Origin: Ignavibacteria bacterium UBA2373
Lineage (GTDB): Bacteria > Bacteroidota > Ignavibacteria > Kapaibacteriales > UBA961
Assembly: GCA_002344005.1 (NCBI GenBank)
Contig: DDTD01000043.1
Location: 1,746-65,745, forward strand
Reading direction: 5' to 3'
DNA length: 64,000 nucleotides
Shown: piece after piece, positions 1 through 64,000 of the stretch
Numbering within the stretch: position 1 is the first letter of the stretch
How the letters are laid out: every line of letters starts with the position of its first letter
The notes under the pieces: generated by a model
What the model saw: only the letters and a program-made list of their open reading frames with translations
What the model was told of the DNA's origin: nothing
Databases searched by the model: none
Position numbers and translations under genes: made by a program

Positions 1-1168
1 GGCGTTGATTGATGAGTATGTCTTTGGGTGCTTCGGTGTCGGGTTTTATGATGTCTGCGATTGTTTGGGTTAGTTGGTCTATGCCTTGTGCGGTTTTTGT
101 GGAGATGGCTATGGTTCCTTCGGGGATACTCATATTGGGTATGAGGTCTATTTTGTTGTGGACGGTGATGATGTGGGTGGTGGGGAATTGTTGTTGGAGT
201 TTGTGTTGGAGTGTGTTGCTGTGGTCGGTGCCTTGCGTTGCGTCATTGATGATGAGTACGAGGTTGGCTTGTGTGATGATTGATTGTGCAAGGTGTATTC
301 CTTCCATTTCGATGGTGTCTTCGGTGTTGCGCAGCCCTGCGGTGTCGGTGATTTTGACGGCTATGTTTTGTATGTGGAGTGTTTCTTCGATGTAGTCGCG
401 TGTGGTGCCGGGTATGTGGCTGACGATGGCTCTTTTTCTGTTGAGCAGTGCATTGAAGAGTGATGATTTTCCGGCATTGGGGTATCCGACGAGTGCAATG
501 TGGAATCCGGCGCGGAGAATTTGTGCGGAGCGGTATTGTTGGGCTAATTGTTGGCAATGATTGATGATTGCGTTGATGTTGTTGCGTATGGTTTGTTTTT
601 CTATGAGTTCGATGTCTTGTTCGGTGAAATCAAGCTCAAGTTCGAGCAGCCCGCAGAGTGTGATGAGTTGGTCGCGTAGTTGTTCAAGTTTTTGTGTGAA
701 TCCTCCGAGTAATTGCCTTGCCGCTGTTTGTGCGCCGATGGTGGATGAGGCGTGTATGATGTCGGCGACGGCTTCGACTTGTGTGAGGTCAATTTTGCCG
801 TTGATGAATGCACGCTGCGTGAATTGTCCTGCTTTTGCGGGTGTTGCACCTTTGTTGATGAGAGCTTGGAGTATTTGTTCGACGATAATCATGTTGCCGT
901 GGCATCCGAATTCGACGGTGTTTTCTCCGGTGTAGGAGTGTGGTGCTTTGTAGAGAAAGGCGGTGACTGTGTCTATGGGATTATTGTGTGTGTCATAGAT
1001 TATGCCATAGTGTATGGTGTGGGATTGTGCTTGTTGGAGTGTGGTTTTTCCTTTGAAGCATTGGTCTGCGATGGCGATTGCATCGTTTCCGCTGAGTCTG
1101 ATGATGGCAAGTCCGGCAGTGCCGGGTGGAGTGGCAAGAGCGCAGATGGTGTCTTTGGTGTTATTCAT
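1..1168 (-). CDS. mnmE: tRNA modification GTPase MnmE (TrmE), partial; the 3' end runs off the window start
   Basis: The reverse-strand translation from the ATG at 1168 gives MNNTKDTICALATPPGTAGLAIIRLSG... with GTPase motifs G1 (GYPNAGKSSLFNAL), TTRD and DTAG. It has no stop codon within the window, so it is absent from the ORF track. The + strand ORFs listed at 9-1180 are antisense artefacts. Confidence 0.85.
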   Translation of the reverse strand, partial: MNNTKDTICALATPPGTAGLAIIRLSGNDAIAIADQCFKGKTTLQQAQSHTIHYGIIYDTHNNPIDTVTAFLYKAPHSYTGENTVEFGCHGNMIIVEQILQALINKGATPAKAGQFTQRAFINGKIDLTQVEAVADIIHASSTIGAQTAARQLLGGFTQKLEQLRDQLITLCGLLELELDFTEQDIELIEKQTIRNNINAIINHCQQLAQQYRSAQILRAGFHIALVGYPNAGKSSLFNALLNRKRAIVSHIPGTTRDYIEETLHIQNIAVKITDTAGLRNTEDTIEMEGIHLAQSIITQANLVLIINDATQGTDHSNTLQHKLQQQFPTTHIITVHNKIDLIPNMSIPEGTIAISTKTAQGIDQLTQTIADIIKPDTEAPKDILINQR

Positions 1169-1207
1169 TGTTATTGTTGATTGTCGGTTATGATGAATAA
1201 AAAATGT

Positions 1208-2284
1208 TTAGAAAAAGAGTATGGTGCGTGGTGTGAGTAGGACATTGAGCGTTTGGAGTGTTTGTCCTTTGTAATCTTTGACGGAAACCCAGCCGTTTTT
1301 TTGGCTGAATTGCGGATAGGTAGAAATCCAGAGTGTGTTGTTATTGGGATTTTTTTGAATGTGATACCATTGGTCATTGTTTGTTGGTTTTGGGAAAAGG
1401 AGTTGTGGTTGGCTTTGTTGAGTTCTAAGATTGATGAGCCATACTCCGGCACTGTCGGCTACGAAGAGAGAGTCTTCTTGCGTGTTGAATGTTGGCACAG
1501 AGGGGCTGCGAAAAGTCCAACGGTTTGTTTCTTGGAGAGTGCGTATGTCATATTGCACGATGCCCCCTTTGAGTCCTGTTGGTGTATTGAGATTTGAGTA
1601 CATGGCATAGAGAGTTCTGCCTTGGTTGGTGATATGAAGTGAGCGTACATTGATGACATTGGTGAGTAGGGCGATTTCTTGGTTTGATTGTCTATTAATC
1701 ACGGAAATGGTGCTTGCTTTTGGTTCATTTTTTCTGAGGTCACCGTAACCGGAGTTTGCTACGAAGATGGTGGCATTTGTGACAGCAATGCCTTCGGGAG
1801 CGGGACCGACGGAGATGTATTCGGTTTTAATTTCGAGTGTCGTTGGGTTGAATTGTTTGATGCGGTCATTGAGTAAGGTAACATAAGCGACGGTATCATT
1901 GAGAATGGCAATGCGTTGTGGCTCATCGCCCGCGCTGAGTTTGATGCGTCCGTCAGAAATACCGTCATTGATGCGTATTTTTTCTATGGTTCGAGATTTT
2001 GAGACGGGAATAAAGATGTGTTGATTCCATCGGACGATGTCATTGCCTGTGTCGCCGAGTCTTTGTCCTTTGTTTTGCAGCGCAAAGTAATCATTGACTA
2101 CGGTGTTGGATTGATTGTCATAGCGAGAAAGAGTGGAGTTGTCCATGCCGAATAATCCTTCGCAGAGTATATATGCGCCGTTGTTGCCTGTGATAGTATT
2201 GGCATTTTCAGGAAATTGAGGTGAGGATATGCACCCACAAAGGATGATAGTCCATCCAAGAATGAAGTATTTGATGAATTGCAT
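1208..2284 (-). CDS. lipoprotein, beta-propeller (YVTN/NHL-like repeat) family
   Basis: It has a signal peptide with a lipobox (LCGC) and repeated beta-strand-rich segments typical of YncE/YVTN beta-propellers. It lies in the same orientation as mnmE, which is downstream of it. Confidence 0.5.
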   Translation of the reverse strand: MQFIKYFILGWTIILCGCISSPQFPENANTITGNNGAYILCEGLFGMDNSTLSRYDNQSNTVVNDYFALQNKGQRLGDTGNDIVRWNQHIFIPVSKSRTIEKIRINDGISDGRIKLSAGDEPQRIAILNDTVAYVTLLNDRIKQFNPTTLEIKTEYISVGPAPEGIAVTNATIFVANSGYGDLRKNEPKASTISVINRQSNQEIALLTNVINVRSLHITNQGRTLYAMYSNLNTPTGLKGGIVQYDIRTLQETNRWTFRSPSVPTFNTQEDSLFVADSAGVWLINLRTQQSQPQLLFPKPTNNDQWYHIQKNPNNNTLWISTYPQFSQKNGWVSVKDYKGQTLQTLNVLLTPRTILFF

Positions 2285-2299
2285 GATGTGGTCGAGATA

Positions 2300-3289
2300 T
2301 TATTTTTTGGGACGACTGACGAACATTCTTAAGAGATTTTCAACATCTTCCGCACCTTTTATCCCCGAAGGTACAGCCGTGTAATCGGTATTTGTTCCCA
2401 TGACGCTCTGTTTATCTTTAGTGGTTTCATCATCTTGTTTGGTGTACATAACCATAACGGCATAGGTGATAAGAAGGATAAATTCCAAACCAAGAGCAAA
2501 GAGAATAATGGAAGGTTCTGTACCGGGAATGAATTTTAGCCCGCGTATGCCGATGATGATGATAAGTGCTGCCGCTCCGATATAGACCAATCCGAGAATA
2601 GTATTACTGTATTGGATGGTGAAATAATGGCGCATATAGAATTTGATTGCCCCGGGTAATTTGAGCAGTGTTGTTAAGCCCATAGAGTTTTGCCATAGTA
2701 AAGCAGCCCTAACCGATTCGAGGTCAGAATAGGGCATATCAATGGTGTGGGCATAATCATGCAAGCGTCGCACATCATTGACAAGGATATTATCAACAAT
2801 TTCTTCAAGTTCGCGATCGGTATGTTCACCATAGAGCTTAACGGCAATATTATCAAGCACATTGACAAGTTCTCTGTAAATCTTTTGTCGTAGCAATCCA
2901 ATGGATTTGGGCAAAAGTCCGGTTATTAATGCTGCAAAAACAATAGAGAGATTGAAAATTAAAGGGAAAAGCGATAAGGAGGGATTGAATAAGTACTTTG
3001 CTTCAATTTTATTGGGGTTATCGGGATGTAAGTCCACAATAGCCCATTGTGTATATATGTTGGTCGAAATGATTTCGGGTTTTGCATCATGTGCTATAAA
3101 GTAATATGCTGTGCTGCCATCATAGATAGCATTAGCGCGCAGCAGGCGATGGAAAAATTCTTCCATCAGCGGAACGCCGACGAAGCGAAACAGCAGAAAG
3201 GAAGAACCAATGATGATTGCGAGAAAGATAATGTATTGCGCAGCGGAGTGTGTGCTTAATTCAAAATATGTTTTCCGAGAAGATGACAT
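2300..3289 (-). CDS. hypothetical polytopic membrane protein
   Basis: 329 aa with about 4 predicted hydrophobic helices. I recognise no family motif. Confidence 0.45.
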   Translation of the reverse strand: MSSSRKTYFELSTHSAAQYIIFLAIIIGSSFLLFRFVGVPLMEEFFHRLLRANAIYDGSTAYYFIAHDAKPEIISTNIYTQWAIVDLHPDNPNKIEAKYLFNPSLSLFPLIFNLSIVFAALITGLLPKSIGLLRQKIYRELVNVLDNIAVKLYGEHTDRELEEIVDNILVNDVRRLHDYAHTIDMPYSDLESVRAALLWQNSMGLTTLLKLPGAIKFYMRHYFTIQYSNTILGLVYIGAAALIIIIGIRGLKFIPGTEPSIILFALGLEFILLITYAVMVMYTKQDDETTKDKQSVMGTNTDYTAVPSGIKGAEDVENLLRMFVSRPKK

Positions 3290-3482
3290 ATATGTTGTTG
3301 TATAAGTGAAGTAAAGCGAAACAATAGTCAGAGATACAAGAACGTTTGTCCATAGGGAACATGATATTCTCTTTTATGAGAGATTAACATAATTTATACC
3401 AAATTGAGTTTTTATGGTGACAAATTTCCTTTTTGACAGTTAATACAATTGCAAAGTACACAATCTTCTTGGTATAGTGTTC

Positions 3483-4046
3483 ATGAATACGGATTTCAAA
3501 CAGCTTTCGGATAGTGAACTCTGCACCCTTGTTTATCAAGGTGGAGAGTCAAGGAATGCTGCCTTTGAGGTATTATATGAGCGTCATTCGCCGCGAGTTT
3601 ACCTTTATTGCCGACGGATAATGGGTGAGGTAACTGTTTTGGATGATGTGTTTCAAGAAACATTTGTGCGTTTCTATAAGAGCTTACTTGTAGAGCGAGA
3701 AATGAGTAATGTGCCGGGCTATTTGTTGCGAATAGCACGGAATTTGTGTATTGCAGAAAAGGAAAAACCGCATAATCAAACAGTGGAATTCGATGAAACT
3801 CATGTATTGGGTCATGTTTCTTCGGTTGAATCGGATGAAATGCTTTCTTTGATTGATATGGCGATTACTATGTTGCCTGATGAGTTCAGAGAGGTATGGG
3901 TGATGAAGGAAAATATGGGTTTTTCGTACAATGAAATTGCCGATACATTGCAAACAACAATGTCAACGGTACGGACGCGGCTTTATCGAGCCAGAATGAT
4001 GATACGTGAAATTTTAGCTCCGTACATTACGGATTTAAATTCTTAA
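3483..4046 (+). CDS. ECF-type RNA polymerase sigma-70 factor
   Basis: Region 2 (DDVFQETFVRFYK) and a region 4 helix-turn-helix (FSYNEIADTLQTTMSTVRTRLYRAR) are present. The ORF track begins at GTG 3477; the ATG at 3483 is the more likely start. Confidence 0.85.
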   Translation: MNTDFKQLSDSELCTLVYQGGESRNAAFEVLYERHSPRVYLYCRRIMGEVTVLDDVFQETFVRFYKSLLVEREMSNVPGYLLRIARNLCIAEKEKPHNQTVEFDETHVLGHVSSVESDEMLSLIDMAITMLPDEFREVWVMKENMGFSYNEIADTLQTTMSTVRTRLYRARMMIREILAPYITDLNS

Positions 4047-4055
4047 GGAAAAGTT

Positions 4056-5297
4056 ATGACAGATTTTATGTCCCCATCGGAAATGTTGAGCGCGTATATA
4101 GATGGCGAGCTTGATGAACAATCAACGTCGCTGTTGTTTTACACTATGGCGAATAATGTGGAGTTGCAACAAGAGATGCAACAACTAATGGCTATTCGTA
4201 CAGCGACATCGGCATCAGCAGTGCAAGTGCCCGCTCATTTGAAACAAGCAATTCTTGCCAAAACTATCGGTAAAGAACAAGAAGCGGTTGCAGCAGGGGG
4301 CATGACTCCTATGACAACCGCCGGATTGGTCATTAGTGCCGCTGCAATTGCATCATTGGCAACAGCATGGTTTCTTATTTCCGATTCATCGGACAATACA
4401 TATAATCATCATAATATGTCTTCTGCTCATACTGTAGAAGCTCACTCCCATCAAAAACCCGCCCTGTCCACCTCGCAGCAATCCGTAATACTTAATCAAG
4501 AAAAAATGTCTGAACCGACACAAACACAATATTCGCAGCATTATGGTTCCGTAGCGTCTTCTGCTTCACCCACACAATTATATTCTTCTGTTGATGCAAT
4601 AAAAGAAGAAGTGAGAAACAGTAATGTTGTTACTCCTTTGCAAACATTCGATGATAACAATACTGTTGCATTCATAGAGGAAAATGGAATGTACGCAGAA
4701 AGTGTTTCGCCTGCTATATTGCATTCCGTGCCTTTTGCTTTTCAATCACATACATTTGGGGTAAAGTCGCCATTATCTGCTATAAGTGCATTTGCTTCAC
4801 AAGAAGACAAGGGTGATTTCTCTGTGAGTGTTCGTGGGATGATGTCAAGTTCCTTGCAATCTTCTTCTTTATCGTTGCCAACCCAGCCACTTTATTCTGA
4901 TATGGGTATTGGTGTCTTCTATACTCTTGATGAAAGCAGTAAACTAGGCATTGAAGCCGGTTATGATCGCTGGACGCAAGTTTATGATGGAAAAGAAGGG
5001 GACACAAGCGTAAGATTTGAACAATATTATAATGCGCCGTGGGTAGGAGTTGCTTATCGTCATAGTGTTGCTCCTGTGGAATGGTTATCACATGCGAGTC
5101 CTTATATACAAGGGGGAATAGGAGTCACAGCGGTTGGTCCATTGGCACGTATAGCATTAGGATTGCAATATCCTCTTTTCCAATCTATTTCATTGAGTGC
5201 AGGCATTGAAGCTTCGGGATTGGCATATCAATATCAAGGAATGATCTTTTCTTCTCAAAGAGTTGCTTTTATTTCAACAGTATCTGTGGGTTTATGA
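4056..5297 (+). CDS. anti-sigma factor (N-terminal anti-sigma domain, one transmembrane segment, large C-terminal extracytoplasmic domain)
   Basis: It lies immediately downstream of the ECF sigma gene and has an AAGGA ribosome-binding site. The N-terminus (SAYIDGELDEQS) resembles RskA-like anti-sigma factors. It has one hydrophobic segment, and its C-terminal region has the alternating hydrophobic pattern of a beta-barrel. Confidence 0.6.
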   Translation: MTDFMSPSEMLSAYIDGELDEQSTSLLFYTMANNVELQQEMQQLMAIRTATSASAVQVPAHLKQAILAKTIGKEQEAVAAGGMTPMTTAGLVISAAAIASLATAWFLISDSSDNTYNHHNMSSAHTVEAHSHQKPALSTSQQSVILNQEKMSEPTQTQYSQHYGSVASSASPTQLYSSVDAIKEEVRNSNVVTPLQTFDDNNTVAFIEENGMYAESVSPAILHSVPFAFQSHTFGVKSPLSAISAFASQEDKGDFSVSVRGMMSSSLQSSSLSLPTQPLYSDMGIGVFYTLDESSKLGIEAGYDRWTQVYDGKEGDTSVRFEQYYNAPWVGVAYRHSVAPVEWLSHASPYIQGGIGVTAVGPLARIALGLQYPLFQSISLSAGIEASGLAYQYQGMIFSSQRVAFISTVSVGL

Positions 5298-6046
5298 GAA
5301 CTTGGGCTGCTTGGGGACTATTCTTGTGTATGATTATTCATATCATAGGATGTACATCGCCCACGGATGTTGATGCAGCCCGCAAAAGAACAATTTTAGA
5401 CACACCGCCTGACATATTGCGATTTGTGAGTTTACCCTCAGTATTAAATTTTGGCAGTGTACGGCAATTTAGCACAAAAGAAATGCTATTTGTCTGCTCA
5501 AATTATTCGAATGAAGTAGTAACCATAAATTCTGTTACTTTACAACACGGCAATCGCGGATTTACTCTTTTGCCATTTACTGTTCCCATACAAATCAATC
5601 CTAAAACAACATCGTTGAATTTATTTCCCATACAATTTTCCGGACAAATACCCGGTGAATTCAGCGATACGATTATTCTCAATAAATCAGAAAAATATGC
5701 TATTCCCTTATATGCGAATGTGCGGCGATTGTCTGTACGTACAAGCGATATAGATTTTGGTGCTGTTAAAATAGAACAAAGCCGTAGTATAAATGTTGAA
5801 ATAGAAAATTTAGACACTGTTTCCGTGACGGTGCAAAGTGTTAGTAATGATGATGTTGAGTTTGCTTTTTATATTGCTCCCATACAATCATTTTCATTAC
5901 AACCGGGTGAGAAAAGAACCGTACCTGTTGTTTTCACTCCATCCAAAGTCAAGACCTATAATGCCATAATCCGCTTTAGTATTATTGGTGCCACCAATGA
6001 TGTTGATAATGAAGCAATTGTTATCGGTGAAGGGATAATAAAGTAA
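5294..6046 (+). CDS. lipoprotein with two DUF1573-like (ASH/Ig-like) domains
   Basis: It has a lipobox (IIGCTS) and two repeats of the motif x(D/N)FGxVxxxxxxxxxxxxxNxxxxxVxIxSV. Its start overlaps the anti-sigma stop by 4 bp, so the two are in an operon. Confidence 0.5.
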   Translation: MRTWAAWGLFLCMIIHIIGCTSPTDVDAARKRTILDTPPDILRFVSLPSVLNFGSVRQFSTKEMLFVCSNYSNEVVTINSVTLQHGNRGFTLLPFTVPIQINPKTTSLNLFPIQFSGQIPGEFSDTIILNKSEKYAIPLYANVRRLSVRTSDIDFGAVKIEQSRSINVEIENLDTVSVTVQSVSNDDVEFAFYIAPIQSFSLQPGEKRTVPVVFTPSKVKTYNAIIRFSIIGATNDVDNEAIVIGEGIIK

Positions 6047-6125
6047 GAGAACTTTAATAATGTGAGTGTGTATATGGATTTATATATGGATATATGTATT
6101 TATGGATATATCGGTGATTATTATC

Positions 6126-7334
6126 TCATTGCTCGGAAATATTTTCCGCAATAGCCATTGAAGCTGCTCGACGTGCGGGATATATTGTTGCAAGTAAACA
6201 CAATATCAAAGAGGATATTATTGCAAAAACAACTATGGACGGATTAATCACTACAGGTAAAGTAGGTACAATAGAAACTGCTCCATCTAAGGTTATCCAC
6301 CCAAAAGTTTGTTGTCCCCAACATAAACCGATACCGAGTGCTGCCCCAAGAAATGTAGAAGAGCAACCAATAATCATACCTTTTGTAAAATAAATATTAC
6401 CTATAAATTTTTCACTTGCTCCAAGAGCTTTCAGCAAAGCAATATCACGCCTTTTTTGCACTACCGTCATTGATAATGATGCTAAAATATTAAATGCTGA
6501 CACAACAACGACCAAACCGACAATAATAAATGAAACCATTCTTTCAAATTCCACAACACCATAAATATCACTGTGTAAATCACGCCATGTAAGTACAGTG
6601 CCCGCATTTTTCTTGGATAATATATTCATTATTTGGGGAACCGTCTCTTTATCATCTAATCGAATATCTATATAAGGATATGTATATCGTTGCAATGATG
6701 GTACGGATTCTTCAAAAGCATATATCATAGTCGCATCATATTCTTTTATATTGGTAATAAATACTCCACCAATAATTGCACGAATACCTTGTGGTGCAGA
6801 CATTGTCATTGCTGCTTGGTCTATACTGCCAAGTGACAGAATTGTGATGGTATCTCCCGGTACTGCTTTTAATTTATCACATACACCGGCACCGATGAGA
6901 ATATAAGGAATAGAATTATACATACCGATAGTGTTTTTCCCCCATCCGTTACTACGCATTAATCCTCGAATATCATTACTATCCGCAGTTTTCACAGTTC
7001 GTATGATAAACGGCTGCGTTGCACCTTTCCATGAACCAATAATTTTTGATTCATGAAAAATGGTTACTTCGCGTATTCCTTCTAAATTGGAAATGTCTTT
7101 TTTGAGTAATGTGACATCGGCTTTTGCTTGGGGAATAATGCGAATATGCGGATCGAATGTGGACATCATATCAAAATATAAGGCACCAAATCCATTGAAT
7201 ATAGCAGATACACAAATAAGAGCAGCTACTCCGACTGTAATGCCAATAACCGATAATGTTGTAATAATTGTAATAAATGACACAGAGCGCTTATACAATA
7301 AATAACGTTGTGCGAAAAGTACTATAAGTTTCAT
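6126..7334 (-). CDS. ABC transporter permease, FtsX-like (LolC/LolE family)
   Basis: It has an N-terminal transmembrane segment, a large periplasmic loop, and three C-terminal transmembrane segments (FtsX domain). The likely start is MKLIVLF at 7334, in a 4-bp ATGA overlap with the upstream gene; the ORF track extends it to 7460. Confidence 0.75.
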   Translation of the reverse strand: MKLIVLFAQRYLLYKRSVSFITIITTLSVIGITVGVAALICVSAIFNGFGALYFDMMSTFDPHIRIIPQAKADVTLLKKDISNLEGIREVTIFHESKIIGSWKGATQPFIIRTVKTADSNDIRGLMRSNGWGKNTIGMYNSIPYILIGAGVCDKLKAVPGDTITILSLGSIDQAAMTMSAPQGIRAIIGGVFITNIKEYDATMIYAFEESVPSLQRYTYPYIDIRLDDKETVPQIMNILSKKNAGTVLTWRDLHSDIYGVVEFERMVSFIIVGLVVVVSAFNILASLSMTVVQKRRDIALLKALGASEKFIGNIYFTKGMIIGCSSTFLGAALGIGLCWGQQTFGWITLDGAVSIVPTLPVVINPSIVVFAIISSLILCLLATIYPARRAASMAIAENISEQ

Positions 7335-8647
7335 GATGCAATAGATTGTTGTGTACTTTGATATCGTGGAAGAAAAAGCAATAAAATAAGTCCGGCAATA
7401 AAGAAAATCATGAGGGCAACAATCGAATTTCTCATGCTGCCTGTGATACCTGTAAGCCAACCATAGGAAAACATTCCAATCACAACTCCACTTTTTTCAC
7501 AAATATCATAAAAGCTAAAATATGAAGCATGATTATGTGTCGCAGGTAAGAGCTTCGAGTATGTTGAGCGCGAGAGAGATTGAATGCCGCCTAAGACTAA
7601 TCCTACAAAAGCCGCTTCGATAAAATAATGTGTGATTGTGGAAATAAAAAATGCGCCAAGACAAACGCCAATCCAAATACATAAAGTCAATGATAAACTT
7701 TTTACATTACCATATCGAGCAGATAAAGCAGAAAAAAGATATGAACCTCCGACAGCGATAAATTGGATAATCAGTACTGTTGTTATTAAATCGGAAGATT
7801 GCAAACCGATTTCTTGTTCACCAAAAAATGTTGCCATCAGAATCACTGTCTGTACACCCATTGAGTAAAGGGTAAAAGCAGCGAGAAATATCTTTAGTTG
7901 AGGTTGATATTGTATTTGTTTCCACACACCAAGTAATTCTCGAAAACCGGCTGTTAAAAGTGAAGTCTGCGTTTTTTTTGGTGATGGGGAATTATCTAAT
8001 GATGCAAAAGTAATATTGGCAAAACCAAACCACCATAAAGCTACTGCAATAAATGAGTACGGAGCAATTGTCAAAAATATTTGTGCATCTGTCATATTTT
8101 GCATAGGTAAGCCAAAAAGAGTTGGTTTCATAATGATAGCAAGGATGCTGATGAGTAATATAGAGCTACCGATATAACCCATTGCAAATCCCTTTGCCGA
8201 GACTTTATCTTGATCTTCCGGTGGAGCTATTTCGGGAAGAAAACCATTATAAAAAACTAAACTTCCGGAAAAACCTATGCTTGCTCCCATTGCGCAGACT
8301 AAGCCGAAAGCAAGGTTATTGCTTGTAAATTGTGATAATAAGGCACAGCAAAGCGCGCCGAACATACAAAATCCGCGTAAGAAGTCCTTCTTTCTGCCGG
8401 AATAATCAGCAATACCGGAGAGAAGAGGAGTAATACAACATACTAAAAAGTATGATAGTGCAATTGCATACGAATATAATTCGGAATTGAGAAAAGAGAA
8501 TCCCCACAGATTCACATAATCAGAATCTCCGGTTTTTGCAACTGCGGCATAATAAATAGGAAAAATTGCAGTATTAATAACAAGGGGATAGGAGGAATTA
8601 GCCCAGTCATAAAAATACCATCCGCGTAATTGTTTCTTTGAGTGCAT
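7331..8647 (-). CDS. MFS transporter (UMF1/Atg22-like family)
   Basis: 438 aa with about 12 transmembrane segments. The N-terminus (LRGWYFYDWANSSY) is typical of the UMF1 family. Confidence 0.7.
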   Translation of the reverse strand: MHSKKQLRGWYFYDWANSSYPLVINTAIFPIYYAAVAKTGDSDYVNLWGFSFLNSELYSYAIALSYFLVCCITPLLSGIADYSGRKKDFLRGFCMFGALCCALLSQFTSNNLAFGLVCAMGASIGFSGSLVFYNGFLPEIAPPEDQDKVSAKGFAMGYIGSSILLISILAIIMKPTLFGLPMQNMTDAQIFLTIAPYSFIAVALWWFGFANITFASLDNSPSPKKTQTSLLTAGFRELLGVWKQIQYQPQLKIFLAAFTLYSMGVQTVILMATFFGEQEIGLQSSDLITTVLIIQFIAVGGSYLFSALSARYGNVKSLSLTLCIWIGVCLGAFFISTITHYFIEAAFVGLVLGGIQSLSRSTYSKLLPATHNHASYFSFYDICEKSGVVIGMFSYGWLTGITGSMRNSIVALMIFFIAGLILLLFLPRYQSTQQSIAS

Positions 8648-8769
8648 TGTTTTATATGATTATTTCATGGCAAAACTACGAAAGTAGTATAAATGCTGCT
8701 GTTTCTCCAGAAAAAAAAGCCATCGCCCCATAAGGAACAATGGCTTTATATCTTTGAATAATAAATGGT

Positions 8770-10767
8770 TTATTCAAAATGGACAGAATAGGGTAAAGCC
8801 ATTTGAACTTTTTCTTTCATACCAATGCGTGTGATGTTAAGTGCATCGGTTATCTGCTGACGTACAGGTGCAGGTAATGCGCTTTTCTCACTCACAGACT
8901 CAAGTACGGCATTGCCCACGAATGATTTGAATTGCTCATTAATGTGTGCATCTTCTTCATCTTTCTCTTTGCCGATACCAAAGGATTCTAAAAGCTCTTG
9001 GAATTTATCTTTCTGGCGGGGATAGATACTGATTTGTACTTTGTTACCCTTCTTTACTCCTATACGTTTTTTTGCAAGATCAATGGCTGTTTGGAATCCG
9101 CCGAGTACATCAACTAAGCCATTTTTGTGGGCATCTGCACCAGTCCACACGCGCCCTTTTGCAAGCATTCTCATGTCCTCATACGTTTTTTTCCGTGATT
9201 GAGCAGCTTTACTTACAAAACTTGTGTAAATTGGTTCCATCATACCTTTTAATCGAGCTTTATCCGCATCAGTGTAAGCCAATAAAGGATTCATAAATTG
9301 TGAAGATTTACCCATATTGATGGTGTCAACAGTGATACCTACTTTATCAATTGTACCCGCAAAGTTAGGTATGACCGAAATTACGCCGATAGATCCTGTT
9401 ATGGTATAAGGACTTGCTACGATTGTATCACATGCCATCGGAATATAGTAACCGCCCGATGCAGCCACATCACTCATGGAGGCATAGACAGGTTTTACTT
9501 TTTTCGTTTTTTGAATTTCTTCCCATATCATATCTGAAGCTAAAGCAGATCCGCCCGGACTGTCAATGCGTATTATAATCGCTTTAATATCATCATCTTC
9601 GCGTGCACGGCGTAAATCTTCAATAAAAGATGTGGAAGCAATTTCCATATCACCTCCGCCAAAAGGGTTGGAAGATGTTTTTCCCGTGCGAATACCACCA
9701 ACGCCATAAATAATAGCAATTTCCTTATCTTCAATTTCGGTTTCATCTGTACCGGAATTGCTGTGTGCATACGTTTTTAATGAAACAAGCTCCAATTTTG
9801 ATGAAGATTTTTTCTTCTTTTTATTCTCGTTTCCTTCCTCATTATCACTATTATCTTGTTCAGAAATTCCAAGACGTGATTTAATTATATCACGTACTTG
9901 TGTTTCTGTTGCTATACCGTTAATCCATCCATAACTCCACAATGAATCAGCACGGTAAATACCTTTATCCACATGATACGCTACTTGTTGCAATGCCAAG
10001 TTACGGAATGAGGCAACGGAGGAAACAAATAATTCATGACGCTGTTGAAGGAGAACTCGTAATTCTTCTTTTGCGGGGTCAGAAAAATTTGTTCTTGAAA
10101 ATGTTTCGCCAAATGATTTATATTCTTCGAATTGTTGTACATGGACATTAACGCCTATTTTATCTAACATGTTCTTGTAAAACATCACAGATGCGCCCAT
10201 TGCTTGTCCTTCAATAAATCCCTCACGAGGCATAAATATAGAATCAGATGGCAGAGCAAAGAAATAATCGTTTTTATTACCGGTTTCTATATAAGAATAG
10301 ATAAATTTTCCTGAACTCTTAAAATCCACCATTGCTTCTTGTAATTCAACCATTTTTGCCATACCGGGTAAGTTGCCATTAGCCACATAGTATATACCTT
10401 TGATGTTTTCATCGTTTTTGGCTCTTTTGATGGCATTAAGCGCATCGAAGAAAGAGAGTGTTTTATCACTTGATCCATCAAAGGAAAACCCATCGCTTTT
10501 ATCATATTCTTGCAATGGTTTTTTGAAATTGATATAGAGGACAGAGTTGTTCTTGATGACAACTTCTTCTTCTTCAAAGCTATCTGCGACCGATGAGCCA
10601 ATGGCGGCAATGATGCCGATAAAAGAGACTATCATCAGAACAAAAACCCCGACAACAATAAGAAGTGGAATCCACCAGCGTGATTTCTTCCTTTGTGGTG
10701 GCATATAATACGGTGGAGGTGGGGGCGGTGGTGGTATAGGGGCGGACGGTGTAGAGATTTCGCTCAT
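8770..10767 (-). CDS. sppA: signal peptide peptidase SppA (protease IV, 67K type)
   Basis: It has tandem ClpP/crotonase-like S49 domains (GGSALASDMIWEEI..., VYASMSDVAASGGYYI). The N-terminus is proline-rich (PPPPPPPP) and followed by a transmembrane anchor. Confidence 0.8.
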   Translation of the reverse strand: MSEISTPSAPIPPPPPPPPYYMPPQRKKSRWWIPLLIVVGVFVLMIVSFIGIIAAIGSSVADSFEEEEVVIKNNSVLYINFKKPLQEYDKSDGFSFDGSSDKTLSFFDALNAIKRAKNDENIKGIYYVANGNLPGMAKMVELQEAMVDFKSSGKFIYSYIETGNKNDYFFALPSDSIFMPREGFIEGQAMGASVMFYKNMLDKIGVNVHVQQFEEYKSFGETFSRTNFSDPAKEELRVLLQQRHELFVSSVASFRNLALQQVAYHVDKGIYRADSLWSYGWINGIATETQVRDIIKSRLGISEQDNSDNEEGNENKKKKKSSSKLELVSLKTYAHSNSGTDETEIEDKEIAIIYGVGGIRTGKTSSNPFGGGDMEIASTSFIEDLRRAREDDDIKAIIIRIDSPGGSALASDMIWEEIQKTKKVKPVYASMSDVAASGGYYIPMACDTIVASPYTITGSIGVISVIPNFAGTIDKVGITVDTINMGKSSQFMNPLLAYTDADKARLKGMMEPIYTSFVSKAAQSRKKTYEDMRMLAKGRVWTGADAHKNGLVDVLGGFQTAIDLAKKRIGVKKGNKVQISIYPRQKDKFQELLESFGIGKEKDEEDAHINEQFKSFVGNAVLESVSEKSALPAPVRQQITDALNITRIGMKEKVQMALPYSVHFE

Positions 10768-10918
10768 AAGTAACTCCTCAAAATATTGATAAATGTTGTA
10801 TGTTCTTTTCGGAACCTTACGGTCTTATTTACGGTAAAGTTGCAATTTTGCGCTGAAAAAATAGCAAATTACTGCATATTTGTAATTGTTAATAGAAAAA
10901 AATCTGATTATTGCAAAC

Positions 10919-12202
10919 ATGAGTGAAAAGCAAGAAACAAAAGAACAACTGACAAGCAGGGACGGACTGTATGATATTCCTGTTGTTGATTTGCAGCAGT
11001 ACCGCTATCATTTACCTGACGATAGAATAGCGCAATTCCCTTTAGAACAAAGAGATGGAAGTAAGTTGCTTATTGCAGACCCTCGTGCAATGACTATAAG
11101 ACATGATAATTTTTATCGTTTGGCTGACTATATTCCCGACAATACACTCTTTATTCGTAATGATACTAAAGTTATAACGGCGCGCCTATTAGCAAAAAAA
11201 TCAACAGGTGGGGCAGTAGAGTTGCTGTTGTTGTCTCCGCAGTATGGTTCGCCGCAAGATGCGATGATGCATCGCCATTCGACCGCATGGTATTGTTTGC
11301 TGGGCGGGCGTAATATAAAATCCGGTATGGTGCTGACAATTGAGTCTGAGGATAAGACATTTCTCATGGATGCGACCATTGTCAGTAAGAATGGACAACA
11401 GGCATTGGTAACCTTTACTTGGTCACCGCCGATGTATGTTTTCGCTGCTATTATTGATGTTTGCGGCACAACGCCATTACCCCCATACATGCATCGCGTT
11501 GCTACGAAGGACGATAAAGAGCGTTATCAAACAGTCTATGCCGTGACAGAAGGTTCGGTGGCTGCTCCAACAGCGGGACTACATTTTACCGAAGGTGTGT
11601 TCGACACATTGCGGGAAAAATATTGTGCATTTGCCGATGTCACTTTGCATGTGGGTTTAGGAACATTCAAACCCATCAACACCGATACACTCGAAAATTT
11701 CACCATGCACAATGAACGTTTTGAGGTGTCTTTGGCTTCAATACGAAAAATTCGGCGTTCCTTAGAACAAAAACGCACTTTCATTAGTGTTGGCACAACA
11801 TCAATGAGAACGATAGAGTCATTGTATTGGTATGGTGTATCTTTGCTCCAAAAAAAGAGGAGCTATTCACCGGAAAATCCCGCATTTGTTTCTCAATGGG
11901 AACCTTATTCCATTGTTGGTGAACGATCGGAACCATTAGAAGTGTTTCATGCATTGGAACACATTCTTGAATCGCATCAACAGCAAAGTATTGTCGGCAC
12001 AACAGAAATAATTATTGTTCCCGGTTATACTTTTTCTATTTTTGATGGGTTAGTTACCAATTTTCATCAACCCGAAAGTACACTAATGTTACTTGTTGCG
12101 GCATTTGTTGGTGAATATTGGCGAGAAATATATCAAACAGCATTAGAAGAAGAATACCGTTTTCTCAGTTATGGTGATTCATCATTGTTGTTCAAAAATT
12201 AA
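10919..12202 (+). CDS. queA: S-adenosylmethionine:tRNA ribosyltransferase-isomerase QueA
   Basis: The QueA N-terminal motif (YRYHLPDDRIAQFPLEQRDGSKLL) and C-terminal motif (PLPPYMHR..., GTTS.R..E, TNFHQPEST) are present. The ORF track uses TTG at 10886; the ATG at 10919 is preferred. The protein is longer than typical QueA proteins, which are about 345 aa. Confidence 0.8.
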   Translation: MSEKQETKEQLTSRDGLYDIPVVDLQQYRYHLPDDRIAQFPLEQRDGSKLLIADPRAMTIRHDNFYRLADYIPDNTLFIRNDTKVITARLLAKKSTGGAVELLLLSPQYGSPQDAMMHRHSTAWYCLLGGRNIKSGMVLTIESEDKTFLMDATIVSKNGQQALVTFTWSPPMYVFAAIIDVCGTTPLPPYMHRVATKDDKERYQTVYAVTEGSVAAPTAGLHFTEGVFDTLREKYCAFADVTLHVGLGTFKPINTDTLENFTMHNERFEVSLASIRKIRRSLEQKRTFISVGTTSMRTIESLYWYGVSLLQKKRSYSPENPAFVSQWEPYSIVGERSEPLEVFHALEHILESHQQQSIVGTTEIIIVPGYTFSIFDGLVTNFHQPESTLMLLVAAFVGEYWREIYQTALEEEYRFLSYGDSSLLFKN

Positions 12203-12230
12203 TACGTTATTTATCAATAAGGAGTAGTAT

Positions 12231-13136
12231 ATGCATGTTAGTTCAGGCGGTGGTAATGCCGAAAAAGAAAAAGCAACGAAGAATGCGCTTTATGCCGGTA
12301 TTTTAGATACGGGGGTAACACTTGCTGCATTGTTGTTTTCCAGTTCTTCAGTCCTTTTGGCTGATTTTTTAAAAACAACTCTTGAGGGAATTGCGGTATT
12401 ACTTGCATGGTTATCTTTACGGAGAATAATTTATGGACGTAATCAAGAATTTGACTATGGTATTGGTAAGTTAGAAAGTTTATCAAGTGTATTTGTCGGT
12501 GTACTGATGGCTCTTGCCGTCTTAATTATTGTCGGTAATTCAATAAAAAATATTCTTAGTCCCGGTCATGTCGAAGGACTTGGTTTATATATAAGTGGGG
12601 TCGCTCAAATTGTCTTTGGTGTCATTAATACGAAAATGGCTTTAAATTCACGACGTATTGCAAAAGTATCGCCTTCGCCAATTATTACTGCACAACAACA
12701 ACTCTTTACTACACGTGCATTCGGTAATATCTTTATATTGTTGTCATTAAGTTTAAGTATGGCTCTACATGATTATACATGGTCGGCATATATTGACCCT
12801 GTTGCATCATTAGTGATTGCGGGTTTTATAGGCTTCAGTGCAATGGGTGTATTTACCGATTCATTTAATGATTTATTAGATAAAACTCTTGATGAAGAAT
12901 ATCAAATGATTATTCTGCGTGAATTAGCATTACATTTTGATGAATATGAAGATTTGCATGGTATTCGCTCACGTCGTTCGGGAAGCCATGTTTTTATTGA
13001 AATATTTCTCGAATGTGATAAAGATAAAAAAGTAGGAGATATTCAGTCTTTTATGGATACATTACGCAAAGATTTGGAAAGTAAAATTGCAAATAGCCGT
13101 GTTATTATTGGTTTATCGCAGGAACGAGTAAAATAA
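12231..13136 (+). CDS. cation diffusion facilitator (CDF) family cation efflux transporter
   Basis: It has 6 transmembrane segments and the CDF C-terminal cytoplasmic domain, with an AAGGAG ribosome-binding site upstream. Confidence 0.8.
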   Translation: MHVSSGGGNAEKEKATKNALYAGILDTGVTLAALLFSSSSVLLADFLKTTLEGIAVLLAWLSLRRIIYGRNQEFDYGIGKLESLSSVFVGVLMALAVLIIVGNSIKNILSPGHVEGLGLYISGVAQIVFGVINTKMALNSRRIAKVSPSPIITAQQQLFTTRAFGNIFILLSLSLSMALHDYTWSAYIDPVASLVIAGFIGFSAMGVFTDSFNDLLDKTLDEEYQMIILRELALHFDEYEDLHGIRSRRSGSHVFIEIFLECDKDKKVGDIQSFMDTLRKDLESKIANSRVIIGLSQERVK

Positions 13137-13137
13137 T

Positions 13138-13770
13138 ATGGGTAATTTTGTTCATCACAATATAGGCGGTATTATTGCCGGTACAAGTTGTGGTGTCATT
13201 GGATATATGTACGCTTCTGTACCCTTGCCGGAGTCTGTTTCGGCAGGGGTATTGTGTTATATTAGTTCTTTGCTGCCGGATATAGATAGCCCAGTAAGCA
13301 AACCTGCAGAGTTTGTGGTGAATATATGCAGCGCCTTAGTCCCTACTTTATTGTTCTCGTATTTTTCTGAATATCATTTGCATACATCGTCATATATTAC
13401 TCTTGCCATGGTTGGATATTTGGCGACCGGTATTCTTATTAAACAAATTATTCGGAGAATTACAGTTCACAGAGGAATAATACATAGTATTCCCATGGCT
13501 GTGCTGTGGGGCGCGATTGTCTTTATTCTTTTACGCAAGGAAGATAGTATTATTCAAAACAGTATGAGTTTATCCGCAATATCGGGATTTATAGTACATC
13601 TGTTGATAGATGAAATGTTTTCCGTTGTTGATATAAGCGGAGGTACATTTATGCCTAAACGGTCTTTTGGAACTGCTTTGAAATTGACAGGTATGTCGGC
13701 TTTTTCTACCATACTTATGTATGTATTCCTTTCTGTTGTGTTATGGTATTGTTTTGTCATTCTCCCTTAA
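13138..13770 (+). CDS. membrane-bound metal-dependent hydrolase (DUF457/YdjM-like)
   Basis: It has His-containing N-terminal motifs (HHNIGG) and conserved His/Asp within transmembrane helices (IHS, HLLIDE). It starts 2 bp after the CDF stop. Confidence 0.55.
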   Translation: MGNFVHHNIGGIIAGTSCGVIGYMYASVPLPESVSAGVLCYISSLLPDIDSPVSKPAEFVVNICSALVPTLLFSYFSEYHLHTSSYITLAMVGYLATGILIKQIIRRITVHRGIIHSIPMAVLWGAIVFILLRKEDSIIQNSMSLSAISGFIVHLLIDEMFSVVDISGGTFMPKRSFGTALKLTGMSAFSTILMYVFLSVVLWYCFVILP

Positions 13771-13821
13771 CATTTTATTTGTGTTAGAAAAGTAACTTCT
13801 ATTGTGCAACAGGTAGTTTGA

Positions 13822-14694
13822 TTATTGCAAAGTCATAATTTTTTCACAATATTGTCTATATGATGAATTTGGTAAAGAAATAATATGACGCATTAATTCT
13901 TCTTCGTTAATATATTTCATTAAAAAAGCAATTTCTTCCAGACAAGCAATTTTCATACCTTGTCTTTTTTCAATAGCATGAATGAATGTTCCGGCTTCGA
14001 GCAAACTTTCGGGAGTCCCTGTGTCAAGCCATGCAATACCTCTGCCCATAATTTCCACTTGAAGTGTATTCTGCTGTAAGTAAGCATTATGGATATCGGT
14101 AATTTCTAATTCTCCGCGAGGACTTGGTTGTACATTTTTGGCTATATTGACTACGTCTGATGAAAATACATATAAGCCGGGAATAGCATACTGTGATTTT
14201 GGTAATTTTGGTTTTTCTTCGATAGAAAGTACTTCACCGTTTTCGCCAAATTCGACAACACCATATCGTTCGGGATCAGTAACTTGATAGCCGAAAATAG
14301 TGCCGCCGATATTTTTTTCCAAAGCATTGCGCAAGAAATCCAATTTACCATAAAATACATTGTCGCCAAGAATAAGACATACTTGGTTATTGTTGATAAA
14401 TTCTTCACCAATGATGAAGGCTTCTGCCAGTCCTCTTGGTGCGGTCTGAATTGCGTATTTGAGAGAAATACCCCATTGCGAACCATCGCCGAGCAGCTTC
14501 TGGAATAAAGGCATATCATGGGGCGTAGTGATGAGGAGTATGTCGCGAATGCCCCCAAGCATGAGTGTTGCCAATGGATAATAGATAAGAGGTTTATCGT
14601 AAATGGGCTGTAACTGTTTGCTGCAAATGGTGGAAAGGGGATACAGACGGCTGCCACTACCCCCGGCAAGCACTATTCCTTTAGTTGGCTTCAT
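13822..14694 (-). CDS. rfbA: glucose-1-phosphate thymidylyltransferase
   Basis: MKPTKGIVLAGGSGSRLYPLS... and the full RmlA signature are present. The likely start is at the internal Met at 14694 rather than the ORF-track start at 14709. Confidence 0.9.
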   Translation of the reverse strand: MKPTKGIVLAGGSGSRLYPLSTICSKQLQPIYDKPLIYYPLATLMLGGIRDILLITTPHDMPLFQKLLGDGSQWGISLKYAIQTAPRGLAEAFIIGEEFINNNQVCLILGDNVFYGKLDFLRNALEKNIGGTIFGYQVTDPERYGVVEFGENGEVLSIEEKPKLPKSQYAIPGLYVFSSDVVNIAKNVQPSPRGELEITDIHNAYLQQNTLQVEIMGRGIAWLDTGTPESLLEAGTFIHAIEKRQGMKIACLEEIAFLMKYINEEELMRHIISLPNSSYRQYCEKIMTLQ

Positions 14695-14784
14695 ATCATT
14701 CCATTTCAAATAATTTGTGTGAGTACAAAAATACCGGTGTTTGTCTCAACGTCGAAAATCAAAATATTTCTATCATGGTGATTT

Positions 14785-15189
14785 ATGGTATCGCAGGAGC
14801 GTACAATTGTGTTCTTTGATGGTGTCTGTGGCTTATGCAACTCTATGGTTGATTGGCTTATACGAGCTGATCGTCACCGTCATTTGTACTTTTCTCCTTT
14901 GCAAGGTATCACAGCACAAGAACATGGCATAAACTTGCCTGCAGATAAAGATCCTGACACTCTTATCTGTTACACATCAGGGAAACAGTATGAACGTTCT
15001 GATGCAATCTTGCACATTGTGCGGCGGCTTGGTTTACCCTATTCACTTCTTTGTATTTTTGTGCTTATTCCTCGACCGGTCAGGAATGCTATGTATAATA
15101 TTCTTGCTGCCAAACGCTATCAGATTTTTGGCAAAAAAGAGAGTTGCAGACTACCTTCACCGGAAGAAAGACAGTATTTTTTACCATAA
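14785..15189 (+). CDS. thiol-disulfide oxidoreductase, DCC family (DUF393)
   Basis: The FDGVCGLCNSMVDWL motif is present. Confidence 0.7.
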   Translation: MVSQERTIVFFDGVCGLCNSMVDWLIRADRHRHLYFSPLQGITAQEHGINLPADKDPDTLICYTSGKQYERSDAILHIVRRLGLPYSLLCIFVLIPRPVRNAMYNILAAKRYQIFGKKESCRLPSPEERQYFLP

Positions 15190-15204
15190 TCTTCAATTTG
15201 TCGT

Positions 15205-16713
15205 ATGTCAATAATCGGAAAATCTCTTACCCTCACCATTGCCAATGATGTGCAATTCTTGCCCACTGTTTTACGTGCTGTCAATGACATGGCGCATATT
15301 CAAGGGTTCACACCAGAAGATATTCATAGATTAGAATTGGGCACTGAGGAAGCCGTAGCGAATGTAATTAAGCATGCTTTTGCTCATGGTACAACAGAAT
15401 ATTTTTCCATAGTCATCACAGCGGAATCCCTTGGTTTACGGATTACTATTTTTGATCAAGGTATGCCTTTCGATCCCGAGCAATTACCTGCATATTCACC
15501 GGAAGAAGTCGCCTCAACAATGACATCACGAGGCTTGGGTGTCTTTCTGATTCGAAAATTTATTGATGAAGTATCATTTCATAATCTCGGCAGAAAGGGA
15601 CATGAGACGGTATTGTTCAAATATCTGCATCGTGAAAATATTTCAGAGATGTTGGCTTATGATGAAAAGCAGCAAGCAGAGCATGAACGTACTGAAGATG
15701 AATTGCCTAAAGGTTCAGTGAGTTATGATGTGCGTCGGATGAAGCCGGTCGAAGCGATTGAGGTATCAAAATGTGCCTACAGTTCGTATGGTTATGCATA
15801 TGTATATGAAAACATCTATTATCCGGAGCGTGTTCGGGAGTTAAATGAAAATGATAACTTGATTTCCTTTGTAGCTGTTTCCGATGCAAGTGAAGTTATG
15901 GGACATTCGGCTTTAGTTCCTTCCCATGACGATACCGGCATTGCAGAAATGGGAGTGAGTTTTGTAAAACCACGCTATCGTGGACAAGGATGTTTGAAGG
16001 CATTATCGGAGGCAAGGCTCAGTGAAGGAGCACGTCGCGGCTTAACGGGTGTATATATGCAAGCAGTCACTACTCATCCTTACTCACAAAAACCTGCTCA
16101 TGCTAATGGTTTTTCTGATACGGCATTGATGCTGGCAAGAGCAGATGTTCTTGAATTTAAGGAAATTGAACAGAAGAAGAGACAAAGAGAATCCTTAGTA
16201 ATCGCTTATAAATATTTAAGTACGCCTCCCACCATGACAGTATATGCACCCGTGCATCATAAGCAGATATTACAAAAAACATTCGATTTGCTTGATGCTC
16301 GGATTGAATGGGGAAAAGAAGTCATTGCAAATGTTCAAGGAGTTCAAGCAAATATAGCTTTGAAAACCGATAGTTACAGTGGGGCGACAATCACCGTAAA
16401 AGCGTATGGTGAAGAGTATGCCCTCACGATAAAAAAACTTGTTAAGGGATTGTGCTATGATGGAGTTATTGCCATATATGTTCAATTGCCGCTCTCAGAC
16501 CCTATAACACAATCAGCAATTATCGAAATGGAGAAAATAGGATTCTTCTATTGCGGCATTATGCCCGGCTCAAATGGCAATAATATTTTCATTATGCAAT
16601 ATCTTAATAATTATCCTTTCGATTATAGTATTTTACGTTTAGATTCCGATTTCGGTAAAGAATTAGCACTTTATATAGAACAAGATTTTCAACGAATTAA
16701 CACAATATTATGA
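15205..16713 (+). CDS. fusion protein: RsbW-like anti-sigma-factor HATPase kinase domain plus a C-terminal GNAT-like acetyltransferase domain
   Basis: The N-terminal 140 aa match the HATPase_c_2/RsbW pattern (EEAVANVIKHAF, GLGVFLIRKFIDEV). The C-terminal half carries a GNAT-like motif (KPRYRGQGCLKAL). Confidence 0.55.
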   Translation: MSIIGKSLTLTIANDVQFLPTVLRAVNDMAHIQGFTPEDIHRLELGTEEAVANVIKHAFAHGTTEYFSIVITAESLGLRITIFDQGMPFDPEQLPAYSPEEVASTMTSRGLGVFLIRKFIDEVSFHNLGRKGHETVLFKYLHRENISEMLAYDEKQQAEHERTEDELPKGSVSYDVRRMKPVEAIEVSKCAYSSYGYAYVYENIYYPERVRELNENDNLISFVAVSDASEVMGHSALVPSHDDTGIAEMGVSFVKPRYRGQGCLKALSEARLSEGARRGLTGVYMQAVTTHPYSQKPAHANGFSDTALMLARADVLEFKEIEQKKRQRESLVIAYKYLSTPPTMTVYAPVHHKQILQKTFDLLDARIEWGKEVIANVQGVQANIALKTDSYSGATITVKAYGEEYALTIKKLVKGLCYDGVIAIYVQLPLSDPITQSAIIEMEKIGFFYCGIMPGSNGNNIFIMQYLNNYPFDYSILRLDSDFGKELALYIEQDFQRINTIL

Positions 16714-17150
16714 GAACAATAGCATTGCTCTTTGTTTTTATTGCTTTTTTATGCGGATGTTCGAAGGCACCGGAATTTTATGGTAAAGAACCCTTCGTCA
16801 AAACACCGGCACTCACTGTTAGCCAAGCATTAGAACCAACAAATTTCCATCAAAGTATTGTCGTTCGTGCTACCGTACAATCTGTTTGCAAAACAGAAGG
16901 ATGTTGGACAATATTGACGGATGGTAAACAATCTATGCGTGTTGTTTTTGCTCAGGGAAGATTTGCATCTCCTATGGATACTAAAGGAAAAACGGCGATA
17001 GTCGAAGGACAGATTGAACCAACAATTGTAAGCGAAGAAGATGCACGTATCTATGCAGAGCAAGCCGGCTTGGATGCACAGAAAGTCACTGCCATTAATG
17101 GTGAACAAAGAATCCCAATTTTCACAGCAGAGTCTTTGCGATTCGAGTAA
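16710..17150 (+). CDS. DUF4920-family lipoprotein
   Basis: It has a lipobox (FLCGCS), and the motif CKTEGCWTILTDGKQSMRVVF is typical of DUF4920. Confidence 0.5.
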   Translation: MRTIALLFVFIAFLCGCSKAPEFYGKEPFVKTPALTVSQALEPTNFHQSIVVRATVQSVCKTEGCWTILTDGKQSMRVVFAQGRFASPMDTKGKTAIVEGQIEPTIVSEEDARIYAEQAGLDAQKVTAINGEQRIPIFTAESLRFE

Positions 17151-17297
17151 GAGAGGCGAACCATTAAACAGTGAATAATGACATGGTTTTGCATCAATGG
17201 CATTATAAGTTTTGATATTGTTCTTATGAGAAAGGGGTCACTTGCCGCTTTCTTAATAATTTTGTAAAATTTTTTTCCTCACGTGCCCAAAGGGTAT

Positions 17298-20200
17298 TTT
17301 ATGAAAATGTTTCGATTATTTGTAAACGTTGCTTGCGCTGTATTGTGCGCAACGGTTACGCTTTTCTCTCAAACCAACCCCACGCCATATGATTTGTCAT
17401 TGGGTGATTATTCACTTTTGGCTTGGTCTCCGACAAATGCTGCGGGCGTTTATCCTCCGGGGATACGTTTCCATCGTACTGCGAATGGCAGTGCCGTTGA
17501 TCCCGGTTTAGCAGTGGAATTTACCACCGATTATACACTTGCCTATAACTTAACGGGCGGTGTACGTATCAATGGACTTGATAATGACGGATTCGGTATT
17601 GTCAATACCAGCAGCACAACAAATGGTCAACTTGGCGCAGCCGTCCTTGCACTCAATTGTGCAAATCGCTCGAATGTGACTGTGAGCTGGTTAGGTGGCA
17701 CTCTTACGCAAGGTGATGGTAATCCCACACCTCGTGAATATGCCATCCGTTTACAGTACCGCATTGGTACTACGGCGGCATGGACTGATGTGCCGGGACC
17801 AATCGAATATACCTCAGCCGGAAAAACAAATGGACATACACAAACATTCAGTACTGTATTGCCAATAGCAGTAAACAATGAACCCGTTGTGCAATTGCGT
17901 TGGAAATATTATTCGGCAGCAGCGAATAGCGGTGGTCAGCGTCCTCGCTTGCGTTTGGATGACATCGTCGTGACAAGTACTTCTGCATTTGGTACGCCCA
18001 CAGCATTGAAAATTACTTCCATCACCCCAAGCTCACCTTCTTCTACAAGCACATTCGCTGTGACTGTACAATCGGTGAATGCTTTGGGTAATCCTGTGAA
18101 TGTGCCAACGGAAACATCATTTTCTTTATCACGCTTTGCGGGTACGGGTACTTTAGCCGGAACATTAACAGGCACAATTCCGGCAAATCAAAATTCAGTA
18201 ATCGTCAGCGGGGTAAGTTATAATGTGGCGGAAAGTGGTGTGATTATTCTTGCTTCGCGTACTGCCGGTGAGTTATTGACTGATGGTCAAAGTGCCCCAT
18301 TTACAGTCACCCAAGGAGCAACGCAGACTGCTTTAATTGGCATTCAAACCAAAGGATATATTGGAAAAACATTTCAGACATTTACTGTTGAAGCACGCAG
18401 ACAAGATAATAGTGTTGATCCAAATTATACAGGTAATGTCACCGTCACCGTGGCAAGCGGTACAAATTCTGTTATCGGTACATTGACCAAACCATTAGTG
18501 AATGGAATTGCAACATTTAATGATATTCGTTTTTCTGCTGAGGGTACTTATACCTTACGCTTTTCAACAACAGGGTTAAGTTCCATAGACTCACCGCCCA
18601 TTACCATCAATCCTCGCATTACGATGCAAGATGTGCTCATTCCTCAAGTGGTAAAATCTACATCCAATTTGACTCGTGTGCCGGCATATGCTTTGGTACG
18701 TTTCGATAATCTCTTCCCCAATACGACATATCGTTTCATGACTTCGGGTTTAGAAAATCGTACTCTGATTACCTTTGGTGCAGGCAATAATCTCCATTAT
18801 TCTGCCGAAACCAATTCTTTCAATTATTCCTCCAATAAGACATTAACCTCTACATCCGTTCCGCCGGATTATTCAACCTTTATCACCGGTCCGGGTGAAA
18901 CATCCAAATCAGTTTGGATTAATATTCTCACAACAGGCAATACACGCTTTGCTGAAGGTAATTCTATGTGGTGGAGAGTCTTTTTATCGGATATTATTGG
19001 TGGCACACCCGATACATTAACCACAGTAGCTGCCAGCCGATGCGTTGAATTCGGTTCTTCAACCACACAAGCAACAGGTATTTTTGATTCGCAAAGTGGC
19101 GCTACTCCTAAAAACATTATCTGTCTCTATAATAATGAAGAGGGAACAGGTAATCCAGTGGCAACTGCATTGGTGCAAGATGACGGTACGGTGATTTTCC
19201 GCACTTTCGGTACAAATAATGTCGTAACAACCAAAGCCGTTGATTTTTATGAAGCATTAGATCAAGTCGCGGGAAGTTGGGTTACACTCATTCCCAATAA
19301 TTTAACAGGCGGCATTAAGCGCGTCGAAGAACGCCGCTTATCCGATGGTGAGATTGTACGTTTTTATACAGATGCCGATGGTGTATGGTCAACCGTTAAT
19401 ACTGTCAGAACATCATCCGGTATTACAGCTATTGATTTCCGCACGCCTCAATTGACCGTCACTTCGCCTACAGCAGGGCAGGCAATATGCGCACTCACCG
19501 ACCAACAAATTCGTTGGACTTCACGTGGTGTGAGCAATGTGAAAATTGATATTACACGCAATGGAACAGGATTCTCTCCCATTGTTGCTTCCACCGATGG
19601 ATTTGCTCAACTCTATGATTGGTTTATTACCCATGCAGAAAATGATGGCGCAACATATCAAGTGCGTGTTACCGACAATGAACATCCTATGGTGAGCGGT
19701 TTATCCCAACAATTCTCTATCACATTACCGCCTCGATTATTATTCCAGCCAATTTCACAAAACAAATGTATTGGCGACACTATTCTTTTGCGGGTTGGTA
19801 CCGAAGGAACAGCAACGGCATATCAATGGTTCAAAGATGGTCAGCCATTAACGGGCGCAACAACAAATGTTTTGCGTATCCTTTATGCAAGAGAAACCAA
19901 TACAGGAAAATATCAAGTCCGTGTCTCCGGTACATCCATCTGTGGCGATATATGGTCTGACACTGCAATCGTCTATGTCACTCCAGAGCTAACCATTCTC
20001 AAACAACCACAAGATGCTGTCGCACAATTGGGCAAAACACTTTCGCTTTCTGTGGAAGTCATGGGTACGGACAAACATAGATATCAATGGTTCAAAGGTA
20101 ATGTTGCCTTGCAGAACAGCACACGCATTTCCGGCGCACAAACCCCGAATTTGATTATCCGTGAGTTCAAAGCTACTGATAATGGCACTGACTATTTCTG

Positions 20201-21338
20201 CCGCATTTTTGCCGAAGGAAATTGCCAAATCAAAGATACTCGTCGCATTAATGTCGGTCCTTCATCCATTACTTTAGCAACGCAACCCGACACATTGGTT
20301 GCTGCATGCGAAGGGCTACCTTTCACCATGCGTGTTACCACCACTACCGTTCCTGCTGATTTACCATTGCGTTTCCGTTGGTTCAAAGGCAATACAGAAT
20401 TAACAGACGGTAATGGCATAACAGGTGCAACGACCAATACTATAGCATTTGCAAACTCATCCGCAGCAATCGCCGGAATTTATACCGTAAAAGTAGAAGC
20501 ATTATCAGGCAATGCCACAAATCAATCGCACAATATTCGTGTGGTGCTTGGCGATAAACCGCGTTTTATTATTCAGCCGCGTTCACGTGAGGTCTGTGCC
20601 GGAGAATTATTCGTTCTCAATGCCGACGCAATATCCAATTCGCTCATGGAATATCGCTGGATACGCAATGGAGTGCTTTTACCCGACAGAACAAATTCTT
20701 TTGCATTACAATTCGATACTGCCGGTCGCCAATACTTCTATCGTTGTATTGTCACAACCGAATGTGGAAGCGACACATCGGACTTATGCACAATCACAAC
20801 AACAGCATTGCCAACCATCACACAGCAACCGCCTAAAACATTGGCAATAGAGCAATCAAAATATGGTCGTTTGACAGTCGGTGCATTTGCCTCACGAGCA
20901 TTGCGCTATTCGTGGGTCAAAGACGGCAAAGCCATCGAAGGCAATAATTCTCCCGTTTTAGAAATTGCCATCGCAACCAAAAAAGATGAAGGCAAATATT
21001 GGGTGAATGTGATAGGGGATTGCGATACTCTAAGCAGCGACACAACCATCGTCACCGTCACTGCGCCATCATCGCTCAGCGAAGAAGAAACACAACGATT
21101 TGTCACGCTCTCGCCCAATCCGGCACATTCCTTTGTCACAGTATTCGTGAATCCATTGCTCAAACCATCCGCAATGCGTATCACTGATATGATTGGCAAA
21201 GAAATCATGCGCTTTGATGCTCAACAAATCAGCGAATCCATGCAAATAGATGTGCAGAACTTTATGTCCGGTCAATACTGGATTACCCTTCAATCCGACC
21301 AAGGCATACTTGTCTTGCCATTGCATATCATGAAATAA
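17298..21338 (+). CDS. very large secreted protein with about 5 Ig-like (I-set) domains and a T9SS type-A C-terminal sorting domain
   Basis: It has a signal peptide (MKMFRLFVNVACAVLCA) and repeated W/FKxG...GxYxVxV Ig-like modules. The C-terminus (LSPNPAHSFVTV...MSGQYWITLQSDQGILVLPLHIMK) matches the Por secretion-system C-terminal domain. The ORF track starts at GTG 17283. Confidence 0.75.
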   Translation, partial: FMKMFRLFVNVACAVLCATVTLFSQTNPTPYDLSLGDYSLLAWSPTNAAGVYPPGIRFHRTANGSAVDPGLAVEFTTDYTLAYNLTGGVRINGLDNDGFGIVNTSSTTNGQLGAAVLALNCANRSNVTVSWLGGTLTQGDGNPTPREYAIRLQYRIGTTAAWTDVPGPIEYTSAGKTNGHTQTFSTVLPIAVNNEPVVQLRWKYYSAAANSGGQRPRLRLDDIVVTSTSAFGTPTALKITSITPSSPSSTSTFAVTVQSVNALGNPVNVPTETSFSLSRFAGTGTLAGTLTGTIPANQNSVIVSGVSYNVAESGVIILASRTAGELLTDGQSAPFTVTQGATQTALIGIQTKGYIGKTFQTFTVEARRQDNSVDPNYTGNVTVTVASGTNSVIGTLTKPLVNGIATFNDIRFSAEGTYTLRFSTTGLSSIDSPPITINPRITMQDVLIPQVVKSTSNLTRVPAYALVRFDNLFPNTTYRFMTSGLENRTLITFGAGNNLHYSAETNSFNYSSNKTLTSTSVPPDYSTFITGPGETSKSVWINILTTGNTRFAEGNSMWWRVFLSDIIGGTPDTLTTVAASRCVEFGSSTTQATGIFDSQSGATPKNIICLYNNEEGTGNPVATALVQDDGTVIFRTFGTNNVVTTKAVDFYEALDQVAGSWVTLIPNNLTGGIKRVEERRLSDGEIVRFYTDADGVWSTVNTVRTSSGITAIDFRTPQLTVTSPTAGQAICALTDQQIRWTSRGVSNVKIDITRNGTGFSPIVASTDGFAQLYDWFITHAENDGATYQVRVTDNEHPMVSGLSQQFSITLPPRLLFQPISQNKCIGDTILLRVGTEGTATAYQWFKDGQPLTGATTNVLRILYARETNTGKYQVRVSGTSICGDIWSDTAIVYVTPELTILKQPQDAVAQLGKTLSLSVEVMGTDKHRYQWFKGNVALQNSTRISGAQTPNLIIREFKATDNGTDYFCRIFAEGNCQIKDTRRINVGPSSITLATQPDTLVAACEGLPFTMRVTTTTVPADLPLRFRWFKGNTELTDGNGITGATTNTIAFANSSAAIAGIYTVKVEALSGNATNQSHNIRVVLGDKPRFIIQPRSREVCAGELFVLNADAISNSLMEYRWIRNGVLLPDRTNSFALQFDTAGRQYFYRCIVTTECGSDTSDLCTITTTALPTITQQPPKTLAIEQSKYGRLTVGAFASRALRYSWVKDGKAIEGNNSPVLEIAIATKKDEGKYWVNVIGDCDTLSSDTTIVTVTAPSSLSEEETQRFVTLSPNPAHSFVTVFVNPLLKPSAMRITDMIGKEIMRFDAQQISESMQIDVQNFMSGQYWITLQSDQGILVLPLHIMK

Positions 21339-21365
21339 AACACTTAGCAAAACTCTCATAACAAA

Positions 21366-21400
21366 GCTCATTGTCACACAGGCAATGGGCTTTTTTATTT
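21366..21400 (+). terminator. rho-independent terminator of the T9SS cargo gene
   Basis: Stem gctcattg/caatgggc (with one U-G wobble pair) is followed by TTTTTTATTTT, 28 bp after the stop. Confidence 0.6.
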
Positions 21401-21414
21401 TGTAGCCACAGAAT

Positions 21415-22020
21415 TTCCCTCAAACCAACCACAAAGTATTCAATCCCGAAGGGATGATATAGTAATAGGAACAAGTCCATAGCAAAACCAAATCCCAACG
21501 GGATGACATACACAATGACTATACCGCTCCTTCGGAGCTACGGATACTTTCTCTGGCTTCATTGTCTATGAATATATCGCTCCTTCGGAGCTAATTCCAT
21601 CATCAACCAAAAACAATCGCCTTCCAACCACAAACCACAACCATCCAAAATTCCCCTCTTGAGGGGTGTCCGAAGGACGGGGTGGATAAACAAAACCGTA
21701 TCCATATTTCATTCAATCCCAACGAGATGATATAGTAATAGAAAACCACATTCTCCCCATCCAACCACATTTCATTCAATCACAACGGGATGATATAGTA
21801 ATAGAAAACCATATTATCCCCATCTAACCACATTTCATTCAATCCCGAAGGGATGATATAGTAATAGAAAATCATATTCCCTCAAACCAACCACAAAGTA
21901 TTCAATCCCGAAGGGATGATATAGTAATAGAAAACCATATTACCCCAAACCAACCACATTTCATTTAATCCCAACGGGATGACATAGTAATAGGGGAATC
22001 ATTGACAATTGACAATCAAC
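21415..22020. repeat. tandem array with an exact 63-bp period (5 complete units from 21706 to 22020, plus a 54-bp partial upstream copy), each unit carrying a GC-clamped triloop hairpin
   Basis: The unit consensus is atttcattcaatccc-RAN-gggatgatatagtaatagaaaaccatatt followed by a variable 14-16 nt tail (cc..aaccac). Unit starts are at 21706, 21769, 21832, 21895 and 21958. Sequence 21415-21468 is a perfect 54-bp copy of 21877-21930. Stop codons occur in all six reading frames. Confidence 0.85.
21469..21705. other. unique hairpin-rich segment embedded in the 63-bp array; candidate structured non-coding RNA (ncRNA)
   Basis: It carries two copies of GCTCC-TTC-GGAGC (21526-21538 and 21579-21591), a CCCCT-CTTG-AGGGG hairpin (21653-21666) and a GTCC-GAA-GGAC hairpin (21668-21678). 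It has no coding potential. Confidence 0.3.
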
Positions 22021-22248
22021 CTAAAAATACTATCTAACAAGCTAAAAATACTATCTAACAACCTAAAAATACTATCTAATAACCTAAAAACATAATCTAA
22101 TGACTTAAAAATATTATCTGACAAGCTAAAAATGTTATCCTATGACATAAAAACATAATCCAACAAGCTAAAAATGCTATCTGATGACCTAAAAATACTA
22201 TCTAATGAGCTAAAAATGCTATCTGACAACCTAAAAATGCTATCTGAC
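22021..22248. repeat. 11 tandem direct repeats with an exact 21-bp period (consensus ctaaaaatactatctaacaag), giving phased A5-6 tracts
   Basis: Unit starts are at 22021, 22042, 22063, 22084, 22105, 22126, 22147, 22168, 22189, 22210 and 22231. The array ends about 90 bp upstream of the start of the 22339 gene. Confidence 0.9.
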
Positions 22249-22338
22249 TTGTTGGAACATGATTTTTTTGTCTTAGAATTTGGTTTATTGTCTATTGTAT
22301 AGTATTTTTGCTTTATATATATTTCATTGAGGATTATT

Positions 22339-23508
22339 ATGGCTGATGTTAAACGTACATTTTCTATGCCCTATGCAGAATTAGTAAGCTTTGCTAATAT
22401 GTTATGTCAAAATTTGACGACAGATTTGGCTTTATTTGCTGATTATGGCGTGACTGCGCCTAAAATTGCTGCTTTGCAGGCATTGTCTGATGCTTTTGAG
22501 GCGTTCCCGTCGGATCAAACATTTGTGTATCAGATGATGATTGCCACTGAAGATAAAAATGCTAAACGTGATGAGCTTATTAAGCTGATTAAGTCTTTTG
22601 CGGTGAGGTTTGCGGCTGTGTTCGGGTTCGATAGTCCGCGTTATAAGGGCTTGAAAACAAGTAATATAGGGTTGCAAACGGATTTGAATGTGTTGGCTAC
22701 TGCTCGTTTTGTGGCGCAGGAGGCGGAAAGCTCTTTGGCGCAGCTTGCTTCGGAGGGCATAACGCAGGCAATGGTGGATAATTTTGTTGCCGAAGCGAAT
22801 GAGTTTGAGCAATTGATGTATGCACAAAAGTCGGCGAAGATGTTGCGCTCGGTGAAAACGGATGAACGCGCTACGAAGGGCAATGAAATTTATACTTTGA
22901 TTGTGAAATATTGTTCGTATGGCAAGCAAATTTTCGAGGCGGGCACTGCTAATTATGAAAAATATGTGATTACGGATAGTTATGTGCCGCAAACGCCTCC
23001 GCAAGCACCGGAAACGCTGTTTTATCAAAATGGCGAGCTTTCTTATAGCGAAAGTGATGGGGCATCGAGCTATAAAGTGGAGCGCAATCCCACTCCGACG
23101 GATGAAAATGCGTGGATTATTGTCTATGAGGGCGATGAAACGGAGGTTGCGGTTGGTCAAATTGGCGATGGTATGCGCATGAGGGTCTGGGCACGTAATG
23201 ATGCCGGCTTCTCGGTGAATCCAAGCTATTCGGTATATAGTGTTGTGTTTTTGAATGTGCCGAGTAATTTCCATTTTTCTGCCGGAACGCTGTATTGGGA
23301 TGCGGTTGATTGGGCTAATGGCTATGAATTTGAGTCTTCATTGAATCAAACAGAGTGGGAAGTGTTGAGCAATCAAAATGTGTTGGAATATACGCCTGTG
23401 CCGGGTTCGGGTATGGTGTATTATCGTGTGCGGGCAATGTATGGTAATGTGCATTCGGATTATGCTGCGGTGATTGGTATTGATTGGGGTAATGTGGTGA
23501 ATGGGTGA
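22339..23508 (+). CDS. hypothetical protein: N-terminal alpha-helical domain of about 220 aa plus two FN3-like domains; no signal peptide
   Basis: A GAGGA Shine-Dalgarno sequence lies 5 nt upstream of the ATG at 22339; the ORF track begins at 22327. FN3 hallmarks are present (YKVERNP...MRMRVWARN, and GYEFESS...MVYYRVRAMYGN). The coding strand is strongly G+T-rich. Confidence 0.6.
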   Translation: MADVKRTFSMPYAELVSFANMLCQNLTTDLALFADYGVTAPKIAALQALSDAFEAFPSDQTFVYQMMIATEDKNAKRDELIKLIKSFAVRFAAVFGFDSPRYKGLKTSNIGLQTDLNVLATARFVAQEAESSLAQLASEGITQAMVDNFVAEANEFEQLMYAQKSAKMLRSVKTDERATKGNEIYTLIVKYCSYGKQIFEAGTANYEKYVITDSYVPQTPPQAPETLFYQNGELSYSESDGASSYKVERNPTPTDENAWIIVYEGDETEVAVGQIGDGMRMRVWARNDAGFSVNPSYSVYSVVFLNVPSNFHFSAGTLYWDAVDWANGYEFESSLNQTEWEVLSNQNVLEYTPVPGSGMVYYRVRAMYGNVHSDYAAVIGIDWGNVVNG

Positions 23509-23641
23509 GGGGAGAGTTGATGCTTTTAATCCAACAGAAATGGAATGGCAATAGGGGAAACGGAATTTATATGTAATCAATTAAAATAAAGTGAGAATTT
23601 ATAATACAATTTTGTAGTCATATCATATTTAGAAGGAGATT

Positions 23642-24058
23642 ATGGTGAATCAAATATTTCAAATTTCTAATGATAATTTATGGAATTTAATTAATGACCA
23701 TTTTGGAAATGGTGGAGGGGTCTATAAAATTATTGCTATGAGTGATAATAAACCTACAGCAATAAACAGATTTATTGGCATAGACACAACGGGTGTACTT
23801 TATATAGGAAAAGCAGACTCTTTTGTGGATAGAGTAATTACTTTAAAAAGGTCACTATTACCTGATTATACTGATACGAATCATAAAGTTGGTAAAGTAT
23901 ATAAGGAACATCCAATAATTGCAGCACATTTTCCACTTGAAAATTTATATGTTGATCTTCAAGCAGATGACAATCCGGAAAACCTTGAAAGTATATTGAT
24001 TGATGAATATTTTAAAAAATACGGTGAGGTCCCTCCACTAAATGCAAATCAGAGTTGA
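23642..24058 (+). CDS. hypothetical small protein (138 aa) with a weak GIY...YIG-like motif pair
   Basis: It has an AAGGAG ribosome-binding site. The motifs GVYKI and LYIGKA are separated by about 26 residues, which is longer than in the canonical GIY-YIG nuclease domain. Its AT-rich composition differs sharply from the flanking GT-skewed genes. Confidence 0.45.
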   Translation: MVNQIFQISNDNLWNLINDHFGNGGGVYKIIAMSDNKPTAINRFIGIDTTGVLYIGKADSFVDRVITLKRSLLPDYTDTNHKVGKVYKEHPIIAAHFPLENLYVDLQADDNPENLESILIDEYFKKYGEVPPLNANQS

Positions 24059-24094
24059 TTACATAATTTTTATTAATGTTAACAAATAAAATTT

Positions 24095-24134
24095 AGGGCA
24101 GTTCAAAAAGAGCTGCTTTTTTTTTGTTTGAAAA
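24095..24134 (+). terminator. rho-independent terminator (copy 1 of a duplicated terminator module)
   Basis: The sequence agggcagttcaaaaagagctgc is followed by T9. It lies 37 bp after the stop of the 23642-24058 gene. Confidence 0.6.
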
Positions 24135-24208
24135 TGTAGTATATTGCATTTGAAAAAGGTTCCCGCGCGTTTATGAATTAGGGGAGTCGTAAGGGAAATC
24201 TTATCAAT

Positions 24209-24247
24209 AAGGGCAGTTCGCAAGAGCTGCCCTTTTTTTGTTTAGAA
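24209..24247. terminator. rho-independent terminator (copy 2, likely bidirectional)
   Basis: gggcag-ttcgcaagag-ctgccc is followed by T7. It overlaps the stop of the convergent outer-membrane-protein gene. Its sequence is near-identical to copy 1. Confidence 0.6.
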
Positions 24248-24883
24248 GTAAAGTCTTGCGGTGATGAAAGTGGAGGTATAGAGTGCTGTTGTGTTGGATG
24301 TTGAAGGGCTTAGTGCTGCGGGTTCTATTTTGGGATTGCCTTCATTGTAATAATTGAGTTGCGCTTCGATGCCGAGCGAGAATTTTTTTCCTAAGAAGTA
24401 TTCGCCTCCGATTGTTGTTGCTATGTTGATAGCTGTTGTATGGACTGATGTGGCATTGATGTCAGTGGCGGTGTTGAGTTCGGATTTTTTTGCGGTGAGT
24501 ATTGTGGAAGGTCTGATGCCGATATTGATTTGGAGATTGTCTGTTATGGTTGATGTGTAGAGTATTCCGATGCCGATTCGCATTAGTGATTCTGATTGAG
24601 TTTGTGTGGCTGTGTATTGTTGATCATTAGATTCGCTTTTGTATGAAGTTTGACTTAAGCCGAATACGGGTTCGATGCGGAGGTGTTGTATGATGTCAAT
24701 GGGTATGAGAAATTCGGGTAGAATCATTGCTTTTTGCGCTGCTGCATTTTCTTTGATTGGTGCTATGAATGAGAGTGCTGCACCTAATCCAATGCGGAAT
24801 GAAGGTTGTTGGTTTTGTGCTTGGAGGTTTGTGTGTATGATGATTGCTGAAAGCAGTGCAATGATGGCAATTTTGTTATTCAT
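24242..24883 (-). CDS. outer-membrane beta-barrel protein (OmpW/porin-like family)
   Basis: It has a signal peptide (MNNKIAIIALLSAIIIHTNLQAQ), alternating hydrophobic beta-strands, and a C-terminal aromatic residue (ARLYF). Confidence 0.7.
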   Translation of the reverse strand: MNNKIAIIALLSAIIIHTNLQAQNQQPSFRIGLGAALSFIAPIKENAAAQKAMILPEFLIPIDIIQHLRIEPVFGLSQTSYKSESNDQQYTATQTQSESLMRIGIGILYTSTITDNLQINIGIRPSTILTAKKSELNTATDINATSVHTTAINIATTIGGEYFLGKKFSLGIEAQLNYYNEGNPKIEPAALSPSTSNTTALYTSTFITARLYF

Positions 24884-25010
24884 GATGTATGGAAATAGAG
24901 AGTGATTGAAGAGTATTTATGCTAAGATAGAGAAAGTTTGTGAGAAAGAGTGTGTGGTTATTGTTGATTTGTATGCAGTTTTGTTTGTGGCGTTCTAATG
25001 AAGTAATGGC

Positions 25011-25943
25011 TTGTTCGTCAAGGTTGGACATATTGTAGGGAAGAAGTCATTGGAAGATTCACGAAAATATTTGCGTCCGGAGGTTGTAGCGCAGCTTTCG
25101 AGTATTGAGTTGCGTGCTCGGCTTGTGGTTGAGGGTTTTATTACGGGTTTGCATAAGTCGCCGTATCATGGATTTAGTGTTGAGTTTGCGGAGCATCGTC
25201 AGTATCAGCCGGGTGATGATTTGCGTTATATGGATTGGAAGATAGTTGGTCGTTCGGGTCGTTATTATGTGAAGCAATTTGAGGAGGAGACGAATTTACG
25301 AGCGATGATTTTTTTGGATTGCAGCGGTTCTATGCGTTATCAGTCGAAGGGTCATATACGTAAGTTTGATTATGGAGCTTATGTTGCGGCAGCTTTGGCT
25401 ATGTTGATGATGAAGCAGCAAGATGCAGTTGGTCTTGCATTGTATGATCGGAGCGTGCGTTCATTTTTGCCATCTCGAAGTAAACAATCATATATTCGTG
25501 AGTTAATTAAGTCAATCGGGTCGGCAGAGCCATCGGAGCAAACGGGCACGGCAGAGGCATTGAATGGTTTGGCAGAGCGTATGGGTCGTCGTGGATTGGC
25601 AATAATTATCAGCGATTTTTTTGATGATACGGATTCGATAGTGCAGGCATTGAAGCATTTCCGTCATCGTCATCATGAGGTGATAGCGATGCAGATATTG
25701 GATCCTCGTGAGCTTGATTTTAAGTTGGGAGGCGATGTTACGCTTATTGATATGGAAACGGGCGAGAAGTTAATGACGCAACCGCAGCATATAGGAGCTT
25801 CGTATCGAGAGGCATTGCTTGCGCATAATGCAACGATAAAGCGTGAATGTTTTCAACGTGGTATTGATTATATATTGATAGATACTTCGCAGCCATTTGA
25901 TATTGCTTTGCGTGAGTATTTGGCTCGTCGTCGTCGTTTGTGA
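25011..25943 (+). CDS. DUF58 domain protein (vWA-like, of the type usually associated with a MoxR ATPase)
   Basis: The DUF58 signature is present (GxHxSxxxGxSVEFAEHRQYQPGDDLRYMDWKIVGRSGRYYVKQFEEE). The start codon is TTG. Confidence 0.8.
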   Translation: MFVKVGHIVGKKSLEDSRKYLRPEVVAQLSSIELRARLVVEGFITGLHKSPYHGFSVEFAEHRQYQPGDDLRYMDWKIVGRSGRYYVKQFEEETNLRAMIFLDCSGSMRYQSKGHIRKFDYGAYVAAALAMLMMKQQDAVGLALYDRSVRSFLPSRSKQSYIRELIKSIGSAEPSEQTGTAEALNGLAERMGRRGLAIIISDFFDDTDSIVQALKHFRHRHHEVIAMQILDPRELDFKLGGDVTLIDMETGEKLMTQPQHIGASYREALLAHNATIKRECFQRGIDYILIDTSQPFDIALREYLARRRRL

Positions 25944-25952
25944 TTTTTTTAT

Positions 25953-27218
25953 TTGTTTGATATTGTGAGTGTTATGGGATTAGTGGCTTTTACGGAAATT
26001 GGCAGCGTACTGATGATGCGTTCGTCGAGTAATCGTTTGTCGGGTTCGGCTATGAATGATATTGGTGTGTTGCGCAATGCTGCAATTGTGTTTGATGAGC
26101 AAATACGCTGGGTTGGGAGTATGGATGATTATGTCGCTGGTCGGACAGCGGGACAATGGTCGAATGTGAGTGAGATTTCGCTGAAAGGTCATTGTGTGAT
26201 GCCGGGTTTTGTTGATTCGCATACTCATATAGTGTTTGCGGGTAGCCGTGCGAATGAATATGGTCGTCGTTTGCAGGGTGTGAGTTATCAGCAAATTGCT
26301 TCGGAAGGCGGTGGGATACTTTCCACGATGCGTGCAGTGCGTGATTCTTCTGTGGAGGAATTGGCAGACATGGGAATCCGTTATGCTTTGTCGGCGATGA
26401 AGTATGGCACTACGACTATAGAGGTTAAATCGGGTTATGGTTTGAGTGTTGCGAGTGAGCTGGCGCAATTAAGAGCCATTCGCTTGGTACGTGAACAAGT
26501 GCCGATGCGAGTGATGTCCACATTTTTGGGAGCTCATGATATTCCGCCGGAATATAGAGATAATCGTGCGGGTTATATTGATGTATTGTGTGAGGAGATG
26601 TTACCGATTATTGCCGAAGAAGGTTTGGCGGATTTTTGCGATGTATTTACCGATACGGGTTATTATACGATAGCCGAAACAGAGTATATATTGGGCAAAG
26701 CTGCTGATTATGGTCTTAGAAGTAAGGTGCATGCCGATGAGTTGAGCTATGTGGGCGCGGCAGAGTGTGCGGTGCGAATTGGAGCAATTTCAGCGGATCA
26801 TTTATTGTGCATATCGGAACAAGGCATGAAAAATATGGCATCATCGGTTACTGTTGGTACATTATTGCCGGGCACAGCGTATAATTTGCGATTGCCGTAT
26901 GCGCCTGCTCGTGCCATGATTGAAGCGGGTATGACAGTGGCATTGGCAACGGATTGCAATCCGGGTTCATGTCTGAGTGAGAATATGCAAATGATGATTT
27001 CGCTTGCTTGCACGAATATGCGTATGACCGTAGAGGAGGCATTGGCAGCGAGTACAATTAATGGAGCGGCTGCATTGGGCTTAACCGATAAAGGTCAGTT
27101 ATCTCCCGGTAAAGATGCTGATATGATTATTATGTCGAATGAAGAATATGCGAATATTGCTTATCATTTTGGAGTGAATCACATTGAACAAGTTTGGATT
27201 AAAGGAAAAAAACAATGA
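25953..27218 (+). CDS. hutI: imidazolonepropionase
   Basis: The sequence GFVDSHTHIVFAGSRANEYGRRLQGVSYQQIASEGGGILSTMRAV closely matches the HutI metal-binding and active-site region. The length is 421 aa. Confidence 0.85.
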   Translation: MFDIVSVMGLVAFTEIGSVLMMRSSSNRLSGSAMNDIGVLRNAAIVFDEQIRWVGSMDDYVAGRTAGQWSNVSEISLKGHCVMPGFVDSHTHIVFAGSRANEYGRRLQGVSYQQIASEGGGILSTMRAVRDSSVEELADMGIRYALSAMKYGTTTIEVKSGYGLSVASELAQLRAIRLVREQVPMRVMSTFLGAHDIPPEYRDNRAGYIDVLCEEMLPIIAEEGLADFCDVFTDTGYYTIAETEYILGKAADYGLRSKVHADELSYVGAAECAVRIGAISADHLLCISEQGMKNMASSVTVGTLLPGTAYNLRLPYAPARAMIEAGMTVALATDCNPGSCLSENMQMMISLACTNMRMTVEEALAASTINGAAALGLTDKGQLSPGKDADMIIMSNEEYANIAYHFGVNHIEQVWIKGKKQ

Positions 27219-30200
27219 ATAATGGTAATATGAGAACGGTAAACTCTTGGTTAATATTCATTGCTTTGTTTATAGTAAGCAATGGCATAGCTTATGGACA
27301 AAGTGATATAGAGAAAACATGGGAATTATTGGGAAAAAATAATTTCAAAGAGGCAGAGAAAGTTTGTAAAAAATATATATCTGTTAATCCGAACGATACA
27401 CGTGGTTATGTAACATTATCATTTATTTATGATATGTTGCATCGCAAACGCGATTCGTGGAATGCTTTTAAAAATGTATTGCGCACAGAAAAAGATCCGA
27501 TGCCGTATTTTTTCTCACAGTGGACGACGCAAAAAATATCGGGTCTTGGATTTGATACAACAACGGATGTGTGGCAAACCGTTGAAAAAATAGCATTGCA
27601 TGGTGATAAATCGGGCACTTTATCGGCGATGGCTCATCAAGTTCTTGCCGGATGGAATCAGCGCAGAAATAAATTAGCAAAAGCAAAAAAACATTATGAT
27701 GCGATTGGTGCGATAGAAGATTGGACAATAATCGGACCATTTGAAAATATCAGTTCATCGGGATTCAATGCAGTCTATCCACCTGAACAATCGTATGATA
27801 CGAGTGCTGTGTATGAAGGAAAAAACAGTGTGCCCGCACAATGGTTTTCTCCACCGGTAATTCGGTTTGATAAATGGGTAGATATGCAATCATATTTTCC
27901 TGATAAGCAGGTATTTCTTTATGCAAACACATTTGTATATTCTCCCACGAAACGTAGTGCATCATTACGAGTTGGCACATCCGGAGCTTTAAAAGTATTT
28001 TTGAATGATATAGAAGTAATTCGCGATTCCAATGAAATGAATAATGATTTTGATACATATATTGTCGAAACAGAACTTCAACAAGGATGGAATCGTTTAT
28101 GTGTTAAAGTGGGTTATGCAGAATTAGACCGTTGTAATTTTTTAGCGCGTTTTACGGATGAAAACGGTAAATCATTGTCGGGTGTGAAATACAGTAAATA
28201 TGCAAAATCTTATCCGAAAGGAGCAGTGCCTTCGGTGAAAAGAACGATAGAGAATTATGCCGAAGCATTTTTTAAACAAATGATAAAGCAAAACCCGACA
28301 CATTTAGAAAATTATTTTCTTCTTTCCGATTGTTATTTGCGTAATGATAAAGCCATCGAAGCAGAGTTAGTATTGCGTCAAGCGCAGAAATTATCCCCTG
28401 ATAATGGTTTAGTCTATAAATATTTTCTTGATGCCTATAGTCGTGGTCGCAAAAGAGATGAAGTAGTGACAACGTATGAGAAAATGTATGCACTTAATAA
28501 AAGTATGATTGAACCGGTGCTTTATAAATTTAATCAACACCTTGGTAATGAAGATTTTAATAAAGCTGAGGAGATGTTGGCTGTATTGGATACGATAATG
28601 CCGGAACGCGATGTGATGGATGGTTTACGTTTAGATTTGTACAGTAAGAAAAAACAATATGATAAAGTGATTGAACTTGGCAGAGAAGCGTATAAAAAAT
28701 ATCCTACAACTTGGCGTTTTGTATCATTGATGGCTGCAATAGATTATCAGACAACAAGAAGTTATGATGGCAGCATTGCCATATACGCAGACTACTGCAA
28801 ACGTGATTATAATGAAACCGGTTTAACAAATTTGGCAGAAACATATTTAAAAGCATCCAAGAAAAAGGAATGGGAGCAAACATTCAAGGAGTTACTTGTG
28901 TATTCGCCTTCCTCGCCGGGTTATTATTACAATATGGCAAATGTGTTTACTCAACAACAAGAATATTCGCGAGCAATTGAACAAGTAAACAAATCGCTTG
29001 AGTTTTGTCCGACATGTAATGCGTATTGGTCAAAATTGGCAGAAATTCAACGTTCACAAAAAAATATACAAGCATCAATTATCTCCTATAAAAAAGCATT
29101 GGATTATTTGCCGACCGATTATGATTCACGAGAAACATTACGCGAATTGCAAGGAAAAAAATCTATTTTTTCTGTGTTCGGTGAATCGAACAGAGACAGT
29201 TTGATACGTTCATCCGTCCAAGCTATGGACTTTCCGGAGGCAAATGCAGCAATTATTCTTGACAGGCACCTGCGTGTTTTTTACAAAGAGGGAGCATCGG
29301 AAACATCGCGTGAAACATTGGTTCGTTTATTTAATGAGCGGGGGATTGACGCTTTAAAAGAATATCGCATACCATTTAATTCTTTTTCACAAAGATTAAC
29401 TATTGAAAAAGCTATAACATTAAAACCTGATGGTACAGAAATTCGGGCAGATGTCAATAGAAACTTTATTGTTTTCAAATCTTTGGAAAAAAATGACTTT
29501 ATTTATTTGAAATGGAAAATCCGTGATTTTAATTCAGGAAAACTAACTAAACACTTTTGGGATGAATTTTATTTTAATGCCTATATGCCTGTTATCAATA
29601 GTGAATACGGGTTACTTATGCCGGAAAATGTAGAATTTAATGCTCAAAGTAGAAATGGCGCGCCACAACCGATACGTAAACCCACGGATGACGGTATTCT
29701 TTATACATGGAAAGTCAATAATGAGCAACCTATAGTATTTGAAGCAGGTATGCCCGGCAGAATCGAAGTTGGTAAAATGCTCCGAATATCCACAATACCT
29801 TCATGGGAATTTATGGTGGATTGGTACCGAGAATTAGCCCAAACAAAAACACAATCTTCGTATGAAATTAAAGAGCTGATACAGCAACTTATACCTAATC
29901 CCGACAAAGTATCAGATGAAGAAAAAATTCAAATAGTCTTTCGTTATATCACAGAAAATATTCGATACAGCAGCATTTCTTTCCGTCAATCAGGATTAGT
30001 TCCGCAAAAAGCACGTGATGTGTTGGTAGATAAAATTGGCGATTGCAAAGATGTTTCAACATTGGGCATTGCTTTGCTTCGTGAAGTTGGGATAAAAGCA
30101 CATTATGTGTTGGTGAATAGCGGTTCAGAAGATCGTATCGGCGATATACCGCCGTCCATAGAGTTTAACCATTGTATCGCCGCCGTTGAAAGAAATAATG

Positions 30201-30982
30201 AATATTATTTTTTAGATTTTACTGCATTTAATCATCCTGCGGGTGCTATGCCGGGAATGGATCGTTCCGCTTTTTCATTAATTATTAAAGAAGGTGAAAC
30301 AAAACCGATTTTACTTCCGCGCAGTCAAATGTACACCGCACCGACATTAACGGTTAGAAGTGTTGTGAGTTTGAGCCAAGACTTGAAAGCTGATTTTATG
30401 GAACAAGTTACTCTCACAGGAACAGCAACAGCAAATCTACGATTTCAATATCGGGGAAAACCAGCCAAAGAACGTGAGAAAAGTTTGCAATCAAGTTTAA
30501 GCGTAGAATATCCAAATGTGAAATTGACAGCATTGCAAATGTCCGATTTAGAACAATTAACACCTAAAGAGACTTATACATACGCTTATACAATCCCTAA
30601 TTTTCTTACGGAAGCAGGTTCATACCGATTATTAAAAATGCCATGGCAAAATGCTCTAAGTCCTGATAATTCTATGTCGTATGAAGCAAGACATTATCCG
30701 ATTCGTTCTATTAGCCCTGTTGATACAGTAGATGAAGAGGTGACTATATCCGTTCCGAATGGGTTTTCTTTGGTGGAATTACCTAAATCTAAAAATTTAA
30801 GCGTACCGTCCGCAGAGTATGCTGTTGTCTATCAATTTGACGGGAAATTTCTTCGAGCACGAAGAAGAATTATTTACAAGTCTTCATATATCGAAAAGAA
30901 TGATTATGAAGCATATAAAAAATTTTATACGACAATAGTAAAAGAAGATAAAAGAGTTGTCTTATTTAAAACAGAAGAATAA
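27215..30982 (+). CDS. large TPR-repeat protein with DUF3857 and transglutaminase-like cysteine-protease domains
   Basis: It has a signal peptide and TPR repeats in the N-terminal half. The transglutaminase core (DKIGDCKDVSTLGIALLREVGIKAHYVLV) is present, and the overall architecture matches the DUF3857/transglutaminase family. Confidence 0.7.
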   Translation: MNNGNMRTVNSWLIFIALFIVSNGIAYGQSDIEKTWELLGKNNFKEAEKVCKKYISVNPNDTRGYVTLSFIYDMLHRKRDSWNAFKNVLRTEKDPMPYFFSQWTTQKISGLGFDTTTDVWQTVEKIALHGDKSGTLSAMAHQVLAGWNQRRNKLAKAKKHYDAIGAIEDWTIIGPFENISSSGFNAVYPPEQSYDTSAVYEGKNSVPAQWFSPPVIRFDKWVDMQSYFPDKQVFLYANTFVYSPTKRSASLRVGTSGALKVFLNDIEVIRDSNEMNNDFDTYIVETELQQGWNRLCVKVGYAELDRCNFLARFTDENGKSLSGVKYSKYAKSYPKGAVPSVKRTIENYAEAFFKQMIKQNPTHLENYFLLSDCYLRNDKAIEAELVLRQAQKLSPDNGLVYKYFLDAYSRGRKRDEVVTTYEKMYALNKSMIEPVLYKFNQHLGNEDFNKAEEMLAVLDTIMPERDVMDGLRLDLYSKKKQYDKVIELGREAYKKYPTTWRFVSLMAAIDYQTTRSYDGSIAIYADYCKRDYNETGLTNLAETYLKASKKKEWEQTFKELLVYSPSSPGYYYNMANVFTQQQEYSRAIEQVNKSLEFCPTCNAYWSKLAEIQRSQKNIQASIISYKKALDYLPTDYDSRETLRELQGKKSIFSVFGESNRDSLIRSSVQAMDFPEANAAIILDRHLRVFYKEGASETSRETLVRLFNERGIDALKEYRIPFNSFSQRLTIEKAITLKPDGTEIRADVNRNFIVFKSLEKNDFIYLKWKIRDFNSGKLTKHFWDEFYFNAYMPVINSEYGLLMPENVEFNAQSRNGAPQPIRKPTDDGILYTWKVNNEQPIVFEAGMPGRIEVGKMLRISTIPSWEFMVDWYRELAQTKTQSSYEIKELIQQLIPNPDKVSDEEKIQIVFRYITENIRYSSISFRQSGLVPQKARDVLVDKIGDCKDVSTLGIALLREVGIKAHYVLVNSGSEDRIGDIPPSIEFNHCIAAVERNNEYYFLDFTAFNHPAGAMPGMDRSAFSLIIKEGETKPILLPRSQMYTAPTLTVRSVVSLSQDLKADFMEQVTLTGTATANLRFQYRGKPAKEREKSLQSSLSVEYPNVKLTALQMSDLEQLTPKETYTYAYTIPNFLTEAGSYRLLKMPWQNALSPDNSMSYEARHYPIRSISPVDTVDEEVTISVPNGFSLVELPKSKNLSVPSAEYAVVYQFDGKFLRARRRIIYKSSYIEKNDYEAYKKFYTTIVKEDKRVVLFKTEE

Positions 30983-30984
30983 TT

Positions 30985-31599
30985 ATGAAAATATCCGGTC
31001 TCATTTCAATAAAACGCCAAGTGATATTGGCATCGCAATCACCTCGTCGCCGACAATTGTTAACGCAAATCGGGCTTGAATTTAGTACACAACCCTCGAG
31101 CTTTGATGAAGATTCTATACAGGCAAATACTTCACCTGAAGAGTATGTTCAAAAATTAGCAATAGCCAAAGCTGCTGATATTGCTTCTCGGTTAAAAGAA
31201 AAACATTTAGTCATTGGAGCTGATACTACAGTAGTTCTGAATAATGAAATTTTGAACAAGCCCACAAATAAACAACAAGCTATCAAAATGTTGGAAAAGT
31301 TGAGCGGTAAAACACATACGGTATTTACAGGAATAGCTTTGGTTGCAGCACCGGAAGGCATCAAAATTTCGGCTGTTCAGAAAACAGACGTTACATTCAG
31401 AACATTACAACCAGATGAGATTAAGCTCTATGTCGAATCGGGTTCGCCGATGGACAAAGCCGGTGCTTATGGTATTCAAGATGATTTCGGAGCTGTTTTT
31501 GTTGAGCATATTAATGGTTGTTACTATAATATCGTTGGCTTGCCTTTGGAAATGCTGTATCGCAAGTTACGTGCATTGACGACTTTGCTCAATGATTAA
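30985..31599 (+). CDS. maf: Maf-like nucleoside triphosphate pyrophosphatase (septum formation protein)
   Basis: ILASQSPRRRQLL...GADTVV...KAGAYGIQD is present. Confidence 0.85.
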   Translation: MKISGLISIKRQVILASQSPRRRQLLTQIGLEFSTQPSSFDEDSIQANTSPEEYVQKLAIAKAADIASRLKEKHLVIGADTTVVLNNEILNKPTNKQQAIKMLEKLSGKTHTVFTGIALVAAPEGIKISAVQKTDVTFRTLQPDEIKLYVESGSPMDKAGAYGIQDDFGAVFVEHINGCYYNIVGLPLEMLYRKLRALTTLLND

Positions 31600-31752
31600 C
31601 ACATGGCTAAAGTACAACAAAGATATGTCAGATATTTTGCACAATTGTTGAATGAGATGCGCCAAAATATGGAAAAATGAGAAGAAATAACCAATTGGCA
31701 TGAAGATTGAAAGTGATTTTCAATAATGTCAAACTTTTAGGAAAGTAGGGTT

Positions 31753-32013
31753 ATGGACCCCGATAATTCGAGTCGGCAATTTATTATTAATGCCGTACCA
31801 TCTTTTGGCGATGTCTTAGGTAATGACATCAATATAATTGATTTACCAAATGACATATCAGTATCTGTGTATGAACAAATACACTCTAAGTTGTGTACTT
31901 TACCACTTCCACGTGCATCAGCATTCCGATGTACCATTGATGTTGATGGGGTAGTTCTTGATAAAATAGAGCACGCCTATCGTATGCAGCCGGCTATACA
32001 ATTATGTATGTAA
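31753..32013 (+). CDS. hypothetical small protein (86 aa)
   Basis: This is an isolated ORF with an AGGAAA ribosome-binding site. A terminator hairpin follows directly. I see no recognisable motif. Confidence 0.3.
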   Translation: MDPDNSSRQFIINAVPSFGDVLGNDINIIDLPNDISVSVYEQIHSKLCTLPLPRASAFRCTIDVDGVVLDKIEHAYRMQPAIQLCM

Positions 32014-32035
32014 ACACAAAACGAAGTAAATTTTT

Positions 32036-32068
32036 TGCCGTCAAAGTTATACTTTGGCGGCTTTTTTT
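32036..32068 (+). terminator. rho-independent terminator
   Basis: gccgtcaaag-ttatac-tttggcggc is followed by T9. Confidence 0.5.
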
Positions 32069-32101
32069 TGTTATTTTGGCTGCGAATTTTGGAAATTGAC
32101 A

Positions 32102-33520
32102 ATGCAGTATCCATCTCTTATAGGACATAGTGCCGAGCTATGTAGAATTATTAAGAAATCTTCTCAGCCGGCTGACGCTTTGGCATCTGATTATATGCGA
32201 AGTCGTAAGTATATAGGGAGTCACGATCGTCGTTTTATTTCTGAAGTGACATTTTTTGCATTAAGAGCTTTGTCGCTGTGTGAATATCTTTCTGCTACAC
32301 TATGGAAAGAATGCGGATACACAGGTGAAGACAATCCTGGATTATTCAACGATATTGGAAGTATATGTGTAGCTTTATTCTTGGGCAAGAGATTACATGC
32401 TTTTACCCATGAAGAGTTAGTGGATAATCTTCCCGAGAATATCGAAATACTTATTACCGTTTTTAGAGAAAAGCTCCAGATAACGGATGAACATATTGCA
32501 GAATTATGGTGTGAAAAGTATAAACAACATGAGCAAGAAGTACATAACATACTTTATGGTACATCAATAAATGACACATTGACTTCGACGGTGTTTTGTT
32601 TACCTGATTGGATTATTACTGCATTAATGAAGCGAGGGCATTCCTATCAAGAAATACGGGAATTGGCTAAATCTTTATTGTTCCCTGCACCATTGATTAT
32701 ACGTGTTAAAAAGCCATTAGAAAATAGAGATAAAGTTCAGAAAATTTTGGAAGTAAATAATGACATACATGCTGAGTTGTCTTCATTATCGCCAGCCGGA
32801 TTAGTGATTAAAAAAAGGGTGTCATTACAACAACTTCCCCTGTACAAAGAAGGCATGATTGAAGTACATGATGAAGGAAGTCAGTTAATTGGGTATGCTG
32901 TAAATCCGAAAGAGGGTGATATAGTTTTGGATGCTTGTGCCGGAGCCGGAGGAAAATCCTTGCATATTGCAGATTTACAAAATGATAATGGAGAAATACT
33001 TTCCACAGATATAGAATATAAAAGGTTAAAAGAAATATATATTCGAGCATCGCGAGCCGGATACTCTTCTATTCGTTCCATACTTTTACATAAGAAGAAA
33101 GAGAGTTCTGAATTAATAAAATATAAAAATAAATGTAATCTCGTATTAGTTGATGCACCTTGTTCAGGTATGGGGACAGTCAGAAGAATGCCAATGGCTA
33201 AATGGCGTACTACCCCAAAACTTCTTGAAAAATTATCAACGAATCAGCGTGCTATTCTATCACATAATGCTCAATATGTAAAAATTGGCGGATCAATTAT
33301 TTATGCAACTTGTTCAATTTTACCCCAAGAAAATGAAGAAGTTGTATTAGATTTTTTAAAAAATAATCCAAATTTTGAGCCGGATTTTTTATCAGATATT
33401 TTTGCTGAACACAATATAACTATTGATTCTTTAGACTCAACAGATTTCTTCTTAACACTTTATTCTTCAATACACAAAACAGATGGATTTTTTGTCGCAC
33501 GAATGAGGAGAGTACAATAA
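32102..33520 (+). CDS. rsmB: 16S rRNA m5C methyltransferase, RsmB/Sun (NOL1/NOP2) family
   Basis: SAM-binding motifs (DACAGAGGKSLHIA, VLVDAPCSGMGTVRR) are present. The ORF-track start at 32054 is a TTG inside the upstream terminator, so the ATG at 32102 is preferred. Confidence 0.8.
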   Translation: MQYPSLIGHSAELCRIIKKSSQPADALASDYMRSRKYIGSHDRRFISEVTFFALRALSLCEYLSATLWKECGYTGEDNPGLFNDIGSICVALFLGKRLHAFTHEELVDNLPENIEILITVFREKLQITDEHIAELWCEKYKQHEQEVHNILYGTSINDTLTSTVFCLPDWIITALMKRGHSYQEIRELAKSLLFPAPLIIRVKKPLENRDKVQKILEVNNDIHAELSSLSPAGLVIKKRVSLQQLPLYKEGMIEVHDEGSQLIGYAVNPKEGDIVLDACAGAGGKSLHIADLQNDNGEILSTDIEYKRLKEIYIRASRAGYSSIRSILLHKKKESSELIKYKNKCNLVLVDAPCSGMGTVRRMPMAKWRTTPKLLEKLSTNQRAILSHNAQYVKIGGSIIYATCSILPQENEEVVLDFLKNNPNFEPDFLSDIFAEHNITIDSLDSTDFFLTLYSSIHKTDGFFVARMRRVQ

Positions 33521-33521
33521 T

Positions 33522-35195
33522 ATGAATAATGTAGAATGGTTTGATTTTATTTCCGAAGTAACAGATGATATTATTACTCGACATACACTTGGCGGATTAT
33601 TTCTTCAAGTTTCGCGGAAAGCAATTACTTCGTTTGGTTATCCTTTAGAAGAAATTATTTCGCAGTCACCCTACTCCTTTATTCATGAAGATGATATAGC
33701 TGTTGTAAAAAACAATCATACTTTTCTTATCAATGAAAGGAAATCAGAATGGGTAAAGTATCGTTTAAAATGTAAAAATGGTGATTATCTGTCTCTTCAG
33801 TCTTATGGTAAATTAATCCATTCAACTTTAGATCCGCTTGGTTATGAAATAATACTATATACAAAGATTCTTGATGATGACGATTTTGAAAAGAATATAG
33901 GCGATGTGTTCCAAATGACAAGAATGTCAGGAGATGATGAAACTCTATCACAAAAGTATAAAAGTCAGAAAAAAAGAGCGGATAAATCTTTTCATCATCA
34001 TACACTACCAATTCCTTACAATACAGAAGAAGAAATACGAATTCTTTATCGTGCAATCAATAGCAGTACTAATGGAATAACGGTTGCGGATTGTCGTCAG
34101 CCGGATATGCCGCTCATGTATGTCAATCCTGCATTTGAAGTTATGACTGGATATGCTATTGAAGAAGTTGTTGGAAAAAATTGTCGGTTTTTACAAGGTA
34201 AAGATACAGATCAACCCTCATTGGAGATACTTCGTAGGGCAATGCTCATGGCAGAACCTGTTGTGGTTATACTAAGGAATTATAAAAAAGATGGTACATT
34301 GTTTTGGAATAAATTAGAACTTGCCCCCGTTCGCGATAGCGAAGGAGTGTTAACACATTATATTGGAATTGCAAGTGATATAAGTAGCGAAGTTATTTCT
34401 CGTAATCAGATTTCTGAGCTTAATTTGATGCTGGCGGAAACAAATGATCAATTACGCATAGAAAGAGACCGAGAAAGAGAGTATGCAAAATCATTAGAAA
34501 AAATTAATGAATTAAAAGATGATTTTGTTTCCAGTGTTTCCCACGAATTTAGAACTCCCCTGGCTTCTATTATTGGTTTCGCTCAGACACTACTCAAAGA
34601 TAATACAATATCTGAACAATTGAGAGAAAAATTTCTTCATATTATTTTTAATGATGGTAAACGTTTAGCGCGAATTGTCGAAGATATGCTTGATATTGCA
34701 AGGATTGAGAGTGGTAAATCAACTTTATTTAAAGAAACCCATGATATAGTAGCAATAGTCAAAGATGCTATGTCTGCTTTTACGTATGATAAAGAAAAAA
34801 ATACTAATCCCCTTATTTTTAAAACTAATTCTTCAATTATTGCTTTGGAATGTGACAGAGATAAGATCATTCAGGTATTGCTTAACTTATTGACGAATGC
34901 ACAGAAATTTTCTCCGCCGGATGAAGAGATAATTATAACACTTGCTGAAGAAGAGGAAATTGTTCATATAAAGATAAAAGATAATGGTATAGGAATTCAT
35001 ACCGATGATATACATCATGTTTTTGAAAAATTTTACAGAGTTAAACATCCGGGACAAGAAATTCGGGGTACAGGACTTGGACTGCCAATTGCAAAAAACC
35101 TTATTGAGTTACATGGTGGCACAATTTCTGTTGTTAGTACAATCGGTCATGGTTCGGAATTTATCGTAACTTTACCAAAAAGAGTACATGAGTAA
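33522..35195 (+). CDS. sensor histidine kinase (two PAS domains, HisKA and HATPase domains)
   Basis: A PAS signature (NGITVADCRQPDMPLMYVNPAFEVMTGY), an H-box (SVSHEFRTPL), and N, G1 and G2 boxes (GTGLGLPIAKNLIELHGG) are present. Confidence 0.85.
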   Translation: MNNVEWFDFISEVTDDIITRHTLGGLFLQVSRKAITSFGYPLEEIISQSPYSFIHEDDIAVVKNNHTFLINERKSEWVKYRLKCKNGDYLSLQSYGKLIHSTLDPLGYEIILYTKILDDDDFEKNIGDVFQMTRMSGDDETLSQKYKSQKKRADKSFHHHTLPIPYNTEEEIRILYRAINSSTNGITVADCRQPDMPLMYVNPAFEVMTGYAIEEVVGKNCRFLQGKDTDQPSLEILRRAMLMAEPVVVILRNYKKDGTLFWNKLELAPVRDSEGVLTHYIGIASDISSEVISRNQISELNLMLAETNDQLRIERDREREYAKSLEKINELKDDFVSSVSHEFRTPLASIIGFAQTLLKDNTISEQLREKFLHIIFNDGKRLARIVEDMLDIARIESGKSTLFKETHDIVAIVKDAMSAFTYDKEKNTNPLIFKTNSSIIALECDRDKIIQVLLNLLTNAQKFSPPDEEIIITLAEEEEIVHIKIKDNGIGIHTDDIHHVFEKFYRVKHPGQEIRGTGLGLPIAKNLIELHGGTISVVSTIGHGSEFIVTLPKRVHE

Positions 35196-35544
35196 GTCAA
35201 TACTACTTGTTGAAGATGAAGAAAGCATGCAAGTTTTACTTGATTATGTCCTTAAAAGTAATGGGTTTGTAGTTTCTTTAGCACAAAATGGCAGAGATGC
35301 TTTAGATTTACTGCAAACTACGGTGTTTGACCTTCTCTGTACAGATATCATGTTGCCTGAAGTTAATGGCATTGAAGTATGTGCTTATGCTCGTAAAAAT
35401 TATCCTCATTTGCCTATTATTGTTATATCATCAAAATCGCAGGAAAAAGAAATTGAAACAGCATTAAATGAGGGAGCAAATGATTATATTACCAAGCCAT
35501 TTGATGTGGATTATTTATTAAAAATCATTAAAAAATATTTATGA
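35188..35544 (+). CDS. single-domain response regulator (CheY-like receiver)
   Basis: A canonical acidic pocket (VEDEE), phospho-Asp (CTDIMLP) and conserved Lys (ITKPF) are present. It overlaps the kinase gene by 8 bp. Confidence 0.85.
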   Translation: MSKSILLVEDEESMQVLLDYVLKSNGFVVSLAQNGRDALDLLQTTVFDLLCTDIMLPEVNGIEVCAYARKNYPHLPIIVISSKSQEKEIETALNEGANDYITKPFDVDYLLKIIKKYL

Positions 35545-36902
35545 GTAAGTCAACTGTATTTATTTGTGAAGATGATGAAAATATAAATCTTCTTCTTTAT
35601 CATAATATCAGTCAATGGGGATATGAAGTTCATACCTATTTTGATGGCGAGAAAATTCTTACACAGATACAGAATAAACGACCTGATGTTATTATATTAG
35701 ATATTAACTTGCCTGTAAAAAGTGGTGTAACAGTGCTTGAAGAATCAAGAAAAATATATCCAAATCTACCCGTAATTATTGTTTCCGGTCAAGGCAAAGT
35801 GACAACGGCACTTGATGTGATGAGATTGGGTGCCTATGATTATCTCCCTAAACCGATTGATTTGGAAAGATTGGAGTTGCTGTTACGAAATGCAGCAAAG
35901 CAATCTGAGCTTTATGCAAAGATTGAAGAACTACGTTCCACAAGTTATGAGTTTCCATACAGTGATATTATTGCGAAATCGGAAGGAATGCGTAAAGTAT
36001 TCAGAATGATTTCTAAAATACATGACACGGATAATGCGGTGTTGCTTTATGGAGAAACAGGGGTAGGTAAAGAATTACTTGCTCGTGCAATTCATTATTA
36101 CGGTAAAAGAAAGGATGGTCCTTTTGTTGTTGTTAATTGTGCAGCAATCCCACGAGAATTACTTGAAAGTGAGTTCTTTGGTCACGAAAAAGGAGCATTT
36201 ACAGGTGCGTATCAAAGAAAAATCGGTAAATTTGAACAAGCTCATCAAGGAACAATTTTTCTTGATGAAGTAGGTGAAATGGATTTATCTCTCCAAGCAA
36301 AATTATTGCGATTATTACAAACTAAAACATTTGAACGAATTGGTGGAAATGAAACAATTTCTGTAGATACTCGCATCGTATCGGCAACGAATAAAAACCT
36401 TCAAGAAGAAATTAAACACAGGTTGTTTCGTGAGGATTTATATTTCCGTTTGTCATCATTTCCGATAACTATACCACCGCTCCGTGAAAGAAAAACGGAT
36501 GTCTTACTTCTTGCAGAAGAGTTTTTGACACGGTTTACCAAACGATACGGGAAAAGTATAAATTCCTTTAGCAGAAAAGCGCTGGCAGCTTTGTTGAAAT
36601 ACTCTTTTCCGGGAAATGTTCGTGAGTTAGAAAACTTAGTTGAACATGCTGTAATTATGTGTGACACTTCTATGATTGAACTTGATGATTTACCTGACGC
36701 TGTTCGCATTGATGTAGAAAGTAATTATAGACAGGACACTATGATTGAATCAGAAATTTTACCTTTAGATTTTGTCAAAAAGCAAGCAATATCTCAAGCT
36801 CTTCATATCACAGAGGGAAATCTGGTTGAAACAGCTCATAGATTACAGATAGGTCGTTCCACTCTCTATAGACTAATGGAAAAGTATGGGATTAGTGTCT
36901 GA
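35541..36902 (+). CDS. sigma-54-dependent transcriptional activator, NtrC family (receiver, AAA+ and HTH domains)
   Basis: A receiver domain (ILDINLP), a Walker A motif (GETGVGKE), the GAFTGA motif and a C-terminal Fis-type helix-turn-helix (HTH) are present. Confidence 0.9.
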   Translation: MSKSTVFICEDDENINLLLYHNISQWGYEVHTYFDGEKILTQIQNKRPDVIILDINLPVKSGVTVLEESRKIYPNLPVIIVSGQGKVTTALDVMRLGAYDYLPKPIDLERLELLLRNAAKQSELYAKIEELRSTSYEFPYSDIIAKSEGMRKVFRMISKIHDTDNAVLLYGETGVGKELLARAIHYYGKRKDGPFVVVNCAAIPRELLESEFFGHEKGAFTGAYQRKIGKFEQAHQGTIFLDEVGEMDLSLQAKLLRLLQTKTFERIGGNETISVDTRIVSATNKNLQEEIKHRLFREDLYFRLSSFPITIPPLRERKTDVLLLAEEFLTRFTKRYGKSINSFSRKALAALLKYSFPGNVRELENLVEHAVIMCDTSMIELDDLPDAVRIDVESNYRQDTMIESEILPLDFVKKQAISQALHITEGNLVETAHRLQIGRSTLYRLMEKYGISV

Positions 36903-37036
36903 TATTGATTCATTACGATACATAATCCCATTATGATACATATAACTTAATTTGAAAACGTGTTTGTTCGATTTAGTTATCAGATTGAAAATAATTAAGT
37001 TATGCAAGAATATTGTTTTTGGTACGCACTTTGTAA

Positions 37037-37052
37037 TATGTAAGATGTACTT
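37037..37052 (+). promoter_or_regulatory. candidate sigma-54 (-24/-12) promoter
   Basis: TGGTACGCACTTTGTA compared with the consensus TGGCACG-N4-TTGCA: the GG and TTG positions and the spacing match. It lies about 30 bp upstream of the 37080 start. Confidence 0.4.
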
Positions 37053-37079
37053 TGACAACTAAGAATAAATGATACCGTT

Positions 37080-37481
37080 ATGAAGCACAAAAAGTTAAAA
37101 GTGCTTGTTGTTGATCGACATGCAACAATGCAACTCTTAGTGCGGCATCAATTAGAGAAAAGTGGATATGAAGTTATTATAGCTGAAACAAAAGAGCAAG
37201 CTGCTTCAGCCATTTTATCCGGAGAGGTTCTTTGTATTGTCGGAAGTTACAATCATGAAGAATATGGATGTTTAGCACTCAGTCGAAAATTACATTGCGA
37301 ACCTTACAATCTTGATGTTCCATGTGTATTTTACTCAACTATTGATAAAGAAATGGTAAATTTGCAAAACTCAAAAGTTGAGTATTATCTGCAAATGCCA
37401 TTTTCAATGGATCAATTCAACTCGGTTATCAAACAGGTTGAGTCAAAATTTCAAGTAGAGACACTTCGGAACTTCGAATAG
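37080..37481 (+). CDS. receiver-like protein with a degenerate active site (pseudo-receiver)
   Basis: It has the receiver-domain fold signature (KVLVVDRH...), but the phospho-acceptor position reads LCIVGSYN with no Asp, and the conserved Lys is replaced (YYLQMPF). Confidence 0.55.
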   Translation: MKHKKLKVLVVDRHATMQLLVRHQLEKSGYEVIIAETKEQAASAILSGEVLCIVGSYNHEEYGCLALSRKLHCEPYNLDVPCVFYSTIDKEMVNLQNSKVEYYLQMPFSMDQFNSVIKQVESKFQVETLRNFE

Positions 37482-37496
37482 AAATAATAAAGAAAT

Positions 37497-37729
37497 CCCA
37501 GGGGCATACATACACACCACAACAAGGGCAGAGGGGCAAAGTCAAAACTTGCCCCTCATTATTTACAATTTTGCGGATTGTGCATTTATTCTTTAGTTCA
37601 TTGTAAGCCGAATAAATCATTTTACAAGTTCATGAACAGTAGTTTGTGACCTTTGTTAGAACATCCTAGGGGAACACATACACACCATCACAACGAGGGC
37701 AGAGGGGCAAGGCGCAAGTCTTAGCCCCT
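37497..37729 (+). repeat. two copies (37497-37558 and 37666-37729) of a structured element of about 63 nt, each ending in a strong hairpin
   Basis: Both copies share the core ccYAGGGG-A-ACATACACACCA-CACAAC-AGGGCAGAGGGGCAA. Copy 1 ends in a perfect 9-bp stem (gaggggcaa/ttgcccctc) with a 9-nt loop, followed by a U-rich tract. Confidence 0.6.
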
Positions 37730-38021
37730 TATGTCTTTTGTATCACAATTGTTGAGCATCGGATAATCTTTTTACTTTGCAGCAGAAGTACTTAGATCAT
37801 CGAGATGAACTAGTAATGACCGATTCTGTACTATTCGCAGTTTCTTATTTTCCGCGATAGCAGAGTGTTGTATGTGCATCAGCTTGCTGATTTTTTTACC
37901 TTATATAGCTTCATGTAAGTGTTTTCATTTTCCACTAGATCATCCGCCAACAGCAAACGGATAGCAGGAGGGCAGCATTAAACTTTGTAAATTTGCATAT
38001 ATAGTCACTTAAAAATGAGCA

Positions 38022-39335
38022 ATGAAAACAAAAACACATGTCACAGACATAACAGTACCGCATAAAGTGTCCATTATTACATTGGGGTGTAGTAAGAACA
38101 CTGTGGACTCGGAAATCCTTACAGGTCATTTGCAATTCAACAATTTTCAGATGGTAAACAATGTTGATGATGCAGATACTCTTATCATCAATACATGCGG
38201 TTTTATAGATGCTGCAAAAGAGGAAAGTGTCAATACAATCATCGAAGCAGCCCAATTGAAAGAACGCGGCAAACTGAAAACTTTGGTCGTAGCAGGTTGC
38301 TTATCCGAACGATATGGGGAGGAGTTGAAGCAAGAAATTCCTGAAGTTGATCATTTTTTTGGTACGGAAGCGTATGAGAATATTCTGAAAGCCTTATCAC
38401 CTGATCTCAAATATAATTTATTGGGTGAAAGAGTCTTATCTACTCCTAAGCATTATGCTTATGTGAAGATTTCTGAAGGATGTGATCATCCGTGTTCCTT
38501 TTGTGCCATACCTTTAATGCGCGGTGGTCATCGTTCTCGTTCAGCAGAAGACATAGTCGCCGAAGTGAGTGCTTTAACACGTCGTGGCGTAAAGGAATTT
38601 GTTCTTGTTGGGCAAGATTTGACATATTATGGTAAAGACATATCCGGTCAGAGGACTCTATCAGACTTGCTTCGTCGTTTAAGTGATATACAAGGTGTAG
38701 AGTGGATTCGTTTGATGTATGCTTACCCGGCTCATTTTCCTAAAGATATTTTGCCTGTAATTGCTGAACGTTCAAATATCTGCAATTATCTTGATATGCC
38801 TATGCAGCATATTTCTACTAATGTTCTAAAATCCATGCGTCGCGGAATCACGCGAAGAGCATTAGAAGAGTTAATCGGCGATATTCGTTCCGCTGTTCCC
38901 TCTATTACGTTACGATCTACTTTCATTGTCGGGTATCCCAATGAGACACAGGCAGATTTTGATGAGTTATGCGATTTTGTTTCAACAGTACAATTAGACC
39001 GACTTGGAGTGTTTACATATTCTCAGGAAGATGATACCTATGCGCATATTTTGGGTGATCCTATAAGTGCAGAGGAAAAAGAGGCAAGGAAGAAACACAT
39101 AATGTCTTTACAAAAGGATATATCATATCAAAAAAATCTTGACAAAATTGGAACAAGAGTGAAGGTATTGGTAGAAGAAGAAGTGAATGGTGAATATCAG
39201 GGGCGAACAGAGGCAGATGCGCCTGAAGTAGATAATGAAATTTTCATTCGCTCGGCTCGCCCATTGACATTAGGTGAATTTGTGGAGGTCGAAATTGAGG
39301 ATGCTTCTGAATTTGATTTATTCGCGAGTCTTTAA
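38022..39335 (+). CDS. rimO: MiaB-family radical-SAM methylthiotransferase, probably the ribosomal protein S12 methylthiotransferase RimO
   Basis: An N-terminal MTTase domain (LGCSKN), a radical-SAM motif (CDHPCSFCAIP) and a C-terminal TRAM domain are present. Confidence 0.75.
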   Translation: MKTKTHVTDITVPHKVSIITLGCSKNTVDSEILTGHLQFNNFQMVNNVDDADTLIINTCGFIDAAKEESVNTIIEAAQLKERGKLKTLVVAGCLSERYGEELKQEIPEVDHFFGTEAYENILKALSPDLKYNLLGERVLSTPKHYAYVKISEGCDHPCSFCAIPLMRGGHRSRSAEDIVAEVSALTRRGVKEFVLVGQDLTYYGKDISGQRTLSDLLRRLSDIQGVEWIRLMYAYPAHFPKDILPVIAERSNICNYLDMPMQHISTNVLKSMRRGITRRALEELIGDIRSAVPSITLRSTFIVGYPNETQADFDELCDFVSTVQLDRLGVFTYSQEDDTYAHILGDPISAEEKEARKKHIMSLQKDISYQKNLDKIGTRVKVLVEEEVNGEYQGRTEADAPEVDNEIFIRSARPLTLGEFVEVEIEDASEFDLFASL

Positions 39336-39878
39336 CTCTGATGGTAATAAAGTTAAGATTTTATTACAGATATAGGCAAAAGTAAAGCCGAATGTGGTGC
39401 CAACCAAGCCACCACCAAGTATATCGGAGGGGTAGTGGACACCGACAAAAATGCGAGAGAGAGAAACCATAGTACAAAAAAATGCTATATATGGGATATA
39501 TCTGCCACGCACTCCAATGAGAAAAGTTATGATGGCAAAATTATTTGCAGCATGTGATGATGGAAAGGAATAACCCGTGCCGCACGGTACAAGTAAATGG
39601 ACATTCGGTAGTGTGTGGCATGGTCGAGGGCGAGATAGTAAATCCTTAATAAAAATGCTGTTAATCCAATCGGTCAGACCTAATGTCAAGGCGAGCGATA
39701 CGATAATGATAAATGAAACAATCGGTTTTTTATATGTGAATATACTTCCAATAATCATGGCTATGTATAGCCACCAGATATTCCGCAGCTCTGTAATAAA
39801 CGGCATGACGCTGTCAAAAATCGGGTTGGCAAGAGAGTTGTTGATAAAGTAAAAAAGCGAAACGTCAAGTGTAATCAT
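39318..39878 (-). CDS. PAP2-family phosphatase (undecaprenyl-diphosphatase-like)
   Basis: The KxxxxxxRP, PSSH and SRxxxxxHxxxD motifs are present. Its 3' end overlaps the convergent rimO gene by 18 bp. Confidence 0.8.
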   Translation of the reverse strand: MITLDVSLFYFINNSLANPIFDSVMPFITELRNIWWLYIAMIIGSIFTYKKPIVSFIIIVSLALTLGLTDWINSIFIKDLLSRPRPCHTLPNVHLLVPCGTGYSFPSSHAANNFAIITFLIGVRGRYIPYIAFFCTMVSLSRIFVGVHYPSDILGGGLVGTTFGFTFAYICNKILTLLPSELKTRE

Positions 39879-39948
39879 ACAGTAAGAATATTAAAAAATT
39901 GTGATACGAAAATACTCAATAATTTTAATAAATGGGTAGCATACTTTC

Positions 39949-42387
39949 ATGAACATGGATGTGGGTGTACTGGAAAAATATGAGAAAGAACTGACTTCTT
40001 TAGCTCAATTAGTTGTCTCTAATCCAATGGATGCCAAGCAATCGGCATTGGAAGTAATACATGAGCTACGGCAATTGCGTTCTTTACCCAAAAAGAACAT
40101 TCAAACAACGTTGGCACGTGCCTATTCAATAATTACCACCGCCGAAATACGTTTAGGTGAATATGATAATGCTTTGAAATCTGCCGAAATCACCCTTGAT
40201 TTATATACATATCTCAACAAAAAAGAAGGTGTTGCACGTTCATATGTTAATAAAGGTATTGTTAACGGCATCATCGGCAAGCATCACCTTGCTAATGAGT
40301 TATTCAATCAAGCACTGCCCTTATTTCGAGAATGTGGTGATAAATCTCGCGAAGCACAAACATTGGTTTTCATTGGTAATACTTTTGCCGGCTTAGGCGA
40401 TTATGCTTCTGCGTTGCGTCAATATAATTTGGGCTTATACATAAATCAAGAAATACAAGACAAACAAGGTATAAGTGATGCGTTGGTAAATTTAGGATTA
40501 AGTTTCCAACGTATGGGTGAATTTACGAAAGCCATCGACTATTACAATCAATCATTTTCTCTAAAACGTGAAATTGGCGATATATTTGGTGAAGCGCGCG
40601 TATTACAAAATATTGCAACCATTCACTTATCGCAAGGACAATTTGCCGATGCAGTAAAAATACTCAATGAATGTAAAACTATTTTTGAGAATATCAAGGA
40701 TAAACAAGGATTGAGTATGGTGCATACCAATATTGGTGCTGCACATTTACGTTTAGGTGATTATTCACGAGCAATGGTGAATTTTGAATCTGCGTTAACA
40801 ATTCAAAAAGAAATAGGGGATACTGTAGGGGAAGCCCGTTCTCTTGCGTATTTGGGGAGTACTTTTTTACGTTTAAAAGATAATCAAGGAGCAATTGAAA
40901 AATATCAAAGGGCTTTAGAATTACAGAAAAAAAATTCTGATACATCAACAATTTCACAAACACTCTTAGGTTTAGGATCAGCGTATCTGGAGGATGAACA
41001 ATACGATAATGCCCAAGAGTGTTTTTCACAAAGTCTTACATATCAACAGTCTGCGGGAGATCGCTTCGGTGCATCGCGTTCCTTAGGTAATTTATGCCGT
41101 ATTTGTTTGCAAAGATTAGATTATGAAAAAGCTCTTGAATACTTGCAACAAGCCATGATTTTTCATAAACAGTTAAGTGATAGAGAAGGTGAAGCGGAAT
41201 CACTTATTTATTTAGGTGAATTATCGGAGAAAGTTCCGGAACAAGTGCTTGTGTTTTCAGGGCAATATGAGATGTATAGTATAGATGAAATATCTGAAGT
41301 TATTTACAAACAAGCATTAGGAATTGCGCAAGACATAGGATCAAAAAATATTGAACAATCTGCATTTTCTCATCTATCAGAACTATATGAACAAAGAGGT
41401 CAATACAAAGAATCATTTGAATATTTTAAGAAAAGCTTAGAAATAGAGCGTAGTATTTCAAATACTGAAACTTCGGAAAAAATGGCATTTCTTCATTCTG
41501 TATTTGAAGCAGAGCAAGCAAAGAAAGAAGCCGAAATTTACAGATTACGCAATGTAGAGCTTGCCCGTCTTAATAATGAAATTATGCGACAAAGTGCGAT
41601 GTTACAAGAACAATCCATGCACATAGAAAAAACGAATAGAGAATTACGAAAAAAAAATAAATTAATGCAAGCATATTTAGTTGAAAAAGATAAAATGCTT
41701 GGTTTGGTCGCCCATGACTTGAAAAGCCCTATCTCCGGTGTTCGTATGATTGGAGAATTCATCTCTTCATCCTATAAGCAATTGGGACCTGAAATGATGT
41801 ATGAACTCGGTAATGATATTAAAAGCAGTACAAGCAGAATGTTCGACACAATTTCCAATTTATTAGAAATCCAAGAGCTTGAGGCAGGGAAGCAAAAACC
41901 TGTGATGAAAAAAATGGACTTGACGGATGCTCTTCGCTCCGCAGTTGCACAATACACTGATAAGGCTTCACTGAAAGGTATAGTAATCTGCGAGTACTAT
42001 CCTTCCACACCATGTATCGCTACTTTAGATTATATGTATTGCGTCAGGATTGTAAAAAATTTACTTTCAAATGCAATTAAGTATTCTCCTCATCATGAAA
42101 CGGTGTCAGTGGAACTTAACGTAGTGATTTCTACTTCTTCACGTAAAGGAAGAATAGCAAGAATCACAGTAAAAGACCACGGTCCCGGTATTTTATCTGA
42201 TGAAATGCCTAAACTTTTCAAAAAATTCACTAAATTGTCTGCCAGACCAACAGGAGGTGAACATTCCTCGGGTATTGGTTTATCAATCGTAAAACAAATG
42301 GTCGAATCTCAAGGTGGTAAGGTTTTTTGCGATAGTGTGCCTGAACAAGGCGCAACATTCATCGTGGAGTTCCCAATGAGCCACTAA
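39949..42387 (+). CDS. TPR-repeat sensor histidine kinase
   Basis: It has an N-terminal TPR domain of about 500 aa, then an H-box (VAHDLKSPISG) and an HATPase domain (GIGLSIVKQMVESQGG). Confidence 0.85.
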   Translation: MNMDVGVLEKYEKELTSLAQLVVSNPMDAKQSALEVIHELRQLRSLPKKNIQTTLARAYSIITTAEIRLGEYDNALKSAEITLDLYTYLNKKEGVARSYVNKGIVNGIIGKHHLANELFNQALPLFRECGDKSREAQTLVFIGNTFAGLGDYASALRQYNLGLYINQEIQDKQGISDALVNLGLSFQRMGEFTKAIDYYNQSFSLKREIGDIFGEARVLQNIATIHLSQGQFADAVKILNECKTIFENIKDKQGLSMVHTNIGAAHLRLGDYSRAMVNFESALTIQKEIGDTVGEARSLAYLGSTFLRLKDNQGAIEKYQRALELQKKNSDTSTISQTLLGLGSAYLEDEQYDNAQECFSQSLTYQQSAGDRFGASRSLGNLCRICLQRLDYEKALEYLQQAMIFHKQLSDREGEAESLIYLGELSEKVPEQVLVFSGQYEMYSIDEISEVIYKQALGIAQDIGSKNIEQSAFSHLSELYEQRGQYKESFEYFKKSLEIERSISNTETSEKMAFLHSVFEAEQAKKEAEIYRLRNVELARLNNEIMRQSAMLQEQSMHIEKTNRELRKKNKLMQAYLVEKDKMLGLVAHDLKSPISGVRMIGEFISSSYKQLGPEMMYELGNDIKSSTSRMFDTISNLLEIQELEAGKQKPVMKKMDLTDALRSAVAQYTDKASLKGIVICEYYPSTPCIATLDYMYCVRIVKNLLSNAIKYSPHHETVSVELNVVISTSSRKGRIARITVKDHGPGILSDEMPKLFKKFTKLSARPTGGEHSSGIGLSIVKQMVESQGGKVFCDSVPEQGATFIVEFPMSH

Positions 42388-42418
42388 TTTTTATAATAAT
42401 CATCTCGTGGAGCGTAGA

Positions 42419-44485
42419 ATGATGAAAAAGTTACTTGTTAGTCTCATCTTTTTTCTGTGTTGGACCAAAGTTGGCGCACAGGACTTGGTATCAACACAAA
42501 AGTTAAATAGGACGGTGGTGCTTGAAGATTTTACGGGCGTTCGCTGTGGCTATTGTCCCGAAGGTCATGTCATAGCGGCTGACATCAAGAAAAACAGCCC
42601 TGTCGGAAGTGTAATACTTATTAATATCCATGTAGGACCTTTTGCCAATCCAATGGATGGTTATCCTGATTTTACGACACCCTTCGGAGATGGATTGCGT
42701 GAACTGGCAATCGTCTCGAGCTATCCGTCTGCTACTGTCAACCGCCATAAATTTGATCCTGCGGTGGCTACAACAGGACTATCGCGCAATGCGTGGGCTA
42801 ATGCGGCAGCAGAAATGCGAAAAACCGCATCCCCGGTTAATGTTGGGGTCCAATCAACCTTTGATCCTGCGACTCGATTACTTACCGTCAATGTTGAAGG
42901 TTATTATACAGACGATGTAAAAGAAAAAACAAATTATGTGCACGTTGTATTGAAAGAAAGTAAAATTATTGCTATTCAGTTAGATTACACAAATGGAACA
43001 CAACAGAATTATAGCCATGACAATATGTTGCGTCACATGCTTACCGGTTTGTGGGGCGATACGATTAATTCTCCTAAAAAAAGTACTCTTGTAAAAAAAC
43101 AATATACATACACAGTACCTGATTCGTTTAATATTGAAAACTGTGAAATCGCAGCCTTTATTTCGCAAACTAAGCAAGAAATTTATTCCGGTGCCGAAGT
43201 GAAAGCAAATGGTGGAAAAACAATTGTATTAGGTACATTAACAACTCAAGATAATATTATAGTCTCCGGAACACAAGACCAAGAAAAACCATTTAGTTTT
43301 ACTTTAAAAAATACCCAAAAAGAAAAATCTACATTAACTGTTTCACTTGTTTCTCAGCACCCGGATGATTGGAAATCCCAAATAGGTGCTGAAACCGGAA
43401 CGACCACAATAAAAGTTGATATAGAAGCAGGTCAAGAATATACTATCCCCATAAAAATTACTCCGGGATTAAGTGCTGCAGTCGGTCATTATACTGTCAA
43501 AGTAACTTCGGAAATATATCCCCAAGCATTTGAATTACGTAAGGATATATATGTGATTGCCAATGCGAATGAATTGTTGATAAATCATACAGATGCACAA
43601 AAATTTGAAGAGGTGTATGTATCCGCAATAAAAAAATCAGGAAGTAGCAATGCTGCATCTACAAATGCGGAAATTCTTGTTGATTTAATGAATAATAATG
43701 CTCTAAAATCTATTAAAACAATATATTACAATGTTTCTTGGTCATTTCCTGCTATGTCCGATAATACCGCTTTGGCACTACAATCCGCGATAGATGAGGG
43801 TGTGCATTTGTTTATAGCAGGACAGGATATTGCATGGGATATAGGATCAACAGACACAAGAGCGCATGGAACGCCTGTGACCAAATCTTTTTTAAGAAAT
43901 TATATGAATGCTCTGTATATTTCTGACGGTGACAGTACAATAACAGATATGTCAATGAATATAGAAGATCCGATTTTCGGTGATTTGGGCAAATCCTCAA
44001 TTATTGATGTTCATAATAAGAATCTGTATCCTGAAGTAGTTCGCCCATTGAACGGAGCATATCCGATTATTCAATATGAAGGAGATCATGAAGGTAAAAT
44101 TGGTGGAATACGAAGTGATAATCATCCGGGTAAAGTTGTGTATCTGGGAATAGGTTTAGAGCAATTTGCTAATAAGGAATTAGCAGAAAGTATTGTAAAA
44201 AGAAGCAGAGAATGGTTTGCAGGAACGGTATCTGTCAATGAAGAATCTACAGCCAATTCTCCGATACTTACTCCTGTACCTGTAATGGGAGCCATGACAG
44301 TGACATTACCTTTCGACGGTACTGTATATATTTTTAATACATCAGGCGAAAAAGTAGCAGAATTTATCTGTAATAATACGGTTACATTATCTGTAGAATC
44401 TTTTTCATCAGGTATGTACACAATGATTGCATTGGAAAATGAAGGCACGAAAACTCTTCATAAGACTTTTCCTATAATACGATAA
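42419..44485 (+). CDS. Omp28-related thioredoxin-fold protein with a T9SS C-terminal sorting domain
   Basis: It has a signal peptide and a CxxC motif (VRCGYCPEGH). The C-terminus (YIFNTSGEKVAEF...SGMYTMIALENEGTKTLHKTFPIIR) matches the T9SS C-terminal domain. The ORF track starts at GTG 42407. Confidence 0.6.
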   Translation: MMKKLLVSLIFFLCWTKVGAQDLVSTQKLNRTVVLEDFTGVRCGYCPEGHVIAADIKKNSPVGSVILINIHVGPFANPMDGYPDFTTPFGDGLRELAIVSSYPSATVNRHKFDPAVATTGLSRNAWANAAAEMRKTASPVNVGVQSTFDPATRLLTVNVEGYYTDDVKEKTNYVHVVLKESKIIAIQLDYTNGTQQNYSHDNMLRHMLTGLWGDTINSPKKSTLVKKQYTYTVPDSFNIENCEIAAFISQTKQEIYSGAEVKANGGKTIVLGTLTTQDNIIVSGTQDQEKPFSFTLKNTQKEKSTLTVSLVSQHPDDWKSQIGAETGTTTIKVDIEAGQEYTIPIKITPGLSAAVGHYTVKVTSEIYPQAFELRKDIYVIANANELLINHTDAQKFEEVYVSAIKKSGSSNAASTNAEILVDLMNNNALKSIKTIYYNVSWSFPAMSDNTALALQSAIDEGVHLFIAGQDIAWDIGSTDTRAHGTPVTKSFLRNYMNALYISDGDSTITDMSMNIEDPIFGDLGKSSIIDVHNKNLYPEVVRPLNGAYPIIQYEGDHEGKIGGIRSDNHPGKVVYLGIGLEQFANKELAESIVKRSREWFAGTVSVNEESTANSPILTPVPVMGAMTVTLPFDGTVYIFNTSGEKVAEFICNNTVTLSVESFSSGMYTMIALENEGTKTLHKTFPIIR

Positions 44486-44504
44486 TGCTTTTTTCACAAT
44501 TGCG

Positions 44505-44957
44505 GTGGATGGTATTACTATCACCGCATTTTTTTTATTTATTATGGTACAAATTTTTGCAGAATATGAAGGTAATTTGAAGGTTGCTCTTCAGCATGAA
44601 CCTTCCCAAAGTTCTCTCCATACATCAGCCCCCAAAGATAATCAAGGTCTGGGCGATGATTTTTCTCCAACAGACTTGTTGGCAACCTCATTACTTTCTT
44701 GTATGATAACTCTTATGGGTATTGAAGCGCGTCGCCGTTCGCTTGATATTTCCGGCACAAAGGGTCGAATTGAAAAGCACATGGTAGCTGATCCGTTCAG
44801 ACGCATCGGAACATTGGTCGTCAATGTTGATGTGAATGGCACGATGTCTGAAGAAGATACAAAAGCACTAAGATATGTTGCAGAAAACTGCCCTGTGCGT
44901 AAGTCAATATCCGATTCTATTGTGGTAGAAACAACATATAGTTTTCGGCAACTATAA
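44505..44957 (+). CDS. OsmC/Ohr family peroxiredoxin-like protein
   Basis: The OsmC fold motifs are present (SPTDLLATSLLSCM, AENCPV). The true start may be the internal Met at 44544. Confidence 0.7.
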   Translation: MDGITITAFFLFIMVQIFAEYEGNLKVALQHEPSQSSLHTSAPKDNQGLGDDFSPTDLLATSLLSCMITLMGIEARRRSLDISGTKGRIEKHMVADPFRRIGTLVVNVDVNGTMSEEDTKALRYVAENCPVRKSISDSIVVETTYSFRQL

Positions 44958-45126
44958 TCTGATATGATGATGAATTTCAGTTGAAGGAAAGAAGAATCTA
45001 AGTGGTCACGAATGCGTGATTTCGCTTATAGAAGGAGTTCTTGAAGTTTAAGCTGTAATTCATGCGGTCACGCGAAGAAAAATCCGTATTTTTGCATCCG
45101 ATTTGCAGCAGTTTTATACACTTTTA

Positions 45127-47634
45127 AGTTTGAGTATGGCGATTACTTCCGAGCGAATCCAGCAGGTGATGATGGAACAAGAAATGCGGGATTCCTATCT
45201 TGATTATTCCATGTCGGTAATTGTGTCGCGTGCATTGCCTGATGTCCGTGATGGACTTAAGCCCGTGCACCGTCGTATCTTATATGCAATGTCCGAATTA
45301 GGACTATTGCCCAATCGTCCTTACAAAAAGTCAGCGCGTCTTGTAGGGGAGGTTCTCGGTAAATTTCACCCGCATGGTGATAGCTCTGTTTATGATGCAA
45401 TGGTGCGTTTGGCTCAAGAGTGGTCAATGCGTTATACTTTGGTTGATGGACAAGGTAATTATGGTTCTATTGACGGCGACCCACCCGCAGCAATGCGTTA
45501 TACCGAGACCCGTTTAGCACATATTGCAATGGAAGCATTGCGTGATATAGATAAAGATACCGTAGATTTTCGACCAAATTTTGATGAATCTCTTGAAGAA
45601 CCAACAGTACTTCCAACTGTTTTACCAATGCTACTGGTAAATGGTTCGGGCGGTATTGCTGTGGGTATGGCAACAAACATACCTCCTCATAACTTAAGAG
45701 AAGTAATTGATGGTCTTCTGGCATTAATCAATAACCCGGAGATAACCATTCTTGAACTGATGAAACATGTAACAGCCCCTGACTTTCCTACAGGTGGTAT
45801 TATATATGGTTATGAAGGCGTAAAGGATGCTTATGAGACTGGAAGAGGTAGAGTCTTAGTCCGTGCTAAAGCGGTTATTGAGCAAACCAAAACTAAAGAA
45901 CAGATTATCATTTCTGAATTACCATATCAAGTACAAAAAGCGGGATTGATTGAAAAAATTGCCACGCTTGTGCGTCATAAAACTCTTGAAGGTATTTCGG
46001 ATATTCGTGATGAATCGGATCGCGACGGCTTACGCATTGTTATTGAGTTGAAGCGTGATGCAGAGCCGGAAGTGGTACTCAATAATCTTTATAAGCAAAC
46101 ACAAATGCAGACAACATTTGGTGTAATAATGCTTGCATTGGTTAATGGCAGACCTCGTGTATTGACGCTTAAACAGATGATGGAAGAATTCATCAAGCAT
46201 CGTAACACAGTTATTGTTCGTCGCTGTCAGTATGAATTAAGTGCTGCTGAAAAGAGAGCACATATTTTAGAAGGCTTTATTATTGCGCTTGATAATATTG
46301 ACGAAGTCATAAAAACCATTAAAGAATCGAAAGATACTCCGACAGCTTCCTCACGATTACAGAGCAAATTCAAATTATCCGACATCCAAGCCAAAGCAAT
46401 ACTGGAAATGAGATTGCAGCGTTTAACCGGCTTGGAACGTGAAAAAATCATGAATGAGTATCGTGAAATTATTAAATTAATTGAGCAATTAAAAGCAATT
46501 TTGGCAAGTAAAGAATTGCAAATGAATATTATTGCCGAAGAGCTAACAAATCTCAAAAATAAATATGGCGATGCTCGTAGAACAGAAATAATCTATGATG
46601 CGCGTGATTTTACCCTTGAGGATATGATTGCAAATGAGGACATGATTGTCACCATATCCCATAAAGGTTTCATAAAAAGAACCGCTGTAAGTAATTATCG
46701 TCGTCAACACAAAGGAGGACGAGGATTAAATGGTGCCGGAACATACGAAGATGATTATGTTGAGCAGGTATTCATGGCTTCAACGCATCATTATTTGTTG
46801 TTCTTTACAGACAAAGGTCGCGCCTTTAAATTGCGTGTCTATGATATTCCTGAAGGTAGTCGTAATGCCAAAGGTCGTGCACTAGCAAATATTATTGAAA
46901 AAGAACAGACTGAAAAAGTGACAGCTTTTCTTGTCATTAAAGAATTTACTGATGATAAATATATTTTCATGTGTACAGAACAGGGTACAGTGAAAAAAAC
47001 TAATCTCAGTGAATTTGAAAATGTCAGAGTTAATGGTAAAATTGCTCTTACATTAGATGAAAAAGACCGTTTAATTGCTGTACGATTAACTGATGGTGAT
47101 TGTAATATTCTTATCGGATCCAAAAAAGGTCTTGCATGCAGATTTAATGAAACCGATGTTCGTTCTATGGGACGTACTGCTGCCGGTGTCAGAGGTATCA
47201 TGCTTGATAAAAAAGATCGTGTAGTTTCAATGGTAGCCACAAAACGTATTGACTCACAAGTTGTGGTTGTTGGTATTAATGGGTATGGTAAACGTACTTC
47301 TGTAGATGATTTTCGCTTAACTCGGCGCGGTGCCAAAGGTGTTATTTCTATGAATATAACCCCGAAAACAGGCGATGTTGTCTCTATTCTTGAAGTTAAC
47401 GACACCGACGATCTTGTGGTAATGACTGTTGGGGGAGTCCTTATACGTCAGCCTGTCAAAGATATTCGTGTCATTGGTAGAAATACTCAAGGTGTTCGCC
47501 TTATTCGTCTTGATGAAAAAGACAGTATTGCTGATATAACATGCGTACCTCACGAAGAAGATGACACACTACAAGAAGGTGGAGACTCCACTACTGAATC
47601 AACAGAGCCGGGACAGGAAACTCTTTCATTCTAG
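45127..47634 (+). CDS. gyrA: DNA gyrase subunit A
   Basis: The sequence [33 protein letters not shown] contains the active-site Tyr region, and C-terminal beta-pinwheel repeats are present. The ORF track starts at TTG 45103. Confidence 0.95.
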
Positions 47635-47679
47635 TGTTAATTATATTTTATCGAATCCTCTCTTTATTCCATGAATCTA

Positions 47680-49622
47680 TGAAGAATATTTCTTCCAATA
47701 GGGAAAAAAGAGGGGATTCATTTTTTATGTTAATACTTTTTGTATTTATGTTCTCGGTGTTTAGTAGTGCGGCATTCCCAAGTATTGATTCTACTTCATC
47801 AGCTGATACTTCACGATATTATACACCAATTTTCTATCATGGATCATATATCATACGCCAAGATAGTTCTCGCATAATATCAAAAAAAAATATTCGCCCA
47901 TCCACACAGTTCGGAATAACTGATGTTCTGCATAACACATTTTCTTCGATACCATTATCTCTTGGTGGACTGTCTTTAAATAATTCTGTTTCAATATATG
48001 GAAGCAGCAGACAAGATATAGCTTTGCGTTATAATACAAGATCCCTCACCAACACAATTCATGGCGGTATTAACTTATCTCTATTCCCGGTTGAAACTGC
48101 AGAAAGTATTGAAGTATTAACAGGCACACATGCAATAGTACTCGGAGATAATGCATCTGGTTTACTCTTAAATATTAAAGAAGGAATACATAATATATCC
48201 ACACCTTTTACGCGATTACGGTACGCTCAATCTTCCTATAACTTCGTTGCTTCCGAAGGTGAGTTTAGTCAAAATATAGCGAAAAATTGGAATATTGATG
48301 CCGGATTTCGCCGACATGTGGGAGAAGGACGATTTGCAAATACATGGATAGATATGTGGAATGTCTATGGCAAAATACGTTGGACATTACCCCGTACACA
48401 ATGGTCATTCTCCCATATATTCACAAATTACGGTACAGGTATCAATGGTGGTCTCTCCGATACAACCAACACATTCTCAGATCCCATAAATGCCAAAATA
48501 CGCTATTCCGATATGTTTGAGCGAACATATTCACATGACCTTACTTTATCTTTTTCTCGGCATAGTTCAGATACTACACTTATTCAAACGGCATCTCTCT
48601 ATTTTTCTTATGGAATAAGAAATATCGAAAAAACAATTACTTTAAATCCGTCAGCTGCTGATTCAAACAGAATTTCATCACCTATTTCACGTAATGTAGG
48701 TGCACTATACCAATTCCATAAATATTTTACCAATATCCTATCCTTGAAAATCGGAGCAGAAGCCGAAGCACAATTGATAGATAAATCTGCGTATAATTCA
48801 TCGTTTTCAGGAACTAATCTTGCCGTATTTTCACTGATGGATGTATCTGCTTCCTCGAATATACAATTGCAACCCGGGGCACGCCTTCGTCTATTTAATA
48901 ATACTGTATTTGCCAATATGGGCATAAAAATCGAATACTCTCAGCTTCCCTTTCGATTCGGTTTCGATATTTCTTTATCTTCAAGGACACCAACACTTAC
49001 AGAAGGACTTAACAATAATAGTGAACAGCATCTTTTGGGTATAGCATACTTACAATGGAAAGGGGATCGTAAAAGTCTTGGTGTTGAGCTATTTTCTCGT
49101 TCAATTTCTGATTATATATTGCAGGAACCACTTTTACGAGGGCAAACTATTGTTGGGGTATTGTCACAAAACATGGGTAATCGCACTGTAATGGGGCTAT
49201 CGGTTAATGGGCATTATGACATTGTTCAAAATGGACACTTACATGGTTCTGTGATATTGCACGACAGTAAAACAAATAGTATTAATGATAATAGATTACC
49301 ATTTTTACAAAGTATTCTTGGAGGGGAATATATTCGAGTCTTTGGACGAAGTACAGTCAAAGCCGGAATTTCCTTTCGTTTTTTCAGCTCGAATTATGGC
49401 GAACTTTTCATTCCACAAATGCAAGGAAGTATAGCAAATCAGAAAGTAAATGAAGGATTGACATATGATGGCGGTCAAGCATTTATTGGTGCACAATTGG
49501 GTAATGCATTTGTTCAATTCTCCTTACATAATATGCTTAATTCGGTGTATTGGACAACATCTCTTTATCCTGAGTTAGATAGACATTTACGTATTAGTGT
49601 TAATTGGGCATTTCTTGATTAA
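47680..49622 (+). CDS. outer-membrane beta-barrel protein with a plug-like domain resembling a TonB-dependent receptor
   Basis: It has a signal peptide (MKNISSNREKRGDSFFMLILFVFMFSVFSSAAF) and a plug-like region (AESIEVLTGTHAIVLGDNASGLLLNIK). The ORF track starts at GTG 47634. Confidence 0.5.
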
Positions 49623-49630
49623 GTATTACT

Positions 49631-49668
49631 AAAAAAAAGAATCCCCTTCAATTGAAGGGGATTCTTTT
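49631..49668. terminator. bidirectional rho-independent terminator
   Basis: A perfect 12-bp palindromic stem (gaatccccttca/tgaaggggattc) is flanked by A8 upstream and T4 downstream, between convergent genes. Confidence 0.7.
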
Positions 49669-50278
49669 AGCTAAATGACGAATCGGTTAAGACTTGTTGC
49701 TTCTTCCTTGCAAAGAATAACCTATAAATCAAATATATTAAACCACCTATAATAATTATTCCCAGAATTAAATTCAAGAAAGAAAATGTCGGCGGATATA
49801 CTTCTGTCATTCCATTGGCTCCTGTTACATAATGAGGACGTGAATAGTAAAACGCCGGATGGAACGGAGTCATCCACAATAAACTTGTCTGTCCCATCAT
49901 ATAACCCATCATAAATCCATCACTCATGCCGCCATAGCTGTGTACAACAACATTTTGTCTGCCATTGGCACCATTAATTGATTGAGTTGTAGATTTACGC
50001 GGTGTACCATAACTGGATCTATAATCTGCACCGGAACGGAATCTGCTCCCACCAAAACTACTGGTTGGTTTTGATGGTGAAGTAGATCGTCCAAAACTTT
50101 TTGACCTCGGTCTTGACGGCGAAGAATACGTTTTTGATGGCGAACGAAAACTACGAGAGCCTCCGAATGAACGACCACCGCCGCTTCGTCTTGCTTCAGC
50201 AATTGTCGGTTCTACTATAAATGCAAATATTGTTAATAGCATAACAATACAAGTGCGAGTATTAAATAAATGTTTCAT
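49667..50278 (-). CDS. hypothetical secreted protein with a Ser/Arg/Gly-rich low-complexity region and a C-terminal membrane anchor
   Basis: It has a signal peptide, repeats of RSFGGSRSFRSPSKTYSSPSRPRSKSF-type motifs, and a terminal hydrophobic helix followed by RKK. Confidence 0.45.
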   Translation of the reverse strand: MKHLFNTRTCIVMLLTIFAFIVEPTIAEARRSGGGRSFGGSRSFRSPSKTYSSPSRPRSKSFGRSTSPSKPTSSFGGSRFRSGADYRSSYGTPRKSTTQSINGANGRQNVVVHSYGGMSDGFMMGYMMGQTSLLWMTPFHPAFYYSRPHYVTGANGMTEVYPPTFSFLNLILGIIIIGGLIYLIYRLFFARKKQQVLTDSSFS

Positions 50279-50760
50279 GAAAATATCCTTTCGGTTTCTA
50301 AAGTGTCATCATCGTTTCTGAATGTTGCCTCAGCTTTAAATGTAGTTCCTTCTGCTAATGTCTGTTTGCCTTTAAATAATCCCATAAAACCGGATTTCTC
50401 ATTGGCAATTCCTGCTTTAATATGCACAAGTATATTCACTAAACCTTCAACAACCTCTTCATTAATAAATACAATGGTATTCTCAATCTCTCCATCACTT
50501 TCAACAGTAAGCTGCTGTAATTCGCGTGCTTCATCATCGTCAAATGAAGGTTCTCTTGTTTTAATCTGTTCGAGATAATCAGAAAACAACGCTTTATTGT
50601 AAATGATTTTATCGTTGCCTTCATACTGAATCACTGCGTCAAAAGTTCCATCCTCGTCAAGATTTAAGAATAATTCTTTAATTCCTGCAATCTGCTCACC
50701 ATTGATATATATTGCAGTTTTTTCGATTCTGCCATTACTTTCAATTGTTAATGTTCTCAT
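50275..50760 (-). CDS. hypothetical protein with an internal tandem duplication
   Basis: LTIESNGRIEKTAIYINGEQIAG aligns with LTVESDGEIENTIVFINEEVVEG. There is a 4-bp overlap with the downstream gene. Confidence 0.45.
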   Translation of the reverse strand: MRTLTIESNGRIEKTAIYINGEQIAGIKELFLNLDEDGTFDAVIQYEGNDKIIYNKALFSDYLEQIKTREPSFDDDEARELQQLTVESDGEIENTIVFINEEVVEGLVNILVHIKAGIANEKSGFMGLFKGKQTLAEGTTFKAEATFRNDDDTLETERIFS

Positions 50761-50799
50761 AGTAATTGATGTGTGTGAACGAACTATTATACGACATTA

Positions 50800-52764
50800 T
50801 TAATATTCTTGTTGCACTATAGTATAGTAACTACCTTCTTTACCTGCTATAACAAGGGAATAGTTTCTTCCTAAAGGTAATAATCCTGTTATTTCGGATA
50901 ATTTTTTTTCACCATTCCAAAAGGTCAGCAATAAACGCCTTTCAACAAATACAGGAGCTGCATCGCGAAATGAATTTTTGAATACATTCTCAGCAATAAT
51001 ACCAGTTGTTGGTGATGCTCCTTCGCTTACCGAAAGTCTTTCTTGATCCTGTGTAAGGTTTACACAGCGTCGTTTTGCTTCGCCATAACGTGTTGAACCT
51101 TGAGGTGTGCTAAAAGCAATCGCTGCATTGCCGGATTGTGATGTATATGTGTACAATGTATAATTACTGTCCGGGTTAATGATGAGATTGTAGGAAATAT
51201 CATCAGCAAAAATTTGGTAACTACCTTTTCTAACCACGGTACCTGTAGAGGAACGAAAATCTACATTGAGATTTGACAATGTATTTTCCACTGAAAATTT
51301 TACACCCCCTTTAGCGGAATTTGCTTGTACTAAAGAAACAAAAGATCCTTTATCTAATAATGGCAAAGACTCATTTTCAGCGTCAGTTGGTAATAAGCTT
51401 ACACGTGTTTGTCCGTCGAACATTGACCATGCAATAAGATAATAAGACTTTCCTCCTTCGAGATTACCTACGAACGCAGATTGAAGTTGTGCCGGTTGTT
51501 TAGTCGTAAATACTGTCAATGGTAATATGCCCGATGGAATGCTAACCGGCGAGGACATTGCACCATAGAGTAAACGTGAGGACAGTACTTCACCGGATAA
51601 TTGCTTGTTTCCTTGAACTGTTCGTGAACCTACTGCAAAAGTTAAATCAGTATGTTGTTGTATTAGATTAATGACATAAATCTTTGAAGAAAAAGGGTCT
51701 ATGGCTGTATTCATAATTTGTGGAAGAACTGCCAAGTATTTGCCGATTTTCTCGCTGCTGTCATTCGCGACAATAATATAGTTCTTTTGTACTTGTACGG
51801 GAAACTCGATGAGAGTGACTCTTTCACCATTATTTTCGATCGCAAAGGAATCAACGACTGATGATTTACATGCGCCAATTTCAGCAGATTCGCTTATAGC
51901 TGCTGATGCGACATCCTGCATTGGAATACTGATATTGTTCTCAATTTTCTTCAAACTCAATGAAGATTTTGATAAATTTAAGAATTTGACAAATGATTTT
52001 CTTTCCGGTACTTCTACCAAATTTTGTAGTGCATTCACTGTCTGGTCACGATCATTTATAACACTCAGTCCCGTCAAGCCATTTTGCTGTCTGAAAGTAA
52101 AAAAACTGTATGATGAAAACTCGTCTATTCTAAGTGCATATAATCCAAGTACATCTGTTCGTTTAGTTATTGAGTTAGTACGTAAAAGTGTAAGAGAGAG
52201 CGAGTTGTTGACAGATATTTCTTTAGATGAACTCTGTGATAAATAACCGTTGTCACGCAGTAGTTCTTCACCATTTTGGCATCCTTCTCTCAAAGAAAAT
52301 ACATATTGTGAATCAGGGAAACAATTGATAAGTCTAATTTCTGGATTGCGAGTTACCAAAGCACGCCGTGCTTGTGTCGTATAATAAAGCAAAGTATCAG
52401 CAGGTTTATTGCGTTTAGCTGTAATCCCGGGCAAGATAAAGTATGTGTGATAGTTGGTACGAGTGAATTGTAGTTTACGAAACGTTCTTTGTTCTTCAAT
52501 GCCATTATTGAGAATAATACCTGTAGCTGAGTCTCCGATAGGGGCACGAAAAATGGGTGATGCTGTTCCATAATTTGTCATTGCTGAAACAGAGTTTGTG
52601 CCAAAGGAAAGTTGGCGAGCATTCCCATCACCTGCTAAGTTTATGACCCTTAACATCATACTGTCTGTACCATCCGGAGGATTTACTAATACAGGGTTCT
52701 CATCAGCACAGCCAATAAGTATGACGGTAAATAAAGGTATGAATAGTAAGCGTATAAACTTCAT
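50800..52764 (-). CDS. large hypothetical lipoprotein
   Basis: It has a lipobox (ILIGCADE). The ORF track starts 12 nt upstream, at 52776. The repetitive beta-rich sequence matches no family that I can name. Confidence 0.5.
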   Translation of the reverse strand: MKFIRLLFIPLFTVILIGCADENPVLVNPPDGTDSMMLRVINLAGDGNARQLSFGTNSVSAMTNYGTASPIFRAPIGDSATGIILNNGIEEQRTFRKLQFTRTNYHTYFILPGITAKRNKPADTLLYYTTQARRALVTRNPEIRLINCFPDSQYVFSLREGCQNGEELLRDNGYLSQSSSKEISVNNSLSLTLLRTNSITKRTDVLGLYALRIDEFSSYSFFTFRQQNGLTGLSVINDRDQTVNALQNLVEVPERKSFVKFLNLSKSSLSLKKIENNISIPMQDVASAAISESAEIGACKSSVVDSFAIENNGERVTLIEFPVQVQKNYIIVANDSSEKIGKYLAVLPQIMNTAIDPFSSKIYVINLIQQHTDLTFAVGSRTVQGNKQLSGEVLSSRLLYGAMSSPVSIPSGILPLTVFTTKQPAQLQSAFVGNLEGGKSYYLIAWSMFDGQTRVSLLPTDAENESLPLLDKGSFVSLVQANSAKGGVKFSVENTLSNLNVDFRSSTGTVVRKGSYQIFADDISYNLIINPDSNYTLYTYTSQSGNAAIAFSTPQGSTRYGEAKRRCVNLTQDQERLSVSEGASPTTGIIAENVFKNSFRDAAPVFVERRLLLTFWNGEKKLSEITGLLPLGRNYSLVIAGKEGSYYTIVQQEY

Positions 52765-52855
52765 TGATATATCCAAGTTCTCAATCTCTAAAACGTGAGT
52801 ATGATAATAATATTGAGTGCAAAGAAATCACACAAGGTACTGAAATGATGTATTT

Positions 52856-53974
52856 TTGCATTTCAATTCACCAAAAATAGCGTATCAAGTAATGCAAGAA
52901 AAAATTCGTAGTATAATTGATAGATTTCATGAAGTCGAACATTCGCTGATGGATCCTTCTGTTTCTGCTGATATAGCACAGTTTAGAGTATTGTCGAAGG
53001 AGTTCAAATCACTTGAGCCGTTGGCACTCATGGGAAAAGACTATCTTACTGTAATTGAACAAGTTGAAGTAATTAAGCAACTCATAGAGGATTCGGCTAT
53101 TGAACCGGAGTTGCGGGATATGGCGTATGAGGAACAGAATCAGTTGCGTGAGCAAATTGCGCATATTGAAGCCGAGCTAAAGATACTTTTATTGCCAAAA
53201 GATCCGAATGATGCAAAAAATTGTATCATTGAGGTACGGGCAGGCACAGGTGGAGATGAAGCGGGGATTTTTGTCGGTGATTTATTCCGAATGTATCAGC
53301 GATTTGCCGAGCGTGCGGGGTTTACGCTTGAAGTTATTGATATGAATGAAAGCGAAAGAGGAGGATTCAAAGAAATAGTATTTTCACTTGAAGGTGAGAG
53401 CGTCTTTGGAACTATGAAATATGAGAGTGGAGTTCATCGTGTGCAACGTGTACCTGAAACAGAAGCCAATGGAAGGATACACACTTCGGCTGCAACGGTC
53501 GCTGTGCTGCCCGAGGCGGAAGAAATAGATATAGACATTCGTGAACAAGACTTGCGAGTTGATATTTTCAGATCAGGTGGTAAAGGTGGTCAAAATGTGA
53601 ATAAAGTGGAAACGGCTGTGCGTTTAACGCATATTCCCACAGGAATTGTGGTGCAGTGTCAAGATGAACGTTCACAATTAAAGAATCGCCAAAAAGCAAT
53701 GAAAGTATTACGAGCTCGACTATATGAGATGGAATCTGAGAAAGCTCACGCAGAGATGTCGTCAGCAAGAAAAGATTTGGTAAAAACAGGCGATAGGTCA
53801 GAAAAAATCAGAACATATAATTACCCACAAAATCGCGTAACGGATCATCGTTTGGAAGGTGATGCTAAAAACTATCCATTGCGTGATGTAATAGATGGTA
53901 ACTTAGGTATTGTCTTAGAGCAATTACAACTTGCCGAAAAAACAGAAATGCTTAAACTTGGTTTGTCAATATAA
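52856..53974 (+). CDS. prfA: peptide chain release factor 1
   Basis: The GGQ motif ([11 protein letters not shown]) and the RF1-type tripeptide PxT (RVPET) are present. The true start may be the Met at 52892. Confidence 0.9.
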
Positions 53975-54041
53975 ACACCAAATTTATTATGCTTATGGAA
54001 CAACGGCACTTGTTTATATTCTCTTCTTCTGTTAAAATATT

Positions 54042-56183
54042 ATGAACAACATAAGTAAATATTATTGTATTGCTTTATTACTCGTACTTTCCTTGTCCGG
54101 TACGGGGTGTCGTACGTATGATAATTTCACAACATTTTTTAATACATATTACAATGCCGAACGGTTAATGAAGGAATCAGAGGATGAATTTGAATTCTCT
54201 GCAATTGCAGTCAAAAAACCGCCACGTACATTAGTTCCACTTGATAGCGGGGTGTTGTTCGGCGGAAATCAGCCAAATCGTAACGAAACAGCTCCTTTTA
54301 TTAGGGACTATATCATAGATAAAGCACGTATTCAACCGGTACAAACAAAATTGGATTCCGTATTAATTAAAGGATCAAAAATTCTGCAAAGACACCCTAA
54401 ATCTAATTTTATTGAGGGTTCTCTTTTTTTAATGGCAAAATCATATTATTATAAAAATGATTGGATGAATGCCGAAATTAAATGCAGTGAACTTGTTGAT
54501 TTATTCCCATTTGGAGATTTATCCCCCGATGCTCACCTTTTAATGGCTCAAGCATATTTTATAGAACGTAAATATATTTTGGGCGAACAAGCTTTGTCAC
54601 GTTGTATTGACATAGCATGGTATAAAGATAGATATGATATTCTTGCTGAAGCATTTAAGTTTTCAGCGGAACATTATATATATTTTAATGAGGTTGATAA
54701 AGCTGTGCGTCCTTACAAACAAGCAATAGCAATAACAGAAAGCGGTGCACAAGCATCAAAATGGCATCTTGAGTTAGGTTCTATTTACTATCGCCTTTCA
54801 CGCTGGGAAGAAGCCGAAAAAGAATTCCATCAAGTTGGAGATTTTGATGTGGACTTGTTAGGGGAATATGAAGCCAGACTCTTCAGAGCATCAAGTCTTA
54901 TATATATGAAAAAGTATCAAGAAGCGGAAGAAATTCTTGATGCAATGTCGTCCAATGAAAACTATAAAGATTGGGAAGGTTCGTTGTTAGCTGAAAAGAT
55001 GCGTCTGTATAGATTATCCGGTAAAGATTCTTTGTTTATTGATTCAGAAAAAAAGGCTGACACATATTCGGGAAATCCTAATATTGCCGCTATGTACTTC
55101 GAAAAAGGTATGGAATATTTCAGAAAGAATGATTATGTCAAAAGTCGTATTTATTTTGCAAAATCGCGAGGTGCAAAATCACCTGTTGCCCGAGCCGCGA
55201 ATGAATATTATACTTTGCTGAACGAAATGGAAACAAATAAAATTGAAATCCATAAAACAAATCAACTTGTGAAAAAAAATGTTCCAATCACTGATACTGT
55301 AAAAACATTAACTGCTGCGAGATATTTCGCCGTTGGAAGAGTGTTTGAAAAAATCGGTAAACATGATTCAGCTTTACATTACTTTTATAAAGCGGCGGAT
55401 TCTTGTCCTCAATCGTCACCTGAAAGAGCACAATTTCTATATTCAATACATCGTAAAATAAAAGACTCACTTCCTACTGTTGCCGATTCTTTAATGGAAA
55501 TTATGGCAACTACTTATGGAAAAACCGAGTATGGTAAAGAAGCCAGAGTAAAATTAGGATTTACTGAACTTGCGGAGATAGATACAGCAGGGGATTATTA
55601 TAACAGCGGTTCACGATTCCGACTCACGGGAAATGATAGTTTAGCGATAAGACAATATAAAACTGTATTTAAACAATTTCCACAATCAAAGTATGCCGCT
55701 CGTTCTCTCTATGCCGTTGGTTGGATATTCGAGAGAAAATTACTTTTATTGGACAGTGCAATCTTTTACTATAAAAAATTAGTCGCTGATTATCCAATGT
55801 CTGATTATGCTTTAGAAGTTGCTCCGTCATTATCCGCATGGGATCAAAAACGGGTGCCGCCGCGTCCTGATTCACTGCAACAAAAAGCATTTCAATCATC
55901 AACCATATCCGGTCAGCAACAATCGGTGGATACATTACAGTCACAATCAAATACAATACAAGTTGTGACAGATCCAAATGTACAATCTATGCCTGTGGAT
56001 AATGTTCCAGATCAGAAGGACTCATCATTTCCATTAAAGCTACCAACATCATTAAAAGATGTATTAAAAATGGACATACCGTCAGAATTACCTAAACTTG
56101 ATAGCTTTAATCCATTTAAAAGTAAATCTGATACAACGAAAAATTCAAGACAAGACACAGTCCCTTCGAAGAAAAAGCCATGA
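54042..56183 (+). CDS. TPR-repeat lipoprotein
   Basis: It has a lipobox (LSGTGCRT) and multiple TPR-like helical repeats. The C-terminal tail is low-complexity. Confidence 0.6.
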   Translation: MNNISKYYCIALLLVLSLSGTGCRTYDNFTTFFNTYYNAERLMKESEDEFEFSAIAVKKPPRTLVPLDSGVLFGGNQPNRNETAPFIRDYIIDKARIQPVQTKLDSVLIKGSKILQRHPKSNFIEGSLFLMAKSYYYKNDWMNAEIKCSELVDLFPFGDLSPDAHLLMAQAYFIERKYILGEQALSRCIDIAWYKDRYDILAEAFKFSAEHYIYFNEVDKAVRPYKQAIAITESGAQASKWHLELGSIYYRLSRWEEAEKEFHQVGDFDVDLLGEYEARLFRASSLIYMKKYQEAEEILDAMSSNENYKDWEGSLLAEKMRLYRLSGKDSLFIDSEKKADTYSGNPNIAAMYFEKGMEYFRKNDYVKSRIYFAKSRGAKSPVARAANEYYTLLNEMETNKIEIHKTNQLVKKNVPITDTVKTLTAARYFAVGRVFEKIGKHDSALHYFYKAADSCPQSSPERAQFLYSIHRKIKDSLPTVADSLMEIMATTYGKTEYGKEARVKLGFTELAEIDTAGDYYNSGSRFRLTGNDSLAIRQYKTVFKQFPQSKYAARSLYAVGWIFERKLLLLDSAIFYYKKLVADYPMSDYALEVAPSLSAWDQKRVPPRPDSLQQKAFQSSTISGQQQSVDTLQSQSNTIQVVTDPNVQSMPVDNVPDQKDSSFPLKLPTSLKDVLKMDIPSELPKLDSFNPFKSKSDTTKNSRQDTVPSKKKP

Positions 56184-58264
56184 CACAGAAAAGTAATACA
56201 CATGCGAGAGAACCTAATTCTCTAATTTATGAAGTATCGCCGTATTTGTTACAACATGCGTATAATCCTATTGAGTGGCATTCCTGGAATGATGATACAT
56301 TCAAAAAAGCAGAAAAATTGCAAAAGCTCATTTTTTTAAGTATAGGTTATTCTACTTGTCATTGGTGTCATGTGATGGAAGATGAATCATTTGAAGATGA
56401 GGAGGTCGCTTCGATTCTCAATGAATATTTTATACCGATTAAATTAGACAGAGAAGAAAGACCTGATATAGATGCTGTATATATGGAGGTATGTCAGGCA
56501 CTTACAGGGCATGGTGGATGGCCTCTTACGATTGTGATGACTCCTGCAAAAAAGCCATTTTTTGCAGGAACATATTTTCCAAAATATCAGACTCATAATC
56601 GCCCCGGACTGCTCAATATTCTTTTAAAAATTAAAGATTTATGGAATAATAACTTAGATGAAGTTGTAGAGACTGCTGAATCTATTGTAGAACGAATTCA
56701 ATTATTCCACCGACAGGAACAAGAACAAATTTCGACAATATCAAAAGATATTTTTTATACCACATCTCATAAAATACTTGATCGTTATGATAGAGAATAT
56801 GGGGGTATGAAAAGAGCACCTAAATTCCCAACACCGCATCTTTATATGTTATTACTGCGATTGTCGAAAAAAACGGATAATAGTGATTGTTTGCATGCTG
56901 TGGAGCATACAGCCACAGCTATGAGAAAAGGTGGTATATTCGATCATATCGGACATGGTTTTCATAGATATAGTACCGATGTAATATGGACACTGCCACA
57001 TTTCGAAAAAATGCTCTATGATCAAGCAATGCTACTTTTTCTTTATGTAGAACTATTCCAAAAAACACAAAAAGATATATACAAACAAATAGCTCGTGAA
57101 ATTATTTCTTATGTACAGCGTTCATTAATGTCAGATGAAGGTTTATTCTTTTCTGCTGAAGATGCAGATAGTGAAGGTGAAGAAGGAAAATATTATCTAT
57201 GGTCGGTAGAAGAAATATATAATTTACTTCCTCCAGCAGATGCGGATACCTTTTTACGTGAGTATTCATTTTCCGGAGATGGTAATTATCATGATGAAAC
57301 AACACATGAGCGTAATGGAAAAAATATACCGTATATTCAACCAAATATAGATGATGATAAATTAAGCGATATATTGCAGAAAACAGAACAAATACGCATC
57401 AATCTTTTGAAACAAAGAGAATTACGTATAAAACCTTTTCTTGATGATAAAGTCCTGACAGATTGGAATGCTCTTTTTATCGCTTCTCTGGCGTATGCTG
57501 CCCGTGTATTCAATGATGATAGATTAGAAGATTTGGTAAAAAAATCTTTTACAACACTTGAACAAACTGTGATAAAAAACACAAAAATTTATCACAGATA
57601 CCGTCATAAGAATATTGCAATTACAGCGTTTCTTGATGATATTGCATGTCTGGCTTGGGCATCGTGGGAATTGTTCCTCTTAACTTCGCAAAAAGAGTAT
57701 CTGCTTAAATCTGAAGAATATTGTCGTTTATTAATTGTGAACTTTTACGATTCCGGTCATGGTGGCTTTTATACTACGGGTATTGAAAGTGAGCAAACAC
57801 CTTTTGGTCGTCTGAAGCAATGGCATGATGGAGCAATGCCTTCGGGCAATTCTATTGCATGCCATGTTTTGGCGCGTGTTGGTACTTTTATAAATAATAG
57901 CGAATATATTAATATTGTATTTACAACTATATATCGGCAGGCTGAGAATATTACTCAAAATCCCTCAAGTTATGCCTTCTTACTTTCAGTACTCGACTAC
58001 TTGACTTCTCATCGTAAAGTGATTATTGTCTCAACACCGGATAAATCTAACCTTAAATTTCAACAAATGTACGCACTGCTTCTTTCAAAAAGTGATGCAA
58101 ATACTACGGTTATTGCAAATTATGGTACGAACCTACCTTTACTTTATTCAACACAGTTTAATGATGCACAACCATGTGTTTTTATATGTGAGCATTATAG
58201 TTGTTTAAGACCATTATTGACTATTCAAGAAGTTGAAGAATATATTGCGGAACAGAATTCATGA
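56180..58264 (+). CDS. thioredoxin-domain protein (DUF255/YyaL family, N-acylglucosamine-2-epimerase-like fold)
   Basis: The N-terminal sequence FLSIGYSTCHWCHVMEDESFEDEEVASILNEYFIPIKLDREERPDID is present, along with a long alpha/alpha-toroid-like C-terminal region. Confidence 0.75.
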   Translation: MTQKSNTHAREPNSLIYEVSPYLLQHAYNPIEWHSWNDDTFKKAEKLQKLIFLSIGYSTCHWCHVMEDESFEDEEVASILNEYFIPIKLDREERPDIDAVYMEVCQALTGHGGWPLTIVMTPAKKPFFAGTYFPKYQTHNRPGLLNILLKIKDLWNNNLDEVVETAESIVERIQLFHRQEQEQISTISKDIFYTTSHKILDRYDREYGGMKRAPKFPTPHLYMLLLRLSKKTDNSDCLHAVEHTATAMRKGGIFDHIGHGFHRYSTDVIWTLPHFEKMLYDQAMLLFLYVELFQKTQKDIYKQIAREIISYVQRSLMSDEGLFFSAEDADSEGEEGKYYLWSVEEIYNLLPPADADTFLREYSFSGDGNYHDETTHERNGKNIPYIQPNIDDDKLSDILQKTEQIRINLLKQRELRIKPFLDDKVLTDWNALFIASLAYAARVFNDDRLEDLVKKSFTTLEQTVIKNTKIYHRYRHKNIAITAFLDDIACLAWASWELFLLTSQKEYLLKSEEYCRLLIVNFYDSGHGGFYTTGIESEQTPFGRLKQWHDGAMPSGNSIACHVLARVGTFINNSEYINIVFTTIYRQAENITQNPSSYAFLLSVLDYLTSHRKVIIVSTPDKSNLKFQQMYALLLSKSDANTTVIANYGTNLPLLYSTQFNDAQPCVFICEHYSCLRPLLTIQEVEEYIAEQNS

Positions 58265-59715
58265 AATTTGTTATCCTATCACTACTGTGGCTTTCAAATT
58301 TACTTGCAACATATTTCTTGTTTAGTGTAAGTACATATGGAATATCAATGGTAGATATAATCAGTATTGTTATTGCACTGTATGCAACGTATTCTATTGT
58401 GTGGAAAGGTGAACCGTTCATTGTGCCACCGTTTCCTGTTTTGTTATGGTTAAGTGGTTTAACTTTAGCTGTTTTTCTATCTGCGATGATTCCGTTACTC
58501 TCAAGTAATGCAGAAATGCAACTACAGTGGATAAAAACTACGTTACACTATATCTATGTTTTAATACTGGGAGTGGCAATTATCGGTTCAAACTTTACTA
58601 TAAACGATATATATAAAGCGTATAAGATACATATATATTTTTCCGTATTGGTCAGTACATTTGGCATTTATCAATTATTTGCGCGAGCTTTTGATTTACC
58701 TTTTGCCTGGATTACTATGTCAACAAATACAAATTTAGCTCGAGGTATGGATTTTAAAGAATGGGGTCAGTTGAGTCTGAATTATGGCTCATTTTTCAGA
58801 GCAACATCTATTTTCTCCGAGCCTTCAACATTTGCCGGTTATACTGCACAAATACTCTCTTTACTTTTTACTACAATATCGCAAACATCGGCTCAATTTG
58901 TAAACAACAAGTTATTTTGGTGGTTAATTGTTATCGTGAATCTTGTCGGATTATTGCTTGCTTTTTCACTGACAGGTTTATTGTTGTCGGTCATACTTAT
59001 CGTAACATATTTACTCTATGAGCGAAAAATATCTTTAAGCGGTGTATTGATATTTGGGTTGGTTTTACCCTTCTTACTTGTTTTTGCGGATACTATAGTA
59101 TTCATGTACACCGATGTAAGTGTCATTGAATTATTTGCTCAAAGAGTTGGTGGTATTTATAGTATCTTGTTTGGAGGAACTATACAGACTACGGGTGGTG
59201 AATCCTTTTTTGGTAGATTAGATACGATGATACGGGGATTTTGGATATGGGTTGAGTATCCTATAACAGGATTTGGATTGGGTTGTGTATATCTTTATGA
59301 TAGAGCGAATCAAATAACATATATTGATTCTACATTTTTCACGGTTCTTGCAGAAACCGGTATCGTAGGTATGTTCTTTTTTATAGGGATGTATGCTATT
59401 ATGTTTCGTTATCTGTTCTTTACTATGAGAAGCCGACTTCAATCAGTGGTATTGTCTGCAGAAGCCCAAAGTCTAATAGCAATAATTCCATATTTGTATA
59501 TTGCACAAGTTGCAATACTTTTTACGACATCTTTTTTTGTTTCATTTTGGATATATCAAACGTTTGGAATAATTATATCCATCATCATTGCTGTATATTC
59601 TGAGTCGGGGTTGCCTCTGCAAAAAATATATGTAATGGATGAACCATTACAAACACGATTCTACCGCAATTTGAAACGCTTAACAAATTCACAAACTCAT
59701 GGTGAAATCCTATGA
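58261..59715 (+). CDS. polytopic membrane protein, O-antigen ligase/Wzy-like
   Basis: It has about 10-12 transmembrane segments and a large loop, in the same operon as folD and near glycosyltransferase genes. Confidence 0.45.
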   Translation: MKFVILSLLWLSNLLATYFLFSVSTYGISMVDIISIVIALYATYSIVWKGEPFIVPPFPVLLWLSGLTLAVFLSAMIPLLSSNAEMQLQWIKTTLHYIYVLILGVAIIGSNFTINDIYKAYKIHIYFSVLVSTFGIYQLFARAFDLPFAWITMSTNTNLARGMDFKEWGQLSLNYGSFFRATSIFSEPSTFAGYTAQILSLLFTTISQTSAQFVNNKLFWWLIVIVNLVGLLLAFSLTGLLLSVILIVTYLLYERKISLSGVLIFGLVLPFLLVFADTIVFMYTDVSVIELFAQRVGGIYSILFGGTIQTTGGESFFGRLDTMIRGFWIWVEYPITGFGLGCVYLYDRANQITYIDSTFFTVLAETGIVGMFFFIGMYAIMFRYLFFTMRSRLQSVVLSAEAQSLIAIIPYLYIAQVAILFTTSFFVSFWIYQTFGIIISIIIAVYSESGLPLQKIYVMDEPLQTRFYRNLKRLTNSQTHGEIL

Positions 59716-60599
59716 TAATAAATGGAAAAGAAATTGCACAAACAATTCAGTTAGAATTAGCTGAAAAAACAAAAGATTTAGTTGCTAAAACTTCTGTAAA
59801 ACCTGGACTTGCATTGTTATTGGTTGGTGATAACTCAGCATCACAAGTCTATGTTCGTTCCAAAGCAAAAGCTTGTGAAAAGATTGGTTTTCATTCAGTA
59901 ATTCTTACATTACCGGAACAATCTTCTGAAAGTGATGTGCTTGCGGTTATTTCTGCGTGGAATAATAACAACACTATTCATGGAATATTAGTCCAATTAC
60001 CCTTACCAAAACACATTAACGAAGTGAATGTGATTATGGCGATTGATCCCGATAAAGATGTTGATGGATTTCATCCGGTTAATGTCGGTAAATTAGTGAC
60101 AGGAATCGGTGGTTTTGTGCCATGTACACCGGCGGGTATTGTAGAATTATTGGTTCGAAATTCAATTCAAACATCAGGCAAACATGTTGTTGTTGTTGGA
60201 AGAAGTAATATTGTTGGCAAACCTATCGCAAACTTATTATATCAAAAATCTTCTCGAGGTAATGCTGTCGTCACAATATGTCATACGGGTGCCTCCGACA
60301 TTCGCTATTATACTAAACAGGCGGATATACTTATTGCGGCAATTGGTGTGGCACATAGGATTACGGCAGATGACATTAAACATGGCGCAGTGGTCATTGA
60401 TGTTGGGATTAATCGTATTAATGATTCAAAATCTGAAAAAGGGTATTCAATTGTTGGTGATGTGGATTATGACAGCGTTTTGCCGTATGTTTCGGCTATT
60501 ACTCCGGTTCCCGGTGGAGTAGGTCCAATGACCATTGCAATGCTTTTAACAAATACATTGACTGCAGCCCAAAATTATGCAAAAAGTGTGCAAATATAA
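59712..60599 (+). CDS. folD: bifunctional methylenetetrahydrofolate dehydrogenase/cyclohydrolase
   Basis: MIINGKEIAQ..., LLVGDNSASQVYVRSK and PGGVGPMT are present. Confidence 0.9.
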   Translation: MIINGKEIAQTIQLELAEKTKDLVAKTSVKPGLALLLVGDNSASQVYVRSKAKACEKIGFHSVILTLPEQSSESDVLAVISAWNNNNTIHGILVQLPLPKHINEVNVIMAIDPDKDVDGFHPVNVGKLVTGIGGFVPCTPAGIVELLVRNSIQTSGKHVVVVGRSNIVGKPIANLLYQKSSRGNAVVTICHTGASDIRYYTKQADILIAAIGVAHRITADDIKHGAVVIDVGINRINDSKSEKGYSIVGDVDYDSVLPYVSAITPVPGGVGPMTIAMLLTNTLTAAQNYAKSVQI

Positions 60600-60600
60600 T

Positions 60601-61677
60601 TTATATTATACAATGCTTTGCGTAGAGATTGTATAGAGAATGATTGACAGATTGATAGCTATGATAGGTCTGTACCCATTTTTTCCCATGCAGACCTATT
60701 TTTTTTCGATTATCTTTATTCTCAATAAGAAACACTAACTTTTCCTCTAATTCTTTATGAGAATTGGCAATCACAAATGGATTTTCAGGTATCCATTCAC
60801 TGTATTCATCGGTCATATTCGTAATTGTTGGAATTTCCATTGCCAGAGTTTCTAATCCTGATTTTCCATATCCCGTTCCTCCTTGAGTACCACCGACTTG
60901 ATCAATACAAATATCGCAATGCTTTTTTATTTCAAGAACTTCTTGACGAGGCATATTCTCCAGAAGATAAAAATCAATGGGAAATGACTTTCTAAGTCTG
61001 TCTATACATGATATAATGCCATCTGTACCTTTGAATTGACGATTTGTGGGAGAATGAACTATTTTAATTGTGTTACCTGCATTAGGAATAGGAGTAGGTA
61101 ATTCACTTGTATCATAAGGATAAAAAATATAGTGCAAATTATCCATTAATTCAAGGTGATCATACTCGCTAGTGATTCTCATATCTGATATTTCTTCCAG
61201 TTCTTTGATGATTCCTCGTGAACGTAAATCACTACCGTAGTAACAAGTTACAATTTTCTTTCCTTCTTTTTTCCAAACTAATGCCTGTTTGGGTTTACGG
61301 GTAAAATCCATACCACCGTCAAAATGAATTATATCAAAATCATTGAGGTGTTCTTTTTCTAATAATTCTGCAACAGAATACTGACGTACAATGTCAGAAA
61401 GTGAAAAATATATGTGTTCAAAAAAATTTTTGGGTTTAAAAATCGGTGCTTGATTATGAGTAGTTGTATATGTATCATCACGTTTTTTTTTTCTCCAAAA
61501 CGATGCTAAAGAAGAGCGCGAGACATAGAAATTTAATGTAATATCTTCTTTAAATCCGCGAATATTTGGATATTGTGTTATAAGTCGCGAGTAATCCCCA
61601 CATTCATTGTGCATTCGTGCAAAGTCATAAGGAACACCTGCATAATTTTCAACAGCAACATGCAATATTTTTTTCAC
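60601..61677 (-). CDS. glycosyltransferase, family 4-like
   Basis: A C-terminal EX7E-like motif (GYGKSGLETLAMEIPTIT) is present. Confidence 0.55.
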   Translation of the reverse strand: MKKILHVAVENYAGVPYDFARMHNECGDYSRLITQYPNIRGFKEDITLNFYVSRSSLASFWRKKKRDDTYTTTHNQAPIFKPKNFFEHIYFSLSDIVRQYSVAELLEKEHLNDFDIIHFDGGMDFTRKPKQALVWKKEGKKIVTCYYGSDLRSRGIIKELEEISDMRITSEYDHLELMDNLHYIFYPYDTSELPTPIPNAGNTIKIVHSPTNRQFKGTDGIISCIDRLRKSFPIDFYLLENMPRQEVLEIKKHCDICIDQVGGTQGGTGYGKSGLETLAMEIPTITNMTDEYSEWIPENPFVIANSHKELEEKLVFLIENKDNRKKIGLHGKKWVQTYHSYQSVNHSLYNLYAKHCII

Positions 61678-62645
61678 GATAATTCACAGTAAAATGTATC
61701 TCGAAAAATTCCTCTTGAGCCAAAATTTTCCTTGAAACGTGCAAGACCCCAATTGGGTTCCATGTTAACGGTAAAAATACCGAAATCAAGGTAATCAAAT
61801 CCTTCTCGTGATGATTGTTTCATAATTTCATAAAACAAAGTATTGACCGGACGATATTCTTGATATTCTTCATCATGGCTTATATAAAATGCAAGTACAA
61901 CTTTAGAATTTGCTGAAAAATTACATACACCTGCAATAAGTTTATCGTCTAAAAACGCACCCCATAATCGAATTGCTTCGGGGAATTTTCTTTTGAGTCG
62001 CAATAATTCCTCGAGTGAATGTGTTGGTGACACACCATGTCTCATTTTCAAATTTTTTGACAGTATAGCATAATATTGTTCGAATTGATCAGTTTCTATA
62101 ATCCTTACAGCATTCTTTTGGGCTTTACGTATAGCTCTTCTGGCTTCTTCTCTATATAAAGATATGATTTTGTCTTCGTGTTTGGGTAATTCAACGACAC
62201 TCGAAATTTCACGCTTAAGGTAGGTGAAGTTGTGACGAATCAAAGCGAAATCAATGTAATTAGATACATGCTTTTGATAAATTATAGGATTGAGAGTAAT
62301 CTGAATGGCATCGCAGTCCATTGAACTTGCCGTTTCTTTGAGGAGCCGAACACAGTCATGCGCATCCTTGAAGTTCAAATCATCTGTATGCACGAACCCA
62401 CCATATGATGCTCCTGAATGAGATGAAAGTATGCGTTTACCATTTCTTTCGATGATTACCGCAGGAAACAGCGCAAAAAGTTTATCATTCTTTGTGAGTA
62501 CTAAAGAAGAATCCCTAAAGCGATCTTGAGGGTGATATGATAAAAAGTTTCGCGTATGGAAGATGGTACCATTGTTTGATGATTCAACAAAAGAATCCCA
62601 TTCTTTTTCTGATATATTTGAACTGATGAAAGGGTATATCTTCAT
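61674..62645 (-). CDS. FemAB-like/GNAT-fold acyltransferase
   Basis: The architecture resembles the peptidoglycan-bridge FemAB family and BioF2-like acetyltransferases. It overlaps the glycosyltransferase gene by 4 bp. Confidence 0.5.
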   Translation of the reverse strand: MKIYPFISSNISEKEWDSFVESSNNGTIFHTRNFLSYHPQDRFRDSSLVLTKNDKLFALFPAVIIERNGKRILSSHSGASYGGFVHTDDLNFKDAHDCVRLLKETASSMDCDAIQITLNPIIYQKHVSNYIDFALIRHNFTYLKREISSVVELPKHEDKIISLYREEARRAIRKAQKNAVRIIETDQFEQYYAILSKNLKMRHGVSPTHSLEELLRLKRKFPEAIRLWGAFLDDKLIAGVCNFSANSKVVLAFYISHDEEYQEYRPVNTLFYEIMKQSSREGFDYLDFGIFTVNMEPNWGLARFKENFGSRGIFRDTFYCELS

Positions 62646-62771
62646 AAATATCTAAAGTGATTGTATCAAAAATACGAAGCAAAACGCAGTGTTTTAACTG
62701 ATTATTGCGATTTGGTAACTAATTTGTAGTACGAAAAGTATAAATTTCAGAAATTTTGATTGTCGTATCAA

Positions 62772-64000
62772 TGAAGAAGTTCGTCTGTAAATATATATAT
62801 ATTATACTCTTAAGTGCAATAGTTGCTGTTTCAGTACGTGCCGGCGAGTTAAGATTGCCTGATTATATACTACAAGGCACTGTCATTTCGGTTATGTATA
62901 AACCCTCTAAGAATCCTTTGACCGATAACCATACTCTGATAGCATATTGTTATACTTCATCGAATGTGAAGCCGACTGCCTATCAAAGTTCGTTTTCTGA
63001 CAATGGTGAGGCAACACTTGCTATACCTCGTGATGCTGTCTATGTAATGTTCAAAGTCATGACAGGGAAAGTGGCAGATGATAATGGGCAACAGTTCTGG
63101 GATATGCCGATTATGGACAAAGATAAAAAGATTCCGGAGAATGCCTATTTCAGAGCAGCTATATCCTATCTGGGGCAGCTTCCCGAAAACTGTAAGCGTG
63201 CAGTTTCTTCGGCAAAGGCAGAAGAGATGCTCCGCCAAGAGTTGAATCTGTATCCTGAAAATATACTTGCAAAAGCCGGTATTGCGATGCTTGCCCATGA
63301 CAATAAAAAAATCACAAAACTTGAATTCGAGAAGCAAATTCGTGGACTCTTCGCGGCAGTAAAAGATTGGTCAAGAGAAGAGATTGTACGTTCTGCATGG
63401 AGGTCATTCAATGCGATTGGCGAAAAAAAGAAAGCTGATTCTATTGCTAAAGCTTTTGTGACGAAACATCCAACATCCGAGTTTGCCGAGGATTATGGGC
63501 TTGATGTTCTGCAAAGACTGAATGACCAAAAGCAAGTGATAGAGTTAGGAATGAGTTATATACTGCATTTTCCTCACTCTAAGGAAATGCCTATGCTTGC
63601 ACAGGGATTAGCGCCTGTTGCAGCTTCACTTTCAGTATTGGATAGTTTGATAGAGCGATATTCAAAAGAAAAGTATAGAAATCCTTTTGTTGTGTCTTTG
63701 TTTGCATTTATTCAAGTGGATGCCGATTCAACAAAAATCCCCGCGGCAATTGCATATTTAACGAAAGAACGAGAGGCATTTATCAAATCAGGAGCTCGGC
63801 ATTTCAAGCCGCGATGGTTGTCAGAAATGGAATGGACAGAAAAAGAAGAGTCACTAATGGCACAAATAACTGCAACTCGCGGTTTTATTTATGAGCGAAA
63901 CAATCAAAAAATGTATGCAATTGCCGATTTAGAAGATGTTGTCACGCAATATCCGCTTTCCTGTCATGAAGTGATATATGATAAACTTGTGACATTACTT
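62772..64000 (+). CDS. hypothetical secreted protein, partial; runs off the window end
   Basis: An open frame from the ATG at 62772 (MKKFVCKYIYIILLSAIVAVSVRA, a signal peptide) runs to position 64000 with no stop. It is not in the ORF track because it is truncated. Confidence 0.5.

Follow-up and report, generated by a model that had tools for sequence, protein, structure and literature searches.

Two blocks of ordinary genes in the window (the whole 64,000-nt stretch of DNA analyzed here) were strongly enriched in G and T (keto bases) on the + strand, and each adjoined a lineage-restricted module that combines tandem 21-nt repeats with an AT-rich promoter-like stretch and a gene for a ~390-aa helical/FN3 protein. 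This association is new: the first-pass annotation had described the blocks but overlooked the adjacent repeat/FN3 module, the divergent polarity of the skew, and the raised GC3. The skew is lineage-specific, arose in situ, and is linked to the module, always with the same polarity. Our favored reading, to which we give slightly less than an even chance, is that native genes were reshaped in place by a local substitution bias due to recurrent single-strandedness or damage on the strand leading outward from the module.

The base count previously given for the first 60 nt (22 G, 24 T, 7 C, and 7 A) was reproduced exactly. The keto fraction of the + strand was 0.666 in region 1-2290 (GC skew, +0.37; AT skew, -0.30) and 0.603 in region 22330-27215 (+0.34 and -0.11, respectively), and was 0.507 in 2300-21340 and 0.504 in 27216-64000. 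Compared with 2-kb segments outside the blocks (0.507 ± 0.020; maximum, 0.570; n = 1004), the values inside (0.679 at 1-2000 and 0.648 at 24240-26240) were far above chance expectation; in this sliding analysis, which had been proposed as a check, the blocks stood out and the same magnitude was absent from the rest of the window. The six block genes, in both orientations, had third-position keto fractions (keto3) on the + strand of 0.71-0.88 (z = 3.9-7.7; Table 1) vs 0.535 ± 0.045 in 40 other genes, and gyrA and prfA were without skew. In the OMP gene, for example, an A+C-rich coding strand made the + strand keto-rich. The strongest skew of all was found in mnmE, whose four-fold sites on the + strand were A.07, C.05, G.57, and T.32 (baseline, about A.32, C.13, G.20, and T.33). 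GC3 was also higher in the blocks (0.40-0.55 vs 0.286 ± 0.053). Since amino-acid usage moved in opposite ways for genes on opposite strands (TPHQNK share: 35% vs 27% in mnmE; 19% vs 25% in hutI; control genes unchanged), and intergenic DNA within the blocks was also C-depleted, the pressure acts on DNA and follows the strand, not the transcript or gene orientation, as had been claimed.

The extent of the blocks was revised in part. The G+T-rich + strand covered 1-2290, 22330-23510, and 24240-27215; therefore, block 2, previously taken as one tract, is split by an AT-rich insert without skew (23510-24240), while block 1 continues ~190 nt past the left edge of the window, as far as the stop codon of mnmE. 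At a resolution of 50 codons, both right-hand boundaries (2284/2300 and 27215) held, with keto3 falling from 0.68 to 0.52 across the former. It was flat along DUF5074 (0.68-0.76) and dropped from ~0.84 to 0.68 along hutI. The description of the boundaries as sharp was valid within the window, where the skew was step-like by gene, but not at other loci, where it decayed gradually. This step-like profile (0.88, 0.70, and 0.53), with no smooth decay, counts against our favored reading. The 18 kb between the blocks, previously called unskewed, was so overall, but 19800-22250 was amino-skewed: the + strand of the left flank of the module was A+C-rich (C, 22-36% of third positions vs about 10% elsewhere), followed by the non-coding region (keto, 0.38) and the repeats (0.33-0.38 within the 19800-22250 span). 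The sign switched at the promoter-like stretch (keto, 0.33 to 0.71), and the left and right flanks of the module were thus of opposite sign.

Table 1. Features of the two skewed blocks and of the module beside block 2 (keto3, third-position keto fraction on the + strand).
Feature	Position	Strand	keto3	Remarks
mnmE	1..1168	-	0.88	Partial in window; full gene 452 aa, ends ~190 nt beyond left edge; Pfam TrmE_N, MnmE_helical, MMR_HSR1
DUF5074 beta-propeller lipoprotein gene	1208..2284	-	0.71	Pfam DUF5074
Block 1 right boundary	2285..2299			DUF5074 start / hyp329 stop; also between-lineage identity break
Ig/Por-tail gene, 3' 1.5 kb	19800..21338	+	0.30-0.48	Left flank of module; Pfam Ig_3, Por_Secre_tail
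Non-coding region	21339..22016			63-nt tandem repeats (21702-21993), repeated GGGATGATATAGTAATAG motif, REP-like hairpins
21-nt tandem array	22017..22245			About 11 copies, unit CAACCTAAAAATACTATCTAA
Promoter-like stretch	22246..22338	+		AT-rich, T-rich; TAtTTTTG motif (Bacteroidota -7-like)
FN3-A gene	22339..23508	+	0.76	389 aa; N-terminal helical bundle and two FN3 domains; skewed, polymorphic, mobile
Unskewed AT-rich insert	23509..24241	+		138-aa ORF, then two strong terminators
138-aa ORF	23642-24058	+		GC3 0.17; no family match
Two strong terminators	24095-24130, 24209-24244	+		
Outer-membrane beta-barrel (OMP) gene	24242..24883	-	0.82	Pfam OMP_b-brl
DUF58/VWA gene	25011..25943	+	0.78	Pfam DUF58
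hutI	25974..27218	+	0.72	Imidazolonepropionase-like amidohydrolase (homologues carry the name imidazolonepropionase); Pfam Amidohydro_1
Block 2 right boundary	27215			ATGA overlap of hutI with next gene

The module is lineage-restricted and mobile between loci and species. A 21-nt array was found upstream of every FN3-family gene, with the period kept and the unit sequences differing between loci; the copy number differed between assemblies, and the FN3 gene and array were polymorphism hot spots. The stretch preceding FN3-A was assigned as promoter-like from the known Bacteroidota consensus, and its motif also precedes the FN3 genes of three other loci (L008, L014, and L031). No Rfam family or tRNA was found in the non-coding region; the N-terminal domain of the FN3 protein had no likeness to initiator or DNA-binding folds, and DnaA-box-like sites were not enriched, giving no positive support for an origin. 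The FN3, OMP, and 138-aa ORF part varied between relatives. The two terminators lie between FN3-A and OMP-DUF58-hutI, an arrangement awkward for simple read-through transcription.

Both FN3 modules within the 72 kb examined adjoined the two sole skewed blocks. Six module loci had a keto-rich outward strand (read 5' to 3' away from the module), the sign flipping at the array. To the right of the module, keto values ran 0.74, 0.64, 0.64, and 0.60 before reaching baseline in L032 and were 0.67 and 0.61 in L044; to the left, they were 0.29-0.36 in L031 and 0.15-0.37 in L036, the FN3 gene of which had 0.65-0.83. Considering sign alone, this consistency (six loci and one extra flank) corresponds to a P of only about 0.02-0.03. 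The flip occurred within about 1 kb in L031, L036, and the window, and genes of L031 and L032 showed a gradual internal decay of the skew. Relatives without the module at these loci were also without skew. No flank skew was detected at four module loci of a distant FN3 subfamily, despite the presence of array and gene, which speaks against the favored reading. FN3-B, which directly adjoins the strongly skewed mnmE, and P0246 (L032) were themselves unskewed, though their downstream neighbors were skewed; to accommodate these cases, one must further assume that module replacement outpaces skew accumulation.

By synteny, mnmE, DUF5074, DUF58, and hutI are orthologues of genes in related Kapaibacterium-clade genomes and were skewed in place, because their counterparts in relatives are unskewed (65-77% aa identity) or less skewed (91%). 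The order hyp329-DUF5074-mnmE was retained in L010 (65% aa identity), without skew, and in L009 (91%), with a weaker skew (amino3, 0.74 vs 0.87); positions 1+2 in L009 were shifted as in the window (0.60 vs 0.50 in L010), position 3 less so, and of the FN3 gene only 37 aa remain beside mnmE. Similarly, DUF58-hutI-TPR/TGase-Maf-RsmB was retained in L028 and L030, both unskewed, and the skew of DUF58 was nearly all synonymous (94% aa identity to the unskewed L028 orthologue; keto3, 0.59). Relatives of mnmE beyond the 90% cluster were unskewed syntenic proteins (63-65%), while those of hutI followed at 77% and then 68-70%, the examined 77% and 68% ones being syntenic and unskewed. The nearest protein relatives of these four genes were from Kapabacteria and Ignavibacteria. 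Foreign segments from a strongly skewed replicon, the first of three earlier options, were not supported as stated, given these orthologues and relatives and the sign flips within 1 kb; that option is right only in part. The DUF5074-mnmE block was 98-99% identical between two species (flanks, 77-85%) and has been exchanged between them, with the identity break at the skew boundary: the window and L013 differed at 20 sites in 1-2290 (0.9%) and at 44 in 2327-2580 (17%), and the identity between the window and L007 climbed from ~0.88 to 0.97-1.00 at the DUF5074 start.

In four skewed genes, 192 changes in the window lineage lost A or C vs 53 in reverse (control gene, 112 vs 132), a polarized spectrum that mostly restates composition, since saturation had been reached at synonymous sites (pS, 0.72-0.84 among the window, L028, and L030). 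In the unsaturated comparison of mnmE with L009, differing sites on the coding strand carried the amino base in the window in 97 cases and the keto base in 31. Among A/C losses from the + strand, A>G was the largest class, the A>G : G>A ratio being shifted about 15-fold; the transversions A>T and C>G were overrepresented as well, and the sequence around the changes showed no deaminase-type context. A single-strand-specific local process was the best fit among the three earlier options, A and C being lost from the + strand, but its proposed form, deamination by C>T and A>G only, was too narrow because of the transversion excess and missing context. dS between the window and L009 was not raised in the block (0.67-0.72 vs 1.11 in hyp329), block proteins were under purifying selection (dN/dS, about 0.08) with all ORFs intact, and SNPs within the species were few in the blocks and without direction, giving no sign of ongoing activity, which counts against our favored reading.

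In our favored reading, a local bias would, over evolutionary time, strip A and C from the strand running 5' to 3' away from the module, making the + strand G+T-rich to its right and A+C-rich to its left regardless of gene orientation, and this effect would fade across about 2-5 kb. We infer repeated single-strandedness of the outward strand as the most likely cause; strong outward transcription or R-loops may expose it as the non-template strand, or abortive strand-displacement synthesis primed at the module may displace it. Deamination or loss of the exposed amino bases (A and C) would follow, with A>G and C>T arising by direct miscoding and A>T and C>G arising at abasic sites, a logic shared with the heavy strand of vertebrate mtDNA. 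Skewed tracts may subsequently be spread and truncated by recombination around the mobile module, which would account for the sharp gene-junction boundaries in the window and for an mnmE block nearly identical between species.

In vertebrate mtDNA, the heavy strand is rich in G but has little C and A, owing to C>T and A>G changes that scale with single-stranded time (PMC9561281). The composition found here resembles this single-strand-exposed strand in the dominance of A>G/C>T, four-fold sites, dragged codon and amino-acid usage, and magnitude (mnmE, + strand), but forms a 2-5 kb chromosomal patch diverging from a mobile module rather than a genome-wide pattern, with a clear transversion excess and no sign of an origin. 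In bacterial chirochores, the leading strand is G+T-rich with a sign switch at oriC. The outward strand from the switch point is likewise keto-rich here (L012 is a genome-wide case), whereas our skew is local (rest of the window, keto3 0.535), its GC3 skew is 0.6-0.86 vs typically below about 0.2, and the switch lies at an array beside a mobile gene, not at oriC. Transcription-associated asymmetry enriches the non-transcribed strand in C>T and A>G changes and, in mammals, gives the coding strand a G+T excess; it was reportedly described by Francino and Ochman and, in 2003, by Green et al. and Touchon et al., including TCR asymmetry in enterobacteria. The keto excess, unit-like step boundaries, and opposite signs around a promoter-like region are shared. 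However, three of the six skewed genes had the keto excess on the template strand, and sense transcription is thus not the cause, strong antisense or read-through transcription being needed; the magnitude also far exceeded any reported bacterial transcription skew. Targeted hypermutation (immunoglobulin somatic hypermutation and the engineered systems error-prone Pol I/ColE1, EvolvR, and T7 RNAP-deaminase) similarly has a kb-scale reach from a defined element, distance decay, and an A>G/C>T strand bias, but no deaminase, reverse transcriptase, or polymerase gene was found in or near the module, no context was preferred, and the targets are housekeeping genes under purifying selection, in which the skew looks like collateral damage rather than diversification. 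The atypical composition, sharp boundaries, variable FN3/OMP/138-aa ORF part, and near-identical mnmE block recall a genomic island; however, the skewed core consists of syntenic orthologues of native genes, tRNA, integrase, and phage genes are absent, and islands, while deviating in G+C and codon usage, normally keep strand parity.

An unlikely alternative is that the module is a hot spot for breaks or nicks, marked by arrays, hairpins, and frequent cassette replacement, at which 5'-ended outward strands are resected and resynthesized in an error-prone manner; variants are break-induced replication with an error-prone polymerase, or a nascent outward strand left single-stranded. Errors and damage accumulating on that strand only, over resection-length tracts, would fit the polarity and kb-scale extent as well as our favored reading does. 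The recombinogenic locus, with a module exchanged between loci and species, the polymorphic FN3 gene and array, and an mnmE block shared across species amid 15-23% flank divergence, agrees with it, as does the raised GC3 expected near recombination hot spots. From polymerase error spectra, G.T wobble misinsertion on the nascent strand gives A>G and C>T there. That A>T and C>G are in excess, however, indicates lesions of A and C, not wobble misincorporation; by strand geometry, damaged 3' tails retained after resection would give the opposite sign; and dS was not raised in the block. The 15-fold ratio shift would require such events to occur in a considerable share of generations, which is implausible for horizontal replacement.

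We hold it similarly improbable that the tracts were recombined in from an unsampled close relative with a keto-skewed chromosome or replichore, the boundaries being tract ends. Sharp boundaries at gene junctions that coincide with between-lineage identity breaks, exchange of the DUF5074-mnmE block, and unskewed FN3-B beside skewed mnmE favor such import, and genome-wide keto skew of about 0.39-0.41 occurs in reduced symbionts (e.g., L012, Ca. Stammera). However, no skewed donor was found among 5.8 billion proteins, we know of no bacterial genome with the required skew (four-fold A.07, C.05), and the donor would itself need a cause for it. A sign flip within ~1 kb is not expected of a uniform donor replichore; the within-gene decay in L031 and L032 also disagrees, and the retained position 1+2 shift with weaker position 3 in L009 points to gain and decay in place.

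Still less probable is selection or biased fixation favoring a G+U-rich, C-poor outward transcript or G+T-rich DNA strand (evading Rho, avoiding sense-mRNA pairing, or avoiding palindromic targets), or a strand-polar gene-conversion bias fixing G and T on the outward strand. The unraised synonymous rate, as for fixation bias or equilibrium, the excess of all four A/C-losing classes rather than transitions alone, the raised GC3, and the intact proteins are in line with this. On the other hand, the dragged amino-acid usage resembles a cost, not a benefit, the same genes function unskewed in relatives, base-specific mismatch repair should, on our reasoning, yield GC bias without strand skew, and to our knowledge no function needs such a composition across unrelated housekeeping genes. 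An artefact (chimeric assembly, as earlier suspected, polishing error, or damaged template) has practically no probability: although the NCBI long-read MAG copy has indel-type errors (frameshifts), it agreed with the window, and seven short-read contigs assembled independently in different projects (ENA, JGI, and Logan assemblies) matched the window with 100% identity through all three junctions; the DUF5074 protein occurred on 14 contigs and hutI on at least 23, the ORFs are intact under purifying selection, and related species carry the same blocks.

These results point to a local mutation process that is specific to one strand and so far undescribed: in Candidatus Kapaibacterium, an uncultured bacterium from sludge, a few kb of ordinary genes beside a small mobile module have undergone A and C loss on one DNA strand, of about the strength seen in animal mitochondria.

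Strong enrichment of the + strand in keto bases (G+T) was confined to two blocks: keto was 0.666 in 1-2290 (GC skew, +0.37; AT skew, -0.30) and 0.603 in 22330-27215 (GC skew, +0.34), with values of 0.507 in the 18 kb separating them and 0.504 in the 37 kb beyond the second block. In 2-kb windows, keto was 0.507 ± 0.020 (maximum, 0.570) outside the blocks and reached 0.65-0.68 within them. The base counts of the first-pass annotation for the first 60 nt (22 G, 24 T, 7 C, and 7 A) were reproduced and its gene annotations were borne out, as was its reading that the bias tracks the DNA strand: genes of both orientations were affected, mainly at third codon positions. The third-position keto share on the + strand, keto3(+), was 0.535 ± 0.045 in the 40 other genes of the window, including gyrA and prfA. 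Fourfold-degenerate sites of mnmE showed + strand frequencies of A.07, C.05, G.57, and T.32, whereas baseline frequencies were approximately A.32, C.13, G.20, and T.33. GC3 was also higher in the blocks (0.40-0.55 vs 0.286 ± 0.053), and C was depleted in their intergenic DNA. Sharp steps at 2284/2300 and 27215 were confirmed at 50-codon resolution, while the extents required amendment: the first block continues to the mnmE stop codon, ~190 nt outside the window; the second is split by an AT-rich insert that carries no skew (23510-24240); and the DNA between them, described as unskewed, was mostly so except in 19800-22250, where the skew was opposite. Block lengths were 2.5-5 kb, and the 8.5 kb further left of the first block were unskewed. 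The keto-rich, stop-poor strand gave rise to long spurious + strand ORFs antisense to mnmE/DUF5074 (9-395, 561-935, 752-1180, and 1253-1597) and also antisense to OMP, the call for which was replaced by two small + strand ORFs in two Logan assemblies (L026 and L027; loci on other contigs are numbered L001-L044). The ECF sigma-factor gene, with no array/FN3 module (see below) near it, had a mildly raised keto3, ~2.5 sd over the other genes.

Features of the skewed blocks and their surroundings in the window
Feature	Position	Strand	keto3(+)	Remark
mnmE		-	0.88	block 1
DUF5074		-	0.71	block 1
ECF sigma-factor gene	3477-4046		0.65	
63-nt unit	21702-21993 (also 21437-21470)			tandem x4.6
REP-like element	21650-21690			
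21-nt tandem array	22017-22245			~11 copies
FN3-A	22339-23508	+	0.76	389 aa; N-terminal helical bundle and two FN3 domains
138-aa ORF	23642-24058			GC3 0.17
Terminators	24095-24130 and 24209-24244	+		
OMP		-	0.82	block 2
DUF58		+	0.78	block 2
hutI		+	0.72	block 2

The proposal that the blocks are segments from a strongly skewed foreign replicon was not upheld for the core genes. The order hyp329-DUF5074-mnmE (hyp329 adjoins DUF5074) was kept in L010 (mnmE, 65% amino acid identity), in which the genes were unskewed: the A+C share at third positions of the coding strand (amino3) was 0.52 and 0.49. In L009 (91% amino acid identity), this locus was skewed less strongly than in the window (amino3 of 0.74 and 0.62 vs 0.87 and 0.71). 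The order DUF58-hutI-TPR/TGase-Maf-RsmB was kept in L028 and L030 with unskewed DUF58 and hutI (keto3, 0.52-0.59), even with DUF58 sharing 94% protein identity with the window copy. The best database relatives of mnmE and hutI were syntenic Kapaibacterium-clade proteins, followed by those of Kapabacteria and Ignavibacteria. Only the FN3/138-aa/OMP part was, as expected of an island, missing at the locus in L028 and L030. Since syntenic orthologues in relatives were unskewed or less skewed, these comparisons indicate that the skew arose within the lineage of the window, in native genes. The pressure works on DNA. Amino acids with A/C-only codon stems increased from 27% to 35% in mnmE (coding strand, -) and decreased from 25% to 19% in hutI (+), and were unchanged in control genes. 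Purifying selection was intact (dN/dS ~0.08); a raised amino-acid divergence in the skewed genes was dropped as a candidate feature because hutI was equally diverged between two unskewed relatives (dN, 0.256 vs 0.271). The contigs of L008 (CAZWVD010000031.1) and L009 (JAYRWZ010000062.1) sit in GTDB genomes labelled Gammaproteobacteria and Chloroflexota, and are probably mis-binned.

In the window lineage, 192 substitutions in the four skewed genes replaced an A or C of the + strand by G or T (A>G, 99; A>T, 46; C>T, 29; C>G, 18) vs 53 in reverse; since synonymous sites were saturated among the window, L028, and L030 (pS, 0.72-0.84), these polarised counts largely restate composition, and their spectrum was given little weight on transitions vs transversions. 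A neighbouring control gene was symmetric (112 vs 132). The comparison between the window and L009 was unsaturated (pS, 0.44) and agreed in direction: of the differing sites in mnmE, 97 had an amino base in the coding strand of the window and 31 a keto base, with transitions approximately twice as frequent as transversions. The synonymous distance of this pair was not raised in the block (0.67-0.72 vs 1.11 in hyp329) and, for this reason, the sequences fit a shifted equilibrium, in which A and C would be lost quickly and return at ordinary rates, and do not fit a generally raised mutation rate. The suggestion of a local, single-strand deamination-type process therefore stood in part: A>G and C>T losses were found, but the changes were not confined to transitions, A>T and C>G also being in excess. 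Enzymatic editing by an APOBEC/DddA/TadA-like deaminase was rejected on three grounds: the transversion excess, the lack of any 5' or 3' neighbour-base preference in the substitutions beyond codon-position effects, and the lack of a deaminase gene near the blocks. Within-species SNPs in the blocks, sought as a sign of current activity, were few and not directional.

Each block has an array/FN3 module on its left. Left of the second, non-coding 63-nt repeats, the 21-nt array, an AT-rich stretch with TAtTTTTG, and FN3-A follow in this order; left of the first, outside the window, the same layout was found with a different 21-mer in ~20 copies and a 390-aa paralogue (FN3-B) on the same strand. 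Every FN3 family member examined was preceded, at a distance of 75-340 nt, by 5-20 tandem copies of a 21-nt unit, the sequence of which varied with the gene subtype, and the promoter-like TAtTTTTG motif was located upstream of FN3 genes. The FN3 protein family comprised 18 clusters in 5.8 billion proteins, all on short contigs; contigs often terminate within 21-nt arrays, and this probably accounts for their shortness. Array copy number differed between assemblies, by 189 nt or 9 units between L001 (14005-14416) and L003. No informative match was found for the FN3 proteins, the 138-aa ORF, or hyp329 in Pfam, PHROGs, NCBIfam, and PADLOC; the only family matches of the FN3 proteins were weak, sub-threshold ones to the "PQLLE family", a name found in no paper, and no member occurred in the viral contigs searched. 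Rfam (the whole window at the gathering threshold; 21200-24300 permissively) yielded nothing credible, and scans detected no tRNA or tmRNA. The FN3 protein of the second block was 96-97% identical to the copy beside mnmE in L008/L014, a species in which the DNA is only 77-85% identical to the window over 10 kb of flank, and L009 had just a 37-aa FN3 remnant beside mnmE. Judging from these sequences, the module is mobile.

Several further observations concern the module. The family has a modular appearance: FN3-B and P0246/P0247 share 52-53% identity in the C-terminal FN3 half, while their N-terminal halves are unrelated (alignment A1). In L032 (619-1779), the skew starts only in the 3' half of the FN3 gene. 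Sequence comparison suggests that the array and the N-terminal domain may together be the unit exchanged. Each copy of the 63-nt unit contains GGGATGATATAGTAATAG (7 matches in the window vs 0.14 expected), and the other FN3 module is preceded by related copies of the motif (L001, ~14700-14850). A REP-like element (a CCCCTCnnGAGGGG hairpin and GGACGGGGTGGAT) recurs near FN3 modules in several lineages (L001, 14792-14804; L008, 5269-5281; L014, 12409-12504 and 14814-14826) and holds a DnaA-box-like TATCCACC; such boxes were not enriched across the window. The AT-rich 138-aa ORF just downstream of FN3-A, which is followed by the terminators, looks like a recent insertion; L034, but not L032, has a comparable AT-rich ORF (204 aa) inserted in the equivalent position. 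L036 (1-422) contains a 75-nt coding tandem repeat, the units of which include the AT-hook-like KGRGRPKK.

At six loci, the skew obeyed a single rule: irrespective of how the genes were oriented, keto bases were enriched on the strand running 5' to 3' away from the module. Right of the FN3 gene in L032-L035, keto3(+) was 0.74 (-), 0.64 (-), 0.64 (-), and 0.60 (+), and then 0.48-0.49, a gradual decay over ~4 kb; on the right side of L044, it was 0.67 (-) and 0.61 (+). On the left, two + genes in L031 were A+C-rich (0.36 and 0.29; FN3 gene, 0.71). In L036, the sign flips at the array, since two - genes on its left had values of 0.15-0.37 and the FN3 gene 0.65-0.83. In the window, keto3 on the left side of the array was 0.30-0.48 (3' end of the Ig/Por gene), and the switch was located at 22246-22338, adjoining the array. 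Among ~150 kb of non-redundant clade sequence, all tracts of at least 600 nt with keto ≥ 0.60 or ≤ 0.40 adjoined a module, save one marginal 600-nt stretch (keto, 0.61; window 58901-59500) within a gene of ordinary keto3 (0.55), and relatives lacking the module at a given locus had no skew there. Counter-evidence came from four loci of a distant subfamily (L039-L042), which have the array and gene with unskewed flanks, and from two FN3 genes that were themselves unskewed though their neighbours were skewed. Import of ready-made skewed tracts from an unsampled skewed donor seems improbable, with the sign flips at arrays, the gradual decay, and the L009 pattern all against it.

Recombination has nonetheless moved skewed DNA between species. 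The DUF5074-mnmE block was 98-99% identical between the species of the window and that of L007/L008/L014, the flanks of which differ by 15-23%, and the identity jump sits at the start of DUF5074; between L013 and the window, there were 20 differences in 1-2290 and 44 in 2327-2580. Since the identity break coincides with the skew step, the skew boundary at 2284/2300 is, on this pattern, also a recombination boundary. Within-species variation was concentrated in the FN3 gene and array. Skew in the window is step-like by gene (0.88, 0.70, and 0.53), whereas in L031 and L032 it fades gradually inside genes, and recombination around the mobile module, spreading and truncating skewed tracts, would explain this difference.

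The heavy strand of vertebrate mtDNA is G-rich and C/A-poor, with C>T and A>G accumulating with single-stranded time (PMC9561281). A comparable process may operate here, and we tentatively favour, at somewhat less than an even chance, the reading that the outward strand is recurrently exposed or damaged, starting at the module. From established repair chemistry, damage to A and C in single-stranded DNA would remove both bases, through transitions and also through A>T and C>G changes, with deaminated A and C miscoding directly and abasic sites being bypassed. Three geometries would give the observed sign: the outward strand could be the non-template strand during outward transcription or in R-loops, the strand displaced during strand-displacement synthesis from an origin-like site, or the lagging-strand template of forks moving away from the module. 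The array, AT-rich region, and co-varying gene resemble, by analogy, an iteron origin or an auto-regulated promoter. DnaA boxes (TTATCCACA with ≤ 1 mismatch) gave 29 matches in the window vs 23.7 expected, without clustering; the FN3 protein showed no Rep-like or winged-helix fold and no resemblance to an initiator; and FN3-A is separated from the OMP-hutI tract by the two strong + strand terminators. In view of these results, we commit ourselves to exposure or damage of the outward strand only. The fuller account, that a clade-restricted mobile module locally initiates R-loops or abortive strand-displacement synthesis, thereby imposing mitochondrial-grade asymmetry on several kb of housekeeping genes in both directions, and that the tracts then cross species by recombination, is possible but doubtful.

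Break-initiated, error-prone resynthesis as the source of the asymmetry is improbable, and selection or biased fixation acting on strand composition is more so. A fork-barrier model, in which a protein-bound array stalls forks, was rejected since it predicts the opposite sign, and base-specific heteroduplex repair since it would produce GC bias without strand asymmetry. Artefact (chimera or polishing error) has a practically negligible chance of being the source. In reverse complement, the window corresponds to ~396-460 kb of contig JADJPC010000003.1 (MAG GCA_016713455.1; Candidatus Kapaibacterium, activated sludge); seven independently assembled ENA/JGI/Logan contigs were 100% identical to it over all three boundaries, which also rules out polishing, and the DUF5074 protein and hutI were found on 14 and at least 23 contigs, respectively, identical junctions in many assemblies thus excluding the chimera that had been proposed. 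Frameshifts in the NCBI long-read MAG copy (L001, 12548-13719; L022, 16129-17546 and 19567-20929) split FN3-B (into 116 + 278 aa), RsmB, and a sigma-54 activator; as the same genes are intact in short-read assemblies, these are likely residual indel errors.

Among known systems, chirochore skew follows the same sign rule, but it is replichore-wide and switches at an origin with DnaA boxes or a dnaA context, whereas the present skew is confined to 2.5-5 kb blocks, with other genes at baseline, and switches beside a 21-nt array without DnaA-box enrichment. The asymmetry of mtDNA matches in spectrum, magnitude, composition, and direction; in mtDNA the changes are graded with exposure, and the decay here was gradual in L031/L032 but step-like in the window. 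Sense-transcription asymmetry is a keto excess of the coding strand, while the coding strands of mnmE, DUF5074, and OMP were A+C-rich (GC3 skew, -0.73 to -0.86), the keto excess thus lying off the coding strand in half of the affected genes. The kb-scale geometry relative to a start site is common to this skew, somatic hypermutation, and engineered targeted mutators. Diversity-generating retroelements combine a reverse transcriptase with paired template and variable repeats, and their changes are adenine-specific and lie in a short variable region; this combination was not found here, where there is no reverse transcriptase. Iteron-type origins combine tandem 17-22 bp iterons, an AT-rich region, and a cognate initiator gene; the arrays and AT-rich stretch before each family gene are iteron-like, but the protein lacks a Rep-like fold. 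Horizontally acquired islands carry genes that close relatives lack or hold elsewhere and that have their nearest homologues in another lineage, whereas the skewed core genes are syntenic and the nearest relatives of mnmE and hutI belong to the same clade. In L012 (Candidatus Stammera capleta, CP144769.1), keto was ~0.38-0.41 on one strand over most of a 21-kb locus; this reduced symbiont is a useful genome-wide comparator, and its skew is weaker than the local skew of the window. In the literature searched, neither the module nor comparable local skews were described. Strand-asymmetric mutation pressure is itself known, and its local, extreme, element-linked form appears to be undescribed.

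Strand asymmetry in bacteria is treated as a weak, replichore-wide signal; that of the window is instead both local and extreme, and is linked to a mobile element. Such tracts imitate horizontally acquired DNA in compositional island finders, yield long spurious ORFs on the stop-poor strand, and distort marker-gene phylogenies, e.g. that of mnmE. If initiation at the module is correct, the window would hold the first example, in a bacterial chromosome, of a strand-polar mutational field driven by an element, and would offer a natural bacterial system for mutagenesis by single-strand exposure (R-loop, D-loop, or transcription-coupled damage), in which a small genetic element would set the mutational equilibrium of neighbouring essential genes and shift their codon usage and even their amino-acid content, one way for genes on one strand and the other way for genes on the other.

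What the first reader, a model, noticed from the sequence alone, without database searches (positions are those of the whole stretch)
21415..22020. Exact 63-bp-period tandem array of hairpin-bearing non-coding units downstream of the giant T9SS cargo gene
Five complete 63-bp units (starting at 21706, 21769, 21832, 21895 and 21958) plus a perfect 54-bp partial copy (21415-21468 equals 21877-21930) share a conserved 47-nt core, atttcattcaatccc-RAN-gggatgatatagtaatagaaaaccatatt. The core contains a 5-bp GC-clamped stem with a GAA or AAC triloop, followed by a short variable tail (cc..aaccac). Stop codons occur in all six frames, so it is non-coding. This is not CRISPR: the variable parts are only 14-16 nt and resemble each other. 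GC-clamped hairpins repeated at a fixed period in an AT-rich genome suggest either a tandem small RNA (sRNA) array, a processed RNA repeat, or a reiterated protein or RNA-binding site.
Basis: seen in the sequence. Interest (0 to 1): 0.75.

Follow-up and report, generated by a model that had tools for sequence, protein, structure and literature searches.

The report
Strain-specific amplified hairpin repeat module
The 63-bp array is real, but it is a strain-specific tandem amplification of one small hairpin module from a dispersed, mosaic family of intergenic DNA repeats in a Kapabacteria genome, and nothing supports a conserved small-RNA array.

Summary
There is a 63-bp tandem array at 21702-21993 (4.6 copies) plus a perfect 54-bp extra copy at 21415. 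It is non-coding and not CRISPR. The sRNA reading is not supported.

The conserved core is a 27-37-nt module: a 5-bp stem closed by C-GNA-G, then a G..AT..TAATAG tail. Nine copies, in both orientations, lie in this one intergenic region and none elsewhere in the 64 kb. Four of them form a 273-bp composite unit that recurs at 81-87% identity at four or more unrelated loci of related genomes, sometimes in tandem. Similar modules with compensatory stem changes occur in unrelated metagenome contigs, always clustered and intergenic.

The repeat block starts 9 bp after a synteny break with sister species. A strain with 99.6%-identical flanks lacks the array entirely.

Two of five units have broken stems. 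Rfam finds nothing. The only promoter match is the one for the downstream gene.

The closest analogues are REP/BIME clusters, pneumococcal BOX and the Porphyromonas BrickBuilt MITE, but no membership test is met.

Two things remain unexplained. Every repeat layer sits in a 21-bp register (21, 63, 273, 462). An adjacent 21-bp x 11 array recurs upstream of every homologue of the downstream gene that I examined.

The parts
21363..21402 (+). Intrinsic terminator of the T9SS Ig-domain cargo gene (17283-21338). It is the last sequence collinear with sister species.
   Evidence: A 13-pair stem plus a T-run. Collinearity with L048/L050 ends at 21402-21406.
21415..21471 (+). Solitary copy of the 63-bp unit. 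Its first 54 bp are identical to 21877-21930, offset 462 bp (22 x 21). This is the left edge of the repeat block.
   Evidence: The allele-B strain is identical up to about 21422-21425 and then non-homologous.
21442..21714 (+). One 273-bp composite unit 'H'. It holds two hairpin modules on + (21439-21475, 21488-21524), two on - (21506-21542, 21559-21595), and a CCCCTCTTGAGGGG / GTCC-GAA-GGAC / GGGGTGGATAAAC block (21651-21692).
   Evidence: 81-87% identical to composite units at unrelated loci L028, L035, L039, L047. Modules were scored with covariance model R1.
21702..21993 (+). The reported 63-bp tandem array. It is 4.6 copies of [ATCCC-(GAA/AAC)-GGGAT hairpin + GATATAGTAATAGAAAAC tail + C/A-rich spacer], with R1 modules at 21712, 21775, 21838, 21901 and 21964.
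22017..22248 (+). Second array of 21-bp units x 11 (CTAAAAATRCTATCTRAnnAR). It is not coding.
   Evidence: An array with the same period lies upstream of every examined homologue of the downstream gene.
22279..22310 (+). Putative Bacteroidota-type promoter (TTTG-N20-TATTTTTG) of the 389-aa gene. An inverted partial copy of the 21-bp unit overlaps the -7 box.
   Evidence: This is the only TAnnTTTG in the 1-kb spacer on either strand. The same architecture is present in L010, L011, L015 and in allele B. Inverted repeat I5.
22339..23508 (+). Gene for a 389-aa protein of unknown function (N-terminal helical domain plus two fn3-like domains). It travels with the 21-bp array between genomic contexts.
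   Evidence: No Pfam or PHROG hit. Only 18 homologues were found. AF2 mean pLDDT 85.5, and PDB matches are tandem FnIII only. It occurs in different neighbourhoods.
23642..24058 (+). Gene for a 138-aa protein with no family match. It stays next to the 389-aa gene in a third genomic context.

Best explanation
The 63-bp array is a recent, strain-specific tandem amplification of one module of a dispersed, mosaic family of non-coding DNA repeats in a Candidatus Kapabacteria chromosome.

The basic module is about 27-37 nt. It has a 5-bp stem closed by a C-GNA-G triloop, followed by a conserved single-stranded-type tail (G..AT..TAATAG). Modules occur in clusters, in both orientations, only between genes.

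In this lineage four modules plus a GC-rich block make a 273-bp composite unit. That unit has spread to several unrelated intergenic sites and can itself be tandemly repeated.

At this site, one composite unit is followed by 4.6 copies of its first module plus spacer. I infer that these arose by slipped-strand or unequal recombination between neighbouring modules, and that this happened in a 21-bp register.

The block sits in untranscribed-looking spacer DNA between a terminator and the promoter of the next gene. It is replaced wholesale in other strains. I therefore infer that the 63-bp array has no sequence-specific cellular function of its own. At most it acts as spacer or insulator, or as binding sites for whatever protein recognises the hairpin.

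I also infer, less firmly, that the hairpin acts in DNA.
For: Shown:
1. The module family is real, and pairing was not assumed. A search requiring only C-GNA-G plus the G.HAT tail found 86 sites, and 61 of them had all four outer stem positions complementary, against about 2% expected by chance. Stems were ATCCC, GCTCC, ACTCC, ACCCC, GCCCC, GTTCC, ACACC and GCGCC. The unpaired hits lay mostly inside genes.
2. Model R1 finds 9 modules in the window, all within 21439-22000, 7 on + and 2 on -. It finds 70 in other loci, always clustered in one intergenic region per locus.
3. Window 21442-21744 is 81-87% identical to composite units at four distinct loci. Two of these lie on one 114-kb contig (L028, L035). 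L039/L045 and L047/L029, the latter with 273-bp x 3.0 in tandem, are the others.
4. Sister species (T9SS orthologue 89% aa) are collinear with the window from 11612 to 21406 and then diverge. The repeat block starts at 21415.
5. A strain with 99.6% (upstream) and 98.0% (downstream gene) nucleotide identity has a 704-bp spacer. It contains no composite unit, no 63-bp array and no R1 hit. It is identical to the window only up to about 21422. Each allele is invariant across 4-5 independent assemblies.
6. Copy number of this unit differs between relatives. L010 has 1.7 copies, and instead carries three GTTCC modules at a 63-bp spacing.
7. Two of five units have lost the stem without compensation.
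8. There is no Rfam family, no tRNA, and no promoter match inside the block.
9. Published REP clusters show the same behaviour: single elements or dimers reiterated in tandem together with flanking DNA (PMC3733652).
Against: - Genome-wide copy number in the source genome could not be measured. Strict-pattern scans gave only 1 hit in 185,579 species genomes and 25 in the metagenome collection. The family is therefore low-copy compared with classical REPs, or my patterns were too narrow.
- No transposase, RAYT or integrase is present in the window or in about 300 kb of related loci (a weak test).
- No terminal inverted repeats or target duplications were found, so mobility is inferred only from distribution.
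- The exact 21-bp register of all repeat layers, and the invariance of each allele across samples, hint at constraint. A purely neutral model does not predict either.
- Transcription was not measured.
Confidence: 0.6

Rival explanations
1. Phased cis-regulatory array. The hairpin units and the adjacent 21-bp units are binding sites on one face of the helix, or a curved-DNA scaffold, for a regulator or nucleoid protein. That protein controls the promoter of the 389-aa gene.
For: - All repeat layers are multiples of 21 bp (21, 63, 273, 462), and most other spacings are near-integer numbers of helical turns.
- The block lies directly upstream of a conserved TTTG-N20-TATTTTTG promoter.
- 21-bp arrays of 11-15 copies lie upstream of every examined homologue of the gene, down to 32% identity, although the unit sequences have diverged.
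- BrickBuilt segments have promoter activity (PMC4596501).
Against: - The 63-bp array and all hairpin modules are missing from allele B and from the distant homologue loci, which keep only a 21-bp array. The hairpin part is therefore dispensable for the gene.
- In L035 and L046 the arrays are not followed by a co-oriented gene.
- A-tracts are not universal among the arrays.
- No binding protein was identified.
Confidence: 0.2
2. Tandem small-RNA or RNA-sponge array. Each 63-nt unit is transcribed and acts, or is processed, as a hairpin RNA, for example to titrate an RNA-binding protein through CA-rich spacers.
For: - The + strand is strongly C- and A-rich, with small GC hairpins.
- The + strand of the array folds slightly better than shuffles (z = -1.96).
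- Units 2 and 4 fold well as RNA (z = -3.9 and -3.0).
Against: - There is no Rfam match and no promoter consensus within or upstream of the array. A terminator lies immediately upstream.
- The units do not share a structure, and two have lost the hairpin.
- The array is absent in a near-identical strain and in sister species.
- The same module occurs on both strands within 150 bp.
Confidence: 0.06
3. Plasmid- or phage-type replication origin or partition site. The 21-bp units are iterons, the hairpins are origin structures, and the 389-aa protein is the initiator.
For: - There are eleven 21-bp direct repeats, with an inverted partial copy over the promoter of the adjacent gene. This is a classic iteron/rep layout.
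- There is an 8/9 DnaA-box-like TTATCCACC in the composite unit (read from the sequence).
Against: - The protein model is a helical domain plus two fn3 domains, and only FnIII structures match it. It has no Rep, Par or HTH family.
- The context is an ordinary chromosome with no mobile-element genes.
- There is no GC-skew switch.
- The same array type lies next to unrelated genes.
Confidence: 0.03
4. Decayed coding repeat. The periods 63 bp (21 codons) and 21 bp (a heptad) are remnants of a repeat-protein gene.
For: - All periods are multiples of 3.
- One + frame of the 63-bp array has only two stops.
- A minus frame of the 21-bp arrays reads as heptads (LDSIFRL / FDDIFNL / LEEVCKA) and is open in several loci. 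Gene callers call ORFs of 90-100 aa there.
Against: - No frame is open in all four closely related 21-bp arrays (window, L015, L010, L011).
- Open frames are expected by chance for short repeated units (about 0.7 per frame for 7 codons).
- The module tail carries TAA-TAG, and the modules occur in both orientations.
- There is no start codon or homologue.
Confidence: 0.03

Closest known systems
REP elements and BIME clusters (enterobacteria, Pseudomonas; GTAG/CGTC-tagged REPs)
   Same: Both are short extragenic stem-loops with a conserved flank. Both are dispersed between genes, clustered in alternating orientations into mosaic units, and locally reiterated in tandem together with flanking DNA (PMC3733652). 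Stems keep pairing through compensatory changes.
   Different: The stem is only 5 bp with a GNA triloop. There is no GTAG or CGTC tag at the stem foot; the conserved part is a 3' G..AT..TAATAG tail. Copy number looks low. No RAYT was found. The host is Kapabacteria.
BrickBuilt MITE of Porphyromonas gingivalis (PMC4596501)
   Same: Both are Bacteroidota intergenic elements of up to about 1 kb, made of a minisatellite (23 nt, 1-22.8 copies) between leader and tail segments. BrickBuilt has about 19 copies per genome. Its neighbours are often T9SS-CTD proteins or peptidase M16. Segments of BrickBuilt have promoter activity, and gene callers place spurious ORFs in it.
   Different: The period here is 21, not 23. 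The 'leader' here is itself built of repeated hairpin modules. The IS5-type terminal inverted repeat GAGACCTTTGCA is absent. There is no sequence similarity.
Pneumococcal BOX elements (boxA-boxB(n)-boxC)
   Same: Both are modular intergenic repeats in which one internal module of about 45-63 bp varies in tandem copy number between loci and strains, and both have stem-loop potential (PMC3049150 was listed; the details are from my own knowledge).
   Different: The sequence and host are unrelated. BOX has a fixed A-B-C order, whereas the order and orientation of modules vary here.
Mycobacterial interspersed repetitive units (MIRU)
   Same: Both are minisatellite-like tandem arrays of 40-100 bp at many intergenic loci, with periods that are multiples of 3 (from my own knowledge).
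   Different: MIRUs sit inside operons and carry short overlapping ORFs. Here the arrays lie between a terminator and a promoter and carry stops.
CRISPR arrays
   Same: Both have a hairpin-bearing repeat at a fixed period.
   Different: The variable part is only about 16 nt and the copies resemble each other. No cas gene is present in 64 kb. The units are head-to-tail copies.

Membership tests
REP / BIME | Extragenic palindromic stem-loop, dispersed at many intergenic sites | tested here: met
   There are 9 modules in one spacer of the window and 70 in other loci, all intergenic and clustered. Pairing is kept through compensatory changes.
REP / BIME | Conserved GTAG or CGTC tetranucleotide at one end of the palindrome | tested here: not met
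   Alignment A2 shows a conserved A before the stem and G after it, with a TAATAG tail 8 nt downstream. GTAG occurs only as loop plus first 3' stem base.
REP / BIME | High copy number (typically more than 100 per genome) | tested here: inconclusive
   There is one cluster in 64 kb. Related contigs totalling about 250 kb hold 4 loci. Strict-pattern scans gave 1 genome hit and 25 metagenome hits. The whole genome is not available to these tools.
REP / BIME | Cognate RAYT (Y1 HUH transposase) in the genome | not testable with these tools
   None is present in the window. tblastn with an IS200 TnpA recalled from memory found nothing in the held DNA. The rest of the 4-Mb genome could not be searched.
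BrickBuilt MITE | IS5-type terminal inverted repeats GAGACCTTTGCA / TGCAAAGGTCTC | tested here: not met
   The degenerate motif is absent from 21339-22338 on both strands.
BrickBuilt MITE | 23-nt tandem repeat between non-repetitive leader and tail | tested here: not met
   The period is 21, and the flanking segment is itself repetitive.
CRISPR | Repeats separated by unique spacers of about 26-72 nt, with cas genes nearby | tested here: not met
   The 16-nt variable tails resemble each other. No cas family appears among any window ORF of 100 aa or more.
Known RNA families (Rfam 15) | Match at the family gathering score | tested here: not met
   There are 0 matches in the window. The best sub-threshold hits have E = 0.11-8 and do not coincide with the units.
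Iteron-type replication origin | Adjacent gene encodes a Rep-type initiator | tested here: not met
   The protein is a helical domain plus 2 x fn3. It has no Rep or HTH family or fold.

The most novel reading that the evidence does not exclude
The C-GNA-G hairpin modules and the 21-bp-period minisatellites could be two parts of one previously undescribed repeat system of Kapabacteria/Bacteroidota. Its layers are all built in a 21-bp (two-turn) register. They are shuffled as cassettes between intergenic sites and strains. They travel with particular genes: a 21-bp array of 11-15 units lies upstream of every examined member of the 389-aa fn3 family. If so, the system is either a portable, helically phased promoter-upstream architecture bound by an unknown protein, or a new hairpin-guided (HUH-like) mobile repeat with a built-in length ruler.
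Probability: 0.2. Interest if true: 0.7.

Novelty: new variant of a known kind. Interest (0 to 1): 0.4.

Why it matters
The finding is not a new RNA, so it should not be pursued as an sRNA array. It does document, in a barely studied lineage (Kapabacteria from activated sludge), a mosaic intergenic repeat family comparable to REP/BIME, BOX and BrickBuilt.

It has two unusual properties:
- a strict 21-bp register across repeat layers from 21 to 462 bp;
- a persistent pairing of 21-bp minisatellites with one orphan gene family, despite rapid sequence turnover.

These regions mark synteny breaks and break short-read assemblies: several contigs end inside the arrays. They therefore matter for assembling MAGs and for reading strain variation. 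If the phasing reflects protein binding, they would give a testable case of repeat-built promoter architecture in Bacteroidota.

Tried and rejected
- Rfam at gathering score on the window and at E <= 10 on the region found nothing usable.
- ARAGORN found no tRNA or tmRNA.
- A viral contig scan with the module pattern gave 0 hits.
- Iteron/Rep idea: rejected after the structure model and PDB fold search of the 389-aa protein. The afdb50 library was unavailable.
- Coding hypothesis for both arrays: six-frame translations anchored across eight arrays showed no frame open in all of them.
- Origin of replication: no GC-skew switch.
- A generic sigma-70 promoter scan was no better than shuffles, 5 found against 5.4 expected.
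- BrickBuilt TIR search was negative.
- IS200/Y1 transposase tblastn on all held DNA was negative. This is a weak test, because the query was recalled from memory.
- Literature searches for 21-bp repeats in Bacteroidetes, for Kapabacteria repeats and for the assembly accession found nothing specific.
- The first genome-collection pattern was too strict, requiring AYATAGTAATA.
- Per-unit and whole-array folding as RNA and as DNA gave no shared structure.

Full report
**1. The observation**

The window has a 1,000-bp spacer (21339-22338). Upstream lies a 1,351-aa Ig-domain protein with a T9SS C-terminal sorting domain (17283-21338; Pfam Por_Secre_tail). Downstream lies a 389-aa ORF (22339-23508).

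Tandem Repeats Finder reports a 63-bp array at 21702-21993: 4.6 copies, 86% matches, no indels, score 409. The repeat finder adds a separate copy at 21415-21471. The core pattern occurs 6 times in the window, all here, against 0 expected. The 54-bp identity 21415-21468 = 21877-21930 is exact. All six frames carry stops.

The corrections are these:
- The fifth unit matches for only about 36 nt.
- Units 1 and 2 each have an uncompensated stem mutation.
- A second array of 21-bp units x 11 (22017-22248) abuts the first.

**2. What the unit is made of**

A genome-collection scan with the core found a single, unrelated 1.7-kb contig (L009). It carries the same small hairpins side by side.

A looser metagenome scan found 25 loci. 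I then searched all held DNA for C-GNA-G followed, 4 nt after the closing G, by a G.HAT tail, without asking the flanking bases to pair. Of 86 hits, 61 had all four outer positions complementary, against roughly 2% expected. The stems were ATCCC, GCTCC, ACTCC, ACCCC, GCCCC, GTTCC, ACACC and GCGCC. The hits with two or fewer pairs lay mostly inside genes.

The module is therefore a 5-bp hairpin with a GNA triloop, plus a tail that usually reads G..AT..TAATAG (alignment A2).

The two GCTCC-TTC-GGAGC hairpins at 21526 and 21579 are the same module on the minus strand. A covariance model of the module (R1) finds nine copies in the window. All lie within 21439-22000, seven on + and two on -, and there are none in the other 63 kb. 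In 30 other loci it finds 70 copies, always clustered in one intergenic region and in both orientations.

**3. A 273-bp composite unit**

Window 21442-21744 is 81-87% identical to segments at unrelated loci. The segment contains two + modules, two - modules and a CCCCTCTTGAGGGG / GTCC-GAA-GGAC / GGGGTGGATAAAC block. The loci are:
- L028, between recA and a T9SS cargo gene;
- L035, next to a thioredoxin-like gene on the same 114-kb contig;
- L039/L045/L041, between convergent genes;
- L047/L029/L046, where the unit is tandem at a 273-bp period (3.0 copies, 93% matches).

In the window, one such unit is followed not by more 273-bp units but by 4.6 copies of its first module plus a C/A-rich spacer. 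That is the 63-bp array.

In L010, a relative whose 389-aa protein is 84% identical, this unit is present 1.7 times. There a different module (GTTCC) is repeated three times, also at 63 bp. An unrelated contig (L023) has a 284-bp composite of four to five other module variants, repeated 2.5 times.

**4. Comparative genomics at this site**

The organism is a Candidatus Kapabacteria / 'Ignavibacteria bacterium' MAG lineage from activated sludge (GCA_016713455.1).

The spacer is 100% identical in four independent assemblies. Several short-read contigs end inside the arrays.

Sister species whose T9SS orthologue is 89% identical are collinear with the window from 11612 to 21402-21406. That point is the end of the T9SS terminator. 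Beyond it they have no similarity to anything in the window, and a different gene follows 120 bp downstream. A 71% orthologue has a convergent methyltransferase 60 bp downstream. The repeat block starts at 21415.

The decisive case is a strain carrying a 389-aa variant (P0154). It is represented by a 1.6-Mb contig and four other assemblies. Its flanks are 99.6% and 98.0% identical to the window. Its spacer is 704 bp and is identical to the window only up to about 21422. After that it is non-homologous: there is no composite unit, no 63-bp array and no R1 hit. It has another GC-rich block, its own 21-bp array (12.2 copies of a diverged unit) and a different 5'UTR, while the TTTG-N20-TATTTTTG promoter skeleton is kept.

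A third variant (P0155) places the allele-B-like upstream region, the 389-aa gene and the neighbouring 138-aa gene in yet another chromosomal context. It also shows a 106-bp indel of one block between samples.

So the 63-bp array is present or absent among strains, and the whole spacer behaves as an exchangeable mosaic.

**5. The RNA reading**

- Rfam has no match and there are no tRNAs.
- A 13-pair terminator with a T-run ends transcription of the upstream gene at 21402.
- The only match to the Bacteroidota -7 box TAnnTTTG in the spacer, on either strand, is at 22303. It has TTTG 20 nt upstream and lies 29 nt before the ATG of the 389-aa gene.
- The whole array folds with z = -1.96 on + and -0.06 on -.
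- Single units give different minimum-energy structures. Unit 1 is essentially unstructured. Unit 2 prefers a 10-bp alternative stem that uses the 3' arm of the small hairpin.
- The same module occurs on both strands within 150 bp.

None of this excludes transcription, but nothing supports a structured, conserved RNA.

**6. Other ideas tested**

Coding: the periods are multiples of 3 and some frames are nearly open. However, no frame is open in all four closely related 21-bp arrays, and open frames are expected by chance for such short units.

Iteron origin: the layout (direct repeats, plus an inverted partial copy over the promoter of the next gene) resembles rep/iteron systems. However, the 389-aa protein models as a helical domain plus two fn3 domains. 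It matches only FnIII structures and has no Pfam or PHROG family. The window is ordinary chromosome with gyrA, prfA, folD and queA, and has no cas, transposase or integrase genes. There is no GC-skew switch.

**7. Mechanism**

Shown:
- The module family keeps its pairing through compensatory changes.
- The family has a dispersed, clustered, intergenic distribution.
- There is a composite unit shared between loci.
- Copy number differs between relatives.
- The array is present or absent between strains.
- The block lies at a synteny break.
- Two units have decayed.

Inferred:
- The array arose by slipped-strand or unequal recombination between adjacent modules.
- The modules spread and are exchanged between intergenic sites.
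- The 63-bp array itself has no sequence-specific function beyond spacer or insulator, or possibly protein-binding DNA.

A further inference is less secure. It rests on my own knowledge that C-GNA-G triloops are exceptionally stable DNA mini-hairpins, and that HUH/Y1 enzymes recognise a hairpin plus a nearby fixed sequence. On that basis the hairpin would act in single-stranded DNA. No such enzyme was found in the DNA I could search.

**8. Comparison with known systems**

It works like REP/BIME clusters, for which tandem reiteration of elements with flanking DNA is described (PMC3733652). It also works like pneumococcal BOX elements, and especially like the Bacteroidota BrickBuilt MITE: a 23-nt minisatellite with leader and tail, 19 copies per genome, intergenic, with promoter activity (PMC4596501).

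It is not a member of any of these. There is no GTAG/CGTC tag, no IS5-type TIR, the period is different, and there is no sequence similarity. I rate it a new variant of a known kind.

**9. What remains unexplained**

Every repeat layer is in a 21-bp register:
- 14 or more independent arrays have period 21 with 11-15 copies;
- 63 bp occurs twice independently;
- 273 = 13 x 21;
- the 462-bp offset of the perfect copy = 22 x 21.

Other spacings (53, 106, 284, 421) are near-integer numbers of 10.5-bp turns. Only 49 is not. This was noticed post hoc and the spacings were not enumerated exhaustively.

A 21-bp array of 11-15 units lies upstream of every examined homologue of the 389-aa gene, down to 32% identity and in different neighbourhoods. 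The unit sequences have diverged to about 50%. These arrays also occur next to other genes, together with hairpin modules, in unrelated contigs (L028, L034, L043).

This could reflect face-of-helix binding or curvature upstream of promoters, or a length ruler in the amplification process. It is the basis of the 'novel case'.

Noticed in passing
window 22017-22248: A 21-bp x 11 tandem array sits directly upstream of the 389-aa gene's promoter. Arrays of the same period (11-15 copies) but diverged sequence lie upstream of all examined homologues (L010, L011, L015, L016, L018/19, L021, L052, L060).
   Followed up: yes
window 22339-23508 and 23642-24058: An orphan gene pair: a 389-aa protein (helical domain plus two fn3-like domains, only 18 homologues found) and a 138-aa protein with no family. 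The 389-aa gene occurs in at least three different chromosomal contexts in close relatives. In one of those contexts (L060) the 138-aa gene is still next to it.
   Followed up: partly
window 21402-21415: Collinearity with sister species ends exactly after the T9SS gene's terminator. Nothing downstream in the window (about 42 kb) matches the sister loci, so this is a rearrangement or insertion boundary.
   Followed up: partly
window 21681-21689 (minus strand): TTATCCACC, an 8/9 match to the DnaA box consensus, is conserved in every copy of the 273-bp composite unit. It has no other origin features and may be chance.
   Followed up: no
window 21415-21425; L060 about 1895-1902; spacers of the 63-bp units: Junctions between alternative upstream modules fall at C/A-rich CCC(N)AAAC motifs. 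These may be micro-homology or a recombination site.
   Followed up: no
window 21787-21821 (unit 2): A 10-bp alternative stem (GGGATGATAT / ATATTATCCC) competes with the small hairpin. It is intact in unit 2 only, so it is probably incidental.
   Followed up: partly
L026 106-226; L043 845-878: 7-bp tandem repeats (TTCACTT / TTCACTG, up to 17 copies) lie next to hairpin modules in unrelated contigs. 7 is a divisor of 21.
   Followed up: no
window 31600-32053 and 37482-38021: Two other long spacers (454 and 540 bp) have no R1 module and no tandem repeat. I did not examine them further.
   Followed up: no
L001-L008, L015, L011, L047: Short-read metagenome contigs repeatedly end inside these arrays, so such regions are likely under-represented in MAGs and in pattern scans.
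   Followed up: partly

Follow-up and report, generated by a model that had tools for sequence, protein, structure and literature searches.

Hairpin modules of a Bacteroidota intergenic island as a probable mosaic of dispersed REP-like repeats

BOX elements are modular repeats built from a few box types, one of which is repeated in tandem a variable number of times within a fixed A-B(n)-C order. Those of Streptococcus pneumoniae are intergenic and non-coding (PMC3049150). Short intergenic palindromic hairpins that occur in many copies and in either orientation are known from enterobacteria and pseudomonads as REPs, REPINs and BIMEs (PMC3733652); REPs are often paired as inverted copies, and BIMEs combine several module types into mosaics with stems that are kept by compensated changes. 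A 'CGTC'-tagged kind of REP, with a stem of 8-9 bp, a loop of 4-5 nt, a CCA tail and no dedicated transposase, has been described by Di Nocera et al. from several phyla, Bacteroidetes included (PMC3733652). BrickBuilt of Porphyromonas gingivalis is a MITE with an internal minisatellite made of a 23-nt unit of one sequence, and promoter activity has been reported for it (PMC4596501).

In a sequence-only reading, a 237-bp segment (21469-21705) of the 64-kb stretch of DNA analysed here, called the window throughout, had been described as a unique cluster of four GC-rich hairpins and as a candidate structured ncRNA. Comparison with other sequences removed the uniqueness: all four hairpins belong to repeat modules present in many other contigs. 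Since the modules recur between the genes of many related uncultured bacteria, the segment is better described as a REP/MITE-like repeat cluster than as a one-off structured RNA gene. It is probably a REP/BIME/BOX/MITE-like mosaic of non-autonomous dispersed palindromic repeats that act at the DNA level, within a repeat-rich intergenic island of a Bacteroidota chromosome.

Locus and module content

The window is a Bacteroidota chromosome segment, and the cluster lies in a 1000-bp intergenic region at 21339-22338. On its upstream side lies a plus-strand gene (17283-21338) for a 1351-aa protein that has Ig domains and a type IX secretion sorting tail, the downstream gene (22339-23508, plus strand) encodes a 389-aa protein that also occurs in the sludge MAG GCA_016713455.1 and in several metagenome assemblies, and the remaining neighbours are housekeeping genes. 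A strong intrinsic terminator with a 13-bp stem is located at 21363-21393, and the cluster follows just downstream with its plus strand shielded. A promoter scan of the intergenic region found a single Bacteroidetes-type promoter, that of the downstream gene (TATTTTTG at 22303, with TTTG located 20 nt before it); none was found in, or pointing into, the hairpin cluster. The intergenic region is base-for-base identical in four independent assemblies, whose contigs span it completely, and is therefore not an assembly artefact. The contigs of two close relatives (L016 and L017) are cut inside the repeats, and in more distant homologue loci the upstream repeats differ from those of the window. Six short-read contigs (L005-L010, left ends at about window 21905) stop 434 nt upstream of the 389-aa gene, within the 63-bp array, indicating that the repeats break short-read assemblies of this organism at this place; the repeat-cluster reading thus also explains these breaks.

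The four hairpins of the sequence-only reading were recovered as described. The window has exactly two copies of GCTCCTTCGGAGC (GCTCC-TTC-GGAGC), 53 nt apart, at 21526-21538 and 21579-21591; CCCCTCTTGAGGGG (CCCCT-CTTG-AGGGG) is found at 21653-21666 and GTCCGAAGGAC (GTCC-GAA-GGAC) at 21669-21679. A fifth hairpin, ATCCCAACGGGAT, lies at 21492-21504. Counting only perfect hairpins with a stem of at least 4 bp, at least 3 GC pairs and a loop of 3-4 nt, the segment holds 5 against a mean of 0.22 over 1276 windows of 237 bp, a count reached nowhere else in the 64 kb. Its composition is 45.6% GC and 61.6% A+C (whole window, 38.2% GC), and no ORF longer than 58 aa crosses it, in agreement with the A+C-rich plus strand and the absence of coding potential described earlier. 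The layout agrees with the earlier claim that the segment interrupts an array, with array-like sequence before ~21472 and again from ~21703. The "partial unit" placed upstream was inexact: the array unit there (21415-21471) is complete and shares 98% identity with that at 21877-21933.

The modules were delimited with two covariance models, R1 for the C module (46 copies in other contigs, none from the window) and R2 for the A-type module (59 foreign copies, window left out). The features are as follows.

21437-21475, plus strand: A1, an A-type module with hairpin ATCCC-GAA-GGGAT at 21443-21455 and tail GATATAGTAATAG (R2 37.2 bits, E 8e-5)
21486-21524 (outer limits approximate), plus strand: A2, an A-type module with hairpin ATCCC-AAC-GGGAT at 21492-21504 and a degenerate tail
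21506-21544, minus strand: A'1, of the GCTCC subfamily, GCTCC-GAA-GGAGC then GGTATAGTCAT, exact hairpin at 21526-21538
21559-21597, minus strand: A'2, of the GCTCC subfamily, GCTCC-GAA-GGAGC then GATATATTCATAG, hairpin at 21579-21591 (R2 34.7 bits, E 2.4e-4, full length)
21598-21644, minus strand: linker of a direct repeat family, G/T-rich on the minus and A/C-rich on the plus strand, minus-strand reading TTTTGGATGGTTGTGGTTTGTGGTTGG...
21645-21687, minus strand: bipartite C module, ATCCACCCCG-[TCC-TTC-GGA]-CACCCCTCAAGAGGGGAATTTTGG (R1 52.3 bits, E 7.1e-11, full model length)
21710-22000, plus strand: 63-bp array of five tandem A-type modules (Tandem Repeats Finder, period 63, 4.6 copies)
22017-22245, no strand: 21-bp tandem array that separates the hairpin modules from the promoter of the 389-aa gene (Tandem Repeats Finder, 10.9 copies)

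The segment contains one C and two GCTCC-type modules on the minus strand and one further ATCCC-type module on the plus strand, and the flanking ATCCC-type array units are opposite to the GCTCC copies. R2 matched six plus-strand copies in the window (21437, 21710, 21773, 21836, 21899 and 21962), the five in the array at 27.5-46.3 bits, as well as the minus-strand copy at 21559-21597. A2 was called from a pattern match with 1 mismatch and a partial R2 match of 16 bits at 21492-21510, and starts 49 nt after A1, as in 10 composites elsewhere. A'1 was delimited on the model of A'2, at a distance of 53 nt; its flank matches the array unit core in reverse complement, and it gave a weak partial R2 match (14.2 bits, 21518-21538, minus strand). 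Each GCTCC hairpin, taken together with its 5' flank (CTATGAATATATC-GCTCCTTCGGAGC), reads as the reverse complement of the 63-bp unit core (ATCCCGAAGGGAT-GATATAGTAATAG) with the stem changed at three positions, all compensated. By eye, the linker is similar to TGGTGATGGTTGG, found after bipartite modules elsewhere, and to the linker CCAACCAC in the 63-bp units.

Stems of the ATCCC/GGGAT type were found 71 times in other contigs and those of the GCTCC/GGAGC type 15 times. In a scan of 185,579 species representatives, the exact array-unit core pattern was present in only 2 contigs, both of one sludge MAG, which indicates that the A-type family is narrow. In one of these contigs (L032), an unrelated intergenic region contains ATCCC-type hairpins in forward and GCTCC-type hairpins in inverted orientation, and the contig also has two copies of CCACCCCGTCGCTTCGCGCCACCCCTCGATGAGGGGAATTTTTGG. 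L011, a relative at 84% protein identity, has a single forward ATCCC module at 4137-4175, the sole R2 match there, and at 4263-4410 a repeat of ~63 bp in the opposite orientation, with two complete copies and one truncated, that carries a third compensated stem type, GTTCC-TAC-GGAAC. The distant homologue loci L012, L021, L025 and L029 gave no A or C module matches. Another locus (L066 1378-1896) contains a 63-bp tandem array of 8.2 copies, unrelated in sequence to the 63-bp unit of the window. A coding role of the 63-bp and 21-bp units was considered and set aside: some frames are open, but single units repeatedly contain stops and the frame is not conserved in relatives.

The A-type modules form a composite of two ATCCC hairpins followed by two GCTCC hairpins, starting at 21443, 21492, 21526 and 21579 (spacings 49/34/53), in which the outer pair (A1 and A'2) and the inner pair (A2 and A'1) are inverted copies. 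The composite recurs with spacings of 49-51/33-34/52-53 in at least 10 distinct copies from sludge metagenome contigs (L049, L063, L097, L103, L109, L128), and the window is colinear with other composites over about 165 nt. In the loci and the window combined, 12 of 14 distinct GCTCC pairs are 53 nt apart, so the spacing noted earlier between the two identical hairpins is a trait of the family. In one contig (L049 13-791) the composite together with a C module is itself tandemly repeated, with a period of 276 bp, 2.8 copies and 97% matches. A1 is both the upstream array unit and the first hairpin of the composite, and it aligns colinearly with the composites in L109 and L049. From ~21472 to ~21702 the window follows the composite-plus-C layout of other contigs. 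This layout, the 98% identity of the array units on both sides and the resumption of the array at ~21703 suggest that the locus arose when an array unit recombined with the first hairpin of a composite.

The reverse complement of 21640-21682 reads CCACCCCGTCCTTCGGACACCCCTCAAGAGGGGAATTTTGG, and the GTCC-GAA-GGAC and CCCCT-CTTG-AGGGG hairpins are therefore the two parts of one C module, the only significant R1 match in the 64 kb. A metagenome scan for CACCCCTCNNNGAGGGGAATTTT returned at least 117 stretches from many samples, and the fetched loci, 577 kb in all, contain 195 R1 matches, as many as about 9 of them within a single 14-kb locus. Among the matches listed, the consensus is TCCACCCCG-[variable hairpin]-CACCCCTC-AAN-GAGGGG-AATTTT, more than 50 different inserts occur, almost always self-complementary, and most copies have CGTC before and CCA after the variable hairpin. 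Relative to genes, C modules are found in both orientations: among the same listed matches, 39 copies have the orientation of the ORF on their 5' side and 43 the opposite one. Among them, too, 106 of 122 copies lie outside long ORFs, and all-against-all clustering of 830 ORFs from about 120 loci found no protein family that recurs beside the modules.

Comparisons of the intergenic region and the C consensus with phage and plasmid collections by blastn gave no match, and IMG/VR pattern scans gave 0 matches; a phage or plasmid origin was dropped on these results. A replication origin or partition site, with the 21-bp array as iteron-like and the 63-bp array as sopC-like repeats, was dropped because the neighbours are ordinary chromosomal genes and the modules are dispersed. 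A literature search with the sequence string returned nothing relevant.

Comparison with described repeat elements

As in REPs, REPINs and BIMEs (PMC3733652), the modules are short intergenic palindromic hairpins with many copies in either orientation, and the 13-nt A hairpins and the first helix of C are palindromic units with a stem kept across copies. A2 and A'1 stand tail to tail, 21 nt apart, in the manner of paired inverted REPs, and the combination of several module types into mosaics, with compensated stems, is that of BIMEs. The C module further resembles the CGTC REPs in its CGTC before the variable hairpin and in the CCA that usually follows; those REPs also have no dedicated transposase (PMC3733652). 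It differs from them in that stems here are 3-6 bp and loops 3 nt, and in that the last C of CGTC usually pairs and is not part of a free tag; on these grounds the C module falls outside the CGTC family as defined. The A-type modules have neither GTAG nor CGTC next to the stem, so that an unpaired tag combined with the described stem and loop sizes was found in neither C nor A. Also unlike REPs, long conserved unpaired parts are present (CCACCCC twice; GAYATAGTAATAG), and no RAYT gene was seen, either among 20 scanned window ORFs or as a family recurring beside the modules in about 120 loci. We class the hairpin modules as a new family of REP-like kind that belongs to no named family.

BOX elements, like the island described here, are intergenic and non-coding and have a modular build with one tandemly repeated module. 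They come from another phylum and have no sequence relation to the present modules, whose order and orientation vary between copies. BrickBuilt (PMC4596501) shares with the island its place in Bacteroidota intergenic DNA and the joining of small end pieces, which are inverted repeats, to an array of tandem units of about 20 bp. Its array has a single 23-nt unit, whereas the arrays here are strictly 21 bp with many unrelated unit sequences; BrickBuilt is moreover one element, while the arrays and hairpin modules here are known from co-occurrence and not from joint movement.

Stem conservation and alternative explanations

The modules keep their hairpins by compensatory changes. All four Watson-Crick pair types occur at three positions of C helix 1, with 163 double-change cells against 54 in shuffles and a covariation score of 0.227 against no more than 0.054 in every slid control. 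C helix 2 is invariant among the top 150 matches, an indication of sequence conservation and not of covariation. In the A stem 98.2% of cells pair, and the ATCCC/GGGAT and GCTCC/GGAGC types differ by three compensated pairs, although with just two states these may reflect few evolutionary events. The loop on the tail-carrying strand of A is GNA in 66 of 98 distinct copies and TNC in none; the asymmetry between G-T and A-C mismatches, a test for the folded strand, was 3 to 0, too few cases to read. Compensatory change among related copies, which the sequence-only reading had named as a check on its ncRNA proposal, is therefore positive at the level of the family for the A stem and for C helix 1. 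Such covariation is equally expected of a functional RNA. Stability, which had been taken as an ncRNA signature, gave weak thermodynamic support: the RNA fold z-scores of the segment are -2.5 on the plus and -0.16 on the minus strand, and the single hairpins are modestly stable, at -3 to -6.5 kcal/mol as DNA.

It is decidedly unlikely that the cluster or its modules act as RNA, either as a small RNA gene or as 3' UTR hairpins that stop or stabilise transcripts, as shown for some REPs. The second C hairpin is followed by AATTTT(T), and a scan called it terminator-like on the minus strand; however, the window copy of C and the GCTCC modules occupy the minus strand, and since the first gene to their right is a plus-strand one, no gene of their own strand precedes them. 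Among the matches listed C lies with or against the upstream gene about equally (39 and 43), which is unlike an intrinsic terminator. Compensated stems and the plus-strand fold z-score would suit an RNA. The ATCCC modules, on the plus strand, sit behind the 13-bp-stem terminator, and the cluster has no Bacteroidetes-type promoter. Di Nocera et al. (PMC3733652) argue for transcription of many REPs and for a possible action as RNA. Both module orientations are mixed in this one cluster, and the fold z-score on the minus strand is -0.16. A search of Rfam 15, likewise named as a check on the ncRNA proposal, gave no match at gathering score in the window and chance-level matches only at E up to 10, and none for the modules in ten module-rich loci. 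Of the proposed structured ncRNA, then, the hairpins are real and their stems compensated; the cluster itself is a recurring module mosaic on mixed strands, with no orientation bias, no promoter or terminator of its own on a constant strand and no curated RNA family. Balanced orientation, mixed strands, the terminator, and the promoter, protein and database negatives together lead us to favour a DNA-level repeat family over an RNA gene.

The palindromic 13-mers might instead be sites for a dimeric DNA-binding protein, phased on one helix face (63 bp being about six turns and 21 bp about two), with the cluster and both arrays forming the control region of the 389-aa helical/Fn3 gene. The position of the island directly upstream of the sole predicted promoter fits this arrangement, as do the 21-bp array upstream in every homologue locus examined, including L126, which was fetched by its C module alone and has four such arrays just before the homologue, and the hairpin units that are also upstream in L011. 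The same modules, however, are found in many intergenic regions with unrelated neighbours and gave no matches in the distant homologue loci L012, L021, L025 and L029, and a protein that reads sequence predicts neither compensated stem changes nor a freely variable stem. We consider this explanation very unlikely. A decayed CRISPR-like array, suggested by the look of the 63-bp unit alone (its reverse complement, GTTTTC...ATCCCTTCGGGATTGAAT, resembles a repeat with hairpin and handle), has next to no likelihood: the "spacers" between hairpins are near-identical to one another where unique ones would be expected, which refutes it, no cas gene or cas domain was seen among annotated and scanned neighbours, and elsewhere the hairpin is found as a single copy and in either orientation.

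Under the preferred reading of a DNA-level repeat mosaic, the modules would be copied and rearranged as DNA, probably acting as single-strand hairpins for an enzyme whose gene lies in another part of the genome and which recognises them, and homologous recombination among copies would join them into mosaics and tandem arrays. Effects on neighbouring genes, such as on transcript ends or on DNA structure upstream of the promoter at ~22303, would be a by-product and not the reason for the sequence. The C module joins invariant sequence blocks to a freely covarying hairpin, the signature expected for recognition of folded single-strand DNA. We know of no enzyme that recognises the folded C module. 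The 'CGTC' REPs share this gap (PMC3733652). The evidence for many copies comes from other contigs, as the 64-kb window has one module cluster only. No mobilising enzyme was found at the modules, and a Pfam scan of 20 window ORFs found no transposase among them. Near-identical contigs, when compared, showed no presence/absence polymorphism of modules and no target-site duplication; they differ by array copy number and by swaps of unrelated cassettes, with no clean module insertion. If the repeat reading is correct, a false ncRNA candidate is removed from annotation and repeat biology gains a well-defined modular hairpin family from uncultured Bacteroidota, and R1 and R2 can be used to count the modules in complete genomes.

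In one pair of contigs, 666 bp (L042 3363-4030) and 965 bp (L142 3294-4260) of unrelated sequence are swapped between flanks that are 99.6-99.9% identical. The swapped cassette is unrelated to the hairpin modules.

The 21-bp arrays and the 389-aa protein

Arrays of 21-bp units lie near module clusters in 17 other loci (L052, L062, L082, L085, L095, L103, L106, L107, L109, L112, L114, L121, L126, L127, L128, L136 and L137). In the loci fetched by the C module, 43 of 51 tandem-repeat rows have a period of 21, 42, 63 or 84, with unrelated unit sequences. The median distance from an array to the nearest module is 235 bp, against 930 bp under random placement, a proximity that may be due in part to both being intergenic. 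The flanks of two loci (L082 13080-13560 and L085 3510-4290) are 99.3% identical and only two adjacent 21-bp arrays differ, by ~3 and ~14 units in copy number, so that the 21-bp arrays behave as variable-number tandem repeats. The period is strictly 21 bp, a length of two helical turns or seven codons.

At each locus examined for a homologue of the 389-aa protein, to about 30% identity, a 21-bp array lies just upstream of the gene, with largely unrelated units.

L011, 4429-4718: 21-bp array
L012, 4-300: 21-bp array
L016, 109-354: 21-bp array
L021, 77-282: 21-bp array
L026, 1-279: 21-bp array
L029, 3225-3446: 21-bp array
L126, 11707-12430: 21-bp arrays (four), before a homologue with 29% identity over 207 aa (E 1e-16)

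No Pfam family matches the 389-aa protein. Structure prediction (mean pLDDT 85.5) gave an all-helical domain at about residues 12-207 followed by two Fn3-like domains, and structural neighbours were found for the Fn3 part only; the prediction was uninformative on the hairpins. Among 5.8 billion proteins 18 relatives were found, in different gene neighbourhoods. Compared with the gene of a close strain (L016 448-1617), identity is 78-80% over nt 117-468 and 93-100% elsewhere, which appears as a localised hypervariable stretch in the predicted N-terminal helical domain.

A tentative reading, which we consider rather unlikely, is that the hairpin modules and the strictly 21-bp arrays together make up a so far undescribed type of composite island between the genes of sludge Bacteroidota. 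The dominance of period 21, the unrelated units, the change in copy number, the proximity to modules and the place before homologues of the hypervariable helical/Fn3 protein point in this direction. If true, such an island could be a structure-based switch or a variation system and not junk repeats. The link of strain-variable 21-bp arrays to a position upstream of a variable surface-type protein is a side observation that may matter more than the hairpins themselves.

On the plus strand of the window at 22009-22302, one frame of the array reads LK(I/M)LS(D/N)x heptads with a hydrophobic tail, including a 42-aa ORF at 22174-22302. This frame has two in-frame TAA stops in the window and is open in L016 178-411, with a 77-aa gene call there; stops are present in both of the plus-strand frames read in L011. 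The stops in the window and in L011 make coding by the 21-bp array doubtful. Further tandem repeats are found downstream of the homologous gene, at L011 6000-6530 and L013 1378-1447 (15-bp GAACCCACGACCGTT and a 74-bp unit).

Follow-up and report, generated by a model that had tools for sequence, protein, structure and literature searches.

A conserved 21-bp-periodic array, a proposed DNA control element, upstream of an uncharacterized gene family of the FCB group

What role, if any, is played by eleven direct repeats set exactly two helical turns apart, immediately upstream of a gene for a hypothetical protein? The question arises in a 64,000-nucleotide stretch of Ignavibacteria DNA (hereafter the window, meaning the whole stretch that was analyzed), for which an earlier note had proposed either strong intrinsic DNA curvature from phased A-tracts or an iteron-like array of binding sites for a dimeric regulator.

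Tandem Repeats Finder reports the array at 22017-22245 (period 21, 10.9 copies, 77% matches, 0% indels, score 227), with super-periods of 42 and 63 bp, and a repeat search places all 11 copies head-to-tail with a start-to-start spacing of 21. The eleven repeats and the exact period of the earlier description are thereby confirmed; its right-hand end at 22248 needs a small correction, as the last unit runs 3 bp further (Table 1). An A-tract does occur in every unit, as TAAAAA in 11/11 at exact 21-bp spacing. Units 1-3 and 9 are near-identical; within the units of this array TAAAAA(T), ATC and A17 are kept, and positions 9-11, 15-16 and 18-21 vary. The 17-mer CTAAAAATACTATCTAA, with up to 3 mismatches, matches the window nine times, always inside the array (0.40 matches expected from shuffles), and at this setting the unit was found nowhere else in the 64 kb. 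In metagenomes, the same 17-mer gave one match each among the at least 80 loci listed, consistent with chance. A CRISPR array is ruled out by the contiguous head-to-tail units, which leave no spacers, and palindromes of the REP/BIME or MITE type by the lack of dyad symmetry and RNA structure and by the absence of the unit elsewhere in the window.

Table 1 Features of the locus (positions in the window)
Feature	Position	Strand	Details
Upstream gene	17283-21338		T9SS-type; Ig repeats; Por_Secre_tail domain
Intrinsic-terminator-like hairpin	21363..21393	+	13-bp stem then T-run, after T9SS gene
Neighboring 63-bp array	21702..21993	+	4.6 copies; hairpin ATCCC-NNN-GGGAT in each unit
Short 7-bp repeat, ATTGACA x 2.3	22001..22016	+	Left junction of 21-bp array
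21-bp repeat array	22021..22251	+	11 direct units; consensus CTAAAAATrCTATCTrAyrAs
42-aa ORF (MLSDDLKILSNELKML...)	22174..22302	+	Called by gene finders inside the array, in L001-L008
T7 tract	22263..22269	+	Between array and -33 element
TTTG, putative -33 element	22279..22282	+	27 bp after array end; 20 nt upstream of -7
TAttTTTG, putative -7 element	22303..22310	+	51 bp after array
GAGGA, ribosome-binding site	22329..22333	+	Upstream of ATG at 22339
Cassette gene	22339..23508	+	389 aa, acidic, pI 4.55; 215-aa all-helical N-domain then two FN3

The array sits in a 1-kb intergenic region, and the terminator-like hairpin that follows the T9SS-type gene indicates that it is not simply read through from upstream. 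The 63-bp array does adjoin it, ending 27 bp before the first unit, and lies outside the module that is conserved family-wide: blastn homology to three related loci (L009, L027 and L028) excludes the 63-bp array and starts just to the right of the ATTGACA repeat. By sequence match, the locus belongs to a 776-kb chromosomal contig of the activated-sludge MAG GCA_016713455.1. Eight independent assemblies of the window species show 0 mismatches against the window; five of them cover the intergenic region completely, the other three break off within the array, and short-read assembly could mask some copy-number variation at the array.

The stretch between array and gene has the appearance of a promoter. 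The earlier estimate of about 50 bp from the array to a TAnnTTTG-like -7 element agrees with the measured distance, and the ribosome-binding site and start codon hold as well (Table 1). Together, the two putative elements match TTTG-N19-21-TAnnTTTG, which we take to be the consensus of Bacteroidota housekeeping promoters of the sigma-A type (Bayley et al. 2000; Vingadassalom et al. 2005). The arrangement TTTG-N19-20-TAttTTTG is kept in L018, L027, L028 and L009, though the spacer has diverged, and a T7-T9 tract occupies the equivalent place in L027, L028 and L009. Across the family, the interval from array to gene contains an exact TAnnTTTG in 18 of 73 cases, three times the background density, and no array has one within it. 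Judged from these elements, transcription would start near 22317, which would put the array at about -66 to -296.

The downstream product was correctly described as an FN3 protein: structure prediction and a fold search give two C-terminal FN3 domains, where Pfam is without a match. Its N-domain is modeled confidently (pLDDT 92) and has no match in Pfam and no fold match in the PDB or BFVD at E <= 0.001; it is an acidic domain (pI 5.04; median 4.86 over 138 homologs). Pfam and NCBIfam contain no DNA-binding domain that matches the protein, and a Rep initiator was found in neither of these nor in PHROG. The most conserved segment of the protein, residues 29-48 (DLALFADYGVTAPKIAALQA, with an invariant G37), looks helix-turn-helix-like to the eye. 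The full-length 389-aa protein has few close homologs; it is the N-domain, ending in ...EAKYNDY[VI]IY, that defines the family. In some members, such as those of Chryseobacterium, the protein ends there (230 aa); in others, one or two FN3 domains or different beta domains follow. A profile search returns many further members, in counts inflated by FN3 matches; the family divides into many distinct clusters at 50% identity, and every named member carries the annotation 'hypothetical'.

A one-genome-per-species scan gave 80 further loci encoding relatives and a comparison of 89 loci, phylogenetically non-independent and mostly from MAGs, some of which carry evidently wrong taxonomic labels. Hosts include Bacteroidota (Chryseobacterium, Epilithonimonas, Chitinophaga, Sunxiuqinia and others) and Ignavibacteriota/Kapabacteria, with up to about nine copies in some MAGs and other copies in complete chromosomes. 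In 76 of the 89, Tandem Repeats Finder detects an upstream array with a period of 21 and 3.3-18 copies, whose end lies 32-568 bp (median about 130) from the gene. Within 700 bp upstream of family genes (58 kb in all) there are 84 arrays of period 21, 42 or 63, and the rest of these loci (582 kb) contains 7, an enrichment of more than 100-fold. Even among the loci without a Tandem Repeats Finder call, six of the seven with at least 570 bp upstream show one of the lags 21, 42 and 63 as a leading autocorrelation peak (a set that leaves out the 7-bp-array loci L093/L103 and the partial match L031); the seventh, L087, peaks at 28/14. Orthologs at 97%, 90%, 84% and 83% identity, and relatives at 32-37%, all have an upstream array of 21-bp period. 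Absence of the repeat from orthologous loci, a possibility that the earlier note had raised, is thus the opposite of what was found.

What these arrays share is not their sequence. Their genomic contexts are often different, and their units are different or unrelated (for example, gttaaaaatgtcatcaaagag, cagacttcctcaagagcttta, gcggactacctcaaaagcatg and accttggaaagacgaggaaaa): 73 arrays fall into 29 to 40 unrelated unit-sequence clusters, depending on the threshold, and paralogs within one MAG have unrelated units. No motif common to all arrays was found; CGGA alone is weakly enriched, with a strand bias, in 9 of 29 clusters. The units are without dyad symmetry (score 5.0 vs 5.12 for shuffles). 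Orientation relative to the gene is kept, with 118 direct vs 4 reverse-complement similar pairs. No neighboring gene is conserved among 87 loci; the module has a single gene, and no relatives were found in viral contigs that would link it to phages. The conserved property is the two-turn period together with the position, not A-tracts or sequence, and the array is apparently a conserved DNA control element rather than a chance curiosity. No description of this association between array and gene was found in the literature searched, and it is apparently undescribed.

Chryseobacterium, where the gene is single-copy, syntenic and vertically inherited, reveals which bases within a unit are held. 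An alignment of 13 species shows about ten collinear units, indels in steps of 21 nt and an invariant end junction, ATCAAGTACAAT. When ten unit ranks from 16 Chryseobacterium loci are pooled (160 units), six positions are strongly conserved (position 2, T, 93%; 3, C, 85%; 4, A, 96%; 5, A, 90%; 10, T, 98%; 13, G, 97%), with the other positions at 41-74%. The bases TCAA-N4-T-N2-G thus recur every 21 bp across these 16 loci, even in otherwise degenerate distal units, and between species the unit consensus is more alike than third codon positions (identity 0.77 vs 0.66). Epilithonimonas has TGAT, with the register unchanged, where Chryseobacterium has the invariant TCAA. Conservation that differs so strongly from position to position, at a fixed 21-bp spacing, is what would be expected of sites for a single sequence-specific reader bound along one side of the DNA; neither pure selection for shape nor a neutral satellite predicts it.

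The reading that we lean towards, at a little under an even chance, is that the array is a lattice of binding sites for a sequence-specific protein, all on one face of the helix, through which the adjacent promoter is controlled. It would act as double-stranded DNA and would form the cis-regulatory half of a small self-contained cassette, which also comprises the promoter and one gene. With 21 bp equal to two helical turns, the same bases would point to the same side in every unit, and the 3 to 18 equivalent, non-palindromic sites would line up along that side, starting about 30 bp upstream of the -33 element. A sequence-specific protein would bind these sites head-to-tail and cooperatively, and the filament or wrap of DNA and protein so formed would determine how active the promoter is, activating or silencing it. 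In the window subfamily the core of the site would be the A5 tract, and the strong curvature of the array would aid wrapping. At 22294-22309 the window has an operator-like stretch that is 88% complementary, in inverted orientation, to the unit (p about 0.025); across the family such partial copies at the promoter reach p <= 0.05 in 4 of 68 cases, the chance level.

Several known systems resemble such a lattice in part. Iterons, as in theta plasmids (R6K, with seven 22-bp repeats, P1, F, pSC101 and RK2) and the phage lambda origin, are likewise non-palindromic direct repeats; they are about 17-22 bp long at a spacing of about 21-22 bp, lie on one face of the helix, are often intrinsically bent, adjoin and are co-inherited with a single gene, and have lineage-specific sequences. 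The present arrays differ in that the protein has no Rep or winged-helix match and its N-domain is a fold orphan, that they reside on chromosomes, where one genome can have as many as about 9, with no phage or plasmid relatives found, and that inverted half-site operators at the promoter are, family-wide, no commoner than chance. The iteron-like half of the alternative in the earlier note fits the comparative data better, whereas its dimeric regulator is not favored, there being neither dyad symmetry nor a replication-initiator gene. As the units have no dyad symmetry, a reader would bind head-to-tail, as on iterons, and not as a symmetric dimer.

The centromeres bound by ParR (parC of R1, with 2 x 5 11-bp repeats, and parC of pSK41, with 20-bp repeats) also consist of phased direct repeats at a promoter, which the adaptor coats cooperatively, forming a curved or solenoidal complex and autoregulating transcription; here, however, the module consists of one gene, genes for a partition NTPase and a ribbon-helix-helix adaptor are absent, and dyad symmetry is lacking. 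Tandem binding sites directly upstream of a core promoter, whose copy number can scale output, are found in the ToxR-bound TTTTGAT heptads of ctxAB, the 7-bp repeats of Haemophilus influenzae hmw, and the 21-bp repeats of SV40 and HTLV-1, the latter two sharing the unit length of the window array; those systems have known factors and a single locus, whereas here diverged loci whose sequences are unrelated have kept the period in common. Unlike a contingency locus or VNTR, the array shows no copy-number polymorphism in the eight assemblies, five of which span it. Overall, the array is akin to phased upstream repeats or iteron-like arrays, without the replication functions or a dimeric regulator.

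Phased A-tract upstream regions (UP-like or bent activating regions) are a known system akin to an alternative in which no protein reads the sequence: the small bend of each unit would add in phase every two turns, and the array would be a portable curved upstream element, UP-element-like, that wraps RNA polymerase or senses supercoiling or temperature. The window suits this account, with its A5 every 21 bp and a T7 upstream of the -33 element. Curvature was predicted with two dinucleotide wedge models. The array measures 18.2 degrees per turn under the Bolshoy-Trifonov model (7.8 +/- 1.35 in 628 window tiles) and 11.3 under that of De Santis (6.7 +/- 1.2); no tile reaches it under either, which makes it the most curved 231-bp stretch of the 64 kb as predicted by both, with a ratio of end-to-end distance to contour length of 0.16 (Bolshoy-Trifonov). 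The period itself supplies much of this curvature, as a shuffled 21-mer repeated 11 times can attain the same value (in 9% of trials under Bolshoy-Trifonov and 25% under De Santis), and 21 is the smallest whole number of base pairs equal to an integer count of 10.5-bp turns. Free variation of the unit sequence between lineages and paralogs is as expected if only shape matters, and arrays look exchangeable between near-identical genes.

Beyond the window, however, the case weakens. An A- or T-run of at least 4 occurs in only 29 of the 76 homologous arrays (those of L021, L054 and L069 are among the arrays without A-tracts), and known curved upstream regions are neither exact tandem repeats nor tied to one protein family. 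Over 64 non-redundant arrays, the mean curvature z above the flanks is only 1.5 (Bolshoy-Trifonov) or 0.76 (De Santis), with about a quarter exceeding 95% of flank tiles. Against column-permuted versions of themselves, the arrays show some excess of curvature under Bolshoy-Trifonov (17 of 64 rank in the top 10%) and none under De Santis (mean rank 0.45); a 10.5-bp sub-periodicity within units is weak (A lag-10 z = 1.9), and this signal and the A-runs are what the units themselves offer in favor. Moreover, shape does not explain near-invariant single bases at fixed positions in ten units of 16 Chryseobacterium loci, and the near-confinement of the arrays to one gene family is left unaccounted for. 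The claim of phased A-tract curvature therefore stands for the window, where it is the strongest predicted, and not as a general principle, A-tracts not being what is conserved; as the function of the arrays, protein-independent curvature is unlikely, though it is the strongest competitor of the binding-site lattice.

The homology between close relatives raises a different possibility, that the array marks or serves as an end for recombination or mobility and persists through movement of the cassette, not through expression. The window protein is 97% identical to that of L027 and 96% to that of L028, with DNA homology limited to the array and gene and with unrelated flanks; it spans 22030/22087-23515, beginning at or inside the array and ending about 8 nt past the stop codon. 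Judged by these alignments, array and gene form a cassette of roughly 1.5 kb that occurs in different genomic contexts. Against L027, identity is 97% for the protein and 92.5% at third codon positions but only 80% in the array and 79% in the spacer; against L018, it is 85% at third positions, 87% in the array and 98% in the spacer. This pattern, with its distinct upstream part, suggests a recombination mosaic in which the array can be swapped, and copy number shifts by whole units. On the other hand, no recombinase, transposase or target duplication is associated with the cassette, nor any conserved neighbor gene; the Chryseobacterium locus is syntenic and vertical, yet it has kept the array with position-specific conservation, and the strict 21-bp period would go unexplained. 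We consider a mobility end very unlikely to be why the array is there.

A role as RNA, for example as a transcribed leader to which an RNA-binding protein, perhaps that of the cassette itself, would bind at repeated sites, is a similarly long shot. A modest gene-strand bias (A > T in 52 and purines > 50% in 54 of 76 arrays), the conserved orientation and the 280-570 bp between some arrays and their genes, which leave room for a promoter upstream of the array, would be compatible with it. However, the window subfamily has a consensus promoter downstream of the array and a terminator upstream, and the exact 21-nt register has a reason in duplex DNA and none in single-stranded RNA. A structured RNA element was rejected: the array RNA is not structured (z = -0.36 and +1.0), and Rfam gives no match at the gathering score, only two sub-threshold chance matches in 20500-23000.

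That the array is a functionless satellite inherited alongside the gene is highly improbable and largely refuted by the comparative data. Unit sequences do drift freely, and the super-periods of 42 and 63 bp point to unequal crossing-over, but the same period is retained across two phyla at about 30% protein identity, the enrichment upstream of the family and the very uneven conservation within units are not those of a satellite, and the sequence is identical in the eight independent assemblies, five of them across the intergenic region and three in part.

Hardly credible, finally, is a past or present heptad-repeat coiled-coil peptide encoded by the array (21 bp being 7 codons, and LKILSNK the repeat in the window). 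The period is divisible by 3, L018 has an intact 77-aa frame of LK[IM]LS[ND]x heptads, gene callers place ORFs of 42 to 100 aa on several arrays, and plus frames are alike in L019 and L021 (DYLKSM vs DFLKSF); but the window plus frame has two TAA stops and the best minus frame one, L027 and L028, with the same protein, have stops in every frame, L018 alone keeps an intact frame among five window-type cassettes examined, 7 of 76 arrays have stops in all six frames, and on neither strand is a frame open throughout the set (63 and 63), no 3-periodicity is seen in unit variation (0.489 vs null 0.506, p = 0.88), the window and L014 differ in how the open frame is placed on the TAAAAA core, most open frames are without an upstream start codon and have hardly any flanking ORF, and the conserved Chryseobacterium positions (2-5, 10, 13 and 20) ignore codon structure. 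Coding by the array was rejected on the stops, the missing codon periodicity and the few start codons, and the 42-aa ORF is most likely a repeat artefact; the calling of such arrays as genes is flagged here as a systematic annotation artefact.

If the array is a lattice of sequence-specific binding sites, as we tentatively prefer, the question becomes what reads it. Array and gene travel together while the units of paralogs are unrelated, which points to a specificity factor encoded by the cassette, and this would need to be the cassette protein; paralog-specific units argue against a shared host factor, and without the cassette protein as binder the sequence-specific model would be hard to sustain. 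The product is the sole factor that always travels with the array, and as a binder it is a weak candidate. It is acidic, with no DNA-binding domain or fold match; the change from TCAA to TGAT is accompanied by only six diagnostic substitutions between the Chryseobacterium and Epilithonimonas proteins, including Q114R; and the 97%-identical proteins of the window and L027 stand beside arrays that are 80% identical. Co-variation of protein and unit between the two genera was tried as an argument and is not convincing. It is a speculative and rather improbable extension that each family member recognizes a private 21-bp lattice through a DNA-binding fold not yet described.

At the level of the family, an upstream array of 21-bp period is a defining companion of a widespread, uncharacterized protein family of the FCB group that ranges from Chryseobacterium isolates to Kapabacteria MAGs. 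A period that is conserved while the sequence is free is rare in bacteria; it points to a mechanism based on helical phase, which can be approached in the cultivable and tractable Chryseobacterium, and it makes the array a first experimental handle on the function of the family. The arrays may also supply portable, possibly orthogonal promoter-control parts for Bacteroidota. Should each protein indeed read its own lattice, the family would hold a large natural set of mutually orthogonal protein-DNA address pairs on mobile cassettes of 1-1.5 kb, in which paralog-specific arrays would diversify to avoid cross-talk.

To the left of the 21-bp array, the intergenic region harbors two kinds of hairpin motif. 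The first, ATCCC-NNN-GGGATG, occurs on the + strand in seven copies (window 21442–21981), five of them exact and two with one mismatch; its copies are confined to this one intergenic region, and counting both strands yields 12 matches in the window versus 0.6 expected. Five of the seven copies form the core of the neighboring 63-bp (3 × 21) array (window 21702–21993). A single copy also lies upstream of the array in each of two other loci, L009, a close cassette relative, and L039. The second motif, CGCTCCTTCGGAGCTA, is present twice in the window. At the equivalent place, L009 carries three copies of GTTCCTACGGAAC within a ~68-bp repeat. The stems of these two hairpins differ by a compensatory C-G to T-A change, which hints at a conserved hairpin element.

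Coordinates of repeats and reading frames at the window and related loci
Feature	Location	Details
Hairpin ...CGCTCCTTCGGAGCTA, two copies	window 21515–21540 and 21568–21593	stem GCTCC/GGAGC
7-bp tandem arrays	L054 5231–5301; L058 5175–5621; L103 150–228 and 1658–1765; L093 3462–3533	
Gene calls on arrays	L001–L008 (= window 22174–22302); L018 178–411; L010 102–341; L009 3593–3895; L026 2087–2326	
138-aa ORF	window 23642–24058, within 23512–24100	GIY-YIG-like ‘GVLYIGKA’ motif, by eye
21-bp array, then inverted copy of its units	L057 3599–3733 and 3742–3906	Kapaibacterium paralog
982-aa ORF upstream of C. hispalense array	L062 458–3406	reverse-transcriptase-like box ‘YGRYVDDIFIV’, by eye

Long 7-bp tandem arrays flank some of the genes for relatives of the cassette protein (family genes) and are often paired in opposite orientations, for example (AGTCATT)n...(AATGACT)n; 22 such period-7 arrays are found elsewhere in the loci. 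Heptamer direct repeats are described from intergenic DNA of Beggiatoaceae, as outlined in PMC4679880, and the arrays at family genes resemble these. Among the loci, only L057 displays a palindromic pair of 21-bp arrays, with a 12/12 reverse-complement match between their units.

On either strand of the arrays, public annotations place ‘genes’ of 42 to 100 aa, which are probably artefacts of the repeats. Binning or labeling errors probably also account for FCB-group cassette contigs whose MAG titles read Gammaproteobacteria, Chloroflexota, Hyphomicrobiales or Thermoplasmatales (L027, L028, L036, L045–L047, L051, L052, L054, L058, L063 and L069).

Immediately 3′ of the cassette gene, the window and strain L014 differ by a ~0.6-kb indel (window 23512–24100). 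The 138-aa ORF in this segment, for which a Pfam search returned no match, is missing in L014; from position 24212 onward, that strain otherwise agrees with the window at 97%. Positive GC skew is unusually strong in window 1–2000 and 23001–27000 (+0.32 to +0.43 in 1-kb windows), and about 0.05–0.15 elsewhere in the window.

In Chryseobacterium hispalense, the long ORF (982 aa) that precedes the array had no match in a Pfam search and is not conserved at other loci. Tandem arrays of 144–185 bp (3–5 copies) separate the family gene from a small GIY-YIG gene and lie ~690–2100 bp past the family gene start in eight Chryseobacterium loci (L062, L070, L076, L080, L085, L086, L102 and L105); L062:4986–5282 matches Pfam PF01541 (E = 5e-16). 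These long arrays may constitute a separate, GIY-YIG-associated repeat element.
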